Source: an uncultured Planctomycetales bacterium
GTDB lineage: Bacteria > Omnitrophota > Gorgyraeia > Zapsychrales > Fredricksoniimonadaceae
Reading direction: 5' to 3'
Length of the DNA stretch: 64,000 nt
NCBI GenBank assembly: GCA_964483785.1
Contig: CAZACW010000002.1
Coordinates: forward strand, 16,666 to 80,665
This document shows, one piece after another, positions 1 through 64,000 of the stretch. The translations under genes were made by a program, and so were the position numbers. Under the pieces are notes generated by a model that was given only the letters and a program-made list of their open reading frames with translations, did not search any database and was not told the DNA's origin. Every line of letters begins with the position of its first letter. The first letter of the stretch is position 1.

Positions 1-8
1 ATGTTTGG

Positions 9-1259
9 GTGGTGCCGCATTTGACCATGGGCCATGATCGAATGGGTCTGGGCTTCCTGACCACCTATCTGGCCGTGTTTTTCGTCGGCGCCCATTTGGT
101 CTGGAATATCAAAGATAAGATGTTGTCCAGCGCCCTGGCAGCGTCGAATTTCGGCAATCTGGCCCTTTACAGCGCCCTGTCCTACCCGCTGATATTCAGA
201 TTGTATTATGACCAGCGCTTTGAAATTATCCTGGCCGAGGGCATCATTTATCTTTTGTCCGCCTATCTTATCAAAAGGCTGGGTCAGCAAAAATTGTTTA
301 TCAGCGATATTGTGGCCGGAGTTTTTGCCGTCACCTACGCGCTGTCCTTGAAATTCGTCCCGTCAACGTCCATCATCCTTTGGCTGATCGAAGTCCCGTG
401 CTTATTGTTCATCAGCATTAATTTTAAGGAAAAGGTGTACAGGTATCTGGCCTATGCCCTGGCTGTGGTGGTCAGCTTGCGGATTTATGCCTTGCATCTC
501 TTCGGTCATTTGCCGGACATTGAATTTTTGTGGGCGGCGCTATCTATGGCCGGATGTTTCGGCATGACGCAGTATCTGTTGAAAGAAGAGGACAAAGACC
601 ACAGGGACGAGCTCTTTGACCAGCTTTTTTCCTTATCAGCGTGCCTTTATATGTTCAGCTGGATTTGGACCTGGGTCGATCAGCCTTACAAGTCCTTTGT
701 CATGTCCTTGCAAGGATGGATTTATCTGGTCATCGGCGCGCTTTTGAATCAAAGGCGCTTCAGGGCCTATGCCTATGCCGCGTTTGCAGGCTCAGTCCTC
801 ATATTTGTGATTGAACAGCTCTATGTCAATTCTGAAGTTTTGAAATGGTTTATCATAGGCTTTGATGTCTTGTCCATCCTGGGCTTATACCGCGTGGTCA
901 ATTATGTGAAGCAGAATTATCCCAAACATATTTTTATGGAATATGAGGAAGAGCTCGCCTTTGGCGCCGGGCTCATTGTTCTGGTTGATGCGATATTCCA
1001 ATATGCGGCGGCGCCATGGATATCATTGAGTTTGGGGTGTGCCAGCGTCGCCTTGATTTTAGCGGGCTTTGTCAGCGGTTTTAAAACCGAGCGTCTGGGG
1101 GGCATGGCCTTGCTGGCCCTGACCTTGGGCCGAGTCGTTTTAGTGGACCTCTCGGGCCTGGACATCATTTTTAAAATCATCACCTTGATTGTTTTGGGGA
1201 TCTTGTTTTTAGGTGTATCTTATGTCTATAACCGGTTCAACATTAAAAAGAACGAATAA
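9..1259 (+). CDS. Polytopic integral membrane protein (hypothetical). It may be 5'-truncated by the window edge or start at an internal ATG near 27.
   Basis: 416-aa ORF rich in hydrophobic helices throughout. I recognise no catalytic motifs. Confidence 0.5.
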   Translation: MVPHLTMGHDRMGLGFLTTYLAVFFVGAHLVWNIKDKMLSSALAASNFGNLALYSALSYPLIFRLYYDQRFEIILAEGIIYLLSAYLIKRLGQQKLFISDIVAGVFAVTYALSLKFVPSTSIILWLIEVPCLLFISINFKEKVYRYLAYALAVVVSLRIYALHLFGHLPDIEFLWAALSMAGCFGMTQYLLKEEDKDHRDELFDQLFSLSACLYMFSWIWTWVDQPYKSFVMSLQGWIYLVIGALLNQRRFRAYAYAAFAGSVLIFVIEQLYVNSEVLKWFIIGFDVLSILGLYRVVNYVKQNYPKHIFMEYEEELAFGAGLIVLVDAIFQYAAAPWISLSLGCASVALILAGFVSGFKTERLGGMALLALTLGRVVLVDLSGLDIIFKIITLIVLGILFLGVSYVYNRFNIKKNE

Positions 1260-1270
1260 AAGGAGCCAAG

Positions 1271-2089
1271 ATGGGATTTATAAAAAGATTGGCAAACGGC
1301 TGGAAATTGTCCCTGATCAGTTTCCAGTTGATTGACAGCCATAAAGAGCTGCTTTTGTTTCCCCTCTTATCCACGATCTCTTTGCTGGGCATGGGAGTGA
1401 GTTTTATCTTTTGCGCCGGCTCTTTTTCGGGTGGGTATGAAGGTTATCATGGATCGGGATCCGCGACCCAATATCTTTTATTATTGGCCTTCTATTTGAT
1501 CAATGCTTTTGTGACTATATTTTTTAATGTGGCCTTGATCCACTGTACCTTTAAGATATTGAAAGGGGAACAGGCGACAATCAGCGAAGGCGTGGCGTTC
1601 AGTTCGTCCCGCTTGAATTTAATATTATCTTGGTCCTTGGTATCTGCCACCGTCAATGTCGTATTAAAACTTATCGAGAAGCGCAGCATTCTTTTGACAG
1701 GCATGATTACAAGAATGTTCGGGATGCTCTGGTCACTGGCCACTTTTTTGGTCATTCCCGTGATGGTGTATGAAAATTTGGATGTTGGTGCCGCCATCAA
1801 GCGTTCTGCGCAGTTATTTAAGGAAACTTGGGGAGAAAACGTGGCAGCCGGGTTTAGTTTCGAGGCCATTGGATTTATTATATTCTTGGCATCATTCATT
1901 TGTTTAGGCAGTTTAATGCTTCCCAACCATTGGTTCCTTTATTTGGCTGTCATGGTCCTGGTCGGTTCAATCATCTACACGGTCATTTCTGCAGTTGAGA
2001 CCGTATTCTTGGCCATGATGTATCAATACGCGACAAAAGATCCGGTCGAAAAAGATGCGATGATGAAATTCGGGGACGTATTCAAATAA
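1271..2089 (+). CDS. Integral membrane protein (hypothetical)
   Basis: 272-aa ORF starting 12 nt after the previous gene, with multiple predicted transmembrane segments. Immediately upstream lies AAGGAG, a Shine-Dalgarno (SD) motif. Confidence 0.5.
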   Translation: MGFIKRLANGWKLSLISFQLIDSHKELLLFPLLSTISLLGMGVSFIFCAGSFSGGYEGYHGSGSATQYLLLLAFYLINAFVTIFFNVALIHCTFKILKGEQATISEGVAFSSSRLNLILSWSLVSATVNVVLKLIEKRSILLTGMITRMFGMLWSLATFLVIPVMVYENLDVGAAIKRSAQLFKETWGENVAAGFSFEAIGFIIFLASFICLGSLMLPNHWFLYLAVMVLVGSIIYTVISAVETVFLAMMYQYATKDPVEKDAMMKFGDVFK

Positions 2090-2127
2090 TGGGTCCGATT
2101 GCAACACATTGAAAGGTCGCTTTAGTT

Positions 2128-2156
2128 TGTTCGCTCCCAAAAGGCGTGTTATAATT
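2128..2156 (+). promoter_or_regulatory. Sigma70-like promoter (TTGTTC, 17-nt spacer, TATAAT) upstream of the toxin-antitoxin-like pair
   Basis: A perfect -10 hexamer TATAAT lies 17 nt downstream of a TTGNNN -35-like hexamer. The small ORF starts about 25 nt downstream. Confidence 0.35.
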
Positions 2157-2181
2157 TAGATGTTTTGGAAAGGATGAGATA

Positions 2182-2277
2182 ATGGAATCGATTAGAGAAG
2201 TCATGCTGGCGAGCGAATCCGTCCTTAAAAAAGATTGGGATCTCTCCCAAGAAGATAAGGCGTGGCAAGATATATAA
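2182..2277 (+). CDS. 31-codon small ORF (MESIREVMLASESVLKKDWDLSQEDKAWQDI), a candidate antitoxin partner of the downstream PIN gene
   Basis: Promoter directly upstream. It ends 25 nt before the PIN start, the canonical antitoxin-then-toxin order. It is short for an antitoxin and no family is recognised. Confidence 0.25.
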   Translation: MESIREVMLASESVLKKDWDLSQEDKAWQDI

Positions 2278-2302
2278 GGGTCATTTTTGATTAAGGATCA
2301 GT

Positions 2303-2755
2303 GTGAATAAAGAAAAGCTTTATTTCGATACATCTGTTCCAAGCGCGTATTATGATAAACGTACTAAAGAACGCATGGAATTGACCAAAGAATTTTGGGG
2401 AAAATTGAAAACGTATGAGCTTTATGTTTCAACCCTTGTTCTTGATTAATTGAATCAAGCTGATCCAGCAAGTTTAAAAAAGAATCTATTAGGCCTCGTT
2501 AATAAATGTGAAGTTTTGGAATTAGATGGAGAAGTTGAAGATTTAGCTGAAAAGTATGTAAAAGCGGGCATTTTGCCGCAAAAATATTTTAATGATGCTT
2601 TGCATATCGCCGTAGCCGTTGTGAATGGTATCAAATTTCTTGTGAGTTGGAACTTTAAGCATTTTGTGAATGTCAAGACACGTCATATGGTTAATTTGAT
2701 CAACCATCAGGAAGGTTATGGAGTTATTGAAATTATTGCGCCACCTGAACTTTAA
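2303..2755 (+). pseudogene. PIN-domain (VapC-like) toxin gene interrupted by an in-frame TAA at 2447-2449
   Basis: The GTG at 2303 opens VNKEKLYFDTSVPSAYYDKRTKERMELTKEFWGKLKTYELYVSTLVLD, then a stop. It continues in the same frame from TTG 2450 as LNQADPASLKK...FNDALHIAVAVVNG...IEIIAPPEL. The combined length of about 150 aa is that of an intact PIN domain, including the N-terminal acidic D-T-S motif. Confidence 0.6.
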
Positions 2756-2769
2756 AAGGAGGGATAAAT

Positions 2770-2949
2770 ATGTTTAATATTAATAAAGCCATTAAAGATT
2801 CTGGTCTTTCAAAATTAGAAATCACGCGCTTACAGAAGGAAATCAAGAAAGATTATCCCCATGACTCAATGTTATATGAATTGCATATGATCAGAGCATT
2901 GAGAGCAAAGAAGCTAAGAAGCAGTGTGTCAATCGCACATAAGGCTTAA
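2770..2949 (+). CDS. Small hypothetical protein (59 aa)
   Basis: A strong SD (AAGGAGG) lies 6 nt upstream of the ATG. This ORF is below the ORF-track length cutoff. It ends 5 nt before the DUF2442 gene. Confidence 0.35.
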   Translation: MFNINKAIKDSGLSKLEITRLQKEIKKDYPHDSMLYELHMIRALRAKKLRSSVSIAHKA

Positions 2950-2954
2950 TTGGA

Positions 2955-3242
2955 ATGATGCTTTATATAACCGAAGCCAAATATCTTGAAGATTATAAGA
3001 TCCGAGTTGTTTTCAATGACGGAAAACAAGGTGTGGCTGATTTATTTGATGCCTTGCGCGGACCGGTTTTCATTCCCCTTAAAGACAAGAAATTATTTGC
3101 GCAGCTATGTGTCGATAAAGAAATGGAAACGATTGCGTGGCCCAATGGGGAGGATCTCGCTCCGGAATATGTTTATTTTAGGGCTTTTAAAGATGTTCCT
3201 GAATTGCAGAAGCAGTTTCAAGAATGGGGGTATAAAGATTAA
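2955..3242 (+). CDS. DUF2442-family small protein
   Basis: 95-aa product MMLYITEAKYLEDYKIRVVFNDGKQG...WPNGEDLAPEYVY, typical of DUF2442. Confidence 0.55.
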   Translation: MMLYITEAKYLEDYKIRVVFNDGKQGVADLFDALRGPVFIPLKDKKLFAQLCVDKEMETIAWPNGEDLAPEYVYFRAFKDVPELQKQFQEWGYKD

Positions 3243-3282
3243 AAATGCCACCTTTGATAAAACGATGGGGCAAGGCCGCCTT

Positions 3283-6200
3283 TTAATACCCCAAATTAGG
3301 CCCGAGCCATTTTTCGGCGGCTTCCTTGGTCATGTTTTTGCGGCGGGCGTAGTCTAAGACCTGGTCCTGGGCGATTTTGCCGATGGCAAAATATTTGGAC
3401 TGCGGATGGGCCAGGTAAAAGCCGCAGACCGCGGCGGTGGGATACATCGCGAAGCTTTCCGTCAGGGTGATGCCGGTGTTTTGGGTGGCATCCAAAAGCC
3501 TGAACAAGGTCTCTTTCTCCGTATGATCAGGGCAGGCCGGATAACCCGGCGCCGGGCGGATACTGCGGTATTGGCCCAGGAGGATCTGTTCTTCGGTCAA
3601 ATGCTCGTCCTTGGCAAATCCCCACAGATTTTTGCGCACCATCTCATGCATCAATTCCGCAAAGGCCTCAGCCAGGCGGTCTGACACGGCCTTGGCCATG
3701 ATGCTTTTATAATCATCGTGGTCATCTTCAAATGTTTTGACCAAGGCATCCAGGCCGACACCCGTGGTCACGGCAAAGGCGCCGATATAATCCTTTACTC
3801 CGGATGATTTCGGCGCAATATAATCCGCGTGGGACAAGAGGGGCTGGGCCTCGCTGACCTTGATCTGCTGGCGCAGATTATACAAGACATCCAGCACTTC
3901 ACGCCGGTCATCGTTGGTATACAGCTCAATATCATCATCGACGGAATTGGCCGGGAAAAACCCGACCACGGCATTGGCCCGCAGGAGTTTTTTCTTGATG
4001 ATTTCATCCAAAAGCAAGTTGGCATCGTTATACACCCGCAGGGCCTCGGCGCCCAGCACAGGGTCTTTGAGGATCTGCGGGAATTTGCCCTTCAATTCCC
4101 AGGTGATGAAAAAGGGCGACCAGTCGATCTTTTGGCGGATCAGATTCAGATCAAAACCGGCAAAGACCTTTAAGCCCAGGAAGGACGGTTTGGTGATCTG
4201 GACTTTTTTCCAGTCGGTCGTCAGGCCTTGTTTACGGGCCTCGGCAATGGGTACAAAATTTTTGACGGATTGACGGCTGGCATGTTCCTGGCGCAGACGC
4301 TCGAATTCAACCCTGGTTTTTTCCACCAGTTCTTTTTTCAGCCGCGGTTCCATCAAACTGCGGCAGGCGCCCACACAGCGGGAAGCGTCCTTGCTGTGGA
4401 TCACCGGATGCTGATACGCGGGCGCGATCTTGACTGCTGTATGCGCCGGCGAGGTGGTGGCCCCGCCGATCATCAGGGGCAGGGTAAAGCCCAAGCGCTG
4501 CATTTCACCGGCCACATGCACCATTTCATCCAGGGAAGGAGTGATCAGGCCTGAAAGGCCGACCACATCCGCCTTTTGGTGTTTGGCGGTTTCCAGGATT
4601 TTGGCGCAGGGGACCATCACGCCCAGATCGATGATTTTAAATCCGTTGCAGGCCAGCACAACACCAACGATGTTTTTGCCGATATCATGCACATCGCCCT
4701 TGACCGTGGCCAGTACAACGGTGCCCGCGACCTTTCCGCCAGGGGCGGATCCGCCTGCGGCGGAGGCTTCCTGGCCCTTCTCTTTTTCAATGTATGGGCT
4801 TAAATAAGCCACGGCCTTTTTCATCACCCGGGCAGACTTGACCACCTGGGGCAAAAACAGTTTGCCTGAACCGAACAGATCGCCGACCACATTCATCCCG
4901 GCCATCAAGGGCCCCTCGATCACATCCAGGGGGCGTTTGGATTGGCGCCTGGCCTCTTCGGTATCCGCTTCGATAAAATCCACAATGCCTTTGACCAAGG
5001 CATGGGAGAGCCTTTCCTGCACCGGCCAAGAGCGCCAGGCCACATCTTCTTCCTTTTTTTCGCCCTTGGATTTCACGTTTTGGCTAAACGCTACCAGCCG
5101 CTCCGTGGCATCAGCCCGGCGGTTCTGCAGAACATCCTCGATCAACTCCAGAAGATCGCGGGGGATCTCGGCATAGACGCTGATCATGCCGGCATTCACA
5201 ATGCCCATATCCATGCCGGCCTGGATGGCGTGATACAGAAAAACGGAATGCATGGCCTCGCGCACCGGATCATTGCCGCGGAAGGAAAAGGAGACATTGG
5301 ACACCCCGCCGGAAATCAAACAGCCTGGGCAGGCTTCCTTGATTTGGCGGACGGCCTCAAAATAATCCTTGGCGTAATTATTGTGCTCTTCGATGCCGGT
5401 GGCCACGGCAAAGATATTGGGATCAAAGATGATGTCCTGGGGCGCAAAGCCGATCTCCTGGGTGAGGATCTTATACGCGCGCCGGCAGATGGCCACACGC
5501 CGCTCGACGCTGTCTGCCTGGCCCTGCTCATCAAAGGCCATGACCACGGCCGCGGCCCCGTAATACAAGACCTTTTGCGCCTGTTCCTTGAAAGGCGCTT
5601 CGCCTTCCTTGAGGCTGATGGAATTGACGATGGATTTGCCCTGCGCGCATTTTAAGCCAGCCTCAATCACCGGCCATTTGGAAGAGTCGATCATCAGCGG
5701 CACGCGGGCGATATCCGGTTCGGAGGCGATGAGATTCAAGAATTTGGTCATGGCCTCGACGGAATTGAGCATGGCCTCATCCATGTTCACGTCAATGATC
5801 TGCGCGCCGTTGTCCACCTGCTGGCGGGCCACGGCCAGCGCCTCATCGAATTGTCCGGCGATGATCAGCCGGGCGAATTGCTTGGAGCCGGTGACATTGG
5901 TGCGCTCGCCCACATTGATAAAATTGCTGTCCTTGCGCACGAGCAGGGGCTCAAGACCGGAAAATGAGCTCAAAGGCGTGAGGGAAGGCCGCTTCCTGGG
6001 TTGAAGGCCCTTGACCGCCTCAGCCATGGCCTGGATATGCGCCGGTGTTGTGCCGCAGCAGCCGCCGAGAATATTGAGAAAGCGGCTTTCAGCGAATTCC
6101 CTGACAATGGCGGACATTTCCCCGGCTTGCAGATCATAATCGCCGAAAGCATTGGGAAGCCCGGCATTGGGATAACAGCTGATGAAGCAATCCGCGATCC

Positions 6201-6996
6201 TGGAGAGCTCCTCGATGTAGGGCCGCATTTCCTTGGGGCCCAGGGCGCAATTTAACCCGACGGCCAATGGTTTGGCATGCTTGATGGATATCCAGAAAGC
6301 CTCGGTGGTCTGGCCGGACAGGGTGCGGCCCGAGGCATCGGTGATGGTGCCGGAAATGATCAAGGGCAGGCGGGTGCCGATCTGATCGGAAACCGTTGCA
6401 TACGCATAAATCGCGGCCTTGGCATTGAGCGTGTCAAAAATGGTTTCAATCAGGATCAGATCAACCCCGCCCTCGATCAGGCCTTTGAGCTGTTCGCTGT
6501 ACGCCTCAACCAGTTGGTCAAAGGTGATGCCGCGCAAGGCCGGATTATTCACATCCGGCGAAATGGAGGCGGTGCGCGTGGTGGGGCCGAGGGCGCCGGC
6601 CACAAAGCGCGGTTTGGCAGGATCAGCCTTGGTCATTTGCCGGGCGGCTTCCTTGGCCAATTTGGCCGCGGCCTTATTCAGCTCATGGACCAATCCTTCC
6701 ATTTTATAATCTGCCATGCTGATGCGATTGCTGTTGAATGTATTGGTCTCAATGATGTCAGCGCCTGCCGCCAAATATTGACGGTGAATGTCCTGGATAA
6801 TGGCAGGCTGGGTCAGGACCAGAAGATCGTTATTGCCTTTCAGATCCACCGGCCAGTCCTTGAAACGATCGCCGCGGTATTGCTGTTCATTGAGCTTGTG
6901 TTTTTGCACCATGGTGCCCATGGCCCCGTCCAGTATCAGGACGCGCTCTTTGAGCAAGCTTTGAAGCGCTTCAAATTGTTTGGCCAGGGGGGTCAT
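3283..6996 (-). CDS. metH: Cobalamin-dependent methionine synthase (5-methyltetrahydrofolate-homocysteine methyltransferase)
   Basis: 1237-aa product with homocysteine-binding, pterin-binding, B12-binding and AdoMet-activation regions in MetH order. The N-terminus reads [10 protein letters not shown]. Confidence 0.95.
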
Positions 6997-7874
6997 GGGT
7001 TTAAAGTTTTGAGGATCACATCCACCGGATGGATTTTATTGAGCGTATAAAAATGCAGGCCCGGCGCCCCGCCGGATAAAAGCCCCTGGGCTTGTTCGAT
7101 GCAGAATCTGGTCCCTGCCTCGAGGGTTTTGGCGCGGTCCTCGGCGATGGGCTTAAAAATCGCATGGACCCTGTCCGGAATCGATGCCCCGCACAGGGCG
7201 CAGAAGCGCACCAGCCCGGGATAATCCGTGATCGGCAAAATCCCGGGGATAATGCGGGTCCCAACGCCTAATTTTTTCAAGCGCGCCACATAGTCGAAAT
7301 AATCCTGGTTATCGAAAAATAGCTGGGTGATGACAAAATCCGCGCCGTGGGCGATTTTATTTTTGAGATACTGGGCGTCCAAATTACGGTCAGGGCAGAG
7401 CAGATGGCCCTCGGGAAAACCCGCCACCCCGATATTGAAATCACTGCCGAAATGCTCCCGGATATAGGCCACCAATTCGAAACTAAAGTTAAAATGCTCC
7501 GGCCCCGGCTTCCAGTCGGGATTCTCCTTTGGGGGGTCTCCTCTTAGGGCCAGCACATTGCAGATCTTGCGCTGTTTCATCTCCTGCAAAATGCCCTTGA
7601 TCTCATCCCTGGTATGCATGACGCAGGTGATATGGGCCATGGAAGGCACGCGCAGGTCATTTTGAATGTGGTCTACAATGTCCAGGGTCTTGGCCCTGCT
7701 CCCACCGCCGGCGCCGTAGGTGCAGGAGATGAAATCCGGCTTCAAGGCGCAGAAATCCGGGACCATTTTCAGGAATTTCAAATGGCCTTCCTCGGTTTTC
7801 GGCGGGAAAAACTCAAAGGAAAAGGTCCGGCCTTTTTCCTTGAATATATTTTGGATTTTGGACATGGGGGTCAT
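6993..7874 (-). CDS. metF: 5,10-methylenetetrahydrofolate reductase
   Basis: 293-aa product with the MetF signature near its N-terminus ([10 protein letters not shown]). It has a 4-nt overlap with metH. Confidence 0.9.
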
Positions 7875-9253
7875 TATATCTTATTTTGCTTGCTTTGGGA
7901 GGCTAATTTTTGGTCAGCCCAGAGGCCCAGGGCGATTAAATAGAGAGGGGCCAAAGGCAGGGCGTAGCGGGTGAGGATAAAGAAGAAGGCAAAGAACAGG
8001 ATATAGAGAAGGATGAGCCATCGGATGAAGGAGGCCAGCATGGACCCTGATTTGGGAGGCGCAAACCATAATCTGATCCAGGCAGCCAAGGACAGCAGGG
8101 ACATCAGGAAGCGCAGGGCATTATTCAACAGCTTCATATCATAAATTTTCTCAAGCCATGCAGGATACTCGACAAAGCCGATCTTGGTGGATTCCCAAAA
8201 GAACATTTTCAAGCCTTCGAGGGCGGTCAGGACAAAATACTGAAAAGGATTGTGCAGGGCCTGCTGGACCGAGGCCTTAAGCAAGGCGGTATTCATGGCT
8301 TCGGGCGGCAGGTTTTGGCCGATCATTTCAGTATTTTTAGCGTAGCCTAATCGATCAGATTCCTGAAAGGACCAGAAAGCGCAATCCTGCGCGCTGAAGT
8401 GGCTGGCGCAAACCCCTTCCCCGGGCACATAGGCCAGGCCCGCCGCGAATCTTTGAGGGGTCAGGGGCTCGACCCTGCGTGCGGTACTGCCGTAAAGGGC
8501 CCAGGCGCCGCGGTTGGTGACAGCGTAATGGCCGTTGTATTTGAGATTTAATCCTTTATAGGCCGTGATTGGGACATAGTAAAAGGCAAGGCCGGCGGCC
8601 AGGCCGAGCAAAAGGGGGATGATATGAAAGGAGCGCTGTCTGAGCATATTGACCGACGAGACCACGGCCCAAATTAGCAGATAGGCCGGGCTGATGCATT
8701 CAAACACTGCCTTGACCAAGGTCGCGGCCAGGAGCATGAAGCCCAATAAGGCGCCGTAGGCAATTGACCTTGGGATATCGTTTTTCGTCACCGCTTTCCA
8801 GGCCGCGTGGCTAAAGAGGATGATGCCCAGGACCAAGGGAAACGCGGCGATTTCCGAATAGAGGCTGAAGGCCGCGTTATTAAGGGCAGGTGAAACGGCC
8901 AGATAGGCCAGCACCAGGGCACAGATGCCTTCGCGGACTTTCAAATGGCGCAGAATGAGATAGGTCAGAAGCTGGGTCAAGAACATCAGGACCATGCCGA
9001 AGATGGCCATGAACTGGACATAGGCCCAGCCAGTCACCTGTTCCAGATGCATGGCAATGGAGATCAAAAAGGGATACAAAGGCTCGCGATTGGGCCCGGT
9101 TTTAAAATAGGCGATCCATCCGTCTGTATAGAGCAATTTCCCCAGCTCTTGATAGCCGATGGCATCAAAGGCAAGGATCATCTTGGTAGCCAGGCTCAGA
9201 TAGGTCCAGTAGGCGATGGAGAGGATAAAAACTATGACAGTCGGCATTTGCAT
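7874..9253 (-). CDS. Polytopic membrane protein resembling the GT-C superfamily of glycosyltransferases (PMT/ArnT-like)
   Basis: 459 aa with about 11 predicted transmembrane segments and an N-terminal loop containing DGW..Y..GPNREPLYPFLI, which resembles GT39/GT83 loop motifs. Its TAA stop shares one nucleotide with the metF ATG. Confidence 0.4.
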   Translation of the reverse strand: MQMPTVIVFILSIAYWTYLSLATKMILAFDAIGYQELGKLLYTDGWIAYFKTGPNREPLYPFLISIAMHLEQVTGWAYVQFMAIFGMVLMFLTQLLTYLILRHLKVREGICALVLAYLAVSPALNNAAFSLYSEIAAFPLVLGIILFSHAAWKAVTKNDIPRSIAYGALLGFMLLAATLVKAVFECISPAYLLIWAVVSSVNMLRQRSFHIIPLLLGLAAGLAFYYVPITAYKGLNLKYNGHYAVTNRGAWALYGSTARRVEPLTPQRFAAGLAYVPGEGVCASHFSAQDCAFWSFQESDRLGYAKNTEMIGQNLPPEAMNTALLKASVQQALHNPFQYFVLTALEGLKMFFWESTKIGFVEYPAWLEKIYDMKLLNNALRFLMSLLSLAAWIRLWFAPPKSGSMLASFIRWLILLYILFFAFFFILTRYALPLAPLYLIALGLWADQKLASQSKQNKI

Positions 9254-9272
9254 ACAATTATTTTAATACCAA

Positions 9273-9299
9273 CCATCACAACCCCGGGGGTTGTGATGG
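9273..9299. repeat. 27-nt GC-rich near-palindrome CCATCACAACCCCGGGGGTTGTGATGG (copy 1)
   Basis: Two 13-nt arms that are exact reverse complements flank a single central nucleotide. Read directly from the sequence. Confidence 0.9.
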
Positions 9300-9387
9300 T
9301 GTCTGCATTGTTTGTATCATATCAATATCGGACTTTTTAGACAAGTAGGGGATCAATTATGTAAGTTTGACATAACGCCATCTGTCG

Positions 9388-9537
9388 GAATGCAAGAATA
9401 TGTTTTTTCACCGCGACGCGCCCCCCAACCCCCCAAACGCGGCGCGTCGGAGCTACAAAAGAGAACATTTGTAAGCAGCTCCTGTGCGCCTGGGGGGAGA
9501 GCGCATCGCCTTATCAAAAACATATTCTTGCATTCCT
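9388..9537. repeat. 150-nt unit bounded by a 16-nt inverted repeat (GGAATGCAAGAATATG ... CATATTCTTGCATTCC). It encloses a GC-rich hairpin (CCGCGACGCGCC ... GGCGCGTCGG) with a C-rich loop.
   Basis: Reverse-complement matches read directly from the sequence. It lies between palindrome copies 1 and 2. Confidence 0.8.
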
Positions 9538-9544
9538 TAAAAAA

Positions 9545-9571
9545 CCATCACAACCCCCGGGGTTGTGATGG
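9545..9571. repeat. 27-nt near-palindrome CCATCACAACCCCCGGGGTTGTGATGG (copy 2, exact reverse complement of copy 1)
   Basis: Direct sequence match. It is followed 28 nt later by the consensus promoter. Confidence 0.9.
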
Positions 9572-9598
9572 TGGGGCGTGTATAATTTTTTATTTATA

Positions 9599-9626
9599 TT
9601 GACATGTTAAAGGCCGCTCTTATAAT
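9599..9626 (+). promoter_or_regulatory. Consensus sigma70 promoter (TTGACA, 16-nt spacer, TATAAT) heading the island
   Basis: A perfect -35 and a perfect -10. The first plus-strand gene of the island begins about 20 nt downstream. Confidence 0.5.
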
Positions 9627-9647
9627 GTTCATATATTGAACATTGCC

Positions 9648-10205
9648 ATGAATCCTCCTCAAGACTCCTTAGACGAACGGGAATTTGAATTGGTCAATAT
9701 CGTAGGCGCCGAACTCGGTGCCAATCAACGGGTTTTGTCCAAGCAATTGGATATTTCCCTTGGCATGACCAATATGCTGATCCGCCGTTTGGTCTCCAAG
9801 GGCTATATCCGCATCCGGCAGTTAAACAAGAAAAAGACCCAGTATATCCTCACCCCCAAAGGCTTTGCCGAAAAATACCAAAAATCCATCCGTTATACCT
9901 TAAAAACCATCCGCTCCATCGGCCTGATCCGCAATCAGTTAAACATCGTCATCCAGCGTCTTTATCAGGACGGGGAAAGGGTCTTTTTTATCCTCGGCAG
10001 TTCAGACCTGGCGGAATTGGTGGAAATGTCCCTTAGACAGCCCCAATGGGAGGGCGTGCAATTTAGCCGCGTGGAGGCAATTTCCGGCCATCCCGAAGGG
10101 GTGATCTTAATTTGCAGGGAGCAGGTCGAGGCTGTACCGTCAACCCCGGGCCGCTATGTCGATTTACTCAAGGAGCTGGCCAGCCAAAACAGGGAAGGAA
10201 TATGA
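9648..10205 (+). CDS. Winged-helix (MarR-like) transcriptional regulator
   Basis: About 185-aa product. Its N-terminal LSKQLDISLGMTNMLIRRLVSKGYIRI segment has HTH/wing character. An alternative TTG start lies at 9636. Confidence 0.5.
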   Translation: MNPPQDSLDEREFELVNIVGAELGANQRVLSKQLDISLGMTNMLIRRLVSKGYIRIRQLNKKKTQYILTPKGFAEKYQKSIRYTLKTIRSIGLIRNQLNIVIQRLYQDGERVFFILGSSDLAELVEMSLRQPQWEGVQFSRVEAISGHPEGVILICREQVEAVPSTPGRYVDLLKELASQNREGI

Positions 10206-12274
10206 TGATGCCAAAATCCGTTCCGGTTTCCTTTGTCGATTTTTCGCACACCGGCAAGACCATTGACACCCGGTTTTTCCCGTTGGGTGTGGCCTATGTG
10301 GCGGCCTATGCCAAGGAGCTGTTTAAGGAGCTCATCGACGTGGCCATTTACAAATATCCCAATGAATATTCCGCTTATTTGGACCAGACCATCCCCCAGG
10401 TGGCCTGCTTTTCCAATTTTTCCTGGAATTTCCGGCTGGGCTATGAATACGCGCGCCAGATCAAATTAAAATCCCCGCAGTCGATCACGGTCTTCGGCGG
10501 CCCCAATTACGGCCACCTGCCCCAAGAGCAGGAACAATTCCTCAAAGACCATCCCTACATCGATTTTTACATCGTGGAAGAAGGCGAATTCACTTTCGCC
10601 GCCCTGCTTAAGGAATTGATCGCGCGTGATTTTAACATCGATGCGCTCCTGCAGGACCGCCCCGGCCTGCCGGGGATCCATTATTTCAAGAACGGCTCAT
10701 TTACGCGCAATGACACCCAGCCGCGCATTCAGGAGCTGTCCGTGATCCCCTCGCCCATCCTCAACGGCATGATGGACAAATTTATCGCTGAAGAGTATAT
10801 CCCCATGATCCAGACCACCCGGGGCTGTCCCTATTCCTGCACCTTCTGCCATGACGGCAATGTGTACCAGAATAAACTGAAGCGTTTCCCCACGTCGCGC
10901 TACCAGGAGGAGATTGAATATATCGCCCGGCGCACCAAGGTGCCGCATCTGATGATCACGGACTTGAATTTCGGGATCTTTGAGGAGGATTTTGAGACCG
11001 CCCAGTTTATCGCAGAGATCAAAAAGAAATACCAATGGCCGCAGACCGTGGATTTGACCGCGGCCAAGAACAACAAGGAGCGCATCGGCCGCATCGTCGA
11101 GCTTTTCGGCAACACCTATCTCATGGGCGCCTCGGTGCAGTCCACGGACCCCGAGGTCCTGACCGCCATCAAAAGGTCCAATCTGCCCTTTGAGGAATTG
11201 GTGAGGATGGCCAAGAAATCCGCCCAATTCGGGGGCAACAGCTATTCCGAGGTGATTCTCTGCCTGCCGGGCGATTCCAAAAGGGCACATTTTAAGTCGG
11301 TCCTGGATTTGATGGACGGGCACATGGATGAGGTGCGCATGTACCAGTTCATTTTGCTCGCCGGCACCGCCGGCGGCTCCAACGAGGCCAGGCTGAAATA
11401 CGGGTATAAGACCAAATGGCGGGCCTTGCCGCGCTGTTTCGGCAAATACAAGATCTTCGGCCGGGAATTTCCCATCGCGGAAATCCATGAGGTCTGCATC
11501 GAGCACAAGACCATGAGCCATCAGGATTATTTGGACTGCCGCAAATTAAACCTGATCGTCGAGATTTTCAACAACGGCAAGGTCTTCGGCGAATTGTTCA
11601 GGTTCTCCGATTATCTGGGCATGTCCCGGGCCACCATCATCCAGGAAATTTACAACCGCGCCGTGAAAGACCAGGGGGAGATGGGGAAAATTTTCAGGGA
11701 TTTCGAGGAGAGCGAGGAAAAGAGCTTTTTCCCGTCGCGCCAGGCCCTGGAAGATTTTATTGCTGTACCGGAAAATATCGACCGCTATTTAAGGGGCGAG
11801 ATCGGCATCAATCAGATCATGACCTTTCGCGGGGAGGCGCTGTTGAACCATTTTGACTATAACGCCCGGCTGATCTTTGATGTGGTGCGCGATGAGCTTA
11901 AAAAGACCAATCAGTGGGACGAGGTCAAGGCCCTGTATTTGGATGAGCTGTGCGCCTACATCCTGGCCTGCCGCGGCGATCTTTTGAGCATCGACAAGGA
12001 GATCGTGAAAACCTGCCATTTTGATTTCGTCAAACTGTACCTGGACAATTTCACGGCCAATCCGAAGGACGTGATGGTCCAGGAAGGCATCCAGATCATC
12101 ATCGGGCATTCGCCTGAGCGGCGCAGGGAAATCGAGGAGAATTTGAAATTATACGGGCGTTCCGGCGAGGGCCTGGGCCATTACATGCAGCGCGGGAATA
12201 TTTTCAGGCTTTACCGCGAGCCGCGCTACGCACACGCGCCCATGCTGAAGGCCCAAGGGGCCGAGGTCAATTAA
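10202..12274 (+). CDS. Cobalamin-binding (class B) radical-SAM enzyme, probable methyltransferase
   Basis: The N-terminal Rossmann-like B12-binding region is followed by a CxxxCxxC cluster (TTRGCPYSCTFCHDG). The product is about 690 aa. The start overlaps the regulator's stop. Confidence 0.7.
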   Translation: MMMPKSVPVSFVDFSHTGKTIDTRFFPLGVAYVAAYAKELFKELIDVAIYKYPNEYSAYLDQTIPQVACFSNFSWNFRLGYEYARQIKLKSPQSITVFGGPNYGHLPQEQEQFLKDHPYIDFYIVEEGEFTFAALLKELIARDFNIDALLQDRPGLPGIHYFKNGSFTRNDTQPRIQELSVIPSPILNGMMDKFIAEEYIPMIQTTRGCPYSCTFCHDGNVYQNKLKRFPTSRYQEEIEYIARRTKVPHLMITDLNFGIFEEDFETAQFIAEIKKKYQWPQTVDLTAAKNNKERIGRIVELFGNTYLMGASVQSTDPEVLTAIKRSNLPFEELVRMAKKSAQFGGNSYSEVILCLPGDSKRAHFKSVLDLMDGHMDEVRMYQFILLAGTAGGSNEARLKYGYKTKWRALPRCFGKYKIFGREFPIAEIHEVCIEHKTMSHQDYLDCRKLNLIVEIFNNGKVFGELFRFSDYLGMSRATIIQEIYNRAVKDQGEMGKIFRDFEESEEKSFFPSRQALEDFIAVPENIDRYLRGEIGINQIMTFRGEALLNHFDYNARLIFDVVRDELKKTNQWDEVKALYLDELCAYILACRGDLLSIDKEIVKTCHFDFVKLYLDNFTANPKDVMVQEGIQIIIGHSPERRREIEENLKLYGRSGEGLGHYMQRGNIFRLYREPRYAHAPMLKAQGAEVN

Positions 12275-13273
12275 ATGGGCCAAAACGTTTTAGTGACAGG
12301 CGGGGCAGGGTTTATCGGCAGTCATGTGGTGGACCGTCTCTTAAGCGGCGGGCACAAGGTCACAGTCATCGATAATCTCTCAACCGGCCGCTGGGCGAAT
12401 ATCGAGCATCATCAGGCCAATCCGGATTTGACCTTTATCGAGGCGGATATCGCTGACTTTAACGCCATCGAAGGGCATTTTAAGGGCCAGCAGGTCGTTT
12501 TTCATCTGGCGGCCCTGGCAGATATTGTGCCGTCGATCGTCAACCCCCGGGGATATTATGCCGCCAATGTTTTAGGCACCATGCATGTACTGGAAGCTTC
12601 CAGGCTCCATGGGGTGGGCAGGTTTGTTTATACAGCTTCTTCATCGTGCTACGGCATTCCGGCCAAGGAGCATTACCCCACGGCGGAAACAGCGCCCATC
12701 CACACGGAATATCCTTACGCGCTGACCAAATACTTAGGAGAAACAACGGCCTTTCATTGGGCCAAGGTGTACAAACTGCCGGTGGTTTCTTTAAGACTTT
12801 TCAATGTTTACGGCCCGCGTGCGCGCACCTCAGGCACCTACGGCGCGGTGTTCGGCGTATTCCTGACCCAAAAGCTCAACGCCAAACCCTATACGGTGGT
12901 CGGCGACGGCCAACAGACCCGTGATTTCATCTATGTCAGCGACGTGGCCGAGGCTTTTGTTGCCGCCGGATTTTCCGCGGTGCAGGGAGCAATTTTCAAC
13001 GTAGGCACGGGCAAGCCGCAAAGCATCAATCATTTGGTGTCCCTGCTGGGAGGCGCAAAGGTGCATATCCCCAAAAGGCCGGGCGAGCCGGAATGCACCT
13101 GGGCGGATATCCGCAAGATCCAGGCCCAACTGGGTTTCACCCCCAAGGTCTCATTTGAAGACGGGGTGCAGAAAATTTTGAAACACATCGACTATTGGCG
13201 CGAGGCCCCGGTTTGGACGCCGCAGAGCATTCAGGAAGCGACCCAGGACTGGTTTAAATACCTCGTCCGGTAA
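12275..13273 (+). CDS. NAD-dependent nucleotide-sugar epimerase/dehydratase (extended SDR)
   Basis: GGAGFIGS glycine-rich NAD motif at the N-terminus and a YxxxK catalytic region. The product is 332 aa. Confidence 0.8.
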   Translation: MGQNVLVTGGAGFIGSHVVDRLLSGGHKVTVIDNLSTGRWANIEHHQANPDLTFIEADIADFNAIEGHFKGQQVVFHLAALADIVPSIVNPRGYYAANVLGTMHVLEASRLHGVGRFVYTASSSCYGIPAKEHYPTAETAPIHTEYPYALTKYLGETTAFHWAKVYKLPVVSLRLFNVYGPRARTSGTYGAVFGVFLTQKLNAKPYTVVGDGQQTRDFIYVSDVAEAFVAAGFSAVQGAIFNVGTGKPQSINHLVSLLGGAKVHIPKRPGEPECTWADIRKIQAQLGFTPKVSFEDGVQKILKHIDYWREAPVWTPQSIQEATQDWFKYLVR

Positions 13274-13312
13274 GCGATGATTATGGGCATTTGTTTGGTT
13301 CTTTTTGCTTCT

Positions 13313-13408
13313 CATCGGGTGGCCGAGGGAGGGGTCTACCCGCCGCGCGCAGGCTTTTGCGAGCACGGCGGGGAAACCCGAGGCCAGGACCCGATGAGTT
13401 GCTGAACA
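13313..13408 (+). other. Intergenic stem-loop (CTCATCGGGT ... ACCCGATGAG) enclosing about 75 nt of GC-rich sequence
   Basis: A 10-bp perfect inverted repeat lies in the 166-nt gap between the two epimerase genes. Confidence 0.3.
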
Positions 13409-13439
13409 GGATCGACTAAGGAAAGGACAATACACCATC

Positions 13440-14465
13440 ATGAACAAGATCAAGACGGTTTTAGTGACAGGCGGGGCCGGGTACGTCGGAGCGGTGCTGG
13501 TGCCGAAGCTTTTGGACAAAGGGTACACGGTCAAGGTGCTGGATTTGTACACCTATGGCGAGGATATTTTCGATGAGATCAAGGACAGGTCCAAGTTGGT
13601 CGAAATCAAGGGCGATATCTGCGACCAGGCCCTGCTGCGTCAATCTTTGCAAGGAACTGATGCGGTCATCCATCTGGCCTGCATTTCCAATGATCCTTCC
13701 TTTGAATTGAACCCGGAATTAAGTTTGAAGGTCAATTATGAGGCCTTTGAGCCCTTGGTCAAGATCAGCCGGGAAAGCGGGGTGAAGCGCTTCATTTACG
13801 CTTCCACCTGCAGCGTCTACGGCGTCAGCGACGCGCCCGAGGTGACCGAAGACCATCCGCTTCTGCCTATTACGGATTACAACAAGTATAAGGGCCTCTG
13901 CGAACCGATCTTGGCCCGCTACCAGTCCCCGGATTTTACCACCATCACCATCCGGCCGGCCACGGTCTGCGGCTATTCGCCCCGTCAGCGCTTTGATCTG
14001 ACGGTCAATATTCTGACTAATCATGCCTATCATAACAACCGCATCAAGGTCTTTGGCGGCAAGCAGGAGCGCCCCAATATCCATATCGGCGATATCACCA
14101 ACCTTTATGTGCAATTGTTGGAACTGCCCGAGGCCAAGATCGCCGGCAAGATCTACAACGCCGGCTTTCAAAACCGCGCGGTGGCGGATATCGCCCTCAT
14201 CGTGCAGAAGATCATGGCCCAGGAATTTCCGCAGAGGCCCCAGGCCGTGATCGAGACCGTGCCTTCGGATGATATCCGCTCCTACCGGATCTCCTCGGAG
14301 AAGATCAAAAGGGAGCTGGGGTTTGTGCCCGCATTTACCATCGAGGACGCGGTGAAGGACCTGATCAAAGCGTTGAAGGCTGGAAAATACCAGGACCCCA
14401 TGAACAATCCGCGCTATTTCAACATCAAGATGCTTAAATCCATGGAAGCGCAGGCCCAGGTTTAA
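13440..14465 (+). CDS. NAD-dependent nucleotide-sugar epimerase/dehydratase (extended SDR)
   Basis: TGGAGYVG motif. The product is 341 aa. Confidence 0.8.
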   Translation: MNKIKTVLVTGGAGYVGAVLVPKLLDKGYTVKVLDLYTYGEDIFDEIKDRSKLVEIKGDICDQALLRQSLQGTDAVIHLACISNDPSFELNPELSLKVNYEAFEPLVKISRESGVKRFIYASTCSVYGVSDAPEVTEDHPLLPITDYNKYKGLCEPILARYQSPDFTTITIRPATVCGYSPRQRFDLTVNILTNHAYHNNRIKVFGGKQERPNIHIGDITNLYVQLLELPEAKIAGKIYNAGFQNRAVADIALIVQKIMAQEFPQRPQAVIETVPSDDIRSYRISSEKIKRELGFVPAFTIEDAVKDLIKALKAGKYQDPMNNPRYFNIKMLKSMEAQAQV

Positions 14466-14475
14466 AGGACCCTTT

Positions 14476-16011
14476 ATGGACGAGAAAATCAGCAGAAAAA
14501 TCCTGCCGCTCAAAGAGCTGGCCAAACGCATCGAGGACAATAAGGCCAAGGGCCGCAAGGTGGTGCAGTGCCACGGGGTTTTTGACATCGTGCATCTGGG
14601 CCATGTGCGCCATTTTAACATGGCCAAAAAAGAGGGGGATGTCCTTTTGGTCACCCTCACCGCCGACCGTTTTGTCAAGCGGGGGCCGGGCCGGCCGATC
14701 TTCAATGAGGCCCTGCGCGCCGAGCATTTGGCCTCCTTGGCCATGGTGGATTTTGTCGGCATCATCGAGTCGGCGACGGCCACGGAATGCATCAAGATCC
14801 TCAAGCCCAATTTTTACGCCAAGGGCGTTGAATACAAAAACCACAGCCAGGACATCACGGGCAAGATCTCCGAGGAAGAAGAGGCCATCCAGTCCGTCGG
14901 CGGCAAGGTCGTCTACACCGATGATATCACCTTCAGCTCTTCCCAGATCATCAACTCGTACCTGGACGTGTTTCCTCAGCGGACCGTGCGCTATCTGCAG
15001 GCCATTGAGAAGCGTTTCCCCATTGAAACGATCATCGCCTCGATCGAGAAGATCAAAAGACTCAAGGCCCTGGTGATCGGGGATGCCATTATCGATGAGT
15101 ACCATTACTGCGTGCCCATGGGCAAGTCCTCCAAGGAACATTTGGTGGTCAACCGCTACACCTCCGAAGAGATGTTTGCCGGCGGAAGTCTGGCCACGGC
15201 CAATAATGTGGCCAGCATCTGCGGCCAGGTGGATTTGGTCACCATCCTGGGCCGGGAGAACACCAAGGAAGATTTCATCCGCAGCCGCCTGGCGCCCAAT
15301 GTCAAGCCGCGCTTCTTCTATCGGCCGGACACCAATACCATCATCAAGCGCCGTTTTGTCGGCGAGAACGCCAACCGCAAGCTCTTTGAAATCTGTTACA
15401 TGAAGGACAATGATATTGCCAGGAGGGAAGAATCCAATATCGCCCGGCACTTGGACAAGGTGATCGCGGATTATGATGTGGTGATCGTCTCGGATTTCGG
15501 CCACGGCCTTTTGACTAAGAATCTGATTGACCTGATCTGCGCCAAGTCCAAATACCTGGCGGTGAATGCCCAGACCAACAGCGCCAATATCGGCTTTAAT
15601 ATGGTCACCAAATATCCGCGGGCCAACTGCGTCTGCATCGACGAGCTGGAACTGCGCTTTGCCGCGCATGATAAATTCAACGATCTGCGCGAGCTGGCCA
15701 AGACCGTTTACAGCCAAATCGGCTGCCAATACATCATTGCCACCCGGGGCTCCTACGGGTCCCTGAGCTATTCCCAAGAGCATGGTTTCCATGAAACGCC
15801 GGCCTTTTCCTACCGTGTGGTGGATGCCATCGGCGCGGGGGACGCCTTTTTCGCCTTTGTGGCCCCGTGTTTTGCCAGCGGCATGCCGCAGGAACTGGTG
15901 TCCTTTATCGGCAACGCGGTGGGGTCCTTGGCTGTGCAGATCGTCTGCAACCGCGAACCGGTGAAGACCGTGGATTTGATCAAATTTATGACGAGATTGC
16001 TGAAATGCTAA
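14476..16011 (+). CDS. Bifunctional sugar-phosphate nucleotidyltransferase plus PfkB-family sugar kinase. It is HldE/RfaE-like but with the domain order reversed.
   Basis: The N-terminal HGVFDIVHLGH motif is the HxGH cytidylyl/adenylyltransferase motif. The C-terminus has the PfkB kinase GAGD motif (DAIGAGDAF). Confidence 0.65.
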   Translation: MDEKISRKILPLKELAKRIEDNKAKGRKVVQCHGVFDIVHLGHVRHFNMAKKEGDVLLVTLTADRFVKRGPGRPIFNEALRAEHLASLAMVDFVGIIESATATECIKILKPNFYAKGVEYKNHSQDITGKISEEEEAIQSVGGKVVYTDDITFSSSQIINSYLDVFPQRTVRYLQAIEKRFPIETIIASIEKIKRLKALVIGDAIIDEYHYCVPMGKSSKEHLVVNRYTSEEMFAGGSLATANNVASICGQVDLVTILGRENTKEDFIRSRLAPNVKPRFFYRPDTNTIIKRRFVGENANRKLFEICYMKDNDIARREESNIARHLDKVIADYDVVIVSDFGHGLLTKNLIDLICAKSKYLAVNAQTNSANIGFNMVTKYPRANCVCIDELELRFAAHDKFNDLRELAKTVYSQIGCQYIIATRGSYGSLSYSQEHGFHETPAFSYRVVDAIGAGDAFFAFVAPCFASGMPQELVSFIGNAVGSLAVQIVCNREPVKTVDLIKFMTRLLKC

Positions 16012-17132
16012 ACAAAATCAAAATTCCCTATACGCATTTGGGGGCCCAGCACGCTAGGATCAAGCAGAGGCTGATGGCGGCCGTGGAAGAGGTCTTGGAA
16101 AGCGGCAAATTCATCCTGGGCCCGCCGGTCGAGGCCTTTGAGGCCCGCTTCGCGTCATTGTGCGGCAGGAAATTTGCCGTCGGCGTCGGCAACGGCACGG
16201 ACGCCCTGGTCCTGGCCTTAAAAATTTTAGGCATCGGGCCCGGCGATGAAGTGATCACCGTGGCCAATACCTTTGTTTCAACGGTCAGCAGTATTGTGAT
16301 GGCAGGGGCAAGGCCGGTATTCGTCGATGTCCGGGACGATTACAATATCGACCCTGGTCTCGTCGAGAAGGCCATCACCCCTCGGACCAAGGCCATTTTA
16401 CCCGTGCATTTGACCGGCCGGCCGGCGGACATGGACCCGCTCATGGCCCTGGCCAGGCAGTACGGCTTGAAGGTGGTCGAAGACTGTGCCCAGGCCGTCG
16501 GCGCCCAGTATAAGGGCCAGAAGGTTGGCAGTTTCAGCGATATCGCGTGCTTTAGCCTTCATCCTTTGAAAATCCTCAATGCCTGCGGCGACGGCGGGGT
16601 GATGGTCACGGATAATCCGCAATATGAGGCTGCATGCAGGGTCCTGCGCGATAACGGCATGAAGGACCGCGGTGAATGCGCGGCCTTTTCCAGCAATTCC
16701 AGGCTGGACTCCATCCAGGCCGCCATTTTGCTGGTGAAAATGGATTATATCGAGGCCTGGACCCAGAAGAGAATCGCCAACGCGCAATTCTACCAGCAGG
16801 CCTTGGCCAAGATGGAGCATATCCATTGTCCGGCTGACCAGCCTTACGTAAAATCCGTATACTCGTCCTTTGTGATCCAGGCCAAGCAGCGCGATCAGCT
16901 TAAAAGTTTTCTCGAGGAGAAGGGGATCGCCACCAAGATCCATTATCCCATCCCTGTGCATTTACAGCCTGCGGCGCAAAGCCTTGGCTACAGGCAGGGG
17001 GATTTGCCGGTGACGGAAAAACAAGCCCGGCAAATCCTAAGCCTTCCGGTTTATCCGGAGTTGACCCAGGAAGAACTTAAAGAAATTGTCCGGTTATTGG
17101 GGGCATTTGATCTGGAGAAAGTCAACGCATGA
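16005..17132 (+). CDS. DegT/DnrJ/EryC1/StrS-family PLP-dependent sugar aminotransferase
   Basis: GxGDEVI motif, a conserved lysine region and a length of about 375 aa. The start overlaps the previous gene. Confidence 0.85.
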   Translation: MLNKIKIPYTHLGAQHARIKQRLMAAVEEVLESGKFILGPPVEAFEARFASLCGRKFAVGVGNGTDALVLALKILGIGPGDEVITVANTFVSTVSSIVMAGARPVFVDVRDDYNIDPGLVEKAITPRTKAILPVHLTGRPADMDPLMALARQYGLKVVEDCAQAVGAQYKGQKVGSFSDIACFSLHPLKILNACGDGGVMVTDNPQYEAACRVLRDNGMKDRGECAAFSSNSRLDSIQAAILLVKMDYIEAWTQKRIANAQFYQQALAKMEHIHCPADQPYVKSVYSSFVIQAKQRDQLKSFLEEKGIATKIHYPIPVHLQPAAQSLGYRQGDLPVTEKQARQILSLPVYPELTQEELKEIVRLLGAFDLEKVNA

Positions 17133-18232
17133 AGGTGCCTTATTCGTATTTAAAAGAGCAATTCGCCGATATCAGCCCGTATTTAAACGGGATGAAAAAA
17201 TTGGTGCGAAGCGAGGATTTGACCCTGGGCAAGCCGGTCGGCGAGTTTGAAGGCCGCTTCGCCAAACTTACGGGCCTGCCCTATGCTGTGGGTGTTAGCA
17301 CCGGCACGGACGCGCTGATTTTGTCGTTGAAAATTTTAGGCATCGGGCCCGGGGATGAGGTGATCACCACCCCCAATACCTTTATCGCGACAGTGGGGGC
17401 CATTGCCATGACCGGCGCCAGGCCGGTGTTTGTGGATAATAACGACGAGCATACGATCGACGCGGATAAAATCGAGCGGGCCATAACCCGCCGCACCAAG
17501 GCCATCCTGCCCGTGCATTTAAGCGGAACGCCGGCGGATATGCCGGCCATCATGACCATTGCCCGCCGTCACGGCCTGCATGTCGTGGAGGACGCGGCCC
17601 AGGCCATCCTGGCCTCCATTGACGGCAAGCATGTCGGCTCCTGGGGAGCGGCCGCGGGTTTCAGCCTTCATCCGTTGAAAAATTTGAACGTCTGGGGCGA
17701 CGGAGGCATGATTGTGACGCGCTCCAAGTCCCTGTACCGGAAACTAAGGCTGCTGCGCAATCACGGCTTGGTCAGCCGGGACAAGGTGGAATTCTTCGGC
17801 CATAATTGCCGCCTGGATTCCCTGCAAGCCGTGATCGCCAACCGCCTGATCACGCAGGCCCATGCGATCACCCAGCGGCGCATACGCCATGCCGAGTTTT
17901 ATGACCGCGCGTTAAGTTCCTTGTCCGGGGCCATCAAGGTGCCGCCCCGGCGCAAGAACGTGCAGAGGGTCTACCATACCTATGTCATCCATGCCAGGCG
18001 CCGCGATGCGTTGTTAAAATATCTGCTGGCCAAGGGCATCAGCGCCAAGGTGCATTATCCGATACCCTTGCACCTGCAAAAGGCGGCCAGGTATTTGGGT
18101 TATAAAAAAGGGGATTTTCCCGTCTGTGAAGCGCATTGCAGGGACATCATCACCCTGCCGGTGCACCAGCATCTGACCCAGGGTCAGCTGGATTATGTGA
18201 AGGACTGCATCCATCGGTTTTACCGAAGCTGA
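17129..18232 (+). CDS. DegT/DnrJ/EryC1/StrS-family sugar aminotransferase (second paralogue)
   Basis: Same family motifs as the first DegT gene. It has a 4-nt overlap with the upstream gene. Confidence 0.85.
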   Translation: MKVPYSYLKEQFADISPYLNGMKKLVRSEDLTLGKPVGEFEGRFAKLTGLPYAVGVSTGTDALILSLKILGIGPGDEVITTPNTFIATVGAIAMTGARPVFVDNNDEHTIDADKIERAITRRTKAILPVHLSGTPADMPAIMTIARRHGLHVVEDAAQAILASIDGKHVGSWGAAAGFSLHPLKNLNVWGDGGMIVTRSKSLYRKLRLLRNHGLVSRDKVEFFGHNCRLDSLQAVIANRLITQAHAITQRRIRHAEFYDRALSSLSGAIKVPPRRKNVQRVYHTYVIHARRRDALLKYLLAKGISAKVHYPIPLHLQKAARYLGYKKGDFPVCEAHCRDIITLPVHQHLTQGQLDYVKDCIHRFYRS

Positions 18233-18250
18233 TTGTTGGGAGCCAAGGCC

Positions 18251-19324
18251 ATGAATACATCGTTAGCAGATAACAGCCAGTTGAGCGAAGAGCAGGTGAT
18301 CAAGGCGGCCCAGGAAGGCCTGGGGCAGAAGGTGCTGGCTGTTTCTAAAATCGGCAAGGGCAGAAACAGCAAGGTCTACCAGATTACATGCCCCGACGGG
18401 CAGTATGCGGCCAAATTTTATTTTCAACATGCTTCCGATACCCGTGACCGCATGGGCACGGAATACGGGAGTTTTTCATTTTTGTGGGAACAAGGCTTGC
18501 GGGTGGTGCCCAGGCCCGTGGCCTTGATCAAGTCCCAGGGCTGCGCCTTTTATGAATTTATTTGCGGTTCATCCATGGCCGGGGACAAGACCAAGGCAGA
18601 CGTGGATGCTGCCGCGGATTTTTTGGAAACCCTGGCCCGCTTGTCCGCCAAGGCCCAGAGCGGGGAATTTGCCGCGGCCTCGGCCGCCTGTTTCAGTTTC
18701 AATGATTGCGTGCAGAACATCCAGGGCCGGCTAGACCGCATCCAGATCCAGCAGGGCGCAGGGGAATATGATCTGCTGCACCGGTATCTGAGGGAAGAAT
18801 TCATCCCCTTGTTTAAGACAGTGTCCGCATGGTCCCTGGCTCATCTCCAGGAACAGGGGATCACCGGGGATCAGATCATCCCCAGGACGTACCAGACCTT
18901 GAGCCCGTCGGATTTTGGTTTCCACAATGCCCTGCGCCAAAGCGAAGGCAGGATCGTATTTTTGGATTTTGAATATTTCGGCTGGGATGATCCGGCTAAA
19001 ATGACCGCGGATTTTCTTTGGCACCCTAATCCCGCGATGAATTTGAAGGAAGACCTGAAAAACCATTTTGTCCGGCGCATGGCCGCGATTTTCGGCAAGG
19101 ACCCGCATTTTAAAACAAGATTGCAATGGCTTTATCCTGTCTTTGGCCTGATGTGGTCCTTGATCTGTTTAAACGAATTCATCACCGTGGACGCCCAGCG
19201 CCGCGGTTTTGCCCAGCCCCAGGTCAAAAACAGCAGCGCGGTGCGGCTGCAGCAGCTGGATGAGGCCAAACGCGTCAGCGACAAGATCAAACGCAGTTAT
19301 TTGGATTTTCCTTATGCCTACTAA
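18251..19324 (+). CDS. Phosphotransferase-family kinase with an APH/choline-kinase-like fold
   Basis: Brenner-like motif region (DFGFHNAL) and a DFEYFGWDD metal-binding motif. An alternative TTG start lies at 18233. Confidence 0.55.
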   Translation: MNTSLADNSQLSEEQVIKAAQEGLGQKVLAVSKIGKGRNSKVYQITCPDGQYAAKFYFQHASDTRDRMGTEYGSFSFLWEQGLRVVPRPVALIKSQGCAFYEFICGSSMAGDKTKADVDAAADFLETLARLSAKAQSGEFAAASAACFSFNDCVQNIQGRLDRIQIQQGAGEYDLLHRYLREEFIPLFKTVSAWSLAHLQEQGITGDQIIPRTYQTLSPSDFGFHNALRQSEGRIVFLDFEYFGWDDPAKMTADFLWHPNPAMNLKEDLKNHFVRRMAAIFGKDPHFKTRLQWLYPVFGLMWSLICLNEFITVDAQRRGFAQPQVKNSSAVRLQQLDEAKRVSDKIKRSYLDFPYAY

Positions 19325-20129
19325 GTTAGACGCCAGGTCCAGGCAGTTGCGCTGGAAAATTGTGGACATATTAAAGGCCAGCCGCGCCGGCCATGTCGGC
19401 GCCGCCTTTTCTTTAGTGGAGATTTTGCGGGTCTTATACGACGATGTTTTGCGTTTCGACCCCCAAGACCCGCATTGGCCCCAGAGGGACCGCTGCATCT
19501 TAAGCAAGGGGCACGGCTGTCTGGCCCTGTATGTGATGCTGGCGGACAAAGGTTTTTTCCCTGAGGCGCATCTGTGGAGATTCACCGCGGCCGACGGCCT
19601 TTTAGGCGGGCACCCGGAACACAAGGTCCCAGGAGTGGAGGCCTCGACCGGCAGTCTCGGTCATGGCTTTTCCATTGGGGTGGGCATGGCCATCAACGCG
19701 CGGTATGAGCAAAGCAGCTCCCGCGTCTTTGTGGTCATCGGCGACGGGGAATCCAACGAAGGCTCGATTTGGGAAGCGGCCCTGTGCTCAGCCAAACATA
19801 AGCTGGACCAGCTGACCGTGATGGTGGACTATAACAAGCACCAATCCTATGGTCCGACCAAGGAGGTCCTGGACATGGAACCTTTTGCGGATAAATGGCG
19901 GGCCTTTGGCTTCGCTGTCCGGGAATGCGACGGGCATGATGTGGAGGCGCTTAAACGCACTTTGGAGGCGCTTCCTTTTGAGCCGGGCAAGCCCAATGCC
20001 GTTATCTGCCATACGGTCAAGGGCAAGGGTGTCAGTTATGTGGAAAATAATTTGAAATGGCATCACCGCAGTAAAATGACCGACGAGGAGATCGACGGTT
20101 TGTTTAAGGCCTTGGAGGCCGAGGTTTAA
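19314..20129 (+). CDS. Transketolase, N-terminal (TPP-binding) subunit
   Basis: GHxGxxxS-like region and the GDGE TPP motif (VVIGDGESNEG). Confidence 0.85.
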   Translation: MPTKLDARSRQLRWKIVDILKASRAGHVGAAFSLVEILRVLYDDVLRFDPQDPHWPQRDRCILSKGHGCLALYVMLADKGFFPEAHLWRFTAADGLLGGHPEHKVPGVEASTGSLGHGFSIGVGMAINARYEQSSSRVFVVIGDGESNEGSIWEAALCSAKHKLDQLTVMVDYNKHQSYGPTKEVLDMEPFADKWRAFGFAVRECDGHDVEALKRTLEALPFEPGKPNAVICHTVKGKGVSYVENNLKWHHRSKMTDEEIDGLFKALEAEV

Positions 20130-20132
20130 GTC

Positions 20133-21071
20133 ATGCGCAAAACAGCGTTAGACCAGGTTTATGCATTGGCCCGCCAGGATGGGCGCATTTTTTTCATCGG
20201 CTCAGATTTGGGCTGCGGCACCCTGCAGAAATTTAAGGAAGAGATGCCGGGGCGTTTTTTGATGGAGGGTGTGAGCGAAGCCATGTGGGCCGCGCTGGCT
20301 GCCGGATTGGCCTTGGAAGGTAGGTTTGTATATCTACACACCATCGCCAGCGTTTTTAGCCGCCCCTGTTTTGTGCGAATTGGCCTGGAGCTGGCCCTGC
20401 ACAGGGCCAGGGTCCGTTTGATCGCCAAGGGCGGGGGGCTGGTGTACGCGCCGCTGGGGCCCACCCATTTGGCCATCGATGATCTGGCCATTTTGCGCGC
20501 GGTGCCGGGCATGGCCGTGGCAGCGCCCTGCGATGCTGATGAGATGAAGCGGCTGATGCCTCTGACCGTGGAACATCCAGGGCCGGTGTACATCCGCCTG
20601 GCCAAGGGAGGGGACATCATTGTTTCTTCAGACCGCGTGCCTTTGCAATTCGGCAAGGCCCTTGCAGTGCGCGAAGGCAGGGACGCCTTGATCGTGACCA
20701 CGGGCGTCACCCTGCAGATGGCTTTAAAGGCGGCGGATGTGCTGGCCAACGAGGGCCTGGAAGTGGGAGTACTGCATATGCCCTTTATCAAGCCCTTTGA
20801 TCAAGAGGCCTTGCTGCGTTTTGCAGAACAAACTTCCAATATCATCACCGTGGAAGAACATCTGGTGACCGGCGGCCTGGGCAGTGCCGTGGCCGAGGTG
20901 CTGATGGAAGCCAATTTCGATGCGCCGAAAAATTTCCGCCGCATCGGCATTCCCGACGCCTTTGCCGAAAGTTACGGGAACCAGCAGGCCCTGATGGCCC
21001 GGTACGGGATCACGGCCGAAAACATTTGTGCGGTTGTCAAACATTTGCGTCATCTGAAAATGGCGGTATAA
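20133..21071 (+). CDS. Transketolase, C-terminal (pyrimidine-binding) subunit
   Basis: Typical split-Tkt partner of 312 aa, starting 4 nt after the N-terminal subunit. Confidence 0.85.
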   Translation: MRKTALDQVYALARQDGRIFFIGSDLGCGTLQKFKEEMPGRFLMEGVSEAMWAALAAGLALEGRFVYLHTIASVFSRPCFVRIGLELALHRARVRLIAKGGGLVYAPLGPTHLAIDDLAILRAVPGMAVAAPCDADEMKRLMPLTVEHPGPVYIRLAKGGDIIVSSDRVPLQFGKALAVREGRDALIVTTGVTLQMALKAADVLANEGLEVGVLHMPFIKPFDQEALLRFAEQTSNIITVEEHLVTGGLGSAVAEVLMEANFDAPKNFRRIGIPDAFAESYGNQQALMARYGITAENICAVVKHLRHLKMAV

Positions 21072-21084
21072 GTCAACATAGGTT

Positions 21085-21141
21085 CCACCACAACCCCCGG
21101 GGTTGTGGTGGTAACCATCACAACCCCGGGGGTTGTGATGG
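21085..21141. repeat. Tandem pair of the 27-nt near-palindrome (copy 3 variant CCACCACAACCCCCGGGGTTGTGGTGG, copy 4 canonical). It is followed by the CATATTCTTGCATTCC motif.
   Basis: Direct sequence match. The variant copy carries compensating changes on both arms (T to C paired with A to G), so pairing is preserved. Confidence 0.9.
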
Positions 21142-21212
21142 TCACATATTCTTGCATTCCTTGAAGAATAGGGAATATGTCGAACAAGCAACAGTTTCTC
21201 AAGGAGGTTGAG

Positions 21213-21875
21213 ATGGGCCGGATGCTGGAATTTTTTACACCCTTGCACAAAAGGACCAAGCGCAATTATATCGAGCGCATGATGAACAAAAAGGTCGAGT
21301 GCATGAACAAGGCATGTGAGTATGAATTCGATTATTGGGACGGGGACCGCAGCTGCGGTTACGGCGGCTATAAATACGACGGCCGCTGGAAACCCGTGGC
21401 CCAAAAATTGATCGACACCTACGGGATCAAGGACGGTTTCAAGATCCTGGACGTGGGCTGCGGCAAGGCGCATTTGTTGTACGAGATCAAGCAATTGCTG
21501 CCGAAGGTCGAGGTGACCGGCATCGATATTTCCAGGCACGGGTTGAGCGATGCGCCGGAGGCCGTCCGCCCGTTTTTGGTCCGGCACCGGGCCCAGGACC
21601 CCTATCCCTGGGGCAATCAGCATTTTGACCTGGTGATCAGCCTGGGTACTTTACACAATCTGCACATTTACGAATTGGAAACAGCGCTCAAGGAAATCGA
21701 GCGCGTGGGCAAGGCAAAATACATCATGGTGGAAGGCTACCGCAACAAGGAAGAACTTTTTAATTTGGAATGCTGGGCCTTGACCGCGGTGTCCTTTTAT
21801 GAGCCGCAGGCCTGGATCTGGCTGTACCGCCATTTCGGCTACAGCGGCGATTACGAATTCATTTATTTTGAATAA
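21213..21875 (+). CDS. Class I SAM-dependent methyltransferase
   Basis: VLDVGCGKA glycine-rich SAM motif. A strong SD (AAGGAGG) lies 5 nt before this ATG. The ORF track's 21177 start runs into the repeat. Confidence 0.7.
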   Translation: MGRMLEFFTPLHKRTKRNYIERMMNKKVECMNKACEYEFDYWDGDRSCGYGGYKYDGRWKPVAQKLIDTYGIKDGFKILDVGCGKAHLLYEIKQLLPKVEVTGIDISRHGLSDAPEAVRPFLVRHRAQDPYPWGNQHFDLVISLGTLHNLHIYELETALKEIERVGKAKYIMVEGYRNKEELFNLECWALTAVSFYEPQAWIWLYRHFGYSGDYEFIYFE

Positions 21876-21884
21876 GAGGAGATT

Positions 21885-22922
21885 ATGAAAGCAGCGATTT
21901 TAGCGGAATTGAACAAACCCCTGGTGCTGGCGGACATTGCCCTGCCGCAGCGGCTGGCTTTCGGCCAGGTCCGGGTGAAAATTTTTTACAGCGGCATCTG
22001 CGGGGCCCAGCTCAATGAGATCGAGGGGGCCAAGGGCCCGGACAAATTCCTGCCGCATCTCTTGGGCCACGAAGGCTCAGGGACCGTCGTGGACGTGGGG
22101 CCGGGCGTCAAGACGGTCAAGAAGGACGATCATGTGGTCCTGCACTGGCGCCCCAGCAACGGCATCCAGTCCGAGACGCCCGCCTATGACTGGCAGGGCC
22201 GCAAGGTCAACGCGGGCTGGGTCACCACCTTCAACGAAGAGGCCGTGATTTCCGAAAACCGCCTGACACCTATTCCTAAGGACTTTGATCTGCGCTTAGC
22301 ACCCCTGTTCGGCTGTGCGGTGACCACGGCCATGGGCGTTGTCAATAATGACGCGCGCCTCAAGATCGGACAGTCCGTCGTGATTTTTGGCGCCGGCGGG
22401 GTGGGGCTGAACATCGTGCAGGCCGCGGCCATGGTTTCAGCCCATCCCATCGTGGCCATTGATCTGTTCGATGAAAAATTGGACATGGCCAAAAAATTCG
22501 GCGCCACCCATGTGCTGAATTCCAAAAAAACGCCTGGGGTGGCTTCCTGGGTCGCGCAGTACATCCCCAAGGGCCTGGCGGACGTGGTGATCTACACCAC
22601 CGGCAATGCCCGCGTGATCGAGCTGGCCTATGAGCTCACCCATCCCGACGGGAAGACCATCCTGGTGGGCGTGCCGCTCAAGGGGGAAAATATTTCCATT
22701 TATTCCCTGCCCCTGCATTTTAACAAGGTGCTCAAAGGCTCGCACGGCGGCAGCAGCGAACCTCATTTGGACATTCCGCGCTATGTGGCCCTGTGCCAGT
22801 CAGGGAAGATGACCCTGGAAGGCCTGGTGACGGATGAATTTCCCTTGTCCAAGATCAATGAGGCCCTGGATAAGGTGCGCAGCGGCCAGAGCGGGCGGGT
22901 GATCATCAATATGAAGGCCTGA
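21885..22922 (+). CDS. Zinc-dependent alcohol/polyol dehydrogenase (MDR family)
   Basis: GHEGSG zinc-ligand motif and the GAGGVG Rossmann motif. Confidence 0.8.
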   Translation: MKAAILAELNKPLVLADIALPQRLAFGQVRVKIFYSGICGAQLNEIEGAKGPDKFLPHLLGHEGSGTVVDVGPGVKTVKKDDHVVLHWRPSNGIQSETPAYDWQGRKVNAGWVTTFNEEAVISENRLTPIPKDFDLRLAPLFGCAVTTAMGVVNNDARLKIGQSVVIFGAGGVGLNIVQAAAMVSAHPIVAIDLFDEKLDMAKKFGATHVLNSKKTPGVASWVAQYIPKGLADVVIYTTGNARVIELAYELTHPDGKTILVGVPLKGENISIYSLPLHFNKVLKGSHGGSSEPHLDIPRYVALCQSGKMTLEGLVTDEFPLSKINEALDKVRSGQSGRVIINMKA

Positions 22923-22935
22923 CAAAGAACACAAG

Positions 22936-24054
22936 ATGAAAACCGAACAAGTCCAACACAAAATGCATGTACGCTTTCGGGACCTGGGCATCAAAGACCC
23001 TGGGCTTACAAAAGAATTACTGCAGGCTGTTGAGCAGGTCCTGACCCACGGACGTTTTATTCTGGGGCCGGAAGTGGAAATTTTTGAAAACCAGATCGCG
23101 GCCTGGTGCCAGCGCAAATACGCGGTGGGCATGAATTCAGGGACAGATGCGCTTTACCTGGCCCTGCGGGCCTTGGGGATCGGCCCAGGGGATGAAGTGA
23201 TCACAACGCCTTTGTCCTGGATCGCCACTGTGAATGCCATTGTCCTGACCGGCGCCACACCGGTTTTTGTGGATATTGCCGAAGACCTAAACATCGACGC
23301 CGGTCTGATTGAAGAAGCGGTCACGCCCAAAACAAAGGCGATTGTGCCGGTGCATTTCACCGGCAGGATCTGCGATATGCCGCGTATTATGGGCATTGCC
23401 AAACGCCGCAAGCTCTATGTTGTGGAAGACGCGGCCCAGGCCTTTGGGGCCAGCATTCCGGAAGGGCCGGCAGGTTCGTTCGGGGACATCAGTTGTTTCA
23501 GCATCAATCCCATGAAGGTCTTGTGCGCCTACGGCGAGGCCGGGGCTGTGGTGACGGACGACGCGCAATTAAGGGACAAGCTTTCTTCCTTGCGTTACGC
23601 GGGGACGGTCAACCGGGAAGACTGCCATATGCCAAGCTTAAACGGCCGCATCGATACCATCCAGGCAGCCATGATTTCCATTAACCTGAAATATTTAAAA
23701 GACAAGATCAAACGGCGCCAGGACATAGCGCGGCGTTACGATGCCGCGCTTCAAAAGACGGTCATCTGCCCTGCGCCTTCCCCAGGCTGTCACATTTATT
23801 ATTCCTACAGCATTTTGAGCGGGCGCCGTGATGAACTTAAGCAGTACCTGCAAAACCACGGCATTGAAACCAAGATCCAGCACCCGATCCTGATGCCGTA
23901 TCACACGGCGTACCGGGGGAAATTTCCGGCGAAGATCCCGGCGGCTGAGCGCCTGGTGCAGAAATTGCTGTGTCTGCCCAATGATGAGGGCTTGTCCAAT
24001 GCGCAGGTTGATTATGTCATTGACCGCATCCAGGAATTCTATAAGGTGAATTGA
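22936..24054 (+). CDS. DegT/DnrJ/EryC1/StrS-family sugar aminotransferase (third paralogue)
   Basis: GIGPGDEVITT motif and the family architecture. The product is 372 aa. Confidence 0.85.
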   Translation: MKTEQVQHKMHVRFRDLGIKDPGLTKELLQAVEQVLTHGRFILGPEVEIFENQIAAWCQRKYAVGMNSGTDALYLALRALGIGPGDEVITTPLSWIATVNAIVLTGATPVFVDIAEDLNIDAGLIEEAVTPKTKAIVPVHFTGRICDMPRIMGIAKRRKLYVVEDAAQAFGASIPEGPAGSFGDISCFSINPMKVLCAYGEAGAVVTDDAQLRDKLSSLRYAGTVNREDCHMPSLNGRIDTIQAAMISINLKYLKDKIKRRQDIARRYDAALQKTVICPAPSPGCHIYYSYSILSGRRDELKQYLQNHGIETKIQHPILMPYHTAYRGKFPAKIPAAERLVQKLLCLPNDEGLSNAQVDYVIDRIQEFYKVN

Positions 24055-24585
24055 ATGAAGATCAAGCCGTTTAACGAAGAGGTGTTTTACACCGACGAGG
24101 AAGTGACCAAGGTCAACCAGCAGGACGTGGCCTGGCTTAAAAGCAAGGCCCTGGCCAATCCGCGCCGCCGGGCGCGGCTCTGCGCCCATCCCGGCATCCA
24201 GGATGTCTTGCATGAGATGCTGATCGTCCATGTCCGGGACGCCTATGTCCAGCCGCACAAGCACCCTCACAAAAGCGAGTCCTTTCACATCATCGAAGGC
24301 CGCTTGAAGGTCGTTATTTTCAGCGAGTCCGGCAAGATCACGGAAATCATCGAGATGGGTGAGTATCTTTCGGGCCTGCGTTTCTATTACCGTCTGGCCC
24401 GCGGCCTTTTTCATACCGTTGTCCCTGCCTCCGAGACCGTGGTTTATCATGAAGTCACCAACGGCCCGTTTGACAGGGCAGACACCGTGTTTGCCGGCTG
24501 GGCGCCGGCGGAAAATGAAATCCAGGCCCAGGCCGGATTTTTGAAGGATTTAAAGCAGAAAGCAACGATGGGAGCAAACGTATGA
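24055..24585 (+). CDS. WbuC-family cupin-fold metalloprotein
   Basis: The N-terminal pattern SKALANPRRRARLCAHP...HEMLIVH..YVQPHKH matches the WbuC signature. Confidence 0.7.
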   Translation: MKIKPFNEEVFYTDEEVTKVNQQDVAWLKSKALANPRRRARLCAHPGIQDVLHEMLIVHVRDAYVQPHKHPHKSESFHIIEGRLKVVIFSESGKITEIIEMGEYLSGLRFYYRLARGLFHTVVPASETVVYHEVTNGPFDRADTVFAGWAPAENEIQAQAGFLKDLKQKATMGANV

Positions 24586-25835
24586 GCCAAGCCTATAAAC
24601 GCAGCACCTGCCGCCTGTGCGGCAAGCATGATTTTGAGAAAGTCCTGGAATTGACCCCCACGCCGCCGGCGGATGAATATGTTGCTAAAGAGCGGCTGAA
24701 CAAAATCCAGAAAACCTATCCCATTGACCTTTATCTCTGCCGTTCTTGCGGGGTCACCCAGCTTTTGGATGTGATCGATACCGACGAGGTGTACCTGAAT
24801 TATACCTATGAAACGGTGAGCTCCTTCGGCCTGGTCAAGCATTTTGAAGACTATGCCAGAGAAGTGATGGACAAATTCAAGCCGAAATTAGGCGGCCTGG
24901 TCCTGGATATCGGCAGCAACGACGGGTCTTTGTTGAAATATTTCAAGGACTTAGGGATGAAAATCCTCGGCATTGACCCTACACCTTCGATCGTCCAAAA
25001 AGCCAATGCCAACGGGATCCCGACCCTCGAAGCTTTTTTCAGCGAGGCCTATGCCCATCAGTTCAAGAAGGAGCACGGCAGCGCGGCGGTGATCACCTGC
25101 AACAACCTGGTTGCGGACATTGACAATTTAATGGATTTGATCAAAGGGGTCCGCGCCTTGATGGCCCCGGATTCCATTTTCGTTTTTGAAAGTTTTTATC
25201 TGGTGGACCAAATCCAGAACTTAGTCTGGGATTTTACCTATCACGAGCATTTTTCTTATTTTACGGTCAAGCCCCTGCAGTCCTTTTTCGCGGCCCAGGG
25301 CATGGAATTGATCGATGCCCAGCGCGTGTGGACCAAGGGCGGGTCAGTGCGCTATACCATCCAGCTTAAAGGCGGCCCCCGCAAGGCCTTGCCCAGCGTC
25401 GAAGAGTTGATTCAATATGAAGCCGGCATCGGCGCCCAAACGCCGGAGATTTTCAAAGAGTATAGGCAGAGGATTGAAAAGGCCAAACAGGAGCTGACTG
25501 CTCTGCTTAAGGACCTTAAAGCCAGGAAGAAAACCTTTGCCGGGTTCGGGGCCTCGGCCACGTCCACGACCTTGATCCACCACTATGATTTGGGGGACAA
25601 GATTGATTTCATCGCCGATGATTTCAAGGCCAAACAGAACCTTTTCAGCCCGGGTTTCCATATCCCGGTCTATCATCCGGACGAGATCTACAAAAGAAAA
25701 CCCGATTACATCATCATGCTGGCCTGGCGGTATTACGAGCCGATCATGAAAAACCACCAGCGTTATTTAGAGGACGGGGGCCAGTTTATCATCCCCTTGC
25801 CACGGCTTAAGGTCATATCCAAGGAGACAAAATGA
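24582..25835 (+). CDS. Sugar C-methyltransferase (TylC3/NovU-like) with an N-terminal zinc ribbon
   Basis: CRLCG...CRSCG zinc-binding pairs are followed by a SAM methyltransferase core (VLDIGSNDG) and a C-methyltransferase C-terminal region. Confidence 0.7.
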   Translation: MSQAYKRSTCRLCGKHDFEKVLELTPTPPADEYVAKERLNKIQKTYPIDLYLCRSCGVTQLLDVIDTDEVYLNYTYETVSSFGLVKHFEDYAREVMDKFKPKLGGLVLDIGSNDGSLLKYFKDLGMKILGIDPTPSIVQKANANGIPTLEAFFSEAYAHQFKKEHGSAAVITCNNLVADIDNLMDLIKGVRALMAPDSIFVFESFYLVDQIQNLVWDFTYHEHFSYFTVKPLQSFFAAQGMELIDAQRVWTKGGSVRYTIQLKGGPRKALPSVEELIQYEAGIGAQTPEIFKEYRQRIEKAKQELTALLKDLKARKKTFAGFGASATSTTLIHHYDLGDKIDFIADDFKAKQNLFSPGFHIPVYHPDEIYKRKPDYIIMLAWRYYEPIMKNHQRYLEDGGQFIIPLPRLKVISKETK

Positions 25836-26836
25836 GCTTACCGAATAGACCCCTGCGGGGACAGGAGGCCGTCCGCTACCTCGAGCAAAAATTAAAGTTT
25901 TCGCATGAGGAGCTGACCGCCTATCCCAAGTACATCATGATCGAAACCGTCAATTTCTGCAACGCGGAATGCATCATGTGCGGGATCGATTTTGACAAGA
26001 AGGTCAAGTCCGTGATGAAGGACGAACTTTATAACAAAATTTTAAACGATATTGTCGAACATAAGGACCAGATCGAGAAGGTCATGCTGTATCTGGACTG
26101 CGAACCCCTTTTGGACAAGAAATTGCCCGGCCGCATCGCCCTGATGAAACAGGGGGGGGTCAAAAAAATCAACATTTCCACCAACGCCGCCCTGCTGGAT
26201 GAGAAAAGGGGGACAGCCATCATCAACGCGGGCCTGGATGAGATCTACATCAACCTGGATTCCCTGCACAAGGACAGGTTTGAGGCCATCCGCAAGGGGC
26301 TGAAATTCGAGGAGGTGCACCAGAATATCCTCAATTTTATCCCGTTAAGGAACCGGCTTAACCCTAATATGGTGATCCGCATCCAGATGATTTTGCAGGA
26401 GATGAATGCCGACGAGGGGGACGCCTGCCTCGCGTATTGGAAACCGAAATTAAACCCTCAGGACCAGATCATCGTGCAAAAGGCCCATAACTGGGCGCGT
26501 TTTGTCAACACCAAGAGTTTCGGGGATGAATTCACCATCAACAATATCCCCTGCATCGGGCCTTTCGGGACTTTTTGCATCCATGTGGACGGGACTGTGG
26601 GGCTGTGCAGCATGGACACCGAGCCCAAGGGGGCCACAGGCGAGGGCATCGGCAGTGTCGCCGAGAAAACGATCGCACAGGTCTGGACAGGTGAGCCGGT
26701 CCAAAGGGTGAGGCAGGTCCATATCGCGGGCGAGCGCTGCGGGATTAAATTATGCGACGGCTGCACCTTGTGGCGGGAGGACAAGCATATCCTCGAGGAC
26801 ATTGTCAAGCCGCAAAGCTTGTGCCAACAGCCTTAA
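25832..26836 (+). CDS. Radical-SAM enzyme with a C-terminal SPASM/twitch cysteine-rich domain
   Basis: The CNAECIMC motif is a CxxxCxxC cluster. Additional Cys clusters follow near the C-terminus (CIGPFGTFCIH...CSMD...CGIKLCDGC). Confidence 0.7.
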   Translation: MSLPNRPLRGQEAVRYLEQKLKFSHEELTAYPKYIMIETVNFCNAECIMCGIDFDKKVKSVMKDELYNKILNDIVEHKDQIEKVMLYLDCEPLLDKKLPGRIALMKQGGVKKINISTNAALLDEKRGTAIINAGLDEIYINLDSLHKDRFEAIRKGLKFEEVHQNILNFIPLRNRLNPNMVIRIQMILQEMNADEGDACLAYWKPKLNPQDQIIVQKAHNWARFVNTKSFGDEFTINNIPCIGPFGTFCIHVDGTVGLCSMDTEPKGATGEGIGSVAEKTIAQVWTGEPVQRVRQVHIAGERCGIKLCDGCTLWREDKHILEDIVKPQSLCQQP

Positions 26837-26841
26837 AAAAT

Positions 26842-27645
26842 ATGATGAACAAAGAACATGTGCTGATGATCGGCGCCAGTAAGGGCAGCGGGCGCATCAG
26901 CGCGCAAACGCTGGCCCAGGCAGGTTATCAGGTGTCTGTGATCAGCCGCAGGCCGCCGCAGGAAAAAATCGACGGTGCCCGGCATTGGTCTGCGGACATC
27001 ACCAAGCCCGCCCTTTTTGCGGAAACGCTTGAGGCCATTGTCCGCCAGGCAGGGCCGTTGCATCATCTGATTTTTTGCCATCAATTCAGGGGCGAAGGCG
27101 ATGCCTGGGCAGGGCAGATTGAAACCAGTTTGACCGCAGTCAAGCGCGTGATCGAATCTGCCGTGGATCATTTCGCGCCGGCCAGGGGCGGCAGTACCAT
27201 TGTCATCGTCAGCTCCATCTGCGGCCGCTTGATCGCCGTGGAACAGCCGGTGGGCTATCATGTGGCCAAGGCAGGATTGGAACAGATGGTGCGCTATTAC
27301 GCCATGGCCCTGGGCCGCAAAGGGATCAGGGTCAATGCCGTTGCCCCGAACTCGGTGTTGAAGGCGGAAAACCGGGATTTTTACAAGCGCAACAAGGAAC
27401 TTTATGATCTGTACGCTAAAATCCTGCCCTTGGGCAGGATGGTGAGTTCGGAAGATGTGGCGGGCGCGATCGCCTTTTTGTGCGGCCCCCCGTCGAGCGG
27501 CATCACCGGCCAGACCCTGGTCATCGACGGAGGGATGTCCCTGCAGGACCATGAGGGCATGGCGCGATCGCTTATGTCCTTAGACCAAATCCAGCTGACT
27601 AAAAAAAACCATAAACCTGTGCATGCCGCGGCCGATGAAAAATAA
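26842..27645 (+). CDS. Short-chain dehydrogenase/reductase (classical SDR)
   Basis: Glycine-rich MIGASKGSG motif and a YxxxK region (YHVAKAG). Confidence 0.7.
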   Translation: MMNKEHVLMIGASKGSGRISAQTLAQAGYQVSVISRRPPQEKIDGARHWSADITKPALFAETLEAIVRQAGPLHHLIFCHQFRGEGDAWAGQIETSLTAVKRVIESAVDHFAPARGGSTIVIVSSICGRLIAVEQPVGYHVAKAGLEQMVRYYAMALGRKGIRVNAVAPNSVLKAENRDFYKRNKELYDLYAKILPLGRMVSSEDVAGAIAFLCGPPSSGITGQTLVIDGGMSLQDHEGMARSLMSLDQIQLTKKNHKPVHAAADEK

Positions 27646-28819
27646 ATTAATGCCCATCCTGGAATACTATCAAAGCCGGCAGATCAATCCGGTGCCTATC
27701 GGCATTGAAGATCCCAAAACATGGGAAACCCATTGCATCAGGCGCCAAAATCTTTATGAGAGGCATTTGAAAATTCCTATTCCGATGTTCCGCGGCCGTT
27801 CGGTGATCGAGTTCGGGTGCAATTCCGGCGAGAATGCTTTATACCTGGCCTCCGCAGGCGCCCTGCTGACCCTGGTGGAGCCCAATGAGCAGGTGCTGCC
27901 GCGTTTGCGCGCTTTATTCGAGCGTTTTCATCTGCAGGGGCAGATCAAGGCCCTGGCTGCCACGGACATCGCGGCCTTCAAGCCGCAGGAACAATACGAT
28001 ATCATGCTCGCCGAAGGTTTTCTGACCATGATCCCTGACCGCGGCCGGATGTTGTTGAAAATCTGCTCCCTGCTTAAGCCCGGAGGTTTCGGCGTGATTT
28101 CCTTCGATGACCGCTACGGAGAGATGTTTGAGATCATCCGGCAGACGGTGTTTCGCCGGGTCTGCCGCGCCAGAGGCCTTGCTGACCTGCATAGCGCAGA
28201 GGCTCTGGCCGCGGCCAAGGAATTATTCGAAGAGGATTTCACCCGGATCAACAGCTCCCGGCCGTTTAAGGCCTGGTGGCAGGATGTGCTTTTGAATCCC
28301 TATGTGTCGTGGGAACATCTGGGGACCTATCATGAATTTGTAGCCTTGCTGCAGGAGGCCGGCTGTGAAGTCCATGCCACCTCGCCGCTTTGGTCCCAGA
28401 TGGACCATGGCTCCTGGTATAAAAATGTGGCGGGCCCTCAGGAAAGGCATCACCGGTTTTTGGAGGATTTTTATAAGGCCTTTCCTTTTTTGCTGACCGG
28501 CCTGCCTTTTTTGGCTGAGCGCATGGAGCCGGCCAAGCCGCAGGAAGTGGAGGCTGTTTCGGATTTCATCAAGGCCCTTTCCGCTTATAATTTTGCGGAC
28601 AGTCCATTTGAGTCCATCGCTTATCCGCCGTTGATGGACCGGTATTTTGCCTCAAGCCCATGCGCGGAATTGAAAAAATTGAATACAGAAATCAAGGCCC
28701 TGCTGTCTTTGTTGGGCCGTGACCCTCAGGCGGCCATCGGCTTTTACAAGCAGACGGAATTTTTGCAACGCGCATGGGGCATGGCCGGCCCCTATATCAG
28801 TTTTAAAAAACTCACATGA
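27623..28819 (+). CDS. Class I SAM-dependent methyltransferase
   Basis: VIEFGCNSGENA motif. Alternative ATG starts lie at 27635 and 27641. Confidence 0.6.
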   Translation: MPRPMKNKLMPILEYYQSRQINPVPIGIEDPKTWETHCIRRQNLYERHLKIPIPMFRGRSVIEFGCNSGENALYLASAGALLTLVEPNEQVLPRLRALFERFHLQGQIKALAATDIAAFKPQEQYDIMLAEGFLTMIPDRGRMLLKICSLLKPGGFGVISFDDRYGEMFEIIRQTVFRRVCRARGLADLHSAEALAAAKELFEEDFTRINSSRPFKAWWQDVLLNPYVSWEHLGTYHEFVALLQEAGCEVHATSPLWSQMDHGSWYKNVAGPQERHHRFLEDFYKAFPFLLTGLPFLAERMEPAKPQEVEAVSDFIKALSAYNFADSPFESIAYPPLMDRYFASSPCAELKKLNTEIKALLSLLGRDPQAAIGFYKQTEFLQRAWGMAGPYISFKKLT

Positions 28820-30282
28820 ACACGACCCAGGTCCAGGAGAAGAAAATAAGCTCGGCAGCCCCGCTGAAATTTTCCGATATCAAGGAACCGGATCTTTTTG
28901 CCCTGGTTTTTTATAAGGGCGGCGGCACCAAGCTTTTTCACAGTTATCTCGATTCCCATCCGGAAATCTACAATATCCCGGCCTTTCCCTTGCTGTATTT
29001 TTATCCGCACTGGAGGCAATGGCAGGAACAATACCAGGAAGTCTGGGACTGGGAGACCATCATCCATATTTTCTGCCTCAAGCACGCTTCGGTGATCAAT
29101 TCCAGCAAGATCCCGGGCTTAAGCGGTTTGGCGGGCCTGGGCGAAGGCCAAAACGAGAACATCGCCATCGACGGGGAGGAGTTCCGGCGCCATCTCAAAA
29201 ATCTTCTGCGCGAAGAGCCGGTGCGCCGCAGGACCTTTTTATTGTCCGTCTTTTACGCCTACGCGCTGTGCAAGGGCGAGGACCTCACCACCAAGAAGGC
29301 CATGCTGTGGCACCATCACATGATCCCTTACCTGGAAGATTTCCTGAGCGATTTTCCCGACGCCAAGATCATGGGGATGATCAGGGACCCCAGGATCAAG
29401 ATCTACTCCATGGTCCAGCAGGACATCAAGACCGACCTGATCAAGCTCAGCCTCACCGATGCCATGATTTACCGCTCGAACGTGTTTTACCAGCAGATCA
29501 AGGTCCTTTTGATAACGACCCTGCATTTCTTGCGCCTCAAGGTCCCGGGCGGGGTTTATTTTGTGCGGCATGAGGACTTGGCCTCAGACCTTTCCCGGGT
29601 GATGAAAAGGGTGGCGGATCTGACCGGCATCAAGTTCCAGGATTCCATGCTGGAATGCACCTTCGACGGGAAATTATGGTGGGGGCATGAGATCCATGCC
29701 ATGCCCAAGGTGGGGCAGGCCGCCTCCGACGCTGAAAGGGCCAAGAAAATGTCGCAGGAGGCCTTAAAGAGGGTGCTCTCAACCTCCTGGCAGAAACAAA
29801 AGCCCGGCTGGGAAATTTTTGTCCTGGAAGGGCTGGACTATGATTTTCTCAAAGAATACGGCTATACGCCGCTGTATTACAAACAGGACACCTGGGGGGA
29901 AAGGCTGGCGCTGTGTGCCGCGGTCTGGGTCCCTTTTAGGATGGAGATCGAAGACACCTGGTTTTATTTAAACCCGGCCAACCATATCAAACTCATTACC
30001 GCGGCCTGGCAGGAAGCGACGGGCACTCTCAAGCGCAAATATTACGGCTTTAGCGCCACGTATCTTTTCAAGCACAGTTATAAGGCCTTTCATCTATGGA
30101 ACAAGCCGTGGCTCGTTCAAAAAATAGAGCGGGTCCCGGTGCTTAATGTCATCTACACCTATTTGCGCTTTTGGCTGGCCATCTGTCTTTTGCCTTTGCT
30201 GTATCTGCGGCGCATCGCCCTGTTTTATTACATTTTTTTCCGCCGCCTTTTCAAGGGGTCTTTCCTGGCCGCACAAATTTAA
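28816..30282 (+). CDS. Sulfotransferase-family protein with a C-terminal hydrophobic tail
   Basis: YKGGGTKLF is a 5'-phosphosulfate-binding K-x-G-T-like motif and MIRDPRIKIYS is a 3'-phosphate-binding RDP motif. The last about 60 aa are hydrophobic. Confidence 0.6.
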   Translation: MNTTQVQEKKISSAAPLKFSDIKEPDLFALVFYKGGGTKLFHSYLDSHPEIYNIPAFPLLYFYPHWRQWQEQYQEVWDWETIIHIFCLKHASVINSSKIPGLSGLAGLGEGQNENIAIDGEEFRRHLKNLLREEPVRRRTFLLSVFYAYALCKGEDLTTKKAMLWHHHMIPYLEDFLSDFPDAKIMGMIRDPRIKIYSMVQQDIKTDLIKLSLTDAMIYRSNVFYQQIKVLLITTLHFLRLKVPGGVYFVRHEDLASDLSRVMKRVADLTGIKFQDSMLECTFDGKLWWGHEIHAMPKVGQAASDAERAKKMSQEALKRVLSTSWQKQKPGWEIFVLEGLDYDFLKEYGYTPLYYKQDTWGERLALCAAVWVPFRMEIEDTWFYLNPANHIKLITAAWQEATGTLKRKYYGFSATYLFKHSYKAFHLWNKPWLVQKIERVPVLNVIYTYLRFWLAICLLPLLYLRRIALFYYIFFRRLFKGSFLAAQI

Positions 30283-30300
30283 AACGCAGGGAGGTAAGGT

Positions 30301-30816
30301 TTGATCCAGCGCAACATGACCTTATGGCTGACCGGACGTCCTTGTTCCGGCAAAACCAGCATATCGAAACAGCTGAAAATGGAATTGGCCAGCCGCGGGA
30401 TCCACGCGGTCTGCATGGACGGAGACGCGGTGCGCCATGGCTTAAACAAGGACCTGGGCTTCTCGCCCCAAGACCGTCAGGAAAATCTGCGGCGCGTGGC
30501 CCATGTCTGCGAACTTTTTAACGCCAACGGGATTTTTGTCATCGCCGCCTTTGTCTCGCCGACCAATGATTTGAGGGAGATGGTCAGGGGCCTCATCACC
30601 CATTTTAAATTGTGCTATGTGTCCTGCCCTTTGGAAGCGGCGGAGGCGCGGGATGTCAAAGGCATGTATAAAAAAGCCCGCTTGGGCATCATCAAAGAAT
30701 TCACCGGCATTTCGGCGCCGTTCGAAGAGCCGGGCCATCCCGAGATCGTGGTGGAATCCAGCCAAGCAACAGCCGCTGAATGCGTCAAGCGGATCATGGA
30801 CAAACTCGAGCAATGA
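30301..30816 (+). CDS. cysC: Adenylyl-sulfate (APS) kinase
   Basis: P-loop LTGRPCSGKTS plus APS-kinase core motifs. The product is 171 aa with a TTG start. An SD-like GGGAGG lies 8 nt upstream. Confidence 0.85.
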   Translation: MIQRNMTLWLTGRPCSGKTSISKQLKMELASRGIHAVCMDGDAVRHGLNKDLGFSPQDRQENLRRVAHVCELFNANGIFVIAAFVSPTNDLREMVRGLITHFKLCYVSCPLEAAEARDVKGMYKKARLGIIKEFTGISAPFEEPGHPEIVVESSQATAAECVKRIMDKLEQ

Positions 30817-31613
30817 CCATGGCCTTAAAACAGGGATCGGAGTTATTGATGGAGGCGCTGGCCGTAAGCAAGCAGGCTGGTGAGGCCATTCTCGGCATTT
30901 ATGACAAGGGATTTGAGACATCCTTCAAGGACGATCAATCGCCCTTGACCTCGGCAGACACAGCCTCCCATGCGGTGATCCTGCGCGGGTTGCGGGCCTT
31001 GACGCCGGAGCTTCCTGTTTTTTCGGAAGAATCAGAATCCATCGCGTATGCAACCAGGCGGCTATGGAAGGAATACTGGCTGGTGGACCCGCTCGACGGC
31101 ACCAAGGAATTCATCAAGCGAAACGGAGAATTCACCGTCAATATCGCCTTGATCAGGGAGTGCCGGCCGGTACTTGGGGTGGTTTATGCCCCGGCATTGG
31201 GAGTCGCGTATTTTGCCCGGCAGGGTCAGGGGGCTTTTAAGCAGGGCAAGTCCGGAGAAATCAGCCCAATCGCCGTTGACCAAGACACGGGCCGGGGATT
31301 GAACATAGTGGCCAGCCGTTCCCATCAGGGCCAGGAAGATGCGTTTTTAAAACGATTGGGCGCCCACACTTGTTTGAACATGGGCTCATCGCTGAAATTT
31401 TGCCTGGTGGCTGAGGGCCGGGCCCATCTTTATCCGCGTTTTTTACCCACCAGCGAGTGGGACACGGCCGCGGCCCAGTGTGTCGCCGAGGAAGCAGGCG
31501 CGGCGGTCACGGATTTGCAGGGACAGAGGCTTTTGTATAACAAAGAAAATCTGCTCAATCCTTTTTTTGTGGCCAGTAGTTTGCCCAAGGAGCAATGGAT
31601 GCAGGCCCTATGA
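30813..31613 (+). CDS. cysQ: 3'(2'),5'-bisphosphate nucleotidase (PAP phosphatase)
   Basis: Inositol-monophosphatase-fold motifs WLVDPLDGTKEF and the C-terminal EWDTAAAQ. The ATGA start overlaps the cysC stop. Confidence 0.8.
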   Translation: MTMALKQGSELLMEALAVSKQAGEAILGIYDKGFETSFKDDQSPLTSADTASHAVILRGLRALTPELPVFSEESESIAYATRRLWKEYWLVDPLDGTKEFIKRNGEFTVNIALIRECRPVLGVVYAPALGVAYFARQGQGAFKQGKSGEISPIAVDQDTGRGLNIVASRSHQGQEDAFLKRLGAHTCLNMGSSLKFCLVAEGRAHLYPRFLPTSEWDTAAAQCVAEEAGAAVTDLQGQRLLYNKENLLNPFFVASSLPKEQWMQAL

Positions 31614-32917
31614 AAGATTCCGGAATCCAACAACACTCGGCCCTGGCAACCCGCGAGAATGTCTGGGAGAATATCCGTTCAGGGAAAAAGCTCCATTTAG
31701 CCGAGATCATCAGCAGGCAATGGAAACAGATTCAGCAGGGAGGGGTTGGTGTCTGGTGCAAGAAATTTTGGATGATGCTGATGGTCGTGCTGGCCCTGCC
31801 CGTGGCCTTGATCATCCGTCTGGTCAGGCCCTTTATCCTTATCCGTTTTGGGGACCTTAATGCCACCCGTCTGGGGCATTTTGCCACGAACACGGCCCTG
31901 TATACGGCCTATCGTCATTGTTCACGCTCAAATACACTCGACATCTTCTATTATACGACGCCGATTTCCAATCATCAGATGAAGAAGATGTGGGACAGGA
32001 CCCTGCTCATCTGCCCCCTGGCCCGCTGGTGGGAAAAAGCCAATATGGTCCTTCCTGGAGCCAAGGCCCATATCATCAGAGAACATTTGGACGGCAGGGA
32101 TGCCCGGGGAGTTTATGAAAAGTCCCCCATCCCGGTCTCCTTTAGCGCCGATGAAGAAAAGCAGGCGCAGGAAGCCCTTGGCCGCTTAGGCCTGCCTAAG
32201 GGAGCTTTTTTTGTCTGCTTTCATGCCCGCAGCCCGGTTTACCTTGATAAATATCTGCCCCAATTCGACCACCGCTACCATGATTTCCGGGATTCAGATA
32301 TCATGACTTATCAAATGGCTGTCCAGGAACTGATACGTCGAGGGTATTATTGCATCCGCATGGGGATGAATGAACCGGACCCGTTTCCCCTTCAAGACCC
32401 CAAACTGATCGATTATGCGATTTTAGGCCGGGATGAATTATTGGACATCTATCTGCCGGCCAAATGCCATTTCTTTTTAGGGACAGCCTGCGGGCTGACC
32501 TCCATTCCCCGCCTGTTCAAGAGGCCGATTGCCTGGGTCAATTATATTCCTTTAAGTCTGGCACACAGCTGGGACAGCCGATCCTATTTCATCCCTAAAA
32601 AAATTTGGTTAAAGTCAGAGAAAAGATTCTTGAATTTCAAGGAAATGCTCTCTCCTCCCTGGAGTAATGAACGGGTGAACATCAATTTTGAGGAAGCGGG
32701 GATTGAACCTGTCAACAATACGCCGCAAGAGATTGCTGACCTGGCCAGGGAAGTCGAGGAGCGATTAGGCGGCCGCTGGAAGGCCTCTTCTCAAGACGAG
32801 GCCATGCAGGAGAAATTTTGGTCCCTTTTTCGTAAGGACCGCATTTATCACGATGTGATCAGGGCCAGGATCGGCACCCAATTTTTGCGGGACCATCAAC
32901 ACTTGCTGGAGGCTTAA
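31595..32917 (+). CDS. Hypothetical protein, possibly a TIGR04372-type surface-carbohydrate glycosyltransferase
   Basis: A 440-aa soluble-looking protein with one N-terminal hydrophobic segment. Only its position in the glycan locus supports the call. An alternative start lies at 31610. Confidence 0.3.
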   Translation: MDAGPMKDSGIQQHSALATRENVWENIRSGKKLHLAEIISRQWKQIQQGGVGVWCKKFWMMLMVVLALPVALIIRLVRPFILIRFGDLNATRLGHFATNTALYTAYRHCSRSNTLDIFYYTTPISNHQMKKMWDRTLLICPLARWWEKANMVLPGAKAHIIREHLDGRDARGVYEKSPIPVSFSADEEKQAQEALGRLGLPKGAFFVCFHARSPVYLDKYLPQFDHRYHDFRDSDIMTYQMAVQELIRRGYYCIRMGMNEPDPFPLQDPKLIDYAILGRDELLDIYLPAKCHFFLGTACGLTSIPRLFKRPIAWVNYIPLSLAHSWDSRSYFIPKKIWLKSEKRFLNFKEMLSPPWSNERVNINFEEAGIEPVNNTPQEIADLAREVEERLGGRWKASSQDEAMQEKFWSLFRKDRIYHDVIRARIGTQFLRDHQHLLEA

Positions 32918-32929
32918 GAAGGGTCGACG

Positions 32930-34702
32930 ATGAAAGTTTTTCAATTTAGCAAAGAATTATTTGCCAAATACCCCAGGTATTGCCTTATCAGCATTGCCTT
33001 AAACGTCGCCCTCAGTTTTTTTGCGGTCTGCTCCTTGTTCAGCCTCGGACCTATTGTTGACCTTTATATCCATCCCGACCGATTGTCCCAGCTGAGCCCC
33101 TTGACCCAGAAGGTCATTCATGTGATGGGCTTTTTCCATATGCCTGTAAACCTGAAAAGTTGGCTGTTTGTATTTATGGCCTTTGTCACGGTCAGCTGCG
33201 TTTTCCAGGTTTTAGGCTGGCAATCCGTCCTGGCCTTGAAATATACCGTCCAAAAAGACATTATCCTGGGCTCGTTTGAAGATTTTTTCAATGCCAGGTG
33301 GCCTTTTTTCAGCAGCAGCGAGCACGGCACCCTGTACAACACTTTTTATCGGGAACTTAATCAATTGGGCAATGCCTTCAGCGCCATGGGGCAGGCCTTT
33401 GCCGGGATCGTGCAGGTGGTCATCCTCTTAGTCGTTCCGTTTTTGATTTCATGGCAGGTCACGCTGTTGTCCTTAAGCGCGGGGCTGGCTTTTTCCTCGG
33501 TTTTTTTGTTGATCGGCTCATGGGCCTATAGGCTGGGTAAAAAAAATACGGAGGTCTCCAACAGGCTGACGGCCCTGATCCATGAGAGCATCAGCGGGGC
33601 CAAGCTGGTCTTGGGATACAGCAATCAAAAACGCCTGCTCGCCGATACCCAGGAAGCCTACCAGGCCATTGTCAGGCCGGCCATTGAGACACAGGTCTTG
33701 AATTATGCCATTGTCATCGCTTACCGGCCTTTGGGGGTGGTCGTCGTGGTTGTGGCGATCATCGCTTCCAGTTTTTTTGCCGTTCCTATTTCGGACATTG
33801 CGGTCCTGTTTTTGGCCTTGTTTCAGGTGATGATCTCTTTGGGCAATGTGATGGGACAAAAAAACACCATCATGAACCTGATCCCCAGTTACGAACAGAT
33901 CATGAGGCTTAGAATGAAAGCGCAGAGCATGCGCCAGCCTACCGGGGAAAGGCCATTCACCGGTCTGCATGTGGACATTCAGATGAGGGATATCTCCTTT
34001 TCCCATCCCGGGCACCCCAAGGTTTTGGACGGGATCCAGGTGACCATTCCCAAGGGCCGGATGATCGCCTTTGTCGGCAAATCCGGGGCTGGAAAGTCGA
34101 CCTTGATTGACATGCTGATGGGCTTTTATCAACCTGAATCCGGGGGGATATGGGTGGACGGGATCAACCTGTTTGACCTTGACATAGCTACCTACCGCCG
34201 CAGGCTCGGCTATGTTCCCCAGGAGAGCCAGTTGTTTGACATGAGTATCAGGGACAATTTAAGATGGGTTTCTCCTCAGGCCAGCCGCCAGGACATTGAA
34301 AATGCCTGCCGCCAGGCGTATGCCCATGAATTCATTGAAAAGATGCCCCAACACTATGATACCGTTGTCGGGAACAGAGGTGTCCGCCTTTCCGGCGGCC
34401 AGATCCAGCGCCTGGCTTTGGCCAGGGCCTTTTTGCGCAATCCGGATATCCTTATTTTGGATGAGGCCACCAGTTCTTTGGACAGCCATTCCGAACAATT
34501 GATCCAGAGGGCGATTGAGAATTTCGCGCAACAATCGACGGTGGTCATCGTGGCCCACCGGCTCACCACGATCAAAAAGGCGGATTTGATTTATGTCCTG
34601 CATGAGGGCAGGGTGATCGAACAGGGCGGCTACAATGACCTGGCGGAGCAAAACGGCATGTTCGCGGGCATGGTCCAATTGCAGGAATTGGGGTTGAATT
34701 GA
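32930..34702 (+). CDS. ABC exporter, fused permease plus ATPase (MsbA/lipid-linked-glycan exporter type)
   Basis: Six-transmembrane-helix N-terminal half, then Walker A (GKSGAGKST), the ABC signature (LSGGQIQR) and Walker B (ILILDEAT). Confidence 0.9.
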   Translation: MKVFQFSKELFAKYPRYCLISIALNVALSFFAVCSLFSLGPIVDLYIHPDRLSQLSPLTQKVIHVMGFFHMPVNLKSWLFVFMAFVTVSCVFQVLGWQSVLALKYTVQKDIILGSFEDFFNARWPFFSSSEHGTLYNTFYRELNQLGNAFSAMGQAFAGIVQVVILLVVPFLISWQVTLLSLSAGLAFSSVFLLIGSWAYRLGKKNTEVSNRLTALIHESISGAKLVLGYSNQKRLLADTQEAYQAIVRPAIETQVLNYAIVIAYRPLGVVVVVVAIIASSFFAVPISDIAVLFLALFQVMISLGNVMGQKNTIMNLIPSYEQIMRLRMKAQSMRQPTGERPFTGLHVDIQMRDISFSHPGHPKVLDGIQVTIPKGRMIAFVGKSGAGKSTLIDMLMGFYQPESGGIWVDGINLFDLDIATYRRRLGYVPQESQLFDMSIRDNLRWVSPQASRQDIENACRQAYAHEFIEKMPQHYDTVVGNRGVRLSGGQIQRLALARAFLRNPDILILDEATSSLDSHSEQLIQRAIENFAQQSTVVIVAHRLTTIKKADLIYVLHEGRVIEQGGYNDLAEQNGMFAGMVQLQELGLN

Positions 34703-34728
34703 TATGCATTCGAGCGTAAGGAGTGAAG

Positions 34729-35706
34729 ATGCGTAAGGTCCTGATTACAGGGGCGGGGGGTTTTATCGGTTCGCATTTGACGGAACTCTGCGTGAAGCAG
34801 GGGGTCAAGGTGCGCGCCATGGTCCATTACAACGCGAAGAACCATTGGGGCTGGCTCGAGGATTCCCCGGTCAAAAACAAGATCGAGGTCGTCTGCGGCG
34901 ATGTGCGGGACTATGATTTTGTCTTTAATCAGCTTAAAGGCTGCGACACGGTCTTTCACCTGGCGGCCTTGATCGGCATTCCGTATTCCTATATTTCTCC
35001 CATGGCCTATATCAAGACCAACGTGGAAGGGACCTATAATGTCCTTCAAGCGGGCAAGGACAGGGGCACCAAGAATTTGGTCCTCACCTCGACGAGCGAG
35101 ACCTACGGGAGCGCGCAATATGTGCCCATCGACGAGAAGCACCCGGCCAATGCCCAGTCCCCTTATGCGGCCACCAAGGTCGCGGCTGACCAGCTGGCCT
35201 TGAGTTTCCATCGTTCCTTCGGCCTTCCGGTCAAGATCGTGCGGCCTTTCAATACCTATGGCCCGCGCCAATCCGCCCGGGCCATCATTCCCACCGTGAT
35301 CACCCAGATCCTCAACGGCAAAAACACCCTGCACTTGGGCAATCTGGGTCCGAGCAGGGACCTGACCTTTGTAGAAGACACCGCCAAAGGTTTTTGGGCC
35401 GCGGCCAAGGCGCCCTGTGCCGGCGAGGTGCTCAATCTTGGGATGAATGAGGAAATCACGGTCGCTGAATTAAGCCGGTTGATCGCAGGGCTGATGCAAA
35501 CAAAGATCCGCATCCGGCAGGAGAGGGTCAGGGTGCGCGCCTCTTCCAGCGAGGTCAGCCGGCTGCGCTGTGATAACCGCAAGATGAGAAGCCTTACGGG
35601 CTGGAAGCCGCAGTTCAGCCTGGAACAAGGCCTGCGCAAAACCATTGAATGGTTTAAAAAGCCCGGGACATTGTCCCTTTATAAGGCGGAATTGTATAAT
35701 GTCTAA
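34729..35706 (+). CDS. NAD-dependent nucleotide-sugar epimerase/dehydratase (extended SDR)
   Basis: ITGAGGFIGSH motif and a YAATK catalytic region. An SD (AGGAG) lies 5 nt upstream. Confidence 0.8.
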   Translation: MRKVLITGAGGFIGSHLTELCVKQGVKVRAMVHYNAKNHWGWLEDSPVKNKIEVVCGDVRDYDFVFNQLKGCDTVFHLAALIGIPYSYISPMAYIKTNVEGTYNVLQAGKDRGTKNLVLTSTSETYGSAQYVPIDEKHPANAQSPYAATKVAADQLALSFHRSFGLPVKIVRPFNTYGPRQSARAIIPTVITQILNGKNTLHLGNLGPSRDLTFVEDTAKGFWAAAKAPCAGEVLNLGMNEEITVAELSRLIAGLMQTKIRIRQERVRVRASSSEVSRLRCDNRKMRSLTGWKPQFSLEQGLRKTIEWFKKPGTLSLYKAELYNV

Positions 35707-36841
35707 ACCCATTGAAATGGATGCCCCTTGTCTGGGGGAGGCCGAGAAGAAATATCTGAGTAAGGCCATTGATTCCGGCTTTGTTTCGTCGGCCGGCCCT
35801 TTTGTCCCTGAATTTGAAGCCAAGGTGGCGGCCTTTTTAAAGGTCTCCTCAGCCGTGGCCCTGCAAAGCGGCACAGCCGCGATCCACATGGCCCTGGTGG
35901 CCGCAGGCATCGGACCAGGGGACGAGGTGATTGTGCCTTCCTTGACTTTCGCGGCGACCGTCAATCCCATTTTATATGTGGGCGCGGTGCCGGTGATCGT
36001 GGATGTTGATCCCGCGACATGGAATATCGATCCTGTCAAAATCAAGGCGGCCCTGACTAAAAAGACCCAGGCCATCATCCCAGTGCATGTCTACGGCAAT
36101 CCCTGCGCCATGGATGAAATCATGGGCCTGGCGGCCCGGCACGGGTTTGCCGTCATCGAAGATGCAACGGAAAGCCTGGGCGCGGAATTTTTGGGAAAAC
36201 CCGCCGGCACCTTCGGTGATTTCGGCTGTTTGAGTTTTAATGGCAATAAAACCATCACCACCGGGGGAGGCGGCATGCTCGTCGGACAAGAGACCCAGCG
36301 CCTGGAACATGTCCGTTACCTGGCCAATCAGGCCAAGGACAAGGTCCAGCCGGGCTTTCATGCGGAAATGGGATTTAATTACCGCATGACCAACATCGAA
36401 GCGGCCTTGGGCCTGGCCCAATGCGGGAACATCGAGGCTTTTCTGGCCCGAAAAAGGAATTTCAGAAAAATCTATGAAAAGGCCCTGTTGCCCGTCAAAG
36501 GGGTAGGTTTCCAGGATAAACTGGACAATGCTGAGCCAAGCTGCTGGCTGACCTGCCTGCGTCTGCCTCAAGCGGTTCCATTAGGCCCCTTGATGGAGGC
36601 CTTACGGCAGAAGCATATCCCCACCAGAAGGGTGTTCATGCCTTTGCCTCAGATGCCTTATTTGAAGACATATGCCAAGGAATGTCCCCAGGCACAGGAC
36701 ATTTTTGAACATGGCCTTTGCCTGCCGTCTTCAACCATGAACACAGAAAAAGATATTGAGCAGGCGGCTGAAATTATCCGAAAGGTGATTGAAACATGCC
36801 TTCCCCATGGGTCCCCTTGCGTTTCAACAAAAACAATTTGA
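35699..36841 (+). CDS. DegT-family sugar aminotransferase (fourth paralogue, LegC/PglE/PseC-like)
   Basis: GIGPGDEVIVPSLTF motif and a GNKTITTGGGG region. Its start overlaps the epimerase stop. Confidence 0.85.
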   Translation: MSKPIEMDAPCLGEAEKKYLSKAIDSGFVSSAGPFVPEFEAKVAAFLKVSSAVALQSGTAAIHMALVAAGIGPGDEVIVPSLTFAATVNPILYVGAVPVIVDVDPATWNIDPVKIKAALTKKTQAIIPVHVYGNPCAMDEIMGLAARHGFAVIEDATESLGAEFLGKPAGTFGDFGCLSFNGNKTITTGGGGMLVGQETQRLEHVRYLANQAKDKVQPGFHAEMGFNYRMTNIEAALGLAQCGNIEAFLARKRNFRKIYEKALLPVKGVGFQDKLDNAEPSCWLTCLRLPQAVPLGPLMEALRQKHIPTRRVFMPLPQMPYLKTYAKECPQAQDIFEHGLCLPSSTMNTEKDIEQAAEIIRKVIETCLPHGSPCVSTKTI

Positions 36842-37239
36842 CCAAGTGGATGTGGATGTGCCAGCATCACGAGCATTTGGTCTGCGGCCGCAAGGTGGAC
36901 ATAGGCGCCTTCACCTATATCAATGCCAAGCACGGGGTGCATTTGGGGGATGAGGTGCAAATCGGGTCTCACTGTTCCTTGTATTCCGTCTCATCTATCG
37001 ACGGCAAGAAGGGGCCCATTACAATCGGCAAAAATTCCAGGATCGGGTCGCACTGCACCGTGATGCCGGGGATCACCATCGGGGACAATGCGGTCATCGG
37101 CGCCCATTCCTTTGTGAATAAAGACATCCCCTCCAATGCAACCGCATGGGGCGTGCCGGCCAGGGTCCAAAATAAAAAGCAGGGCAAGGCCAAGAACCGT
37201 GACGGACGGCACAAAGCCAAGGACCGTGAAAGAGACTGA
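36796..37239 (+). CDS. Hexapeptide-repeat (left-handed beta-helix) sugar N-acetyltransferase (PglD/LegH-like)
   Basis: Tandem [LIV]G-x-x-x-x hexapeptide repeats (IGSHCSL...IGKNSRIGSHCTV...IGDNAVIGAHS). The start codon is uncertain between 36796 and 36853. Confidence 0.65.
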   Translation: MPSPWVPLRFNKNNLTKWMWMCQHHEHLVCGRKVDIGAFTYINAKHGVHLGDEVQIGSHCSLYSVSSIDGKKGPITIGKNSRIGSHCTVMPGITIGDNAVIGAHSFVNKDIPSNATAWGVPARVQNKKQGKAKNRDGRHKAKDRERD

Positions 37240-38318
37240 TGGAGCGCTATAAAAAAATACAGATCAGACCGGGCTTCAGCATCAAACAGGCCTTTCAGCA
37301 CATGGATGCCATGGGTGAAAAGACCCTCGTGGTCATTGATGAAGGGCAGGCGATCCTAGGCACGGTCTCGGACGGCGATATCCGCCGCTGGATATTGAAA
37401 GGCCGGGAATTAAATGACAAGGTGACCTGTGTCCTCAATCCCCGTCCCGTACTGTTGAAGGAGGGCTTTGCCGGGCAAGAGGCGAAGGACCTGTTTTTAA
37501 AACACAAGATCGAATGCCTCCCGGTGGCGGATGCCGCCAACCGGATGGTGTCCTGCGTGTTTTGGGCCGACCTGTTTGAAAAAAAGCAGATTGTCTCCCA
37601 TGCCCTGAAGCTGCCCGTGGTGATCATGGCCGGCGGCGAGGGCGTCCGGCTGCACCCTTTCACCAAGATATTGCCCAAACCCTTGATGCCCATCGGCGAG
37701 AAGCCGATCATTGAAGTGATCATCGACCGTTTTCTGGAATACGGCTGCGAAGATTTTTACCTGTCCCTGAATTATAAATCGAATTTGATCAAGGCGTATT
37801 TCAATGATTTTGAGCACCGGTATAAAATCAATTATGTGCAGGAAAGCAAGCCTTTGGGCACGGCCGGGGGCCTTCATCTGTTAAGAAACAAGATCAAAAA
37901 GACCTTGTTCGTCAGCAATTGCGACATCCTCATCGAGGCGGATTACGCGGACGTCTTGAAATTCCACCGCCAGAAGAACAACAAAATCACCCTTGTCACC
38001 TCCATGAAAAATATGACCATCCCTTACGGGGTCTGCCGCATCCAGAACGGCGGGATTTTAAAAGGCATCCGCGAAAAGCCTGAATATGATTTCCTGGTCA
38101 ATACCGGGATGTATGTGCTGGAGCCATCGGTCCTGAAACAAATCCCTTCCAGCCGCTATTACAATATTACGGATTTGATCAATCATTATCTTTCCCTCGG
38201 GGAAAAAGTCGGGGCCTATCCGGTATCGGAAAAGTCCTGGCTGGACATCGGGCAGATAGAAGTGCTGCATGAAGCGCTGAAAAAATTTGAGCTCAGGGAA
38301 AGGGCGGCGGATGTCTAA
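37239..38318 (+). CDS. CBS-domain sugar-phosphate nucleotidyltransferase (PtmE-like)
   Basis: An N-terminal CBS pair is followed by a GGxGxRL nucleotidyltransferase motif (MAGGEGVRLHP). Confidence 0.75.
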   Translation: MERYKKIQIRPGFSIKQAFQHMDAMGEKTLVVIDEGQAILGTVSDGDIRRWILKGRELNDKVTCVLNPRPVLLKEGFAGQEAKDLFLKHKIECLPVADAANRMVSCVFWADLFEKKQIVSHALKLPVVIMAGGEGVRLHPFTKILPKPLMPIGEKPIIEVIIDRFLEYGCEDFYLSLNYKSNLIKAYFNDFEHRYKINYVQESKPLGTAGGLHLLRNKIKKTLFVSNCDILIEADYADVLKFHRQKNNKITLVTSMKNMTIPYGVCRIQNGGILKGIREKPEYDFLVNTGMYVLEPSVLKQIPSSRYYNITDLINHYLSLGEKVGAYPVSEKSWLDIGQIEVLHEALKKFELRERAADV

Positions 38319-39315
38319 GGTCCTGATCATTGCCGAGGCCGGCGTTAATCACAATGGGTCACTGAAATCCGCCTTGAAATTGGTGGACGCGGCGGCCATG
38401 GCCGGTGCGGATGCCGTCAAATTCCAGACCTTTGAGGCCCATGCCGTTGTTTCCAAATTCGCGCCGAAGGCCCGCTACCAGATTCAAGCCACAGGCAAGG
38501 AGGGCAATCAGCTGCAGATGATCCAACAACTGCAGCTGGGTCCCGAGGCGCATAAGATCCTGCAGGCCCATTGCCGCCGAAGGAAAATCATGTTTCTTTC
38601 CACGCCTTTTGATGCGGCCAGCATTGATCTGTTAAACGGGCTGGGCCTAAAGATCTTTAAAATCCCTTCAGGAGAAATCACCAATCTTCCCTATTTGCGC
38701 AAAATCGGGGCCTTAAGGAAAAAGATCATCCTCTCGACGGGAATGGCGGATCTGCGGGAAATCCGGGAAGCGCTCAGGATATTGACGGCGGCCGGCACCA
38801 GGAAAGCGCAGATCACCCTGCTGCATTGCAACAGCGCCTATCCATCGCCATTTAAGGATGCGAATCTTTTGGCCATCCCCCGGATGAAATCAGCCCTGGG
38901 CATGGAGATCGGCTATTCTGATCATACCTTGGGGATCGAAGCGGCCGCGGCAGCCGTGGCCCTGGGCGCTGTCATTATCGAAAAGCACCTGACCCTTGAT
39001 AAGCGCTTACCGGGTCCAGACCACAAGGCCAGCCTTGACCCGGCTGAGTTGAGGGCCTTGGTCAAAGCTGTCCGGAATGTCGAATCCGCGCTGGGCTCCG
39101 GCATCAAAAGGCCTTCACCGTCGGAAACGGCCAATATCACCCATGTCCGCAAGAGCATCATTGCCTCCAGGGACATCGGCAGGGGGGAACGGTTCAATGA
39201 AGAAAACCTGACGGTCAAAAGGCCAGGCACCGGCCTTAGCCCCATGCAATGGGACAGGGTCATAGGCCGCAAGGCCGTCAAAGCGTTTCATCAAGATGAA
39301 TTGATCAAGCTATAA
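38311..39315 (+). CDS. neuB: Nonulosonic-acid synthase (NeuB/LegI/PseI family) with a C-terminal SAF domain
   Basis: The N-terminal KVLIIAEAGVNHNGSL segment matches the family signature. The C-terminal antifreeze-like domain is present. Confidence 0.85.
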   Translation: MSKVLIIAEAGVNHNGSLKSALKLVDAAAMAGADAVKFQTFEAHAVVSKFAPKARYQIQATGKEGNQLQMIQQLQLGPEAHKILQAHCRRRKIMFLSTPFDAASIDLLNGLGLKIFKIPSGEITNLPYLRKIGALRKKIILSTGMADLREIREALRILTAAGTRKAQITLLHCNSAYPSPFKDANLLAIPRMKSALGMEIGYSDHTLGIEAAAAAVALGAVIIEKHLTLDKRLPGPDHKASLDPAELRALVKAVRNVESALGSGIKRPSPSETANITHVRKSIIASRDIGRGERFNEENLTVKRPGTGLSPMQWDRVIGRKAVKAFHQDELIKL

Positions 39316-39319
39316 GCCT

Positions 39320-40507
39320 ATGCACAAAAGAACTATCGCGGTTGTCACCGGTTCCAGGGCCGATTACGGCCATCTGTATTGGCTGTTGCGTGCCATTGAG
39401 GAAGATCCGCGTCTCAAACTGAAGATTTTGGTGACTGGACCGCATCTGTCCAGTACCTTTGGCTCGACGTGGAAACAGATCACCCGGGATGGCTTCAAGA
39501 TTGCCGCCAAAATTCCTGTACTAAGCCGGGATAATTCCATGGCCTCCACAGCCGCTGCTGTCGGCCGCGGATGCATCGGCTTCAGCCGTGTCCTTGACAA
39601 GGACCGGCCGGACATGCTGGTGGTCTTGGGCGACCGGTTTGAAATTTTGGCGGCTGTTGTTGCGGCGTATATCCTGAACATCCCCATTGTCCATCTGCAT
39701 GGGGGGGAAGCCACACAGGGCGTCATGGACGAAGGGATCCGTCATGCCATCACCAAGATGTCTTCCCTGCACGGAACCGCGACTAAGACCTACAGGCATA
39801 GGGTCATTCAAATGGGGGAAGATCCACGACGGGTTTTTAACCTGGGGGCCGCAGGCTTAGACCATATCTATCGGATGGATTTGCTCAGCAAGGATGCGTT
39901 GTACCAAGGTTTGGGCCTGGATCTGCGGGAAAAAACCCTGCTTGTCACCTTCCATCCCATGACACGGGAGCGTTCTTCCACTGCCAAGCAGGTCCAACAA
40001 TTGCTTTTGGCCGTGGCCTCCAGCGGCTGCCAGGCCGTGTTCACCAAGGCCAATGCAGACCCTGAGGGCCTGATCATCAACCGTGCCCTGGCCCTCTTTT
40101 GCCGGAGGGACCCATCACGGTATAAATTCATTGATAATATGGGTCAGCTTCTCTATTATAGTGCGCTTAAACATATGGATGCCATGGTGGGCAATTCTTC
40201 CAGCGGCATGGTGGAAGCCCCTTCCTTTCATATGCCGGTGGTCAATATCGGTGACCGTCAGGACGGCAGGATCAAGGCCGCCAATGTGCTCGATGTGGAT
40301 TGCGTGAGTGCACAGATCACAAGGGCCATCCGACTGGCTTTTAGCCCAAGGTTCAGGCGTTCATTAAAATCCCTAAAAAATCCTTATGACCGCTTTCGGG
40401 ACGGCAAAACCAGCCTGCGCCTTAAGGAAATATTGCGCAAGCTCAGCCTGGATGAGAGCTTGATCAAGAAAAAATTTTATGCCATAAAGAATTTCAGCGT
40501 CGATTGA
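39320..40507 (+). CDS. neuC: UDP-N-acetylglucosamine 2-epimerase, hydrolysing type (NeuC/LegG)
   Basis: The N-terminal IAVVTGSRADYG segment is characteristic of the NeuC family. The product is 395 aa. Confidence 0.8.
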   Translation: MHKRTIAVVTGSRADYGHLYWLLRAIEEDPRLKLKILVTGPHLSSTFGSTWKQITRDGFKIAAKIPVLSRDNSMASTAAAVGRGCIGFSRVLDKDRPDMLVVLGDRFEILAAVVAAYILNIPIVHLHGGEATQGVMDEGIRHAITKMSSLHGTATKTYRHRVIQMGEDPRRVFNLGAAGLDHIYRMDLLSKDALYQGLGLDLREKTLLVTFHPMTRERSSTAKQVQQLLLAVASSGCQAVFTKANADPEGLIINRALALFCRRDPSRYKFIDNMGQLLYYSALKHMDAMVGNSSSGMVEAPSFHMPVVNIGDRQDGRIKAANVLDVDCVSAQITRAIRLAFSPRFRRSLKSLKNPYDRFRDGKTSLRLKEILRKLSLDESLIKKKFYAIKNFSVD

Positions 40508-40512
40508 GGAGC

Positions 40513-41388
40513 ATGATGAAAAACATCAGGATCATTCCGCGTCTGGACATCAAGGGGCCCAATTTGGTCAAGGGCATCCATTTGGAAGGCCTGCGTGTCT
40601 TGGGCCGGCCCCAGGACTTTGCCCGGCATTATTATGAGGCCGGCGCGGATGAATTGATTTATATGGACGTGGTGGCCAGCCTTTATAACCGCAACAGCCT
40701 GCATGATATCATCACCAAGACCGCCAAGGAAATTTTCATTCCCTTGACAGTGGGAGGAGGATTGAGAACCATCGAGGATATCCGCCGGGTCTTAAGGGCC
40801 GGTGCGGACAAGGTTTCATTAAACACAGCGGCCATAAGTCATCCGGATTTTATCCGTGAGGCCGCGCGCATGTTCGGCTCCTCCACCATTGTCGTGGCCA
40901 TTGAGGCCATCCGTCAGCCCGATGGCCGGTACCTGGCGTATACAGACAATGCCCGGGAATACACAGGGGTGGAAGTGCTGGCCTGGGCCGGGAAGGTCCA
41001 GGAGCTGGGCGCCGGTGAAATCCTTTTGACCTCGGTGGACCGTGAAGGCACGGGCACAGGATATGACCTGGAGCTGATCAGGTCCGTGGCTGAAGCTGTC
41101 TCCATTCCGGTCATTGCCTCCGGCGGGCCAGGGCAATTGAACGATATCCAGAAGGCCATCCTGCAGGGAAAGGCGGATGCCGTGGCGGTTGCCTCCATGC
41201 TCCATTACGAAACCATCAAGCATCTGCGGGCGGATTTGGATTCCTATCAAGAGGGCAATGTGGAATTTTTAAAAAGCGGCCGGGAATTCACCAAATGCCG
41301 GCCCTGCTCCATTTTGCAGATCAAGCAATATTTAAACCAGCAGGATATTCCCTGCCGGTATCAGCCTAAGGAAGCTGTTCATGTTTGA
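40513..41388 (+). CDS. HisF-like cyclase subunit (WbuZ-type, amidine formation on N-acetyl sugars)
   Basis: TIM-barrel HisF motifs ([20 protein letters not shown]). It is located next to the HisH-like and WbuX-like genes. Confidence 0.75.
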
Positions 41389-42064
41389 AGCGGACAAGCA
41401 TAAGGTCGCCATCGTTGATTACGGGCTGGGCAATTTGTTCAGCGTCCAGTATGCCTGCCGTGCGGTCGGTCTGGAGTGCATCATCACCCATGACAGGGAA
41501 CTGATCCAAAGGTCCGCAGGCATCATCCTTCCGGGGGTCGGGGCCTTTGGAGATGCCATGGCCAATTTGAAGAAACTGGATTTGGTCGGCGTGCTCAAGG
41601 ATTGCGTGCACATGCACAAGCCCTTTTTCGGCATCTGTTTGGGCATGCAGTTATTGCTTTCCCAAAGTGAGGAATTCGGGATTCATCCGGGGCTGGACAT
41701 CATCCGCGGCAAGGTGATCAGGTTTGACCAGGGTCGAGACCAGCGGGCTGTCAAGATCCCTCAAGTGGGGTGGAACCGCATCCGCATCAATCCCGGCCAT
41801 CCCGGGGCCAAGGAAGGACTGCTCAAGGGAATACACGATGAGGAGTTTATGTATTTTGTCCATTCTTATTATGCCGTCCCGGAAGATGAAAATTTGGTCC
41901 TGACTAAGACCTCGTACGAAGGCATTGCGTATTGTTCCTCCTTCCTGAAAGATTCGGTCTTGGCCGTGCAATTTCATCCGGAAAAGAGCGGGTCCGAGGG
42001 GTTAAAATTTTATCAAAATTGGGCCCATCTGGTCCATGCCGGCAAGGAGCTGGTCAACCCATGA
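41381..42064 (+). CDS. HisH-like glutamine amidotransferase subunit (WbuY-type)
   Basis: Class I GATase with the catalytic GICLGMQ cysteine motif and a C-terminal HPE triad. Confidence 0.8.
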   Translation: MFEADKHKVAIVDYGLGNLFSVQYACRAVGLECIITHDRELIQRSAGIILPGVGAFGDAMANLKKLDLVGVLKDCVHMHKPFFGICLGMQLLLSQSEEFGIHPGLDIIRGKVIRFDQGRDQRAVKIPQVGWNRIRINPGHPGAKEGLLKGIHDEEFMYFVHSYYAVPEDENLVLTKTSYEGIAYCSSFLKDSVLAVQFHPEKSGSEGLKFYQNWAHLVHAGKELVNP

Positions 42065-43269
42065 CAACAGCATTGGAAGTCAAATACGGCCTGCCGGCGA
42101 CGGTGGTTTTTTGCAAGCACTGCGTGATGTCCAACCAGCGGCCGACCTCGGCGGTGGAATTCAAGCACACGATCAACAGCCGCAAGAACACCCTGCATAT
42201 CCATGAAGACGGGATATGTGATGCCTGCTCTTATGCAAAAGAGAAGCTTAAGATCGACTGGAAAAAGCGCGAGGAAGAGCTGCTGCGGCTGCTGGACAAA
42301 TACCGCCGCAAGGATGGGCATTATGACTGCCTTGTGCCCGGCAGCGGCGGCAAGGACAGCGCCTATCAGGCCCATGTGCTCAAATACAAGTACGGGATGC
42401 ATCCTTTGACCGTCACCTGGTCGCCCCTGATGTATACGGATTACGGCTATAAGAATTTCAGGAATTGGCTGGATATCGGCGGTTTTGACAATATCAGCTT
42501 TTACCGCAACGGCAAGGTGATGAAATTATTGACAAGGCTTGGCATCGAAAATCTTTTGCATCCTTTTCAGACCTTTATTTTGGGGCAGAAAAACCTGGGC
42601 CCCAAACTGGCTGCCCAATTCGGCATCCCGCTGGTGTTTTACGGGGAGTGCGAGGCTGAATACGGCAATCCCATTGCGGACAACACCCGCTCCTTGAGGG
42701 ACAAATCCTACCATACCTTCAAAAACATCGATGACGTTTACCTGGGAGGCATTTCCGTCAGGGAGTTGAAGGAGCGCCACCACATCGACATGGAAGAGCT
42801 GATGTGCTTTCTGCCGGCGGACGCGGCCCAGCTGGAAAAAGCGGCCGTGGAGGTCCATTATTTGGGCTATTACCTGAAATGGACGCCGGAGGAGGTCTAT
42901 TATTATGCCGTGGAAAATACCGGATTCCAGGCGCGGCCTTTCCGGTCCCAGGGCACCTACAGCAAATACAACAGCATTGATGACAAAATCGATGATCTGC
43001 ACTACTATACCTTATACATCAAATTTGGGCTTGGCCGGGCCACCTATGACGCTTCCCAGGAAATCCGCAACAACCACATCACCCGTGAAGAAGGGGTGGC
43101 CCTGGTCAAGAAATTCGACGGTGAATTTCCGGACAGATATTTCCGCGAGGTCATGGAGTATATCGGCATGAAGCCGGAAAAGTTCATGGAGCTCTGCGAC
43201 CAGTTCCGCTCGCCGCATCTCTGGGAGCAGGTTGACGGTCAATGGAAATTACGTTACACTGTTTGGTAA
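42061..43269 (+). CDS. N-acetyl sugar amidotransferase (WbuX/PseA-like PP-loop ATPase)
   Basis: PP-loop SGGKDS motif and a length of about 400 aa. Its stop overlaps the HisH-like gene. Confidence 0.75.
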   Translation: MTTALEVKYGLPATVVFCKHCVMSNQRPTSAVEFKHTINSRKNTLHIHEDGICDACSYAKEKLKIDWKKREEELLRLLDKYRRKDGHYDCLVPGSGGKDSAYQAHVLKYKYGMHPLTVTWSPLMYTDYGYKNFRNWLDIGGFDNISFYRNGKVMKLLTRLGIENLLHPFQTFILGQKNLGPKLAAQFGIPLVFYGECEAEYGNPIADNTRSLRDKSYHTFKNIDDVYLGGISVRELKERHHIDMEELMCFLPADAAQLEKAAVEVHYLGYYLKWTPEEVYYYAVENTGFQARPFRSQGTYSKYNSIDDKIDDLHYYTLYIKFGLGRATYDASQEIRNNHITREEGVALVKKFDGEFPDRYFREVMEYIGMKPEKFMELCDQFRSPHLWEQVDGQWKLRYTVW

Positions 43270-43284
43270 GATGAGGAGGGGACC

Positions 43285-43458
43285 ATGGAAGAACAATTGC
43301 TTAAAGGTAATTTCAAGGTCAAACATCCCGTGAAGCAGAAGCCCAAGAAGGACGCTCCGACCTTTTTGGAAGAATACAAGAAAAAGGCCATGGGCTCGAT
43401 CGGAGGCAGCATGGTCTACATGGAGCGCGGCCAGATGACCTGGGACGGAGACCAATAG
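43285..43458 (+). CDS. 57-aa small protein (MEEQLLKGNFKVKHPVKQKPKKDAPTFLEEYKKKAMGSIGGSMVYMERGQMTWDGDQ)
   Basis: A perfect SD (GAGGAGGGG) lies 5 nt upstream of the ATG. The ORF sits in the 192-nt gap of an otherwise overlapping gene array and is below the ORF-track cutoff. Confidence 0.5.
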   Translation: MEEQLLKGNFKVKHPVKQKPKKDAPTFLEEYKKKAMGSIGGSMVYMERGQMTWDGDQ

Positions 43459-43461
43459 CCC

Positions 43462-44484
43462 ATGAAAGCCCAGGCCGTTGGCCCTTTTGAGCGCGTTGTT
43501 GAAGAAATAGCCCAGGTGGGGTTCAAGCACCACCGCCAGACGCTGCTGGAGCATGCCCTTATCAACGCGCCGCAGGCTAAGCAATCCATCAAGGACCTGC
43601 CTGACTTAAAAGGCCCGAAGGCCCGATCAGCTATCGTCATCAGCGCCGGACCCAGCGTCCACCGTCAACACTCTTTAAAGCGCATCAAGGACTTAAACTA
43701 TCCGGGCACGCTGATCTGTGTCGACGGAGCTTTTATCGCGGCCTTGAAAGCCGGCCTCATCCCGGATTTTGTCATGGCCTTGGACCCCCATCGCCGCAGG
43801 CCGGTGCGCTGGTTCGGGGACCATGATTTTGAGAAAAATACGGCGGATGATGATTATTTTGCCCGCCAGGATTTGGACGTCGAATTTCGCAAAAATACCA
43901 TCGCCCAGAACAAGCTCCACATTGAGCTGGTGAATACTTACGGCCCGAAAACCAAGGCCATTGTGGCTTCCTGCGCAGCGGCCAACGTCGTCGGGCGCAT
44001 CCAAGAAAGCGGCATGGACGCCTACTGGTGGAACCCCTTGGTGGATGATCCGCACACCCCGGGAAGCATCACCCGCGCCATGTATGATATCAACCGCCTG
44101 CCCTGCCTGAATACCGGAGGCAATGTCGGCACCGCGGCCTGGGTCTTTGCGGATTCTTTCTTAAAAATCCCTGAGATCGCCCTGGTCGGCATGGATTTCG
44201 GCTATTACGGGGACCTGCCCTTCGAGAAGACCCAGACCTTTTATGAGCTGCACCAGTATCTGCAGAACGCGGAATCCGTGGAGTCCTTGTTCGTGGAATA
44301 TGACTTTCCGTTGACCGGCGAAACATTTTATACGGACCCGACGTATTATTGGTACCGGAAAAATTTTCTGGAACTTTTTTTGCTGGCGCGCGGCCGCACG
44401 TATAATTGCACCGAAGGCGGCACCCTCTTTCATGAGAAGATGCCCTGCCTTTCCCTTGACGATTTTATCCAACGCCACCTTTAA
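43462..44484 (+). CDS. DUF115 (MptE-like) domain protein, a candidate Maf-type nonulosonic-acid transferase
   Basis: The pattern AIVISAGPSV...LICVDGAF...DFVMALDPH matches the DUF115 core shared by Campylobacter motility-accessory-factor (Maf) proteins. Confidence 0.45.
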   Translation: MKAQAVGPFERVVEEIAQVGFKHHRQTLLEHALINAPQAKQSIKDLPDLKGPKARSAIVISAGPSVHRQHSLKRIKDLNYPGTLICVDGAFIAALKAGLIPDFVMALDPHRRRPVRWFGDHDFEKNTADDDYFARQDLDVEFRKNTIAQNKLHIELVNTYGPKTKAIVASCAAANVVGRIQESGMDAYWWNPLVDDPHTPGSITRAMYDINRLPCLNTGGNVGTAAWVFADSFLKIPEIALVGMDFGYYGDLPFEKTQTFYELHQYLQNAESVESLFVEYDFPLTGETFYTDPTYYWYRKNFLELFLLARGRTYNCTEGGTLFHEKMPCLSLDDFIQRHL

Positions 44485-44496
44485 CCCAGGGGACCC

Positions 44497-46080
44497 ATGG
44501 CCAAAATCCTGATGATCAATCCAGTGGTGAGGGAAGAAGACGATCCCAAGCATATCCCCTACGGCATTGCCCTGCTGGCGGCCATTGCCGTCGAAAAAGG
44601 GCATCTCGTCCAGATTTACGACGAGAACGCCTGGCGCAAAGGCCTGGAGGTGGTGGAGCAGGTCTGCCGGGCCGATGATTGGGACGTGATCGCCATCGGC
44701 GGATTGACGACAACCTACGGTTCCATCAAGAAAATCCTTCAAATATGCCGCAAGGTCTGTCCCCAGGCCTTCATCGTGGCCGGCGGCGGATTCTTGACCA
44801 GCATGCCCAAGGAAATGCTCTCCTGGCTGCCGGAAATCGATATCGGCATCATGGGAGAGGCTTTTGCCACATGGCCTGATATCCTTGAAAAGATAGACCG
44901 CAAGGACCTTGATTTCTCCAAGACCTTAGGGGTCTGTTTCCGCGCTCAAGACGGCAAGGTCACCATCACCAACGTGCGGTCCAATATCCATGACCTGGAT
45001 GTCCTGCCGTATCCGGCCTGGGACCTGCTGCCCTTGGAGATATACTTTAAAAATTCCAGCACCACCTACTCCGAAGCCGGCTTTCTGGCCAAGCGGCGCA
45101 TCGATGTGATGGGCTCCTTAGGCTGCAGCCTGATCTGCAAATTCTGCTGGCATTTGGGTACCACCGGCGACATGGTGGTGGAAAAAGACGAGAAGGGCGA
45201 GAATGATGTCCGTTTCACCTACGGCCGCAATATCCGCTATCACAGCCCGCGCTACATTGTCAACATGGTCAAGACCCTCAGGGACAAATACCAGGTGGAT
45301 TTTGTCAGTTTTATCGATGAAAATTTGATGACTATGGACGTGGCCAGCGGCCGCACCTGGCTTAAAGAACTGTGCGCCTTGTGGATCGAGGAAGGGCTGC
45401 AGCCGACGTCCCGGCGCGACGGTGTCCCGGACAATGAGAACAAGGGGGGCGTGTTCTGGGCCGGGACCAGCCATGCCAGCCTTTCCAACAAGGAAATCCT
45501 GCAGATCATGTACAAGGCCGGCTGTTCCCATCTGGTCTACGGCATTGAGTCCTTTGATCCGGTGATCCTCAAAAATTTGGGCAAGGGCGTCAACCAAAAC
45601 CATAATTTGAACGCCCCGCGGATCTGCATGGAAACCGGCATCATCCCCATCCCCAACATCATCATTGGCTTCCCCCTGGAAACATTCCAAAGCGTGCGCA
45701 CCACCATCGAATGCCTGATCAAACTGGGCATTCACTGCAAGCCGCATTTTGCCACACCCTACCCAGGCTCCGAGTGGTATTATGCCTACAAGGAGTCGAT
45801 CCTGGAGCAATACAACGGCGATCTGGAGAAGTTCATCATGGACTTGGGCGATGCCTCCAAAATTTCAGCTGTGATTTCCCATCAATTCTCGCCCATGCAG
45901 CTTTTGGGCCTGCAGCAGATTGTGATGCAGCGGGACCTGAGGCTGTTGGCATTGGCGGAAAAGCATTGGGGCAAGGCTGATGAGCTGGTGCGGCCCCTGG
46001 CCGTGCCCCGGGAGTCCTTCAACATTGTCAAGGCCAAGGTCAAGGCGCCGATGGAAGAAGAGACCAAGGCTTCCTTATAA
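44497..46080 (+). CDS. Cobalamin-binding (class B) radical-SAM enzyme (second copy)
   Basis: An N-terminal B12-binding Rossmann region is followed by a CxxxCxxC cluster (GCSLICKFCWH). The product is 527 aa. Confidence 0.7.
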   Translation: MAKILMINPVVREEDDPKHIPYGIALLAAIAVEKGHLVQIYDENAWRKGLEVVEQVCRADDWDVIAIGGLTTTYGSIKKILQICRKVCPQAFIVAGGGFLTSMPKEMLSWLPEIDIGIMGEAFATWPDILEKIDRKDLDFSKTLGVCFRAQDGKVTITNVRSNIHDLDVLPYPAWDLLPLEIYFKNSSTTYSEAGFLAKRRIDVMGSLGCSLICKFCWHLGTTGDMVVEKDEKGENDVRFTYGRNIRYHSPRYIVNMVKTLRDKYQVDFVSFIDENLMTMDVASGRTWLKELCALWIEEGLQPTSRRDGVPDNENKGGVFWAGTSHASLSNKEILQIMYKAGCSHLVYGIESFDPVILKNLGKGVNQNHNLNAPRICMETGIIPIPNIIIGFPLETFQSVRTTIECLIKLGIHCKPHFATPYPGSEWYYAYKESILEQYNGDLEKFIMDLGDASKISAVISHQFSPMQLLGLQQIVMQRDLRLLALAEKHWGKADELVRPLAVPRESFNIVKAKVKAPMEEETKASL

Positions 46081-47025
46081 TTGTCGACCATGAACATCGT
46101 GATCTTTGGTTTGGGTTCAATCGGCCGGCGCCATGCCGGGATTTTGCGCAAGCATTTTTCCCATGATCTGGCTGCCTTTCGCAGCCGCAGGTCAGGAGCC
46201 CGGCGCCCTGTGGCGGGGATCAGAGAAATCTATACATGGCAGGAGCTGGAAGCTTTCAGGCCTGATGCGGCCTTTATCACCAACCCGACGTATTTGCACA
46301 TTCCAACCGCCCTGCGCTGCGCCGGCTTAGGCATGCACCTGTTCATTGAAAAACCTCTTTCCCACTCTCTGGAGGGGATCGCCCGGCTGGGCCGAATTTG
46401 CCGTCGCAAGAAACTGAGCTGTTATGTGGCCTACGGCCTGCGTTTTCATTCGGTGGTCCAGCGCCTGCGCCAAAAAATTAAGGGCAAAAAAATTGCGCAT
46501 GTGCGCATCGTCTGCTCATCCTATCTGCCGGACTGGCGTCAGGGGCCGCAGGCCAGGCAGGCCTACTCAGGCAAGGCCAAGGAGGGAGGGGGCGTGCTCT
46601 TGGATCTGTCCCATGAATTCGATTATATCCGGTATTTATTCGGTGATTTTAAGATCAGGTCCGGCGTCTTTGCCAGGGCCGGCAAGGTTTCTGTGGATGC
46701 TGAGGACTTTGCGGATGTGTTAATGACTGCGTCCCGCGCGCCGCACATCAATATGCATATCAATTATCTAAGCCGCAGTCAGGAACGGCGCATCGTGATT
46801 GACCATGATAAAGGCACCATCACCGCAGACTTGCTGCGCCAAACGCTGGAGATCAGGGAAGGCCGCAGGCTGAAGATTGAGCGGCTCAAAGGAAGCAGGG
46901 ATGATTATTTGAAAAAACAGACGAGGTATTTTTTCGGCCATATCGGCCGGCCTGGCCTTATGAATGATTGGCAGGAAGCCGGGGATACCTTGGCCAAGAT
47001 TTTAGAGTTCAAGCGCCATGCGTGA
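46081..47025 (+). CDS. Gfo/Idh/MocA-family NAD(P)-dependent oxidoreductase (PtmF-like)
   Basis: IFGLGSIGRRH Rossmann motif. An alternative ATG lies at 46090. Confidence 0.75.
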   Translation: MSTMNIVIFGLGSIGRRHAGILRKHFSHDLAAFRSRRSGARRPVAGIREIYTWQELEAFRPDAAFITNPTYLHIPTALRCAGLGMHLFIEKPLSHSLEGIARLGRICRRKKLSCYVAYGLRFHSVVQRLRQKIKGKKIAHVRIVCSSYLPDWRQGPQARQAYSGKAKEGGGVLLDLSHEFDYIRYLFGDFKIRSGVFARAGKVSVDAEDFADVLMTASRAPHINMHINYLSRSQERRIVIDHDKGTITADLLRQTLEIREGRRLKIERLKGSRDDYLKKQTRYFFGHIGRPGLMNDWQEAGDTLAKILEFKRHA

Positions 47026-47734
47026 AAAAATCCTTTTGACCATATGTGCCAGGAAGGGCTCAAAAGGGGTCAAGAACAAAAACATCAGGGACCTTTGCGG
47101 CCGGCCTTTGATCGCCCATTCCATCCGTCAGGCCTTGTCCTGGGGCAAGGCGGACAAGGTCATTTGCACGACGGATTCCGAGGCCATTGCCGCCATAGCC
47201 CGCCAATGCGGGGCCGAGGTGCCTTTTATGAGGCCGGCGCATTTGGCCACGGACTCCATCGGCAAGCTCCCTGTCCTGCAGCATGCCCTGCGCGAGACCG
47301 AGCGCCTGACCGGCGAACGGTTTGATGTTTTGCTGGACTTAGACAGCACTGCTCCGGTGAGGACCGTCCAGGACATAGACAAGGCCCTGAAGATTTTCAA
47401 GCAAAGCAAGGCCAAGTCCGTCTTCAGTGTGACCCCATGCCGCAAAAATCCCTATTTCAACATGGTGGAGACCGATGCAAGAGGGTATTATCGTCTGGTC
47501 AAGAAATTGAAAAATCCTTTTATGAGCCGGCAAGCCGCGCCCAGGGTCTATGACCTGAACGCCTCCATTTATGTGTACAGCCGCCAATACCTTTTGGATC
47601 CCAAAACCAAGACACCGGTGTCCGACAGGTCCAAGGTGCTGGTGATGGAGGAATGGTCGGCCTTTGACATTGACCATGAGTCTGATTTTCAATTTATTGA
47701 ATTTTTGGTCAACAAAGGATTGGTCAAACTATGA
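47018..47734 (+). CDS. neuA: CMP-nonulosonic-acid synthetase (acylneuraminate cytidylyltransferase family; NeuA/LegF/PseF)
   Basis: The N-terminal ICARKGSKGVKNKN segment matches the family signature. The product is 238 aa. Confidence 0.8.
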   Translation: MREKILLTICARKGSKGVKNKNIRDLCGRPLIAHSIRQALSWGKADKVICTTDSEAIAAIARQCGAEVPFMRPAHLATDSIGKLPVLQHALRETERLTGERFDVLLDLDSTAPVRTVQDIDKALKIFKQSKAKSVFSVTPCRKNPYFNMVETDARGYYRLVKKLKNPFMSRQAAPRVYDLNASIYVYSRQYLLDPKTKTPVSDRSKVLVMEEWSAFDIDHESDFQFIEFLVNKGLVKL

Positions 47735-48519
47735 TCGATTACCGCCGCATGTTTTCGCTCGCCGGCAAGGCCGTGGTGGTGACCGGAGGCTGCGGCTTGC
47801 TGGGCCGTGAAATCGTGACTGCCTTGGCCCAGGCCGGGGCCAGGGTCGTGATCGCGGACATTAATGCCAAGCAGGGACGGCAGCTGGCCAAGATATTGGG
47901 GCAGGAAGGCCTGAAGGTCTTTTACTGTCCTTTGGACATCACGGCTATCAAAGATCTCAAGGCCAACATGCAAACGCTCTTCCGCCGGCAGGGCCCCATT
48001 CACGGCTGGATCAATTGCGCCTATCCCAGGACCAAGGATTGGGGGGCCAAGGCCGAGCATATCCGCTCAAGGTCCTGGCAAAAAAACATCGACATGCATT
48101 TGAATGCGTATGCCTTAAGTTCCCTCTATGCCGCCCAGGCCCTCAAGAAAACCAAAGGATGCATCATCAATTTAGGGTCCATTTACGGGTCAGTGGGTCC
48201 GGATTTCAGCATCTATGAAGATACCAAGATGACCATGCCTGCCGCCTATGCAGCGATCAAGGGCGGCATCGACAGCATGGGCCGGTACCTGGCTTCGTAT
48301 GTCGGGCCCTTTGGCGTCAGGGTGGCCACGGTCTGCCCCGGCGGAATTTATGACGGTCAAGATCCCTCCTTCGTCAAGAAATACGCGGCCAAAACCTGCC
48401 TCAAGCGCATGGCCAAGGCCCAGGAAGTGGCCTCGGTCGTGGCCTTTCTCGTCTCAGACGCTGCTTCTTATATTACAGGGGCCACCATTATGGTGGATGG
48501 GGGTTGGACAGCTGTTTAG
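47731..48519 (+). CDS. Short-chain dehydrogenase/reductase (PtmA-like)
   Basis: VVVTGGCGLLG glycine-rich motif and a YAAIKGG catalytic YxxxK region. Confidence 0.75.
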   Translation: MIDYRRMFSLAGKAVVVTGGCGLLGREIVTALAQAGARVVIADINAKQGRQLAKILGQEGLKVFYCPLDITAIKDLKANMQTLFRRQGPIHGWINCAYPRTKDWGAKAEHIRSRSWQKNIDMHLNAYALSSLYAAQALKKTKGCIINLGSIYGSVGPDFSIYEDTKMTMPAAYAAIKGGIDSMGRYLASYVGPFGVRVATVCPGGIYDGQDPSFVKKYAAKTCLKRMAKAQEVASVVAFLVSDAASYITGATIMVDGGWTAV

Positions 48520-50108
48520 GCGCCGGTGAAGTGGTCGGTGGCCAGGTTGCCGGTCTCCCGGTCGATGCAATACCAAATGCCGTTGTAATTGGTGGTCTGG
48601 TGCTCGAACCAGATCACGCCTGCCTCACGGATATGCGGCCAGCAATCCTTGAAAATATCGTCCCCGTGGATCACCGCAACTCCATTTAAAACACGGATCG
48701 GGTAATGGTTGATCACATGCTCGGTGCCGGTGTCTGTAAAGATCCGCAGGGTGATGGTATTGTCCGGGTTGGTGGCGCAGCCGCCGGCCGTGATAATGGC
48801 GTAATCATTGCGGAAGGCCTTGAAAATCGGCGCCATTTTCAGGCAGCGGTAGGATTTCGGCTGCGGGTTGGAATCATTGTACAGGCCATAGGATGATTCG
48901 GTGTGGGTCTGGTCAGCCAGGCGATTTGAGCCCCGGTAATACACATGCACGTAACAGATCGGTTTGACGGCAAATTCATTCACATCACGCTTGAATTCCA
49001 CCACACAATTGACGCTGCCCTGGATGTCTTCCTTTGCGAAAACCTTGGCCAGATCGCATCCTGATTGATCATCCTGAAAAACGACGTCCCGGCTGGAAAT
49101 CAGCGCGCCGTCTTCCGTGAACAGCTTCAGGGTCATGGCCTCTACGGGGAAACCGATTTCATCCTCGCTGATGCGCAGCAGGGGCGCGTTGTGTTTAAAA
49201 TTCGGTATGTAAAAGCCGGTGGTGCAAGGATGAGGATGACGGTTGGCGGATGGCGTATTTTTGATATTGCGCCGGTTGCTGTTGCAATTGTCATGCCAGA
49301 TGGCCAGGGGAATGCCGTCTCCGTCATGGATGATGCAAAAGCCGTTGGCCCCTTTCAAGGGGGATTTAGTCTGGGCCACGGTGAACAATGCCTTGGGGCC
49401 GACAGCCTCAATGTCCTGCCGGGAACCGGCGAAATTGGACAGATAGGCCATGTGGCCGTCGGGCAGATAACCGCGGTAACAGAGGCTCGTGCGCGGCAAA
49501 TAGGACTTTAACGGCGCTGGGATGGAATGTACGCCGGCCATCAGCCCCTTGGCCTGGTCATGGAAAAAGACAAAGAACCTAAATTCGTTTTCCGGGGTCT
49601 TGAGGCGCGGATGAAAGACTTCTAAAAGCACGATACCTTGCTCCGGCAGGGCCGCGGCATCAGCCTCATGGCCGATAGTATTGAAATATTTCACTTCATT
49701 GGGCTTGAACACATACTGTTTGGACCAAAAATGCTCATTTTCCTTCATGATGGAGAGGCGGATCAAAAGAGGGTCCCGGATGCTGTAATTGCGCTGGCAA
49801 AAATTAAACAGCAGGATATGGGTGATGCCTTTTCGGAAAGGGACATAGGCACTGACAAAGGCCGAAGCAGCATCAGGCACCATATCTTCGGGACTGGTCT
49901 GCCCGTAGTAGGCCGAGAACAGGGTGGGCATGAATTTTTCCGGCGGGATGATCTTGGCTTGAGGATATTGTTTGAGGTAATGCGCCTGCAGGACCCGGTT
50001 GTAATAGGGCGGGCAGGCCTTGAAGTATTTGACGGCCAGCTCATTGGTTTTTTCCAGGCCGATCCATTTCGAGAGCAATTCGATTTTTGACATAAAGATT
50101 TCCTTCAA
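48516..50108 (-). CDS. Large hypothetical protein (530 aa) on the opposite strand. I recognise no domain.
   Basis: An uninterrupted ORF convergent with the upstream array, with an AT-rich promoter region on its 5' side. No motif is recognised. Confidence 0.5.
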   Translation of the reverse strand: MKEIFMSKIELLSKWIGLEKTNELAVKYFKACPPYYNRVLQAHYLKQYPQAKIIPPEKFMPTLFSAYYGQTSPEDMVPDAASAFVSAYVPFRKGITHILLFNFCQRNYSIRDPLLIRLSIMKENEHFWSKQYVFKPNEVKYFNTIGHEADAAALPEQGIVLLEVFHPRLKTPENEFRFFVFFHDQAKGLMAGVHSIPAPLKSYLPRTSLCYRGYLPDGHMAYLSNFAGSRQDIEAVGPKALFTVAQTKSPLKGANGFCIIHDGDGIPLAIWHDNCNSNRRNIKNTPSANRHPHPCTTGFYIPNFKHNAPLLRISEDEIGFPVEAMTLKLFTEDGALISSRDVVFQDDQSGCDLAKVFAKEDIQGSVNCVVEFKRDVNEFAVKPICYVHVYYRGSNRLADQTHTESSYGLYNDSNPQPKSYRCLKMAPIFKAFRNDYAIITAGGCATNPDNTITLRIFTDTGTEHVINHYPIRVLNGVAVIHGDDIFKDCWPHIREAGVIWFEHQTTNYNGIWYCIDRETGNLATDHFTGA

Positions 50109-50219
50109 TAAGGCGGGGTTGATTTAATTGTAGTACACTTTTTTTTAAATGTAAAAATATAATTCGCTTTTAAGTTGCGACCTTTTAAATTTCTTGTTTT
50201 TCTGTTAATATCAACGCCT

Positions 50220-52364
50220 ATGGTCCAAAATCAAAGTTTTCCGAAGTCGATTTATGTCGAGTTATTGACCCTTCGACTTTGGCTGGACAGCTTGGCCCCT
50301 CTCCTGCGGCGGCTCGGCCGGAAAAATCCTTCCTTAAAACCCTGTTGTTATGTTTTTGATGCCACCTGGCCGGGCTTGATGCTGGCCCGCTGGACCGCCA
50401 AGCAGGAGGGGTTTGTGGTCCAAAAATTGGATTTTCAGATCACGGATGTCCGGGATGAACAAGGCCGCTTCGCTTATTGGCGCGCGGCCCATCAGGACAT
50501 GATTGAAATCCAGCAGCTGATGCTGTCATCCGAAATATTTCATTCCTTCACCCGAGATTTAGATCCCGCTTCCAATGCGCGTTATTACCTGGCCAAGGTC
50601 CCGGTGTATATTTATGATTTTTACGGGCATGAAAAATATGCCCAGGCCTGGCACGTGGCGATGATGGCCCAGATTGCCGGATGGCACGGCCGCCGGCAGC
50701 ACCCGCCTGCGACGGAGTATCAACTGTTTATCATTGAACGTCCCTGGATGGATGTCCTTCGGCAATATCTGCGGTCCCATGGCGGGCATTTGGCATCGCT
50801 TGGCCCCGTGCAGTTAAGGCGCTGGGCATGGTCAAAGCTTTTTGCCAAATTTAAAAAATTAAATTTCCGGATGGCGGCCGGCCTGGTCCGGCGCAAAATT
50901 TTTGACTTCAAGCTCCGGCGCGGCCTGGCCCGGTCCAAGCCGTATTTTGCGCCGGAGAAAGCCAGGATCATGACGGAATTTTGCGGCCAGTTGAATTTCG
51001 ACGATCCTGTTTTACATAGCGATCTTTTTTTCTGCGATGGAAAAAACCTTTCCTATGAAGATTTGCTGGTGACCTTTAATCTGTCCAAATCACCCATCGA
51101 CGCTCAAAGATACGGGCTGTTAGAATCCCATCACCTGGCTGCCGTGGCCATGTCCCCGCAAGCCTCGGTGGTGGATCCGTCCCTGATCGAGGTTTTCCGT
51201 CCCCAGCGGCACAATAGCACCCTACCCTTGGAGGCGCAGGAGAGCAGTGCGGAATATCGGGTATTGCGGGGTTTGCGGGAAGATTATTGCCGGACCAAGG
51301 AGCAATGGTCCCAATTTTTTAAGCGTTATAATATCAAACTGCACAACAGCTGGATCAATTATGACCCTGCTCAAATGGCCATGGCCGAGGCCTTGGCTGA
51401 ATTAGGGGGGATTTCCTGCATTTACCAGCGTTCTTATGAGCCCCATCCCTGTCCCCAGCTTGCTGTCTGCACGGACATCATCTTCAGTTTTGCCCCGGTG
51501 AAATACGAGGCCATGCGTGCCAATTACGGCCGCTTCCGTTATCACGCGGCCGTGGGTTATGTGGGCGATTACCGTTTTGGGCCGTCTCAATCCATGGCCA
51601 TGGACCTGCGCCGTAAAATCCAGGCCCATGGGGCCCAACAGATCATTGCCTATTTCGACGAGAATACCATTGATGACGGCCGCTGGTATATGGGGCATAA
51701 ACTGTTGAGGGACAATTACCGCTTCTGGTTGGAACAATTATTGAAATTCCCTACCCTTGGCCTGATCTTTAAACCCAAGGTGCCCAGCACCCTGCCCCGT
51801 CGGCTTGGAGAAGTCCACGGGCTTTTGCAGGAAGCGGAAAAGACCGGACGTTGTTATGTGTTCAGGGAAGGCCAGATGCAGGGCCTTTACCCTCCGGCTG
51901 TGGCGGCCCTGGCTGCGGACATGGCCATCCACGATTCCATCATCTCCGGCACGGCGGGCATGGAATCCGCCTTGGCCGGCGTGCCGACCTTGATCATGGA
52001 CCTGGAAGGATGGCCTCCCAGCCCCTTGCATCAATTGGGCAAGGATGTTGTTTTCAAGGATTGGCCGCAGGCCTGGCAGGCCTGCCAAAATTATTTCAAG
52101 GATCCTAAAACCTACAGGCATATCGGGGATTGGTCATCCTATAAGCAGGAACTGGACCCCTATCAGGACGGGAAGGCCGTTGAACGTTTGAGTGAATGCC
52201 TGAAATGGATGCTGGAAGGCCTGCGCGCCGGCCGGCATCGGGACGCGGTGATGGATGAGGTCATGGAGCGATTTGCACAGAAGTGGGGGAAGGACAAGGT
52301 CCAATCAGGAGACCATCACAACCCCCGGGGTTGTGATGGTCCATCACAACCCCGGGGGTTGTGA
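50220..52364 (+). CDS. Large hypothetical protein with a GT-B-like C-terminal half. The C-terminal 20 codons are encoded by the palindromic repeat.
   Basis: The C-terminal ISGTAGMESALAGVPTL segment resembles the GT-B acceptor-domain Gly-rich/E/A-G-xP motif. The start is chosen at the first ATG outside the AT-rich region, with an alternative at 50175. The stop lies inside repeat copy 6. Confidence 0.45.
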   Translation: MVQNQSFPKSIYVELLTLRLWLDSLAPLLRRLGRKNPSLKPCCYVFDATWPGLMLARWTAKQEGFVVQKLDFQITDVRDEQGRFAYWRAAHQDMIEIQQLMLSSEIFHSFTRDLDPASNARYYLAKVPVYIYDFYGHEKYAQAWHVAMMAQIAGWHGRRQHPPATEYQLFIIERPWMDVLRQYLRSHGGHLASLGPVQLRRWAWSKLFAKFKKLNFRMAAGLVRRKIFDFKLRRGLARSKPYFAPEKARIMTEFCGQLNFDDPVLHSDLFFCDGKNLSYEDLLVTFNLSKSPIDAQRYGLLESHHLAAVAMSPQASVVDPSLIEVFRPQRHNSTLPLEAQESSAEYRVLRGLREDYCRTKEQWSQFFKRYNIKLHNSWINYDPAQMAMAEALAELGGISCIYQRSYEPHPCPQLAVCTDIIFSFAPVKYEAMRANYGRFRYHAAVGYVGDYRFGPSQSMAMDLRRKIQAHGAQQIIAYFDENTIDDGRWYMGHKLLRDNYRFWLEQLLKFPTLGLIFKPKVPSTLPRRLGEVHGLLQEAEKTGRCYVFREGQMQGLYPPAVAALAADMAIHDSIISGTAGMESALAGVPTLIMDLEGWPPSPLHQLGKDVVFKDWPQAWQACQNYFKDPKTYRHIGDWSSYKQELDPYQDGKAVERLSECLKWMLEGLRAGRHRDAVMDEVMERFAQKWGKDKVQSGDHHNPRGCDGPSQPRGL

Positions 52365-52377
52365 TGGTCTCCTGATC
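52303..52377. repeat. Tandem pair of the 27-nt near-palindrome (copies 5 and 6) nested inside a further inverted repeat (CAGGAGA ... TCTCCTG). The whole 75-nt stretch is one near-perfect palindrome.
   Basis: Direct sequence match. Copy 6 is the exact reverse complement of copy 5. Only the single central nucleotide breaks the overall symmetry. Confidence 0.9.
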
Positions 52378-52385
52378 AAAAACAT

Positions 52386-54185
52386 ATGGCGCAGATTTTT
52401 GTTATTCATGATCCTGCCTATTTCAAGGCCTCGGCCCTGGATTGTATCGTTTTGCCGACGGAGCAGGGCCTGGATGCATTATTGTCCAAGGGCCTGATTG
52501 GCCCCTTACAGGTTCCAGCTTATACCGAGAAAGAACGCTCGGCCTTTATCCAGGATTATACGGCCTTGATCGCCTCCCTAAATGCCCGTTTTAAGGACCA
52601 GTTTCTCTGGTGGGCCACGGACCTTTCTTCCAAAAACAGCTATGTTTGTCCTGTCCCTGACCTGGTCCAGGAATTGCTGATGATTGAAAGAAGTCTTTCA
52701 GCCTGTCCGGATCAGCCCTTGTTGATTGCAGGCCCTTCCATCGCCATCGAGCCGTCCTTGTCCAAACTCCTGGCCAAATGCAACCGCAGTCTGGTTTGGC
52801 CAAAGGCTGACTGGGAAAGACAAAAGCTCATGGCCCTTGGCGCGGCCCGGTCCTTGATAAGGCTATTGGTGAGGGCTGTGCGTTTTTATGCCAGATCGTT
52901 CTTGTCCCGCAGGGCCTTGTCCGAAACAGCGGGCCGCTGGCTTGACCCTCAAAAAAATTTTTACGTGATCAAGACCTTTTCCTATCCCAGCTCCTGGGAC
53001 AAAGAAGGCGCTTACACGGACGCGTTTTTCGGCCCCTTGCCGAAACATCTTGCTGCATCCAACCAGGTGCTGATTTTAAGTTACCATTGGCATTGTTTTG
53101 GGGAATTTATAAAGCGCCTCAAGCAGGAAACGGCCTGGAAGATCCTTCCGGTGGAATTCTTTATCAATGGCGGTGATGTTTTCCGCGCCGTGATCAGGAT
53201 TTTAAGTTTCAGAATTGAGCTCAAGGAGCCGGTCTTGTTCAAGGACCTGGATGTGACGGATCTCATCCGTTTCGAGTTGGCCAGGACCCTCAACGGCATC
53301 CAGATCTTCCAGCTTTTGCATTACGATGCCCTTCGTCATCTCATCCGGCAGGTGCCGCTGAAGGATTTTCTCATGACCTTTGAGAACAATCCATGGGAGA
53401 GGATGTGCCTGATGGCCTTGCGCAAGCACAGCCCGTCGACCAAGCTTTTGGGTTACCAGCATTCCGTGGTGCCCCAGGCGGCCTTGAATATGTTTGTCCA
53501 TCCTAATGAAAAGAACATCGTGCCGCTGCCGGACAGGATCCTGACAACCGGCGAGCTGTCCCGCGGCATTCTCAGGGCATACGGGGATTACGGGCAGGTG
53601 CCCATTCTCAGCAGCTGCGCCCTGCGTTATGAATATTTATTTGCCGCCGGGCCGAAGGCGCGCTCTAAATCCCAGGGGCATCTTTTGCTGGTGTTAGACG
53701 GGGTTGACCAGACGTTTCAGATGCTGCAGTATGTGTTAAAAGAAATCAGAGGGGCAGAGGGCTGCCGGTTGAGGATCAGGTGCCACCCGGCGCTGCCATG
53801 GTCTTTGCTGACAAGGAAACACCCCATGGACATGGCTTGTCTGTCCCAGGTGGAAATCTCCAAGGAGAGCCTGGCCCAAGACCTGGAGTGGGCCGACGTG
53901 CTGATGTACTGGCAAAGCGCGGTTGTGCTGGAAGCTGTCAGCCGGGGGATCCCGGCTGTCAATTTCAGGCCTGAAGGCCTGTTAAGCTATGATCCATTGT
54001 TTCTGACCGATGCCTTTCAATGGACGGTCACGCCGCAGGAGAGGCTCTTGGCCGCCCTCAAGGCCGTCGAGGCCATGGATGACCGGGAATTCCGGCGCAG
54101 AGCCGATGCGGCCTCGGCCTGGGTGCGCAGTTATTTCCATCCCGTGACCCCTCAAAGCCTGGCCTTATTTGAAATTGACGGGTAG
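52386..54185 (+). CDS. Large hypothetical protein (599 aa), possibly GT-B-like
   Basis: The C-terminal VLEAVSRGIPAVNF segment resembles a GT-B motif. It starts 19 nt after the repeat pair. Confidence 0.35.
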   Translation: MAQIFVIHDPAYFKASALDCIVLPTEQGLDALLSKGLIGPLQVPAYTEKERSAFIQDYTALIASLNARFKDQFLWWATDLSSKNSYVCPVPDLVQELLMIERSLSACPDQPLLIAGPSIAIEPSLSKLLAKCNRSLVWPKADWERQKLMALGAARSLIRLLVRAVRFYARSFLSRRALSETAGRWLDPQKNFYVIKTFSYPSSWDKEGAYTDAFFGPLPKHLAASNQVLILSYHWHCFGEFIKRLKQETAWKILPVEFFINGGDVFRAVIRILSFRIELKEPVLFKDLDVTDLIRFELARTLNGIQIFQLLHYDALRHLIRQVPLKDFLMTFENNPWERMCLMALRKHSPSTKLLGYQHSVVPQAALNMFVHPNEKNIVPLPDRILTTGELSRGILRAYGDYGQVPILSSCALRYEYLFAAGPKARSKSQGHLLLVLDGVDQTFQMLQYVLKEIRGAEGCRLRIRCHPALPWSLLTRKHPMDMACLSQVEISKESLAQDLEWADVLMYWQSAVVLEAVSRGIPAVNFRPEGLLSYDPLFLTDAFQWTVTPQERLLAALKAVEAMDDREFRRRADAASAWVRSYFHPVTPQSLALFEIDG

Positions 54186-54212
54186 GGACCCTTCCTTTAC
54201 AATGACTCAACC

Positions 54213-54818
54213 ATGGACAATCATTTAAGTTTGAGCGCCAAAATCCTCCGGGAAATCAAGGACTATGGCCTATGGCTCCTGCAGGGCGTGCCCGGGGCGC
54301 TCGGCGTCAAATTAAGGCGCTTGTGCTTACGGCCCTGTTTTTTCAAATGCGGGGCCGGCTTAGTCATGGCCAAAGATTGCGTGGTCAAAGGCTTTAAAAA
54401 GATCACCTTAGGGGACCATGTCAGCTTCGGCCCCTGGACCCAGGTCTATGCCGAGGGCACCGAGGGAGGGATTGAGATCGGCGATCATGTCTCCACCAAT
54501 GCCAATGTGATGATCAATGCCGACAACGGCGGGTCCATTAAAATCGGAGACCATGTCATGATCGGGCCCAATGTGGTGCTGCGGGCCTCCAACCACCATT
54601 TTGCCCGGAAAGACATGACCATAGACGCCCAAGGCCATCAGCCGGGGTCCATCGTCATCAAGGAGGATGTGTGGCTCGGTGCCAATGTGGTTGTTGTGCC
54701 CAATGTCGTGATCGGACAAGGGGCGATCGTCGGGGCCGGGGCCGTGGTGACCAAGGATGTCGAAGATTACACCATTGTCGGCGGAGTTCCTGCCAAGAAA
54801 ATCGGGGTCAGAGATTAG
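54213..54818 (+). CDS. Hexapeptide-repeat O-acetyltransferase (maltose/galactoside acetyltransferase-like)
   Basis: Repeats IGDHVSTNANVMINA...IGDHVMIGPNVVL...VWLGANVVVVPNVVIGQGAIVGAGAVV. Confidence 0.75.
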   Translation: MDNHLSLSAKILREIKDYGLWLLQGVPGALGVKLRRLCLRPCFFKCGAGLVMAKDCVVKGFKKITLGDHVSFGPWTQVYAEGTEGGIEIGDHVSTNANVMINADNGGSIKIGDHVMIGPNVVLRASNHHFARKDMTIDAQGHQPGSIVIKEDVWLGANVVVVPNVVIGQGAIVGAGAVVTKDVEDYTIVGGVPAKKIGVRD

Positions 54819-54819
54819 C

Positions 54820-56418
54820 ATGTCAAGATACGCGCTTACCAGCCTTATCCTGGTCCTGGTCTTTTTGGGGATTTGGTTTGCGCGGGCCTCCAGCTTCGGC
54901 ATTTATGGAGATGAGACATTTCACCTCAGCTGGGCCGAGGGCATAGCCCGTACGGGTTCCTGCCATTTTGCCTGGGACACGGCCCTGGATCAACCCATCC
55001 CCAAGGACCTCAAAGAAAATCACGGCTTATTGCCCACCTATCTGTTCAGCTTGTCCTTTCATTTTCCCGTTGACCATGTCCTGTGGAGCCGATTCGTATG
55101 CTTGATCTTCACCCTGGCCACGTACGGGACCATCCTCTATTATTTCCGCCGAAGAGGCATGCTGACGGCGCAGCGCCTTTTTGTTTGGACGGCCTTGTTT
55201 TTCGGCTCTGCCGTTATTTTGGATCTGTCCTATTACATCCGCACCTATGCCATCCTGGGCACAGCCACGGCCTTGATCTTGATCCTGTACTGGGAAGGCC
55301 TGATGCGTTTGCAGCAAAATCAGAGGCAGGCATGCATCCGGCTGTGGGCCTTGGGCATGCTCCTGTTTCTTGTGACCGTGATTGACCAATGGCAGATTGA
55401 ACAAATCCCGGCCTTGGTTTTCGGGGTATTGACCGGTATTCTTTATTTGGATCCGCAACATAAGAGTTTATTGAATGGTTTTAAAAAATGGATTGGGTGG
55501 ATTTTATGGGGCCTGATTTTATTTTCCCCCCTTTTGATCCAGAATTACCAAATCCTAAAGTGGATCAAATTGCAGAATACCCAGGTTTTTATCCCCCAGC
55601 ACCATTCCAGTTTCTGGGACAATCTGGTAGGGTGGCTTCGTTTTGTCCTGGGGATCAACGTCGGGCTTTTATCCCTGGACTGGGCCTTGCGGTCCATGGA
55701 AAAACTGAGCTTTGACAGATGGATCTTCATCAACGGCTTGTTCACAGCCATTGTCTGCCTTCTTTACAACAGTGTGCTGCATGTATTTTTTCCGAAATAT
55801 GTTTATCTGCCGCTTTTGATGATGCTGATCGGCTGGGCCGGGTTTTGGGAAGATTTTTTAAAGCAGACAAAATTGAAATCCTGGGCCCTGGTGCTTTACC
55901 TGCTGGTCAATGGGCTGATGTCCTGGGTCAATGTGTATGAACACAGCAATGTCGGCCGGCCCATCCATTGGCTGCACAGCCATCTGGACCCGCATGATGT
56001 GCTTTTGGTCTCCCAAGTCAACGATGATATACTTCGGTTTGAAGGCAGAGGGCTGTTGTCCCGCGCCCATACCGTGGACCCGAGCCAAAACATGCAGGAC
56101 ATTACTGATCTGAAGCAATATATAGCCGGCCATGCCCAGGGGAAAATCTATTATTTGTATGTGGACCATTATGCGTTTCGCCGGTGGCTTTGCCTCATGA
56201 CGATCGGCAAGGACCTTTACCCTCCCATTGATCTTTTTGCCTATTTAAGGGACCGTATTCCTTCCTCGGGCGTGATGCCGGGATTAAGGCAATGCGGCCT
56301 GATGGTCTTTGACCGTACCGAATTGTTGAATGGCCTGGACCATCTGCTGCAACAAGGTTTTGAAACCAAGCCAAGCTTTCATTTGCGTCAGTTATGGAGG
56401 CATTTTTTTAAGTATTGA
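54820..56418 (+). CDS. Polytopic membrane protein (GT-C-like glycosyltransferase, polymerase or ligase candidate)
   Basis: 532 aa with at least 10 transmembrane segments. It starts 2 nt after the acetyltransferase. Confidence 0.4.
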   Translation: MSRYALTSLILVLVFLGIWFARASSFGIYGDETFHLSWAEGIARTGSCHFAWDTALDQPIPKDLKENHGLLPTYLFSLSFHFPVDHVLWSRFVCLIFTLATYGTILYYFRRRGMLTAQRLFVWTALFFGSAVILDLSYYIRTYAILGTATALILILYWEGLMRLQQNQRQACIRLWALGMLLFLVTVIDQWQIEQIPALVFGVLTGILYLDPQHKSLLNGFKKWIGWILWGLILFSPLLIQNYQILKWIKLQNTQVFIPQHHSSFWDNLVGWLRFVLGINVGLLSLDWALRSMEKLSFDRWIFINGLFTAIVCLLYNSVLHVFFPKYVYLPLLMMLIGWAGFWEDFLKQTKLKSWALVLYLLVNGLMSWVNVYEHSNVGRPIHWLHSHLDPHDVLLVSQVNDDILRFEGRGLLSRAHTVDPSQNMQDITDLKQYIAGHAQGKIYYLYVDHYAFRRWLCLMTIGKDLYPPIDLFAYLRDRIPSSGVMPGLRQCGLMVFDRTELLNGLDHLLQQGFETKPSFHLRQLWRHFFKY

Positions 56419-56452
56419 AATTATATAGAGTATAGAGGTATAATCATCCATT

Positions 56453-57250
56453 TTGGGGGGGTTGGGGTTGGGTAATGCGAACATTAAATACTCCGGTCTT
56501 GGGCTTGCGCAGTTTTTTACGGGGTATAGGGATAAATGGGAGGATTTTTATCCTTCTGAGCATTGGGCCTTTGAAAAGATCATTGCTATACGGAAAACGT
56601 TCGGCCGCGTCCTGGATGTGGGCTGCGGGATGGGGGGGCTGGGCTTAGGCCTGTCCAGCCGCTGTCCAATGCGGTCCTATCTTGGGGTGGACATCAATGC
56701 CCAGGTGATTGCAGCGGCCCAGACACTCAAAGCCCGCTTTAAGGTCCCTGCGCAATTCAAATGCTGCGATATTCTCGAGGCCAAGGGGGTCCCCAAGGCA
56801 GCCTTTGATACGGTCTTTTCCTTAAGCTGTGCGGACTGGAACATTGAGACCGGCAAAATCATCGGACGCTGCTGGCAATATGTCAAACCCGGCGGATTTT
56901 TTGTGATCTCTTTAAGGCTTTCACCGGGGCCGGGGATCAATAATATCAAAAAAAGTTATCAGCCCTTTGCCTGGGACGAAAAGGGCAGGCCGGCGGAAAT
57001 CGCCAATTATGTTGTTTTTAATGCAGGGGCATTTTGGCGGATGGTGGAAGGGTTTCAACCGAGACCTTCCCATGTTTACGGCTACGGCTACTGGGGGCCG
57101 CCGTCCAAAACAGCTGTTACGCCGTATAAGAAATTAGTTTTTGGGGTTATCGTCATTCAGAAAATTTTATCGAGGGCCAGGCCGGGCCCCATTGAAGCCC
57201 ATTTGAATTTTCCGTTGGACCTTTTTCATCACGCGCAAGGACAAACATGA
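56453..57250 (+). CDS. Class I SAM-dependent methyltransferase
   Basis: VLDVGCGMGGLG motif. The start is uncertain (non-ATG). A TATAAT-containing region lies at 56430-56445. Confidence 0.55.
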   Translation: MGGLGLGNANIKYSGLGLAQFFTGYRDKWEDFYPSEHWAFEKIIAIRKTFGRVLDVGCGMGGLGLGLSSRCPMRSYLGVDINAQVIAAAQTLKARFKVPAQFKCCDILEAKGVPKAAFDTVFSLSCADWNIETGKIIGRCWQYVKPGGFFVISLRLSPGPGINNIKKSYQPFAWDEKGRPAEIANYVVFNAGAFWRMVEGFQPRPSHVYGYGYWGPPSKTAVTPYKKLVFGVIVIQKILSRARPGPIEAHLNFPLDLFHHAQGQT

Positions 57251-58317
57251 TTGAACCGAAAAAACATCTGAAAGAACTGACACGGACACCCATCACGCCG
57301 GAAGACCGCATCGGCCGGGTGCACCGCTTAGACCGCAACGAGCGCACAACGCCTTTTCCTAAGGAACATTTACAGAATATTCTAAGCTCCATCACCGTCG
57401 ATGAAATGGTGGCCTATCCTGAAGTGGAGCCTTTTTACCATAAGCTGGCCGACTGGCTGAAGGTCAAACGGGAAGAATTGCTGGTGGCCAGCGGCTCGGA
57501 CACCTCGATCAAGATGGTCTTTGAAGTCTATGTGCAGGAAGGGGACGAGGTGGTGGTGATTTCCCCCACCTACGGCATGTACGTGGTGTATTGCCGGATG
57601 TTCGGCGCCAAGGCCGTGGAAATTTTTTATAACCCGGATTTGTCCCTTCCCATCGAACGTGTCCTCTCTGCCATAACGCCTAAGACAAAACTCGTGACCA
57701 TTGCCAACCCGAACCACACCGGCACCGTGATCCCCGAGGAGGATTTGATCCGGGTGATCAAGGCCGCCCACCAGGTCAATGCCCTGGTCCTGATCGATGA
57801 GGCTTATTATCATTTTTATCCTCAGACCATGGCCGGCCATATCCATCAATATGATAACCTGATCATCATCCGCACCTTTTCCAAGGGCTTCGGCATTGCG
57901 CCCTTGCGCGTCGGCTACACCATCAGCAATACCGAAATCATCCAACAGCTTTACAAGGTCAAGCAGACCCATGATATCACCGTGGTCTCAGCCAAGGCCG
58001 GCGCCTATCTGCTGGACCATCTGCAGATCATGACCGATTATGTCCAGGAGGTTGACCGGGCCAAGGCAGTTTTATACAAGCGCCTGCCGGCCATGGGATT
58101 TGACGTGCTGCATAGCCATGCGAATTTTGTCTTTTTCAAATGCCCCTCGGGGACCGACGGCAAAAAACTTTTGGCTGATCTACAGGACATGCATATCATC
58201 CTCAAAGGGCCTTTTAACCAGTCCCCTTTCACCGGCCATTTGCGGGTCACGGTGGGCAGTGTCGAGCAGATGAACATGGTCTGTGACCAGATCCAACAAC
58301 TGATACGAAAGGCATGA
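57247..58317 (+). CDS. Class II PLP aminotransferase (HisC/CobD-like)
   Basis: Fold-type I aminotransferase pattern, including the PLP-lysine region IIRTFSKGFG. Confidence 0.7.
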   Translation: MIEPKKHLKELTRTPITPEDRIGRVHRLDRNERTTPFPKEHLQNILSSITVDEMVAYPEVEPFYHKLADWLKVKREELLVASGSDTSIKMVFEVYVQEGDEVVVISPTYGMYVVYCRMFGAKAVEIFYNPDLSLPIERVLSAITPKTKLVTIANPNHTGTVIPEEDLIRVIKAAHQVNALVLIDEAYYHFYPQTMAGHIHQYDNLIIIRTFSKGFGIAPLRVGYTISNTEIIQQLYKVKQTHDITVVSAKAGAYLLDHLQIMTDYVQEVDRAKAVLYKRLPAMGFDVLHSHANFVFFKCPSGTDGKKLLADLQDMHIILKGPFNQSPFTGHLRVTVGSVEQMNMVCDQIQQLIRKA

Positions 58318-59333
58318 TGAAGGCAGCCATCATAGGCCTGGGTTGGCAGGGGATGCGGCATTACCAGGCCCTGAAAGAATTAGGCGTCGAGCTGGCCTGT
58401 GTCGTGGACCTTAATCCCGAGGCCGCGGCCAAAAGGGTCCCTGAATTTCCGGCCGAGCGTATCTATACCAAGGCTGAGGAGGCTTTTCAAGCGCATGCTC
58501 CTGACGCGGTCATCATCGCCACGCACAGCGCGGCCCGCCTCCAGGCCGTGCGTGATACCCTGGCGGCCGGCGTCAAAAAGATTTTTTTGGAAAAGCCCAT
58601 GGCCACGACGTACAAGGACTGCCTGCAGATGAAGCGCCTGGCCCGTGAGGCAGGGTGTTTGCTGGTCGTCAATCATTTGCGCAGGTTCAGTCCCAATTAT
58701 CATCAGTTAAAGCAGGTCATTGCACAAGGGGCGATCGGCAAGGTCCGGCATCTGTATGCCCAGGCCGGTTCCGTGGGTTTGGGCAATGAAGGCACGCATA
58801 TCATCGACAAAATGCGTTTTTGTCTGGATGCGGACATAGCCTGGGTCATGGGATTCGTGGACCAAACCGGGACGCCCAATCCCCGCGGCCCCCAGTACAA
58901 AGACCCGGGCGGCTGGGGCATGATGCAGTTTAAGGACGGCACGCGCGCCTTTATCGACACCTGCGAAGACACGGGGGTTCCGCCGGTATTGGAGATTGTG
59001 GGCACCTACGGCCGGATCATCATCGAGGAATTGAACAATCATTGGGCGATTTTGGCCCGCGGCGCAGAAGACCGTAATCTGCCGCTGACCAAAATTTTGA
59101 CGCCCCTTAAGGCCGTGCCGGTTTTTCCCACCCTGCCGTGGGACGTGAAGGAATTTACCAAGATGGGCCTGCAAGAATTGATTTTCCACAATAAGGTCAG
59201 CTGCAGCGCCGAGGACGGCTGTCACGCGATCGAGGCTGTGGTGGCTCTGCACGCTTCGCACCAAAAGGGCGGCCGCAAAATCGACCTGCCCTTAGCCGAA
59301 GAATTCCACGCCTTGGAGGTGGCCTGGGCATGA
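58314..59333 (+). CDS. Gfo/Idh/MocA-family oxidoreductase
   Basis: The N-terminal AIIGLGWQGMRH motif matches the family pattern. Confidence 0.75.
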   Translation: MMKAAIIGLGWQGMRHYQALKELGVELACVVDLNPEAAAKRVPEFPAERIYTKAEEAFQAHAPDAVIIATHSAARLQAVRDTLAAGVKKIFLEKPMATTYKDCLQMKRLAREAGCLLVVNHLRRFSPNYHQLKQVIAQGAIGKVRHLYAQAGSVGLGNEGTHIIDKMRFCLDADIAWVMGFVDQTGTPNPRGPQYKDPGGWGMMQFKDGTRAFIDTCEDTGVPPVLEIVGTYGRIIIEELNNHWAILARGAEDRNLPLTKILTPLKAVPVFPTLPWDVKEFTKMGLQELIFHNKVSCSAEDGCHAIEAVVALHASHQKGGRKIDLPLAEEFHALEVAWA

Positions 59334-60115
59334 GAGACGAGTATAAAAACAAAAAGGTGGTCGGCGTCATTCCGGCGAGAATGGCGTCTTCGCGTTTTCA
59401 CGGTAAGCCCCTGGCCAAGATCCTGGGCAAGGAAATGGTCCAATGGGTCTATGAGATCTGCATGGGCTGCAAGCTCTTGAAAGAGGTCTATGTGGCCACG
59501 GACCATGAGGATATCCGCCGGTTTTGCGCAGATAAGGGCATCCGCCATCTGATGACCGCTGAAGAACATAAAAACTGCTCGGAACGCTCCAATGAGGTGT
59601 GCCAGAGATTGAAAGCGGATTATGTGGTGGAAATCCAGGGTGATGAGCCGACCTTGCTTCCGTCGGACATTGATGATTTCATCGACCGCGCCTTTGATTT
59701 CTCTGCCTTCGACATTGTCACCCAATACGCGGACATTACGCAAGACGAGGCCCATGATCCGCATAATGTCAAGATCGTCCTGGGGCAGGAAGGCCGCGCC
59801 CTGTTTTTTTCGCGCTGTCCCGTTCCCTGCAATTTCAAAAAGCGTCAGCCTCAATATTACAAACAGGTGGGCTTGTTTTTATGGCCGGCCGCAGCCATTA
59901 AACGTTTTGCTGAAACACCCAAAAGCTATTTGGAAAGCATCGAAGACACGCACATGCTGCGCATGATCGAAAACGGTTTTGATATCCGCCTCGTGCATAC
60001 CCAGATCAAAAATGTGGGCGTGGATGTGCCGGAAGATGTGCCGGAGGCGGAAGCATTTTTAAGGCAGCGCCAGGCAGCCGGCGCAGGAGCCAAGGACAAA
60101 AGCTATGTCCGATAA
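59330..60115 (+). CDS. kdsB: KdsB-family cytidylyltransferase (CMP-Kdo-synthetase-like)
   Basis: The N-terminal VVGVIPARMASSRFHGKPL segment and the GDEP motif (EIQGDEPTL). Confidence 0.7.
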   Translation: MRDEYKNKKVVGVIPARMASSRFHGKPLAKILGKEMVQWVYEICMGCKLLKEVYVATDHEDIRRFCADKGIRHLMTAEEHKNCSERSNEVCQRLKADYVVEIQGDEPTLLPSDIDDFIDRAFDFSAFDIVTQYADITQDEAHDPHNVKIVLGQEGRALFFSRCPVPCNFKKRQPQYYKQVGLFLWPAAAIKRFAETPKSYLESIEDTHMLRMIENGFDIRLVHTQIKNVGVDVPEDVPEAEAFLRQRQAAGAGAKDKSYVR

Positions 60116-61145
60116 GACCTTCAAATGCGCCATCATCGGTTACGGCTATATGGGCGAAATCCGCCGGGCCGTGATCGAGCGCCATCCCGGTCTTGAGCTG
60201 GTGGGGATCGGCGAGCCTGACCCGCAGATCGCCAAAAAAATCAGCGGCTATCCGGTATTTGAGCATTGGGAAGATCTGCTTAAAAACCCCCTGGACCTGG
60301 TCTTTGTCTGCACGCCCAATATCCATACGCCGGGCACCGTGGTCCGCTGCCTGGAGGCCGGCAAACATGTCTTTTGCGAAAAGCCTCCGGGAAGAAATCT
60401 TCAGGATATCGCCGCTATCCGCCAGGCCGAAGGGAAAGGGAATTTGAAACTGATGTTCGGCTTCAATCACCGCTGGCACCCGGGCATCCTGAAGGCCAAG
60501 GCCATGGTGGACAGCGGCCGTTTCGGACGGATCTTGAACATGCGCGGGCTCTACGGCAAATCCGGCGGGGTGCAGTTCCGTCATTCCTGGAGAAACAACA
60601 AGGACATTGCCGGCGGCGGCATTCTGCTGGACCAGGGCATCCATATGCTGGACTTGTTCCGCTTTTTCGGCGGGGAATACCAGGACATCAAGTGCTCGGC
60701 CTCCAGCGCTTTTTGGCAGTTCGACGTCGAAGACAATGCCTACGTGATTTTGCACAATCCCAACGGCATCAGCGCCACCCTGCATTCCTCAGCCACCTTT
60801 TGGAAACACACCTTTAAAATCGACATCACCTTGGACGGCGGGTATATCACGGTGGAAGGCTTTTTGTCCAAGTCCGGTAGTTACGGCCGCGAGCAATTGG
60901 TCGCGGCCAAACGCCAATTCGAGGACGAGTCCGAGGCCGTGGGCAATCCGGCCGAGGAAATCACCTATTTTGACCGGGACCTCTCCTGGGACCTGGAAGT
61001 CGCTGAATTTGTCAAATGCGTCCAGGAGAACAAACCCGTGGTCTCAGGCTCTTCCCTGGACGCCTACAAGGTCATGGACATCATCACCAAGGCATACCAG
61101 GACGCCGGGGTCCTGGCCGCCCAACCCATCAGGACAAGATCATGA
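60105..61145 (+). CDS. Gfo/Idh/MocA-family oxidoreductase
   Basis: CAIIGYGYMGEIRR motif and the EKP motif (VFCEKPPG). Confidence 0.75.
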   Translation: MSDKTFKCAIIGYGYMGEIRRAVIERHPGLELVGIGEPDPQIAKKISGYPVFEHWEDLLKNPLDLVFVCTPNIHTPGTVVRCLEAGKHVFCEKPPGRNLQDIAAIRQAEGKGNLKLMFGFNHRWHPGILKAKAMVDSGRFGRILNMRGLYGKSGGVQFRHSWRNNKDIAGGGILLDQGIHMLDLFRFFGGEYQDIKCSASSAFWQFDVEDNAYVILHNPNGISATLHSSATFWKHTFKIDITLDGGYITVEGFLSKSGSYGREQLVAAKRQFEDESEAVGNPAEEITYFDRDLSWDLEVAEFVKCVQENKPVVSGSSLDAYKVMDIITKAYQDAGVLAAQPIRTRS

Positions 61146-62149
61146 GAAATATCGTCATTCTGGATGACTTTCATCAAAGCGATTTCAAGCCCGCGGACCT
61201 TTTGAAGCAGTACATGCAGATGCTGTCCACCGACGTGTTCCGGTATCTGGTGGACGGCCAGAAGCTCGTGGAAACATCCTGCCCGGCCTGCGCCAGCGCC
61301 TCCTCGGTCAAGACCTTTGAGCGCTACCGCCTGACCTATCGCCAGTGCCAGGCCTGCGATACCCTCTATATTTCTCCGCGGCCCTCGGATGAACAGATCC
61401 ATCAGTTTTATTTGAACGCGCCCAGCTGCAAGTTTTGGAGGGAACAGCTCTCCGAAGCTTCGCGCGTCAAGCGCACGGAAAAAATCATCAAGCCCCGCCT
61501 GGAATGGGTGCTGGATTCCGCGGCGGAATATTGCCCCGCGGCCAAACATTGGGCGGACATTCACGCGGCCCAGTGGCGCTATGTGCAGGCCATGGCCGAA
61601 GCCTCCAGGCTCACGCATAAAACCCTGGTCAATCCCTATTGCCAGCTTAAAAGTACGGAAGGGATGGCGGTGGTCCGGGAGCCCTGGTGGCAGGCCGCCT
61701 TGTCCCAGCCGGCGGATATCGTCACGATTTTTGAGATCATAGACCAGGCGTCCAGGCCGTCGGACCTGCTGGCCTCGGTCAGGAACATGCTTGCCAGCGG
61801 CGGGCTGTGTTTTATGACCTGCATTCTTGCCTCGGGGTTTGATGTCAAGGAATTGGGCGTCAATGCGCAGAACATTTATCCGCCGGACCGGCTCAATTGT
61901 TTTTCCGTCAAAGGGATCAAGTCCCTGATCGACCGCCACGGCTTTGAGTGCTTGGAGCTTAGCACGCCGGGCATCCTGGACATCGAGATCGTGGCCAAGG
62001 CCTTGAAGGACAATCCTCAGCTGGCACTTTCGGCCTTTATCAAGGATTTGGTGCTGAATCAGCCGGATGAAGTCAAACGTTCCTTCCAGGAATTTTTGCA
62101 GGCCAATTTGCTCAGTTCCTATGGACGGATTTTAATCAGGAAAATTTAA
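61142..62149 (+). CDS. Methyltransferase-like protein with an N-terminal zinc ribbon (CPAC...CQAC)
   Basis: Two CxxC pairs are followed by a Rossmann-like core. Its ATGA start overlaps the upstream stop. Confidence 0.45.
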   Translation: MRNIVILDDFHQSDFKPADLLKQYMQMLSTDVFRYLVDGQKLVETSCPACASASSVKTFERYRLTYRQCQACDTLYISPRPSDEQIHQFYLNAPSCKFWREQLSEASRVKRTEKIIKPRLEWVLDSAAEYCPAAKHWADIHAAQWRYVQAMAEASRLTHKTLVNPYCQLKSTEGMAVVREPWWQAALSQPADIVTIFEIIDQASRPSDLLASVRNMLASGGLCFMTCILASGFDVKELGVNAQNIYPPDRLNCFSVKGIKSLIDRHGFECLELSTPGILDIEIVAKALKDNPQLALSAFIKDLVLNQPDEVKRSFQEFLQANLLSSYGRILIRKI

Positions 62150-62150
62150 C

Positions 62151-62759
62151 ATGGACTATATCCGGCGTTATCTTCAAGAAGCAGGGCAGATTTTAAACAG
62201 CATCGACCAGCAGCGGATCGAGCAGATGATTGAAATCTTGCTCGGCGTGCGCGCGCAAGGGGGCCGCTTGTTTTTTTTGGGCGTGGGCGGCAGCGCCGGC
62301 AACTGTTCGCACGCGGTGAATGATTTCCGCAAGATCGGCGGCTTTGAGGCCTACACGCCGGCGGACAATGTCTCGGAATTGACGGCCCGCACCAATGATG
62401 AGGGCTGGGACACCGCCTTTGCCGCCTGGCTCAAAGGCTCGCGCCTGCGCGCGGGCGACTGCGTCTGGGTCTTTTCCGTCGGCGGGGGCAGCCGGGAGAA
62501 AAACGTGAGCGCCAATTTGGTCTATGCCCTGGATTACGCCAAGGCCCAGAAGGCCAAAATCATCGGCGTGGTGGGCCGCGACGGAGGCTACACGGCCAAG
62601 CTCGCCGATGCCTGCGTGATCGTCCCTCCGGCGGCCGCGGACACCGTCACGCCGCACGCGGAATCTTTTCAGGCCGTGATCTGGCACTTGATCGTTTCCG
62701 AGCCGCGGATCATGCAGATGAGCAATAAATGGGAATCCTTGGGCGTTTCCCCACGATAG
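62151..62759 (+). CDS. gmhA: Phosphoheptose (sedoheptulose-7-phosphate) isomerase, SIS domain
   Basis: RLFFLGVGGSAGNCSHAVND is the SIS-domain signature of GmhA. Confidence 0.8.
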   Translation: MDYIRRYLQEAGQILNSIDQQRIEQMIEILLGVRAQGGRLFFLGVGGSAGNCSHAVNDFRKIGGFEAYTPADNVSELTARTNDEGWDTAFAAWLKGSRLRAGDCVWVFSVGGGSREKNVSANLVYALDYAKAQKAKIIGVVGRDGGYTAKLADACVIVPPAAADTVTPHAESFQAVIWHLIVSEPRIMQMSNKWESLGVSPR

Positions 62760-62767
62760 GAGTTGCG

Positions 62768-63445
62768 ATGGCTATATTTTTAGACAGCAGCAAACTGGAA
62801 GAGATTAAAAAATACAAGGCCATGGGCATTGTACGGGGCATCACCACCAACCCTTCCATTTTATGGAAGGAAGGGGTCACCGGCGGCATGGCCGGGGTCA
62901 AGGCCCGCATCATCGAGATCGCCAAGCTGGTGGACCCCTTGCCGGTGTCCACCGAAGTGATGACCAATGACCCGCCAGAGATGATGAAGCAGGCCAGGGA
63001 TTTCGCTTCTTGGGCCCGCAATATCAACGTCAAAATCACCATCCACGGCCCCAACGGCGAGCTGGACAATCTGGCCCTGGTGCATGAGCTGGAAACCAAG
63101 GCCAATATCCGCGTCAATGTCACGGCCATGATGAGCGCCCAGCAATGCCTGCTGGCGGCCCTGGCCGGCGCCTCGTATGTCTCGCTCTTCGCCGGACGCG
63201 TCAACAATATGGGCTATGACGCAATCCATGAGATCAGGCTTTTGCGGTCCTTGCTGGATGCGCACAAACTCAAGGCCCAGATCATCGCCGCCTCCACCCG
63301 CGAGATTTTGAATGTGGTGCAATGGCTGGAGGCCGGGGCGCATATCGTCACCGTCCTGCCTGCTTTTCTCGACGGCATGATCGTGCACCCGTATTCCAAG
63401 GAAACCGTCAAGATGTTCTTAGAGGATGCCGCTAAAAACAAATAA
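62768..63445 (+). CDS. Transaldolase / fructose-6-phosphate aldolase family (short TalC/FSA type)
   Basis: The N-terminal AIFLDSS..EEIKKY...GITTNPS segment. The ATG is preceded by an SD-like GGAG. Confidence 0.75.
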   Translation: MAIFLDSSKLEEIKKYKAMGIVRGITTNPSILWKEGVTGGMAGVKARIIEIAKLVDPLPVSTEVMTNDPPEMMKQARDFASWARNINVKITIHGPNGELDNLALVHELETKANIRVNVTAMMSAQQCLLAALAGASYVSLFAGRVNNMGYDAIHEIRLLRSLLDAHKLKAQIIAASTREILNVVQWLEAGAHIVTVLPAFLDGMIVHPYSKETVKMFLEDAAKNK

Positions 63446-64000
63446 TGCCGTTTGCCAGCGTTACCGCGCCCTCATCCTGGATTTTGACGGTGTTTTAGTC
63501 GAGTCGAATGCCGTCAAGGACAAGGCCTTTGCCCTGGTCTTCGCGGATCATCCCGGACATTTGCAAGAGATCATGGAGTATCACCGCGGGACCAGTTTGA
63601 TCCGGTTTGAGAAATTCCGCCATATCGTTGAAAACATCTTGAGGCGGCCGTATACGCCCCAGCTGCAGGATGAACTGGCCGCTCAATTTTCACAGTATTG
63701 CATCCAGGAAGTTTCAGCCTGTCCCTGGGTCAAAGGCGCGGCGGAATTCCTGGAGGCCTTTTCCCGGCACAGGCCGTTGTACTTAGTCTCCATCAATCCG
63801 ATGGAGGATTTGAAGGAAATATTGGCCCGCCGCGGATTGACGGCGTATTTTAAAAAAGTCTACGCGGCCCGCGCCAGCAAAACGCCCCAGCTTAAGGAAA
63901 TCCTGGCAGAGGAAAACATGGCCTCGAGCGAAGCTGTTTTTATCGGGGATTCCCTCAACGATTATCACAGCGCCCGGGAGGCGGGGATGGATTTTATCGG
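63426..64000 (+). CDS. HAD-superfamily phosphatase (GmhB-like candidate), 3'-partial at the window edge
   Basis: The DxD motif I (ILDFDGVL) lies near the N-terminus and the later GDS.ND motif is also present. The ORF runs off the window end. Confidence 0.6.
   Translation, partial: MPLKTNNAVCQRYRALILDFDGVLVESNAVKDKAFALVFADHPGHLQEIMEYHRGTSLIRFEKFRHIVENILRRPYTPQLQDELAAQFSQYCIQEVSACPWVKGAAEFLEAFSRHRPLYLVSINPMEDLKEILARRGLTAYFKKVYAARASKTPQLKEILAEENMASSEAVFIGDSLNDYHSAREAGMDFI

Follow-up and report, generated by a model that had tools for sequence, protein, structure and literature searches.

The 394-nt spacer at positions 9254 to 9647 of the window (the whole 64-kb stretch of DNA that was analyzed) is probably a divergent promoter region that has been enlarged by small genome-private hairpin repeats, in part REP/BIME-like and in part MITE-like. 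Its "highly structured" appearance looks to be a consequence of the insertion of these repeats between and beside two back-to-back promoters. Comparison with four orthologous loci from Omnitrophota-like metagenome genomes, whose proteins are ~60% identical, divided the sequence into two classes. The conserved class comprises the regulator promoter, the 21-bp operator palindrome, and the extended -10 promoter and leader of the membrane-protein/metF/metH operon, while the private class comprises both 27-nt palindromes, the 150-nt rod-like hairpin, and the A/T-rich tail motif (Table 1). In the model that we favor, the native functional parts would be the consensus sigma-70 promoter of the winged-helix regulator gene, with the conserved palindrome lying over its -10 box and start site, and the extended -10 promoter of the metF/metH operon with its short leader. 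The inserted parts would be two copies of a GC-centred palindrome of the REP/BIME kind and a MITE- or ERIC/Correia-like rod whose terminal inverted repeats are perfect over 21 nt; both kinds have the tail motif in common with palindrome pairs at 21.1 and 52.3 kb. This dissection parts regulatory signal (the consensus promoter and the conserved operator) from padding in a glycan locus of an uncultured phylum.

The repeats, hairpins, and 12/12 promoter described in the original prediction were all present, within ~1 base and far above chance, and the flanking genes agreed with it, the minus strand carrying the genes for a membrane protein, MTHFR, and MetH and the plus strand a winged-helix gene. 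The region had been read as a composite control element; the promoter proved genuine and the repeat composite, whereas the proposed structured RNA and multi-operator hub did not hold up. Lack of conservation, which had been named as evidence against that reading, was observed in the four orthologous loci for every part of the region except the two promoters.

Table 1. Features of the spacer, its flanking genes, and the related repeats elsewhere in the window
Feature	Position	Strand	Details
MetH	3283-6996	-	Third in operon
MTHFR	6993-7874	-	Second in operon
Membrane-protein gene, 459 aa	7874-9253	-	First operon gene; ORF list, Pfam and NCBIfam scans
Proximal leader of membrane-protein gene	9254-9268	-	TATTAAAATAATTGT; relatives have TATTAAAAGATA; conserved
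Palindrome copy 1	9269-9302 (27-mer 9273-9299, centre G)	none	13-bp hairpin, -21.9 kcal/mol, in minus-strand leader
Membrane-protein/metF/metH promoter	9316-9344	-	TTGTCT, 17-nt spacer, TG-n-TATGAT (extended -10); predicted start site ~9309
Unique spacer	9345-9386	none	No repeat; no blastn-short match to relatives' loci
150-nt rod-like hairpin	9387-9536	none	21-nt perfect terminal inverted repeats GGAATGCAAGAATATGTTTTT / AAAAACATATTCTTGCATTCC
Tail motif ATCAAAAACATATTCTTGCATTCCTTAAAAAA	9513-9544	+	Overlaps right arm of 150-nt element
Palindrome copy 2	9541-9575 (27-mer 9545-9571, centre C)	none	Exact reverse complement of copy 1
A/T-rich stretch	9576-9598	+	Directly upstream of -35 box
Sigma-70-type promoter, winged-helix gene	9599-9626	+	TTGACA, 16-nt spacer, TATAAT, 12/12; predicted start site ~9633
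Candidate palindromic operator AATGTTCA-TATAT-TGAACATT	9624-9644	none	21 bp, 8-nt arms
Winged-helix regulator gene, 185 aa	9648-10205	+	HTH_24 domain
Palindrome pair B + tail fragment ACATATTCTTGCATTCCTTGAAGAA	21085-21168 (21085-21111, 21115-21141)	none	Fold -53 kcal/mol
Palindrome pair C + tail fragment ATCAAAAACATAT	52304-52387	none	Perfect 73-nt palindrome, 35-bp stem, -73.9 kcal/mol

The membrane-protein gene and MTHFR are divergent from the glycan locus in all four relatives (L002, L004, L012, and L013), in which the spacers measure 104, 50, 420, and 63 nt, respectively; the spacer studied here is 394 nt long, compared to 50 to 100 nt in two of the relatives. The alignment that the original prediction had called for left the structure-forming parts without counterparts and both promoters conserved, and blastn-short searches against the relatives' loci revealed no similarity for the central 250 nt. 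The repeats are absent from the relatives, in which the promoters and the operator are conserved, and copy 1 is inserted into a conserved leader. A decayed coding remnant in the spacer was considered and rejected, tblastn with the relatives' intervening genes yielding nothing below E = 0.06. No relative above 60% protein identity was present in the databases. The 459-aa membrane protein matched no Pfam or NCBIfam model; its homologues are hypothetical proteins only, some of them named Omnitrophota, and the best non-self match is 60% identical.

The regulator promoter is a 12/12 match and has no equal in the 64 kb, where 0.02 would be expected by chance. Its description as a textbook promoter is borne out by the orthologous loci, in which TTGAC and TATAATGTTCA..ATTGAAC are invariant; in the alignment of L004, L012, and L013, TTGAC and TATAAT are likewise invariant. 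Position alone suggests that the A/T-rich stretch upstream of the -35 box may be an UP-element, and its counterpart in the relatives is A/T-rich too and not alignable. The candidate operator covers the start site as well as the end of the -10 box, and it stops 3 nt short of the ATG. TATAATGTTCA and ATTGAAC show no variation among four genomes with proteins that are only 54 to 70% identical; the exact operator pattern is present in L004, L012, L013, and L014 and occurs once in the window. This palindrome does not appear in the original prediction. Among viral contigs, the operator pattern gave 18 matches, all in unrelated phage promoters with other operators and none next to the regulator gene. 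The winged-helix protein resembles a MarR family EPS-associated regulator, with a score below the family cutoff (49.8 versus 88 bits); it is 54 to 70% identical to orthologues encoded behind the same promoter, and searches under either start codon retrieved no database record of the protein itself. Hexamers, spacing, conservation across orthologues, an overlapping palindrome, and an adjacent regulator gene, which together characterize a sigma-70 promoter with a candidate autoregulatory operator, are all present. The regulator probably controls its own expression through the palindrome at 9624-9644, which is most likely its binding site and would give negative autoregulation.

The promoter of the divergent operon is also conserved, its core TTGATAWGATA being kept in L002, L004, and L012 and represented by TAAGATA in L013. 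The leader is conserved with it, and the window alone has ~38 extra nt, made up of copy 1 with GCAGAC and TGG. The site corresponds to a 41-column gap in all relatives, and removal of the 38 nt makes the alignment collinear. Copy 1 would place a stable hairpin near the 5' end of the metF/metH mRNA, where it could alter stability or translation. Copy 2 abuts the A/T-rich upstream portion of the plus-strand promoter. Read on the minus strand, its hairpin (-21.9 to -22.4 kcal/mol) precedes TTTTTT, an arrangement that the terminator scan picked up as shaped like an intrinsic terminator; with this U-run, it would be expected to terminate minus-strand transcription coming from the right.

Both palindromes had been noted originally and were recovered at 9273-9299 and 9545-9571. 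The 27-mer, CCATCACAACCCC[G/C]GGGGTTGTGATGG, forms a 13-bp stem of about -22 kcal/mol. It occurs six times in the window versus 0.00 expected from 100 shuffles, and four of these copies abut in twos at 21085/21115 and 52313/52341. Every one of the three pairs combines a C-centred with a G-centred copy, the two being exact reverse complements. Five of the six copies are identical over 27 to 29 nt; the sixth, the first copy of pair B, carries a compensated double change (T4C/A24G) that preserves the stem. All six are intergenic or at the 3' end of a gene, and one site lies between divergent genes. Pair B separates a transketolase-C gene from a methyltransferase gene on the same strand and contains no promoter or terminator of note. 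At pair C, the upstream 729-aa ORF spans both copies and stops within the second, and the tail fragment ATCAAAAACATAT extends into the ATG of the next gene. The abutting pairs would form 23- to 35-bp stems in the polycistronic glycan mRNA, which, as has been described for REP, BIME, and Correia elements, could block exonucleases or be cut by RNase III.

In the ~75 kb of this genome that was read, the six copies all fall within 9.2 to 52.4 kb, in the glycan locus or at its edge, with none in an additional 11 kb of flank (4.8 kb left and 6.5 kb right). This distribution could be expected if the palindrome were an operator at which an island regulator binds all six copies and coordinates the glycan array, as in the multi-operator hub put forward originally. 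The centre of copy 2, ~75 nt upstream of the predicted plus-strand start site, would suit an activator, and copy 1, just downstream of the minus-strand start site, would suit a repressor. However, the operators of one regulon normally vary, and the identity of five copies together with the compensated change in the sixth is the behavior of hairpin repeats, not of an operator set. At two of the three sites, the copies abut as a pair within an operon and have no promoter in the vicinity, and one of these pairs overlaps the end of an ORF; the relatives retain both promoters and the regulator without such a palindrome. The operator-like palindrome that is conserved at the regulator promoter has another sequence and a single occurrence in the window. 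We consider it unlikely that the 27-mers constitute a regulon.

The 150-nt element consists of 21-nt arms (9387-9407 and 9516-9536) around a GC-rich, imperfectly self-complementary core of 108 nt. Its arms had been described as a 16-nt inverted repeat; the repeat is present, one base off, and is perfect over 21 nt. The inner GC hairpin was also among the inverted repeats that we found. The element folds with -75.9 kcal/mol on the plus strand and -90.3 kcal/mol on the minus strand (z about -10), and the core by itself has a z of -4.5. The ORFs inside it are low-complexity read-throughs, and no target-site duplication was detected, the left flank (...CTGTC) and the right flank (TTAAA...) sharing no direct repeat. 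The window holds one full copy and tail fragments at 21144 and 52375. These fragments lie directly 3' of the palindrome pairs (21144-21168 and 52375-52387); ACATATTCTTGCATTCCTT recurs at 21144 with a 92% match over 25 nt, and ATCAAAAACATAT recurs at 52375-52387, in agreement with recurrences reported originally near 21142 and 52370. The A/T-rich tail motif accompanies the palindromes at three of three sites, which upholds the view of the repeat as composite. The tail motif contains TTGCAT, and its reading as a sigma-54 or sigma-70 promoter was discarded, since the spacings are wrong by eye and the scan gave no match. For the palindrome, an integron attC reading was dismissed on inspection, RYYYAAC/GTTRRRY cores being absent.

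Folding of the whole region against shuffles gave z values of about -12 on both strands. Strong folding of this order (z of -10 to -12), next to genes of methionine and B12 metabolism, which are often associated with riboswitches, would be consistent with a structured RNA, either a riboswitch-like leader of metF/metH or of the island or a free small RNA from the 150-nt hairpin, and as minus-strand RNA this element folds better by 14 kcal/mol, having four G.U pairs where the plus strand has C.A mismatches. But the excess of G.U pairs (four versus one) is not significant, and what folds is a simple rod of inverted repeats with no multi-helix junction. The predicted start sites flank the 150-nt hairpin, which is upstream of both and thus in neither mRNA leader, and the promoter scan found no site inside it scoring at least 9/12. 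The relatives run the same operons with spacers of 50 to 104 nt that lack such structure, and the structured parts have no counterpart there. The riboswitch search recommended in the original prediction returned no matching family on either strand: Rfam 15 gave nothing at the gathering score over the whole window, and at E values up to 10, positions 9150-9750 drew noise on both strands, the best being E = 0.77, with eukaryotic snoRNA and miRNA models. A structured RNA is accordingly improbable. The folding is strong because inverted repeats are present, and a z of about -12 in a control region is explicable by selfish or structural hairpin repeats, with no regulatory RNA involved.

Inverted repeats directly upstream of a glycan locus (perfect over 21 nt and 97% over 32 nt) could also bound an invertible segment, as in phase-variation switches of the surface-polysaccharide kind. 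The candidate segments are the 108-nt core and the 243 nt between the palindromes, and the latter encloses the minus-strand promoter of the metF operon. The core, however, is nearly self-complementary and has no promoter, so its flipping would change almost nothing. The other palindrome pairs abut, 1 to 3 nt apart, and are therefore not switches; there is no recombinase among the ORFs scanned, and the promoter orientation here matches the fixed arrangement in the relatives. An invertible switch is very unlikely. We assign a still lower probability, close to nil, to the palindromes and inverted repeats being artefacts of assembly. The sequence is a metagenome assembly, and a Logan contig assembled independently breaks off within palindrome copy 1, yet the end of that contig carries the same 27-mer with the proper flank, graph breaks at repeats are expected, and the three intergenic contexts that contain the six copies are clean, their neighboring ORFs being intact. 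Palindromes that break short-read assemblies in this way could serve as strain markers.

In public collections, the family of private repeats was not traced beyond this genome. The exact 27-nt palindrome gave no match in species-representative genomes, JGI metagenomes, or viral contigs, collections that do not include this genome; a relaxed core gave four single matches in unrelated taxa, consistent with a rough estimate of chance. The 21-mer arm gave two unrelated single matches in metagenomes, one coding and one upstream of an unrelated gene, which we judged to be chance, and blastn of the private parts against plasmids and phages gave no match. A synthetic query of palindrome-encoded peptides, aimed at further copies within annotated genes, produced 180 word-sharing candidates, none of which scored, a result that is not evidence of absence.

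It is conceivable, if rather doubtful, that the palindromes, the 150-nt rod, and the shared tail ATCAAAAACATATTCTTGCATTCCTT belong to one undescribed "hairpin plus tail" family with no tag and no target-site duplication. Such a family may be restricted to the glycan locus in an Omnitrophota lineage, where it could punctuate a 40-kb polycistronic mRNA or act as recombination points. If this were true, the 23- to 35-bp stems would be RNase III or exonuclease signals, or the repeats a set of recombination points remodelling the glycan locus. Consistent with this, the genes found between the regulator and the membrane-protein gene in the relatives are missing exactly at the two inverted palindromes. 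If the repeats were dispersed genome-wide, they would be REP-like elements without a GTAG/CGTC tag in an Omnitrophota-like genome, which bears on the origin of such elements without RAYT.

Among known systems, hairpin-type MITEs include the Neisseria Correia element and enterobacterial ERIC, and Correia elements duplicate TA at their target. The 150-nt element resembles both in size, ~20-nt terminal inverted repeats, rod-like fold, lack of coding capacity, and intergenic location beside promoters. As in MITEs, terminal inverted repeats bound a short non-coding element; unlike Correia elements, it lacks a target-site duplication, and it has no known parent insertion sequence; apart from a single full copy, two tail fragments were seen. 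A review of small bacterial repeats is available (PMC3184786).

REPs are 20- to 40-bp palindromes, often inverted dimers, that lie downstream of ORFs and are species-specific (PMC3733652, PMC2817692); REP/BIME/REPIN elements are described from Enterobacteria, Pseudomonas, and Stenotrophomonas (PMC3733652, PMC2817692, PMC3116915). The window units (27 to 31 nt) are likewise GC-rich and extragenic, and as inverted dimers they are able to fold together into a single larger hairpin. Most are located within operons, downstream of ORFs; the units are species-specific and keep their stem through a compensated change. Set against the palindromic-unit criterion of PMC3733652 (20 to 40 bp, GC-rich stem-loop), they agree in unit size and stem, in extragenic location, and in alternating orientation. 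The ~75 kb that was read contains 6 copies, REPs usually numbering >100 across a genome. Unlike REPs, they have a perfect stem and an accompanying A/T-rich tail motif, and unlike most catalogued REPs they carry no unpaired GTAG or CGTC tag, with no GTAG, CTAC, CGTC, or GACG beside the stem of any of the six copies. One site lies between divergent genes, an atypical setting, since most REPs are reported where the adjoining genes are unidirectional or convergent (PMC3733652). No Y1_Tnp match indicative of a RAYT was found among 20 window ORFs scanned, and ten of these, seven of the ORFs of 171 to 238 aa among them, showed no transposase. The native part of the spacer invites comparison with autoregulated MarR/winged-helix promoters. 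Its regulator differs from that class in scoring below the EPS-associated MarR cutoff and in having an uncharacterised C-terminal half, and the operator is a candidate; the likeness lies in a palindrome with 8-nt arms over the -10 box and start site, followed directly by the winged-helix gene and conserved across orthologues.

The original prediction, made from the sequence alone, described the spacer accurately. Both 27-mer palindromes lie within it, as does the GC hairpin, which is placed inside an inner inverted repeat and includes pairing between a C run and a G run (inverted repeats I3 and I7). The inner repeat itself was found, with perfect arms of 21 nt rather than the 16 nt proposed and a position shifted by 1 base. 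The TTGACA-16-TATAAT promoter is the one site in the 64 kb to score 12/12 (0.02 expected), and the recurring motifs were recovered, ACATATTCTTGCATTCCTT at 21144 and ATCAAAAACATAT at 52375 (repeat families D9 and D14). Folding of the spacer region gave a z score of about -12 on both strands, a value that follows directly and arithmetically from the nesting of inverted repeats. The promoter is genuine and conserved, with an operator candidate that had been overlooked; all other structure comes from hairpin repeats that are private to this genome and inserted into a divergent promoter region.

Features of the spacer and related repeats (window positions)
Feature	Position	Strand	Remarks
Spacer	9254-9647		intergenic, divergent flanking genes
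Membrane-protein gene, then MTHFR and MetH genes		minus	membrane protein of 459 aa, no family match
Winged-helix gene		plus	185 aa
27-mer palindrome, copies 1 and 2	9273, 9545
27-mer palindrome, abutting pairs	21085/21115, 52313/52341
Extended -10 promoter of membrane-protein operon	9344 to 9316	minus	promoter scan
Predicted minus-strand start site	about 9309	minus
Inner inverted repeat	9387-9407 + 9516-9536		21 nt, perfect
150-nt element	9387-9536
Tail	9513-9544		ATCAAAAACATATTCTTGCATTCCTTAAAAAA
TTGACA-16-TATAAT promoter	9599-9626	plus
Candidate operator	9624-9644
Predicted plus-strand start site	about 9633	plus

We aligned the 80 nt that precede the winged-helix gene in four genomes. The order TTGAC, TATAATGTTCA, ATTGAAC is invariant, with the ATG at a fixed short distance, even though the winged-helix proteins of the aligned loci are only 54-70% identical; the promoter is therefore genuine. 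A conserved palindrome, AATGTTCA-N5-TGAACATT, covers the end of the -10 box and the predicted start site; its exact pattern occurs in every relative with a winged-helix gene that was fetched (L004, L012, L013, and L014) and once in the window. Given what is generally known of MarR and winged-helix regulators, the position and symmetry of this candidate fit an autoregulatory operator of the downstream regulator.

On the opposite strand, TTGATAAGATAGTCAATATTAAAAGATA is common to the relatives ahead of the membrane-protein gene, and its counterpart in the window reads TTGATATGATACAAACAAT, 38 nt, and TATTAAAATAAT. The raw alignment has a 41-column gap opposite the palindrome in all relatives, and the window leader becomes collinear with theirs once GCAGAC, the palindrome, and TGG are deleted. 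On this sequence evidence, the predicted extended -10 promoter is native, and copy 1 has apparently been inserted into the leader, a few bases past the predicted start site.

The membrane protein is identical to database entry P0001, and its next-best homologues are just 59-60% identical; the few that are named are Omnitrophota or Omnitrophica MAG proteins. An assembly artefact is unlikely, because the independent Logan assembly of SRR12313480 has the same junction: it carries the same membrane-protein gene, with a contig end inside copy 1. Among the four relatives whose genomic contexts were compared (L002, L004, L012, and L013), all keep the membrane-protein gene and MTHFR divergent from a glycan-biosynthesis locus, across spacers of 104, 50, 420, and 63 nt, respectively. 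The winged-helix gene of L004, L012, and L013 lies two to five genes deeper in the locus, behind methyltransferase-glycosyltransferase and carbamoyltransferase genes, and the epimerase genes that come after it are those also seen in the window; the fetched flank of L002 ended before any winged-helix gene. Since the intervening genes have neither a homologue in the window nor a detectable remnant in the spacer, the junction is specific to this genome. Positions 9345-9598 and both palindromes are without counterpart in the relatives.

Several other features of these loci were observed. In L012 (2102-3581 and 3582-4003), the carbamoyltransferase gene beside the membrane-protein gene is split into three ORFs of 235, 119, and 119 aa, and the spacer measures 420 nt; here the same junction is undergoing its own decay in a separate lineage. 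A B12-binding radical SAM methyltransferase-like gene (window 10112-12274; KedN5-like, below the family cut-off) separates the winged-helix and epimerase genes in this genome only and is missing from L004, L012, and L013. Between the DUF6159 gene and metH, an islet at 2090-3283 with 36% GC (versus about 54% in the remaining window) holds four or five very small ORFs in a toxin-antitoxin-like layout, one of which a stop interrupts near 2449. The left edge of the islet is where Logan contig L011 ends. In L011 (150-215), at 4.8 kb to the left of where the window begins, two TTACTTGCA..TGCAAGTAA-type palindromes precede a canonical MarR gene and are likely a MarR operator pair; they have only a CTTGCA core in common with the tail, probably by coincidence.

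The 27-mer, CCATCACAACCCC(G/C)GGGGTTGTGATGG, has six copies in the window (0.00 expected). Each pair has C at the centre of one member and G at the centre of the other, so the members are exact reverse complements. At 21.1 and 52.3 kb, the members of each pair adjoin with a gap of 1-3 nt and fold into single stems of 23 bp (-53 kcal/mol) and 35 bp (-73.9 kcal/mol), respectively; both pairs lie between same-strand genes, with no U-run and no promoter nearby, and the one at 52.3 kb has taken in the stop codon of the ORF before it. That 729-aa ORF (50175-52364; no Pfam match) runs through both palindromes and terminates at a TGA in the second one, so that the repeat encodes its ~17 C-terminal residues (GDHHNPRGCDGPSQPRGL). 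The proposal that the palindromes form a multi-operator hub is improbable: the copies are near-identical, the sole variant (21085) carries a compensated, stem-preserving double change (T4C and A24G), the abutting pairs sit inside an operon, and the palindromes are missing from relatives in which the regulator and both promoters are retained. Copies 1 and 2 in the spacer are 243 nt apart. We give still less credence to an invertible switch bounded by the inverted repeats of the spacer: the segment inside the inner repeat is nearly symmetric and without a promoter, and the other palindrome pairs enclose nothing.

Beyond the window, flanks of 4.8 kb on the left and 6.5 kb on the right contain no further copies. 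Searches of 185,579 species-representative genomes, the JGI metagenome contigs, and IMG/VR did not recover the palindrome, and nothing matched in plasmid and phage collections. A relaxed 18-base core had four single matches, in Bradyrhizobium, Acidobacteria, and Actinomycetota, consistent with chance by a rough estimate, and the 21-mer arm had two, both unrelated. Unrelated inverted repeats occur in other spacers. One at 13311-13398, in the 166 nt between two epimerase genes, is nested and GC rich (outer arms 10 nt, perfect; inner arms 17 nt, 82% complementary), with a sequence unrelated to the 27-mer; in the glycan locus of a 60%-identical relative (L002, 2305-2784), three unrelated long ones (arms 35, 33, and 21 nt) fill a 480-nt spacer. 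Insertion of hairpins may be common in the glycan-locus spacers of this lineage.

The 150-nt element folds as one rod (-75.9 kcal/mol on the plus strand, -90.3 kcal/mol on the minus strand; z about -10) around an imperfectly self-complementary 108-nt core, and the promoter scan found no promoter-like site in it. The contiguous tail holds both fragments found after the other two palindrome pairs, and the idea of a composite repeat is supported, because a GC-rich hairpin precedes the tail at all three sites. A structured RNA or riboswitch was also proposed. As minus-strand RNA the rod is more stable by 14 kcal/mol, and its four G.U pairs there, against one on the plus strand, are a weak hint in that direction; the plus strand has C.A mismatches in their place, and the numbers are too small for significance. 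Rfam returned nothing at gathering score and eukaryotic noise alone at E up to 10, conservation is lacking, and the topology is that of a plain rod. The promoter positions also count against it: the predicted start sites leave the rod and copy 2 in the untranscribed gap of the divergent promoters, which excludes both as mRNA leaders, and any minus-strand promoter upstream of the element would run into the terminator made up of palindrome and U-run. We consider this reading very unlikely.

Copy 1, when transcribed, would form a hairpin of -21.9 kcal/mol close to the 5' end of the metF/metH mRNA; known 5' stem-loops suggest by analogy that it could make the message more stable or influence initiation. 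Copy 2 is followed by UUUUUU on the minus strand and scores as an intrinsic terminator in the terminator scan; it could keep antisense transcription out of the metF operon.

REP/BIME elements are 20-40-bp palindromes, often found as inverted dimers downstream of ORFs, and are probably transcribed and act as RNA hairpins (PMC3733652; PMC2817692). The palindromes described here agree in size, extragenic location, and inverted-dimer arrangement, and abutting pairs between same-strand genes, one with an absorbed stop codon, are a typical REP/BIME setting. The palindromes lack the GTAG/CGTC tag, and no RAYT was found among the 20 window ORFs scanned. The 150-nt rod resembles a MITE in its terminal repeats and size but has only one full copy and, as read from its flanks, no target-site duplication. 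From these agreements and differences, and without claiming membership in the RAYT-REP family, we therefore class the palindromes and the rod as working like REP/BIME elements and hairpin MITEs.

Follow-up and report, generated by a model that had tools for sequence, protein, structure and literature searches.

Palindrome A, CCAYCACAACCCC-S-GGGGTTGTGRTGG (27 nt, S = C or G), stands in pairs at gene junctions of a sugar-coat gene cluster in an uncultured Omnitrophota bacterium and is probably a lineage-specific, non-autonomous, hairpin-forming REP/REPIN-like (or palindromic MITE) repeat in this genome. It looks like a member of a familiar kind of element, the small REP/REPIN-type repeat, and unlike the binding sites of regulators. 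Identical hairpin units have been added at junctions as inverted doublets, in DNA whose orthologues lack them. Among the origins offered by an earlier reading of the DNA (the sequence-only reading), a REP/MITE-like family fits best, as the copies are identical, form inverted doublets at junctions, are absent from orthologous loci and in one case displaced a stop codon.

Each copy of A consists of two 13-nt arms around one centre base. A search of the window (the whole stretch of DNA analysed, 64 kb of a 100,979-nt contig) with the query CCATCACAACCCCSGGGGTTGTGATGG, allowing up to three mismatches, gave six matches, starting at 9273, 9545, 21085, 21115, 52313 and 52341, against 0.00 expected from 100 dinucleotide shuffles. 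They form three inverted pairs with centre bases G/C, C/G and C/G, and five of the six are identical apart from orientation; since the centre bases within a pair are opposite, the members of each exact pair are mutually reverse-complementary. The sequence-only reading had described six paired 27-nt units with 13-nt arms and opposite central bases, and both the coordinates and the opposition (three of three pairs) are confirmed; its 27-nt unit holds as a core, but four of the copies extend to a 29-nt palindrome (A-27mer-T, 14-nt arms). The copy at 21085 (A′) reads CCACCAC...GTGGTGG and carries a symmetric pair of substitutions, T4>C and A24>G. The compensated change is thus as reported, but the argument for selection drawn from it is weak, because hairpin-templated correction of a palindrome yields the same result without selection. 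The centre base is the sole asymmetry of A, which contains no GTAG-like motif. Neither additional nor decayed copies were found in the window (half-sites with two mismatches gave four extra matches against 2.6 expected, which is chance level), which points to a recent expansion or else to conservation of the sequence for some other reason. Folding predictions, which the same reading had proposed, gave very stable hairpins for RNA and DNA alike, with RNA energies of −22.4 kcal/mol for a single A, −53 kcal/mol for the pair at 21.1 kb and −73.9 kcal/mol for the palindrome at 52.3 kb; the corresponding values for DNA are −14.5, −30.7 and −46.8 kcal/mol.

The window is only 1.8% non-coding, yet all three A sites are gene junctions, and the repeats themselves make up most of the sequence in those three gaps. 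The six copies all fall within 9.3–52.4 kb, inside or at the edge of one island of nonulosonic-acid/glycan genes, with the first site at its head. The junctions that the earlier view called functional seams are simply three gaps out of the small number present between genes in this very compact window.

Site 1 (9.3–9.6 kb) occupies a divergent intergenic region. Copy 1 (9272–9300, centre G) has the 29-nt form ACCATCACAACCCCGGGGGTTGTGATGGT, with a predicted fold of −22.4 kcal/mol, and precedes the start (9253) of a minus-strand membrane-protein gene by 19 nt. Its exact inverted partner, copy 2 (9544–9572, centre C), lies 272 nt away; read on the minus strand (9572→9544), it is followed by TTTTTT and is the only copy to pass a terminator-like scan. 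Together they bound a 301-nt composite of nested inverted repeats (9272–9572) in the order A(G), 88 nt, an inverted copy of a second repeat (B′), 108 nt including a GC-rich hairpin, B, 7 nt and A(C). The composite is predicted to fold as one long structure (MFE −156.9 kcal/mol, z −12.8), and its terminal inverted repeats of 29–32 nt are 97–100% identical. It contains no credible ORF. A promoter-like site between the two A copies, 9344→9316 (TTGTCT-17-TATGAT with an upstream TG, 9/12 match), faces the minus-strand gene. There is one instance of the composite in the window, and no DNA resembling it was found in plasmid/phage collections or in 1.3 Mb of related loci.

At site 2 (21.1 kb), the doublet lies between two co-directional genes. 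Copy 3 (21085–21111, centre C) is the variant A′ and starts 13 nt past the stop (21071) of the gene for a transketolase C-terminal subunit; copy 4 (21114–21142, centre G, 29-nt form) follows after TAA and ends 35 nt ahead of the ATG (21177) of a methyltransferase gene. The second repeat, unit B (ACATATTCTTGCATTCCTT), travels with A at both of these sites, with three copies in the window against 0.03 expected (core matches at 9385–9403 on the minus strand, 9520–9538 and 21144–21162). The inverted copy spans 9385–9409 (AAAAAACATATTCTTGCATTCCGA on the minus strand), the full form ATCAAAAACATATTCTTGCATTCCTTAAAAAA (9513–9544, plus strand) abuts copy 2 of A, and the third, ACATATTCTTGCATTCCTTGAAGAA (21144–21168, plus strand), begins 2 nt past copy 4. 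A simple spread of REPs gives no explanation for this association of A with unit B.

Site 3 (52.3 kb) shows a doublet embedded in a larger symmetry. Copies 5 (52313–52339, centre C) and 6 (52341–52367, centre G) form the middle of a palindrome at 52304–52376 composed of ATCAGGAGA, A(C), T, A(G) and TCTCCTGAT, with 36-nt arms and a 1-nt centre; the 75-nt near-perfect palindrome reported earlier is thus a perfect one of 73 nt, bracketed by ATCAGGAGA/TCTCCTGAT. Of the two 9-nt flanks, the left one (..V Q S G D) is ancestral coding sequence, of which the right one is an inverted copy. The third pair had also been said to separate two genes, and it does stand at a gene junction, 20 nt ahead of the next start codon, but it is not strictly intergenic: the 729-aa ORF at 50175–52364 reads across both A copies, the first being translated in its C-terminal tail (..GDHHNPRGCDG..) and the second holding the TGA (52362–52364) that ends it. 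The doublet supplies the last 16 residues of the ORF (the overlap is its last 17 codons). Ten homologues of the product stop three or four residues past a conserved WGKDKVxxG, whereas the window protein runs on as ..GDHHNPRGCDGPSQPRGL, encoded by the two A copies, and the syntenic junctions in two relatives (L083 and L081) are ordinary short spacers. Relative to these homologues, the pair has taken the place of the final codons and original stop of a conserved gene. The 5′ part of unit B is partly matched by ATCAAAAACATAT (52374–52386, plus strand), which runs into the ATG of the next gene (52386); chance alone could account for this match.

The distribution of A fits a repeat restricted to one lineage. 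The degenerate 27-mer has no exact match in 185,579 species-representative genomes and JGI metagenome contigs (the source MAG is not among them), and its 19-mer core is absent from IMG/VR viral contigs, with no more than three matches, isolated and chance-like, in the metagenome contigs. Independent Logan contigs built from run SRR12313480 show identical right-hand junctions; the repeats thus exist at the level of the reads and did not arise in MAG assembly. Comparison of orthologous loci, as suggested by the sequence-only reading, showed A to be absent from the junctions of relatives: both A and unit B are missing upstream of the orthologous regulators in L001, L003 and L004, and A is missing from the site 3 junctions of L083 and L081. 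No direct repeat flanks any A site as a target-site duplication, the flank duplication at site 3 being inverted, and no transposase, RAYT or recombinase gene was found by Pfam among the ∼58 genes of the window.

REPs and REPINs, such as the BIMEs of E. coli and the GI–GIII families of Pseudomonas fluorescens SBW25, are mobilized by RAYT/TnpA-REP Y1 transposases. Described REPs are imperfect palindromes, the asymmetry of which lets the transposase distinguish the strands. Like them (REPs are 20–40 nt), A is a short, GC-rich, palindromic stem-loop (27–29 nt, 13–14-nt arms) with near-identical copies in one genome that are missing from other lineages, and it is extragenic at its three sites, although the site-3 pair overlaps the ORF whose native end it replaced. 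Unlike REPs, it is almost perfectly symmetric and lacks a GTAG-type 5′ tetranucleotide. REPINs are defined by inverted REP doublets, in which compensatory stem changes are common (PMC3116915), and A likewise occurs mostly as inverted doublets (three of three pairs are inverted) that fold into one long hairpin and show a compensatory stem change. The spacing is different: REPIN spacers are tens of nucleotides (71–110 nt start to start in SBW25; PMC3116915), whereas those of A are 1, 3 and 245 nt. No REP family described for Omnitrophota was found in the literature searched.

Other mobile palindromes share some of these traits. The composite at 9272–9572 has the terminal inverted repeats around a short non-coding body that are typical of MITEs, and it resembles the Correia elements of Neisseria and palindromic MITEs in carrying terminal repeats of 29–32 nt in a promoter region. 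Like Correia elements, transcripts of which are cut by RNase III at long RNA hairpins, it may harbour a promoter that faces outward and give rise to a long RNA hairpin. Unlike them, it is represented by one full copy with no target-site duplication found, and its terminal repeats also stand alone as abutting doublets; a MITE of the terminal-inverted-repeat type would also be expected to show a target-site duplication and several copies of the whole element, neither of which is seen in the window. The in-frame uptake of a palindromic repeat into a protein-coding gene at 52.3 kb recalls the Rickettsia palindromic elements; these are 100–150 nt in length and internal in genes, whereas A took the place of the extreme C-terminus only and supplied a new stop.

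A REP/REPIN-like mode of spread would proceed as follows. The unit, or more likely the inverted doublet, would fold as a hairpin in single-stranded DNA during replication and would be copied into further extragenic positions by an enzyme whose gene lies in another part of the genome; the textbook candidate is an IS200/IS605-type HUH tyrosine transposase (RAYT/TnpA-Y1). Hairpin-templated repair would preserve arm symmetry and so account for the compensated variant at 21085; it would also let the palindrome extend into adjoining sequence, as the inverted copy of the 9-nt flank at 52.3 kb would then illustrate. Selection would purge insertions inside genes, so that junction copies alone remain. 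For the host, a probable by-product according to the folding models is the presence of very stable RNA hairpins (−22 to −74 kcal/mol) in polycistronic glycan-operon transcripts and in one 5′ leader. If they behave like E. coli REP and Neisseria Correia elements, these hairpins could stop 3′ exonucleases, reduce read-through, hold up ribosomes close to a stop codon or serve as RNase III substrates.

If this main reading is true, a REP/REPIN-style intragenomic repeat exists in Omnitrophota, a candidate phylum for which almost all knowledge comes from MAGs, in an unusually symmetric and tightly paired form that bears on how widely hairpin-mobilizing transposases are distributed. Palindromes of this kind cause breaks in short-read assemblies and give rise to spurious protein tails. 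Site 3 would show a repeat rewriting the C-terminus and stop codon of a gene, and its 73-nt perfect palindrome with an inverted flank copy would be a neat natural case of palindrome growth.

It is unlikely that A is instead a host-selected, non-mobile RNA structure of local origin or locally copied, serving between cistrons as a hairpin to end, attenuate or process transcripts or to insulate segments of operons. The predicted stems are very stable, the stem is preserved in the compensated variant and the 21.1 and 52.3 kb sites lie between co-directional genes, where, as in Rho-independent terminators, a GC-rich stem-loop follows a gene. Copy 2 is indeed a textbook stem with T6 on the minus strand, but the other five copies lack a U-tract, the same sequence recurs everywhere, and site 1 lies between divergent genes with no transcript to end there. 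The earlier terminator option is consequently weak, the T-run being found only after 9572→9544 and not after the pairs in the co-directional operons at 21.1 and 52.3 kb, which on this ground are not canonical intrinsic terminators. Furthermore, 27 identical bases are not normal among independent functional hairpins, relatives with syntenic operons do without A, and the site-3 copy damaged the end of a gene and is not placed neatly after it.

Site-specific recombination is quite unlikely as an explanation. Here, A would be the target of a recombinase, and the copies at site 1 would flank a 243-nt invertible promoter segment (an inverton) between the surface-glycan membrane-protein gene and the regulator and glycan operon, while the doublets at 21.1 and 52.3 kb, which present a site in each orientation, could allow entire glycan modules to be inverted or deleted. 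One can divide A into inverted arms of 10–11 nt and a 7-nt core, CCCSGGG, whose only asymmetry is its centre; such arms and core are the typical layout of a tyrosine-recombinase core site. As in fimS and the capsule invertons of Bacteroides, inverted repeats surround a segment of ∼250 nt with a promoter-like site (9344→9316, toward the minus-strand gene) where a surface-glycan locus begins; the two site-1 copies repeat each other exactly in inverted orientation, at the usual inverton size and in a divergent promoter region, and every copy seen is in or borders the island. Unlike in those systems, no recombinase gene is found nearby within the window, and A also occurs in abutting doublets with 1–3 nt and nothing to invert between them. 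Each A being a near-perfect palindrome, any two copies look inverted, and opposite centres in three pairs arise by chance in 1 in 8 cases. It is a decidedly small prospect that an unlinked recombinase acts on A, giving a phase-variable promoter switch at 9.3–9.6 kb together with invertible or excisable island blocks, and hence modular variation of the surface glycan of a possibly host-attached Omnitrophota bacterium. A long-standing question would be opened only if recombination were the true explanation.

Integron attC sites, which follow each promoterless cassette, have an R′/R′′ core (GTTRRRY) and lie near IntI, were rejected, since there are three sites among ∼50 operon genes, A has no GTTRRRY core and the window no integrase. 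It is very improbable, finally, that A serves as the operator of a dimeric DNA-binding protein, be it the neighbouring winged-helix regulator (9648–10205) or one that controls glycan genes globally: the dyad symmetry of A is perfect, one pair adjoins the regulator gene and copies lie upstream of three genes, but 13-nt arms around a 1-nt centre are unusually long and tight, and the site-3 pair is in coding sequence 20 nt ahead of the next start codon. The operator set proposed by the sequence-only reading is unsupported, as the regulator has a palindrome of its own, AATGTTCA-N5-TGAACATT, and A is missing at the orthologous loci. That palindrome covers the −10 region and the start of the regulator's perfect σ70-type promoter (TTGACA-16-TATAAT). 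In three other Omnitrophota MAGs (L001, L003 and L004), the orthologous regulator is preceded by the same conserved layout of palindrome and promoter, and the 27-mer is lacking, which makes the 27-mer unlikely to be the operator of this regulator.

Palindrome A, CCATCACAACCCC[S]GGGGTTGTGATGG with C or G at the central position, occurs exactly six times in the window (at 9273, 9545, 21085, 21115, 52313 and 52341; pattern search with up to three mismatches) and gave no match in 100 dinucleotide-preserving shuffles, which confirms the six copies in opposite-centre pairs described in the sequence-only reading. Five of the six are identical apart from the central base; the remaining copy, A′ at 21085, has both T4>C and A24>G, with the complementarity of the arms retained. 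The central bases are G/C, C/G and C/G, so that every pair is an inverted pair. A palindrome of 29 nt (A-27mer-T) is reached by four of the six copies. The pair at 52.3 kb is enclosed by a long palindrome, as had been claimed, but its size is not the proposed near-perfect 75 nt: it is a perfect palindrome of 73 nt with 36-nt arms (52304–52376). The very stable RNA fold that had been expected is borne out by prediction, with -53 kcal/mol for RNA and -30.7 for DNA at the 21085/21115 pair and -73.9 and -46.8 kcal/mol, respectively, for the 73-nt palindrome. Relaxed searches of the window gave no additional half-sites above chance, so the window does not contain decayed copies of A.

According to Pfam, the window encodes two membrane proteins, a low-GC islet of small toxin–antitoxin-like genes, metH, metF and a 459-aa membrane protein on the minus strand, a winged-helix regulator (ATG at 9648) and, 3′ of the regulator on the plus strand, ∼45 tightly packed genes with roles in nucleotide-sugar and nonulosonic-acid chemistry, methylation and sulfation; no genes for transposases, integrases or recombinases were found. 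The non-coding share is 1.8% in our own gene model. MetF is at most 71% identical to its homologues, the best 13 of which (60–71%) come from MAGs listed as Candidatus Omnitrophota or as uncultured Planctomycetales; the window is therefore assigned to an uncultured member of the Omnitrophota. The window proteins are also present on a 100,979-nt NCBI contig and in Logan assemblies of SRR12313480.

All of the A pairs are located at gene junctions, although the third is partly coding. Site 1 (9272–9572) fills most of a 394-nt gap between the divergent membrane-protein gene (start at 9253, minus strand) and the regulator (ATG at 9648). It has a nested layout of A(G), 88 nt, inverted unit B, 108 nt with a GC-rich hairpin, unit B, 7 nt and A(C), and a single long fold is predicted for it. 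At site 2, which is preceded by a transketolase C-terminal subunit gene (stop at 21071) and followed by a methyltransferase gene (ATG at 21177), the order is A′(C), TAA, A(G), TC and unit B. At site 3 (52313/52341), an ORF encoding 729 residues (50175–52364) reads across both A copies and terminates at a TGA inside the second, and the next gene starts 21 nt beyond this stop. Unit B is a second short repeat, ACATATTCTTGCATTCCTT, extendable to ATCAAAAACATATTCTTGCATTCCTTRAARAA, with three copies in the window against 0.03 expected; two of the three lie 2–7 nt from an A copy and a 13-nt piece of it is found 3′ of the 52.3-kb pair. A sigma-54 promoter in unit B (TTGCAT) was rejected on inspection, as the GG and GC at site 2 lie 2 nt too far apart and site 1 lacks the GG.

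Comparison with related loci, previously proposed as a check, indicates that the A copies are additions. The 729-aa protein has 17 homologues, and the ten that were aligned end 3–4 residues past a conserved ..WGKDKVxxG motif; in the window protein, and in the identical NCBI record P0001, the chain instead runs on with GDHHNPRGCDGPSQPRGL, encoded by the two A copies. The locus of the best homologue (P0002; 55% identity) has a syntenic gene order with an ordinary 50-nt spacer to the next gene and no A, and the junction in a further syntenic locus (L081) is equally ordinary and free of A. Thus, the original end of the gene, with its stop codon, has given way to the site-3 doublet. Regulator orthologues in three Omnitrophota MAGs (L001, L003 and L004) have kept their promoter, and their upstream regions contain neither A nor B. 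Exact-protein look-ups with MetF, P0001, the membrane protein, the regulator (two alternative starts) and a 96-aa ORF spanning site 1 yielded only two short Logan contigs (L087 and L088). These were assembled independently from reads and share the right-hand junctions of the repeats, which rules out an artefact of the MAG assembly. Both contigs (L087 1–40 and L088 1–60; SRR12313480) begin inside an A copy; in L087 the edge of the 73-nt palindrome accounts fully for the break at k = 31, which is therefore uninformative on copy number. Repeats of this type fragment k-mer assemblies and can give predicted proteins spurious tails, as in P0001.

The degenerate 27-mer was matched exactly neither in JGI metagenome contigs nor in genomes representing 185,579 species. 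Its 19-mer core was absent from IMG/VR viral contigs and gave three isolated metagenome matches without the outer arms, which we treated as chance. Peptides encoded by A (HHNPRGCDG, ITTPGVVMV and others) yielded 335 word-sharing candidates in the protein database, none of which scored, the matches being too short. Rfam gave no hits at gathering thresholds in the window and nothing but noise near site 1, a BLAST search of the 321-nt site-1 region (9262–9582, which holds the 301-nt composite) found no match in plasmid and phage collections, and a de novo search for palindromes in 80 related loci revealed no recurrent A-like family in other Omnitrophota.

We consider that A is probably a repeat of the REP/REPIN or palindromic-MITE type. 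This reading rests on the combination of identical short GC-rich palindromes confined to gene junctions in a window that is 98% coding, inverted doublets that fold as one long hairpin, restriction to one lineage and damage to a gene end, and it is the best supported of the options listed in the sequence-only reading. The combination is typical of REP/REPIN repeats as defined in PMC3116915, but A is more symmetric than described REPs and its doublet spacers of 1–3 nt or 245 nt are atypical of REPINs. No target-site duplication was seen at the A sites. A literature search for palindromic repeats in Omnitrophota, or for run SRR12313480, found nothing relevant, and A seems to be the first such repeat known in its phylum.

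In such a mechanism, the A hairpin in single-stranded DNA would be recognized by an enzyme acting in trans from a gene elsewhere in the genome, for which an IS200/IS605-type Y1 HUH transposase is the standard candidate; one class of these enzymes with atypical flanking structures has been reported mainly from Planctomycetes, Acidobacteria and Proteobacteria (PMC6006769). The palindromes may also be subject to hairpin-templated DNA synthesis or repair, as suggested by the symmetric change of both arms in A′, the sole variant. At site 3, 9 nt of ancestral coding DNA on the left (ATCAGGAGA, encoding ..SGD) recur inverted on the right (TCTCCTGAT), which is the product expected from fold-back copying of one A copy plus its flank. 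The symmetric substitutions at 21085 are weak evidence for the selection on structure formerly read from them, since hairpin-templated repair would also yield them. By analogy with E. coli REP and Neisseria Correia repeats, effects on the host are likely to be exerted at the RNA level, through very stable hairpins carried by operon transcripts and by the membrane-protein gene's leader.

A different function, which we regard as improbable, is that A is a target of site-specific recombination, with the 243-nt segment at site 1 acting as an invertible promoter and the doublets as module-shuffling sites usable in both orientations. It is retained because the copies seen are all within one glycan island or at its edge and because A also parses as a 7-nt core, symmetric except at its centre, flanked by two arms of 10–11 nt; if true, it would be the sole reading to make the find highly interesting. 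The suggestion of a terminator is weak, as a T-run is present only at copy 2 of A read on the minus strand, none follows the A pairs located among the co-directional operon genes and the genes on either side of site 1 are divergent. The proposal that A is an operator set for the adjacent regulator is contradicted by the comparative evidence. A perfect sigma-70-type promoter (TTGACA-16-TATAAT; 9599–9643) lies directly 5′ of the regulator, and a separate palindrome, AATGTTCA-N5-TGAACATT, overlaps its -10 region and transcription start. In three other Omnitrophota MAGs, the orthologues are preceded by the same arrangement (L001, ∼6100–6150; L004, ∼8790–8850; L003, upstream of 379), all without A, and AATGTTCA-N5-TGAACATT rather than A is probably the autoregulatory operator. 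Integron attC sites, retrons and CRISPR were dismissed, as the repeat architecture is wrong and the window has no reverse transcriptase, integrase or cas genes.

Several other features of these loci were observed. In L001 (6340–8200), the orthologues of the regulator and membrane-protein genes are separated by several short, consecutive minus-strand ORFs that resemble pieces of a single larger gene and may be a pseudogene, marking the intergenic region that holds site 1 as a variable spot in the lineage. A non-coding stretch of JGI contig Ga0115006_10291211 (L084, 1–450) has ∼5 hairpins on the stem core of A (CCACAACCC(C) ... GGGGTTGTG) with differing loops (C, TTT and AA), a resemblance that may be coincidence or a shared DNA-binding or hairpin motif. 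An Omnitrophica WOR_2 MAG (L005, 1926–2019) carries two 28-nt palindromes 66 nt apart, GCAAAACTAATTTCCTAATTAGTTTTGC and GCAAAAGTAATGGAAACATTACTTTTGC, which differ symmetrically and hint that other Omnitrophota have paired palindromic repeats of their own.

Within the window, the adjacent 729-aa and 599-aa proteins (50175–52364 and 52386–54185) have no Pfam match, and the former has only 18 matches among 5.8 billion proteins, its own NCBI record included. The gene pair is syntenic in another MAG, beside nonulosonic-acid genes, and the products are perhaps glycan transferases or polymerases without an assigned family. A 57-aa ORF (43285–43458) in an apparent gap 5′ of an MptE-like gene is probably a real small protein, as the syntenic P0002 contig has a called gene of 56 aa at this position. 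The 166-nt gap between two epimerase/dehydratase genes (13274–13439) is predicted to form a long GC-rich stem (-68.9 kcal/mol, z -3.4) with no Rfam match, a candidate leader, riboswitch-like element or processing site. Between the DUF6159 gene and metH, the low-GC (∼0.44) islet of small genes (2090–3282) contains a PIN-domain-like gene that an in-frame TAA apparently divides in two (2303–2449 and 2450–2755), a DUF2442 gene (2955–3242) and two tiny ORFs, and looks like an insertion of the toxin–antitoxin type.

Follow-up and report, generated by a model that had tools for sequence, protein, structure and literature searches.

The question raised by this locus is whether three radical-SAM enzymes encoded among sugar-biosynthesis genes serve one pathway, and which reactions they might catalyse. 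In the window, i.e. the whole stretch of 64,000 nt that was analysed, a surface-glycan island of co-directional genes extends over about 54 kb, from a consensus promoter near position 9600 to at least 63445. This promoter-like site (TTGACA-16-TATAAT, 9599..9626, + strand), heading the co-directional array of genes, agrees with 12/12 consensus positions and is a consensus match only. The next gene encodes an HTH_24-like protein of 189 aa (9636..10205, +; Pfam HTH_24, 27 bits). All three radical-SAM genes were found on the plus strand where the preliminary description had placed them (10202..12274, 25832..26836 and 44497..46080, here rSAM-1, rSAM-2 and rSAM-3). Their CxxxCxxC cores are intact, with cysteine triads that are invariant throughout the homologues of each (117, 117 and 119, in this order). 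They are embedded in sugar pathways as proposed, with modules A (9636-34702) and B (34723-48519) surrounding them, but not in a single one: rSAM-1 and rSAM-2 are part of a conserved aminosugar module, rSAM-3 of a separate legionaminic-acid module, and one genome has 1.5 Mb between the two. The clustering is not due to chance, because the same combinations turn up again in unrelated genomes. What we observe directly are the domain architectures, the conservation of the cluster cysteines, the fold relationships and the recurring gene neighbourhoods; the substrates and reactions of all three enzymes are what we infer. In our combined reading, to which we assign a probability of about 60%, module A would provide an aminosugar, with rSAM-1 as methylase and rSAM-2 as dehydrogenase, and module B a CMP-nonulosonate modified by a cassette containing rSAM-3. 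No characterised homologue was found for any of the three enzymes.

The open reading frame of rSAM-1 opens at a TTG (10112), but it is the ATG at 10202 that a GGAAGGA Shine-Dalgarno sequence precedes. Class-B architecture, a B12-binding domain joined to a radical-SAM core, had been suggested for rSAM-1 and rSAM-3, and both B12 domains indeed exceed the Pfam threshold. In rSAM-1 the scores are 35.6 bits for B12-binding (cutoff 32.1) and 36.2 bits for Radical_SAM (cutoff 29.5), with the motif CPYSCTFC. Cysteines C209/C213/C216 and W75 are invariant in 117/117 homologues, and the triad lines up exactly with its cluster-binding counterparts in TokK and CysS, which were retrieved by PDB sequence search (E 2e-44 and 1e-38; 340-residue alignment, identical RGCPYSC context). 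The best NCBIfam family is KedN5, at 183 bits, short of its cutoff of 700. TokK/ThnK (carbapenem), CysS (cystobactamid) and the KedN5 family are cobalamin-dependent radical SAM iterative C-methylases acting on non-sugar substrates, and like rSAM-1 they begin with a B12 Rossmann domain, continue with the radical-SAM barrel and end in a large C-terminal domain. Judged by sequence, TokK, CysS and KedN5, none of them a sugar methylase, are the nearest characterised relatives among those compared, a set that excludes GenK, GenD1 and Fom3.

The likeness to TokK extends to Trp76 under the corrin (W75, invariant in rSAM-1), which among the enzymes aligned is common only to ThnK and CysS (bioRxiv 10.1101/2021.07.10.451909). 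Unlike in TokK, the position of Trp215 is Asp/Glu in 94% of rSAM-1 homologues and Arg280 is not conserved, and the C-terminal 285 residues of rSAM-1 give no sequence alignment to TokK or CysS; therefore neither iterative methylation nor the substrate type is transferable. TokK and CysS act on pantetheinylated carbapenam or aminobenzoate, whereas the context of rSAM-1 is sugar biosynthesis. rSAM-1 is thus predicted from its sequence to be the C-methyltransferase of module A, a TokK/CysS-type cobalamin-dependent methylase that would place one or more methyls onto an unactivated carbon. Its distant relatives occur in heterogeneous gene contexts. The cobalamin-dependent MetH noted about 3 kb upstream was confirmed (3283-6996, minus strand, with all five domains), but this adjacency is not kept in the two rSAM-1 relatives examined.

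The second enzyme, rSAM-2 (334 aa), had been described as an auxiliary-cluster enzyme like BtrN. Pfam assigns it Radical_SAM (44.6 bits) and SPASM (32.2 bits, cutoff 21.5) domains; the motif is CNAECIMC, and seven cysteines fall within the C-terminal third. In 117 homologues the only invariant cysteines are C43/C47/C50 and C241/C259/C308/C311, the latter four patterned C-x12-G-x4-C ... C-x2-C. An AF2 model (pLDDT 89.9) has as its best fold match BtrN, the butirosin 2-deoxy-scyllo-inosamine dehydrogenase and founding twitch-domain radical SAM enzyme (E 7.6e-13, target TM 0.73, only 16% identity), with MoaA, CteB, BlsE and DesII scoring nearly as high; the sequence match to BtrN covers the radical-SAM core only (E 4e-4). 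BtrN, which oxidises an alcohol by two electrons, has a single Cys4 auxiliary cluster, and the four invariant cysteines of rSAM-2 likewise imply one such cluster (PMC9012708). Because only these four C-terminal cysteines are invariant and BtrN is the best fold match, rSAM-2 is, as far as sequence and model indicate, a twitch enzyme with one auxiliary cluster and not the full SPASM type, despite its Pfam label. BtrN is smaller (about 250 aa) and acts on an aminocyclitol, whereas the substrate of rSAM-2 is presumably a nucleotide sugar. Like BtrN, which is paired with the DegT-family aminotransferase BtrS, rSAM-2 has a DegT-family aminotransferase as conserved neighbour (57-62% identity in loci L005-L007). 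Unlike BtrN, it is also accompanied by a DUF6016 protein in these loci, and in P0255 DUF6016 is fused to it. rSAM-2 is probably an anaerobic sugar dehydrogenase feeding this aminotransferase: needing neither oxygen nor NAD, it would convert a secondary alcohol into a ketone, which the adjoining DegT protein would aminate.

The remaining genes of module A fall into three parts. Two SDR dehydratase/epimerases, an HldE-like nucleotidyltransferase and kinase with swapped domain order, two DegT proteins and an APH-family kinase (12275..19324, +) follow rSAM-1. In L001 their orthologues (41-78% identical, the majority 57-78%) adjoin that of rSAM-1, and a 53% identical copy of the HTH_24-like protein is encoded close upstream of the latter, with a SIS gene between; L106 holds the same gene set. 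A split transketolase, a methyltransferase, a Zn-ADH, DegT, DUF6016 (a weak cupin match) and the TylC3-type C-methyltransferase (19209..25835, +) are conserved alongside rSAM-2 in L005-L007. The last of these had been recognised earlier and is real (24582-25835, +; Pfam Methyltransf_13 and Methyltransf_14). The third part (26752..34702, +) comprises an SDR, a methyltransferase, a sulfotransferase, APS kinase, a CysQ-like phosphatase, a TIGR04372 glycosyltransferase and an MsbA-like ABC exporter. Glycosyltransferase and exporter are kept with rSAM-2 in L005 and L106; in L007 the glycosyltransferase is present and an exporter match absent. An earlier count of about five ordinary SAM methyltransferases was slightly generous, as two lie in the span concerned (21177, 27623) and two further downstream (56453, and 61016 with a weak match). 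With its HldE-like protein, split transketolase, dehydratase/epimerases, three DegT proteins, O/N- and C-methyltransferases and sulfation genes, module A would make a nucleotide-activated aminosugar with extensive tailoring, which could be a higher-carbon sugar, and the pathway would end with the glycosyltransferase and the ABC exporter.

This toolkit could also belong to a secondary-metabolite cluster for a secreted small molecule of aminoglycoside or lincosamide kind instead of a surface glycan, which we regard as highly improbable. The BtrN-like and DegT logic, the APH-family kinase, the C-methyltransferase, the class-B enzymes and the exporter would suit it, and lincosamide octose assembly, which uses transketolase or transaldolase, isomerase, kinase and nucleotidyltransferase, may resemble the sugar building encoded here. 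However, module A is contiguous and co-directional with nonulosonic-acid and KdsB-type pathways, in L108 it is interleaved with NeuB, NeuC, LegB and LegC, the L167 locus includes a Wzy_C-like gene, and the window encodes a TIGR04326 surface-carbohydrate protein. Moreover, 2-deoxy-scyllo-inosose synthase, a resistance gene and a pathway regulator are absent from the cluster, and module A, syntenic in L001, L106, L108 and L167, is widespread across many environmental lineages. The previously noted likeness to aminoglycoside tailoring is fair for the radical dehydrogenase and DegT logic of module A; the island itself is a surface-glycan locus with separable modules, rather than an aminoglycoside cluster.

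Module B encodes LegB, LegC, an acetyltransferase, a CBS-NTP transferase, NeuB, NeuC and a HisF/HisH/WbuX amidotransferase (34723..43269, +) and, in this order, a PtmF-like GFO oxidoreductase, CMP-nonulosonate synthetase and a PtmA-like SDR (46081..48519, +). NCBIfam scores exceed the cutoffs for NeuB_NnaB (475 bits) and NeuC_NnaA (441 bits) and are just under them for LegB (454) and LegC (386). Both the enzyme types, including the CBS-NTP transferase, and the order of the PtmF-like, synthetase and PtmA-like genes resemble the Campylobacter jejuni CMP-legionaminic acid (leg/ptm) locus, which to our knowledge contains no radical SAM enzyme; nothing was found in the literature tying radical SAM to nonulosonic acids. 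The product would be a nonulosonic acid of legionaminic-acid type, CMP-activated and bearing an acetamidino group.

The rSAM-3 cassette is inserted within module B. It consists of a conserved 57-aa protein (43285..43458, +; GAGGAGG Shine-Dalgarno ahead of the ATG), a small MptE-like (DUF115) protein of 340 aa, predicted to bind a nucleotide (43462..44484, +; Pfam MptE-like 65.7 bits), and rSAM-3, an undescribed three-gene unit that turns up in over ten bacterial phyla beside genes for sialic-acid-like sugars. The MptE-like gene is directly upstream of rSAM-3 in 65/71 loci, and the 57-aa frame precedes it in 59/70. NeuB lies within 10 kb of the cassette in 27/35 loci; a CMP-synthetase homologue occurs anywhere in the locus in 58/76 and directly downstream in 17, and HTH_24-like homologues are present in 17/80. 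The 57-aa protein, with invariant K7, G8, G40, G41, S42 and W53, had zero matches in Pfam, NCBIfam and PDB; its frame was missing from the preliminary description.

rSAM-3 itself has class-B features in Pfam (B12-binding 48.3 bits, Radical_SAM 47.1 bits), the motif CSLICKFC and a main clade at 62-86% identity spread over many phyla. Its AF2 model (pLDDT 91.3) has an N-terminal domain of five strands and five helices, as in cobalamin-binding class I enzymes (PMC12931638). The two-domain fold with a five-stranded Rossmann domain is shared with TsrM, OxsB and MgmA/QCMT, of that class, and with the cobalamin-free AprD4 (TM 0.53-0.72, 14-17% identity). Unlike these, rSAM-3 has about 35 additional residues right after the cluster motif and a fourth invariant cysteine, C343, and its gene partners are not known for them; a close characterised relative was not found. 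Absence of cobalamin-binding residues, named earlier as refuting the assignment, would be a weak argument, because in class-B enzymes cobalamin is bound base-off and no conserved ligand motif is involved (PMC12931638).

The cassette would modify the nine-carbon sugar, or its CMP ester, in a further radical step, for which a cobalamin-dependent C-methylation is the likeliest candidate. rSAM-3 could also be something other than a methylase, because AprD4, a diol dehydratase, ranks among the best fold matches: it has the highest target-normalised TM-score (0.71-0.72), is the sole PDB sequence match and appears in B12-rSAM similarity networks, yet binds no cobalamin (PMC12931638). The best NCBIfam families, HpnJ and BchE, are not methylases either, and the MptE-like family profile, compared with PDB entries, is nearer to the archaeal pyrophosphokinase MptE (E 4e-10) than to Maf (E 0.01). 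An AprD4-like cobalamin-independent enzyme, or one using cobalamin for rearrangement or cyclisation like OxsB, HpnJ and BchE, could deoxygenate or rearrange the nonulosonic acid, perhaps following phosphorylation of a hydroxyl by the MptE-like protein. We consider this possible but unlikely, given that the B12-binding score is far over the cutoff, that among the fold matches (TsrM, AprD4, OxsB) TsrM has the best Foldseek E-value, that the AprD4 sequence match is limited to the C-terminal barrel part (residues 319-428) and that most characterised class-B enzymes are methylases (PMC12931638).

The 57-aa protein may instead be the target, as peptide substrate or carrier, with the MptE-like protein acting Maf-like to put a CMP-activated ulosonic acid on Ser42 and rSAM-3 modifying the peptide or the tethered sugar. 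Its co-inheritance, the invariant G40-G41-S42 and W53, the matches of rSAM-3 to the RiPP C-methylase families TIGR03975 (71 bits) and ApyD (66 bits), and the Pfam MptE-like domain, which also spans the core of the Ser/Thr-glycosylating Maf proteins, point in this direction, as does Ca. Uabimicrobium, where cassette and CMP-synthetase stand alone, with other sugar genes absent within 10 kb. It is improbable, since a peptidase, exporter or leader-recognition protein is absent from the cassette loci, most of which have sugar-biosynthesis genes on both sides; the tail past W-D-G varies in length, unlike that of LysW-type carriers, and the likeness to Maf is marginal. The 340-aa protein, unlike Maf, comprises the N-terminal half of the domain only and reaches 50 bits with the PseD model (cutoff 670).

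Unlike Maf flagellin glycosylation systems, the 64-kb window encodes neither flagellin nor full-length Maf, and Wzx/Wzy and an initiating transferase are absent as well, so that it points to no particular acceptor for the glycan. In Gammaproteobacteria the cassette stands beside full-length Maf or FleQ, recalling the Maf flagellin glycosyltransferases: full-length Maf and FleQ adjoin it in Thalassotalea, and Maf in Methylobacter. Its neighbours in Planctobacterium are flagellin and Maf.

A near-unbroken array of plus-strand genes extends from 9636 to 63445 (six-frame ORF list; Pfam scans of 62 ORFs), with a sole minus-strand exception at 48516-50108. A sigma-70 consensus with 12/12 matches lies at 9599-9626; the Rfam scan detected neither a riboswitch nor any other RNA in the whole window, and no tRNA genes were found in it. 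Three plus-strand radical-SAM genes are encoded, here designated rSAM-1 (10202-12274), rSAM-2 (25832-26836) and rSAM-3 (44497-46080). In Pfam, rSAM-1 scored 36.2 bits for Radical_SAM and 35.6 bits for B12-binding (CPYSCTFC motif), rSAM-3 scored 47.1 and 48.3 bits for the same domains (CSLICKFC), and rSAM-2 scored 44.6 bits for Radical_SAM and 32.2 bits for SPASM (CNAECIMC); the gathering scores used were 29.5 bits for Radical_SAM (PF04055) and 32.1 bits for B12-binding (PF02310). The ORF of rSAM-1 is open from 10112, and its ATG at 10202 is accompanied by a GGAAGGA ribosome-binding site. All three enzymes combine the CxxxCxxC motif, which opens a partial TIM barrel, with a PF04055 score above the gathering value, as is required for the superfamily, and no variation occurs in the cysteine triads among 117, 117 and 119 homologues of rSAM-1, rSAM-2 and rSAM-3, respectively. 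Motifs, scores and invariant triads bear out the three radical-SAM genes of the preliminary description, and the N-terminal B12-binding domains that it assigned to rSAM-1 and rSAM-3 both exceed the PF02310 cutoff. Each of the three enzymes can be placed in a known superfamily class, yet by membership tests none falls within a characterised family.

The part of greatest interest, and the easiest to test, is the cassette built around rSAM-3. It is located in a putative legionaminic-acid-type pathway (34723-48519, module B). Legionaminic acid biosynthesis requires LegB and LegC together with a 2-epimerase of the hydrolysing type, a nonulosonate synthase and a CMP-synthetase; in module B, NeuB_NnaB (475 bits, cutoff 400) and NeuC_NnaA (441 bits, cutoff 236) score above their cutoffs and LegB (NCBIfam 454 bits, cutoff 475) and LegC (386 bits, cutoff 420) just below. 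The module further encodes a CBS-NTP transferase, an acetyltransferase and a HisF/HisH/WbuX amidotransferase set, and ends with a PtmF-like oxidoreductase, a CMP-synthetase (131 bits vs the PseF cutoff of 206) and a PtmA-like SDR, in this order. Nonulosonic acids, among them sialic, legionaminic and pseudaminic acids, are decorations of flagella, LPS and capsules that influence both recognition by the immune system and attachment of phages. To our knowledge, the biosynthesis of these sugars is not known to involve a radical SAM or cobalamin-dependent step; full-text searches returned no paper that connects radical SAM enzymes with flagellin glycosylation or nonulosonic acids, and those on MptE or DUF115 together with radical SAM gave no relevant result.

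The cassette consists of a gene for a 57-aa protein (43285-43458, plus strand, with a GAGGAGG ribosome-binding site), a gene for a small MptE-like protein of 340 aa (43462-44484) and rSAM-3. Homologues of rSAM-3 are 62-86% identical in its main clade, which takes in Leptospira, Omnitrophota, Planctomycetota, Elusimicrobia, Bdellovibrionota, Gammaproteobacteria and others, and 50-58% identical in a second clade. Conservation is much lower in the surrounding genes (CMP-synthetase about 34%, NeuB 36-47%). Context look-ups revealed a recurrent order of small ORF, MptE-like gene, rSAM-3 and CMP-synthetase. A scan of GTDB species genomes yielded 80 rSAM-3 loci; among those with sufficient sequence on their flanks, rSAM-3 directly follows the MptE-like gene in 65/71 (41/41 in the main clade), the small ORF comes before the MptE-like gene in 59/70, a CMP-synthetase is present in 58/76 and NeuB is found within 10 kb in 27/35. 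We infer that the cassette tailors a legionaminic-acid-type sugar. Its surroundings vary: in Leptospira it lies within a polysaccharide locus, in Ca. Uabimicrobium only a CMP-synthetase accompanies it, and in one Rhodospirillales genome 1.5 Mb separate it from the rSAM-2 module.

Several functions were considered for the two small proteins. The Pfam match of the MptE-like protein is confined to the N-terminal half of the domain, the best stretch covering 79/171 profile positions, and a profile of the protein family gave a stronger match to the archaeal pyrophosphokinase MptE in the PDB (E 4e-10) than to Maf (E 0.01). Maf proteins possess the full MptE-like domain, a length of at least 600 aa and flanking domains; the 340-aa protein is shorter, carries a partial domain and reached 49.7 bits against the PseD cutoff of 670. 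Full-length Mafs adjoin the cassette in Thalassotalea (with FleQ) and in Methylobacter, genuine Mafs of 836-838 aa being found beside it in L043 and L045; Maf together with flagellin adjoins it in Planctobacterium. Since full-length Mafs already adjoin the cassette, we rejected a role of the small protein as flagellin transferase. The 57-aa protein has no match in Pfam, NCBIfam or PDB; its residues K7, G8, G40, G41, S42 and W53 are invariant. An identity as LysW-type amino-group carrier was rejected, because the acidic tail after W-D-G is variable in length and an ATP-grasp ligase is missing, and that of a double-glycine-leader peptide is unsupported, as neither a peptidase nor an exporter accompanies it. 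A bolder arrangement, to which we give little credence, is a three-protein machine in which the 57-aa protein would be a dedicated carrier or substrate, the mini-Maf would attach a CMP-activated nine-carbon sugar to Ser42 of the 57-aa protein, and rSAM-3 would tailor the tethered sugar; if true, sugar biosynthesis would here follow a carrier-protein logic of a kind not seen in it before.

The reaction of rSAM-3 is most likely C-methylation. Both rSAM-3 and rSAM-1 have the domain order of class B enzymes, with the PF02310 Rossmann domain placed before the radical-SAM core, and in the structural model of rSAM-3 (pLDDT 91.3) the N-terminal domain comprises five strands and five helices, as in class I enzymes (PMC12931638). 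Class B enzymes bind cobalamin base-off and have no conserved ligand motif, and similar domains in AprD4 and ArsL bind no cobalamin (PMC12931638). The fold matches of the rSAM-3 model were headed by TsrM according to E-value (1.9e-21) and by AprD4 according to target TM (0.72), followed by OxsB, MgmA, CysS and TokK, in this order. A residue comparable to Trp76 of TokK could not be identified in rSAM-3. An AprD4-, HpnJ- or OxsB-like reaction instead of methyl transfer is a serious rival to C-methylation. The cassette predicts an undescribed, probably C-alkylated, nine-carbon sugar. It is directly testable, being tightly conserved, distributed over many phyla and present in cultured bacteria, namely Methylobacter tundripaludum SV96, Thalassotalea, Colwellia, Leptospira ryugenii and Planctobacterium marinum.

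For rSAM-1, TokK (E 2e-44) and CysS (E 1e-38) were the only matches of a PDB sequence search, over about 340 residues and with the cluster motif in register. The top NCBIfam family was KedN5 (NF033712), with 183.3 bits over residues 56-434 of the 720-aa ORF, far from the cutoff of 700 bits for full-length members. GenK, GenD1 and Fom3, the models named in the preliminary description, have no PDB entry and did not occur among the NCBIfam matches. Trp76 of TokK sits 3.8 Å under the cobalt, and both Trp76 and Trp215 are common to ThnK and CysS and absent from TsrM, Fom3, PhpK and GenK (bioRxiv 10.1101/2021.07.10.451909). The equivalent of the former, W75 in rSAM-1, is kept in 117/117 homologues and supports the predicted binding of cobalamin. 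Two other TokK positions are replaced: active-site Trp215 by D218 (Asp/Glu in 94% of homologues) and substrate-anchoring Arg280 by D284, at a position variable among homologues; the last 285 residues of rSAM-1 do not align to TokK. Within the TokK/CysS branch, rSAM-1 forms a distinct clade whose substrate pocket differs, and it is probably a cobalamin-dependent C-methylase. The family comprises at least 696 proteins at E < 1e-10, many of them full-length and 40-50% identical, with named sources including Magnetococcales, Rhodospirillaceae, Sulfuricellaceae, Nitrosomonadaceae and Elusimicrobia. A metagenome scan for rSAM-1 relatives recovered mainly paralogues of 25-42% identity in mixed contexts, and useful synteny in few loci. 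The cobalamin-dependent MetH, previously noted close to the island, is indeed encoded at 3283-6996 on the minus strand; its adjacency is not kept in the two rSAM-1 relatives examined (64% and 82% identical), near both of which MetH is absent, and it was therefore rejected as a functional partner.

The C-terminal part of rSAM-2 contains seven cysteines, only four of which (C241, C259, C308 and C311) are invariant among 117 homologues. SPASM domains, which hold two auxiliary clusters, have seven conserved cysteines in the arrangement CX9-15GX4C ... CX2CX5CX3C ... C; despite the Pfam SPASM match, rSAM-2 lacks the CX5CX3C part. [quoted passage not shown] In its AlphaFold2 model (pLDDT 89.9) the top fold match was BtrN (4m7t, E 7.6e-13, target TM 0.73), followed by CteB, MoaA, BlsE, SuiB, SkfB, DesII and anSME. 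The earlier assignment to a SPASM/twitch enzyme of BtrN type thus stands as far as the auxiliary cysteines and the fold are concerned, and falls for a full SPASM domain. In three related loci (L005, L006 and L007) rSAM-2 is accompanied by the split transketolase, the methyltransferase of 21177, the DegT aminotransferase of 22936 (57-62% identity), DUF6016 and the TIGR04372 glycosyltransferase, in L005 also by the ABC exporter, and in one homologue (P0255) DUF6016 is fused to it. By analogy with BtrN, the predicted reaction of rSAM-2 is the oxidation of a secondary alcohol, and the resulting ketone would then be aminated by the DegT enzyme.

rSAM-1 and rSAM-2 belong to one module of aminosugar genes (9636-34702, plus strand, module A). 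It starts with an HTH_24-like protein, rSAM-1 and two SDR dehydratase/epimerases, and continues with an HldE-like bifunctional protein (14476-16011; 168 bits vs a cutoff of 521) with swapped domains, the adenylyltransferase-like one first and the PfkB kinase second, the reverse of HldE; this arrangement is kept in the related locus L001 (68% identity). The module also includes three DegT aminotransferases, one APH-family kinase, two methyltransferases, a Zn-ADH, a split transketolase, DUF6016 (weak cupin similarity), a C-methyltransferase of the TylC3 type reported before (24582-25835) and rSAM-2; downstream are an SDR, an MsbA-like ABC exporter and the TIGR04372 glycosyltransferase. Between 28816 and 31613, genes for a sulfotransferase, an APS kinase and a CysQ-like phosphatase stand side by side; these sulfation genes predict a sulfated glycan, and ATP sulfurylase and sulfotransferase are found in L006.

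A single run in the locus L106 combines the HldE-like gene, an epimerase, the APH kinase, the split transketolase, two DegT genes and a methyltransferase with an rSAM-1-like gene, rSAM-2, a glycosyltransferase and an ABC exporter. In L167, the locus of the 82% identical rSAM-1 relative, rSAM-2, the C-methyltransferase, the ABC exporter and a Wzy_C-like gene occur within 10 kb; positions 1-710 of this locus contain cobalamin-salvage genes (CobU, CobC-like phosphatase), 9-10 kb from the rSAM-1 homologue. In L108, genes of the module A type are interleaved with NeuB, NeuC, LegB and LegC, so that both modules might tailor one common glycan, or indeed a single sugar. The amount of radical chemistry had been called exceptional; L005 (GCA_974320455.1) has seven radical SAM genes within 15 kb of one sugar cluster (about 900-15200), three with B12 domains and one a DUF6016-rSAM-SPASM fusion, so that the window is typical of such clusters and not extreme. 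The comparison with aminoglycoside tailoring holds as chemical logic for module A, but not as an identification of the cluster. The module points to hypermodified aminosugars in environmental bacteria and represents a source of untapped class-B enzymes for carbohydrate C-H methylation.

The 189-aa HTH_24-like protein (9636-10205; 8747-9271 in L001) recurs at the head of rSAM-1 and rSAM-3 gene sets (17/80 rSAM-3 loci). Its relative in L005 also has Methyltransf_14 and C2185-like_N signatures, and the protein may be more than a regulator.

The downstream region (50175-63445) encodes large proteins without a family match and a second ulosonic-acid module (56453-63445). In the latter, a KdsB-type CMP-Kdo synthetase scores 247 bits and exceeds its cutoff; it is accompanied by two GFO oxidoreductases, two methyltransferases, a class I/II aminotransferase, an SIS isomerase and a transaldolase/FSA. 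This set suggests a modified, possibly aminated, octulosonic acid as the product of the module. Four proteins of 459-729 aa, encoded at 48516-50108 and 7874-9253 (both minus strand), 50175-52364 and 54757-56418, gave no usable Pfam or NCBIfam match at relaxed thresholds (the lone match had E 0.04), and are candidates for the transferases or polymerases missing from the island.

Between DUF6159 and MetH, a stretch of about 1.2 kb (2090-3283) has a G+C content of about 0.44, compared with 0.54 elsewhere; neither of the two ORFs listed there (101 and 123 aa) matches Pfam, and the stretch has no tRNA or Rfam match. A perfect 27-bp palindrome, CCATCACAACCCCCGGGGTTGTGATGG, of which none is expected by chance, is present in six copies (9273-9299, 9545-9571, 21085-21111, 21115-21141, 52313-52339 and 52341-52367). 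The copies are intergenic or at gene ends and include two tandem pairs, and one scores as a terminator with a 13-bp stem; the palindrome looks like a REP-type repeat.
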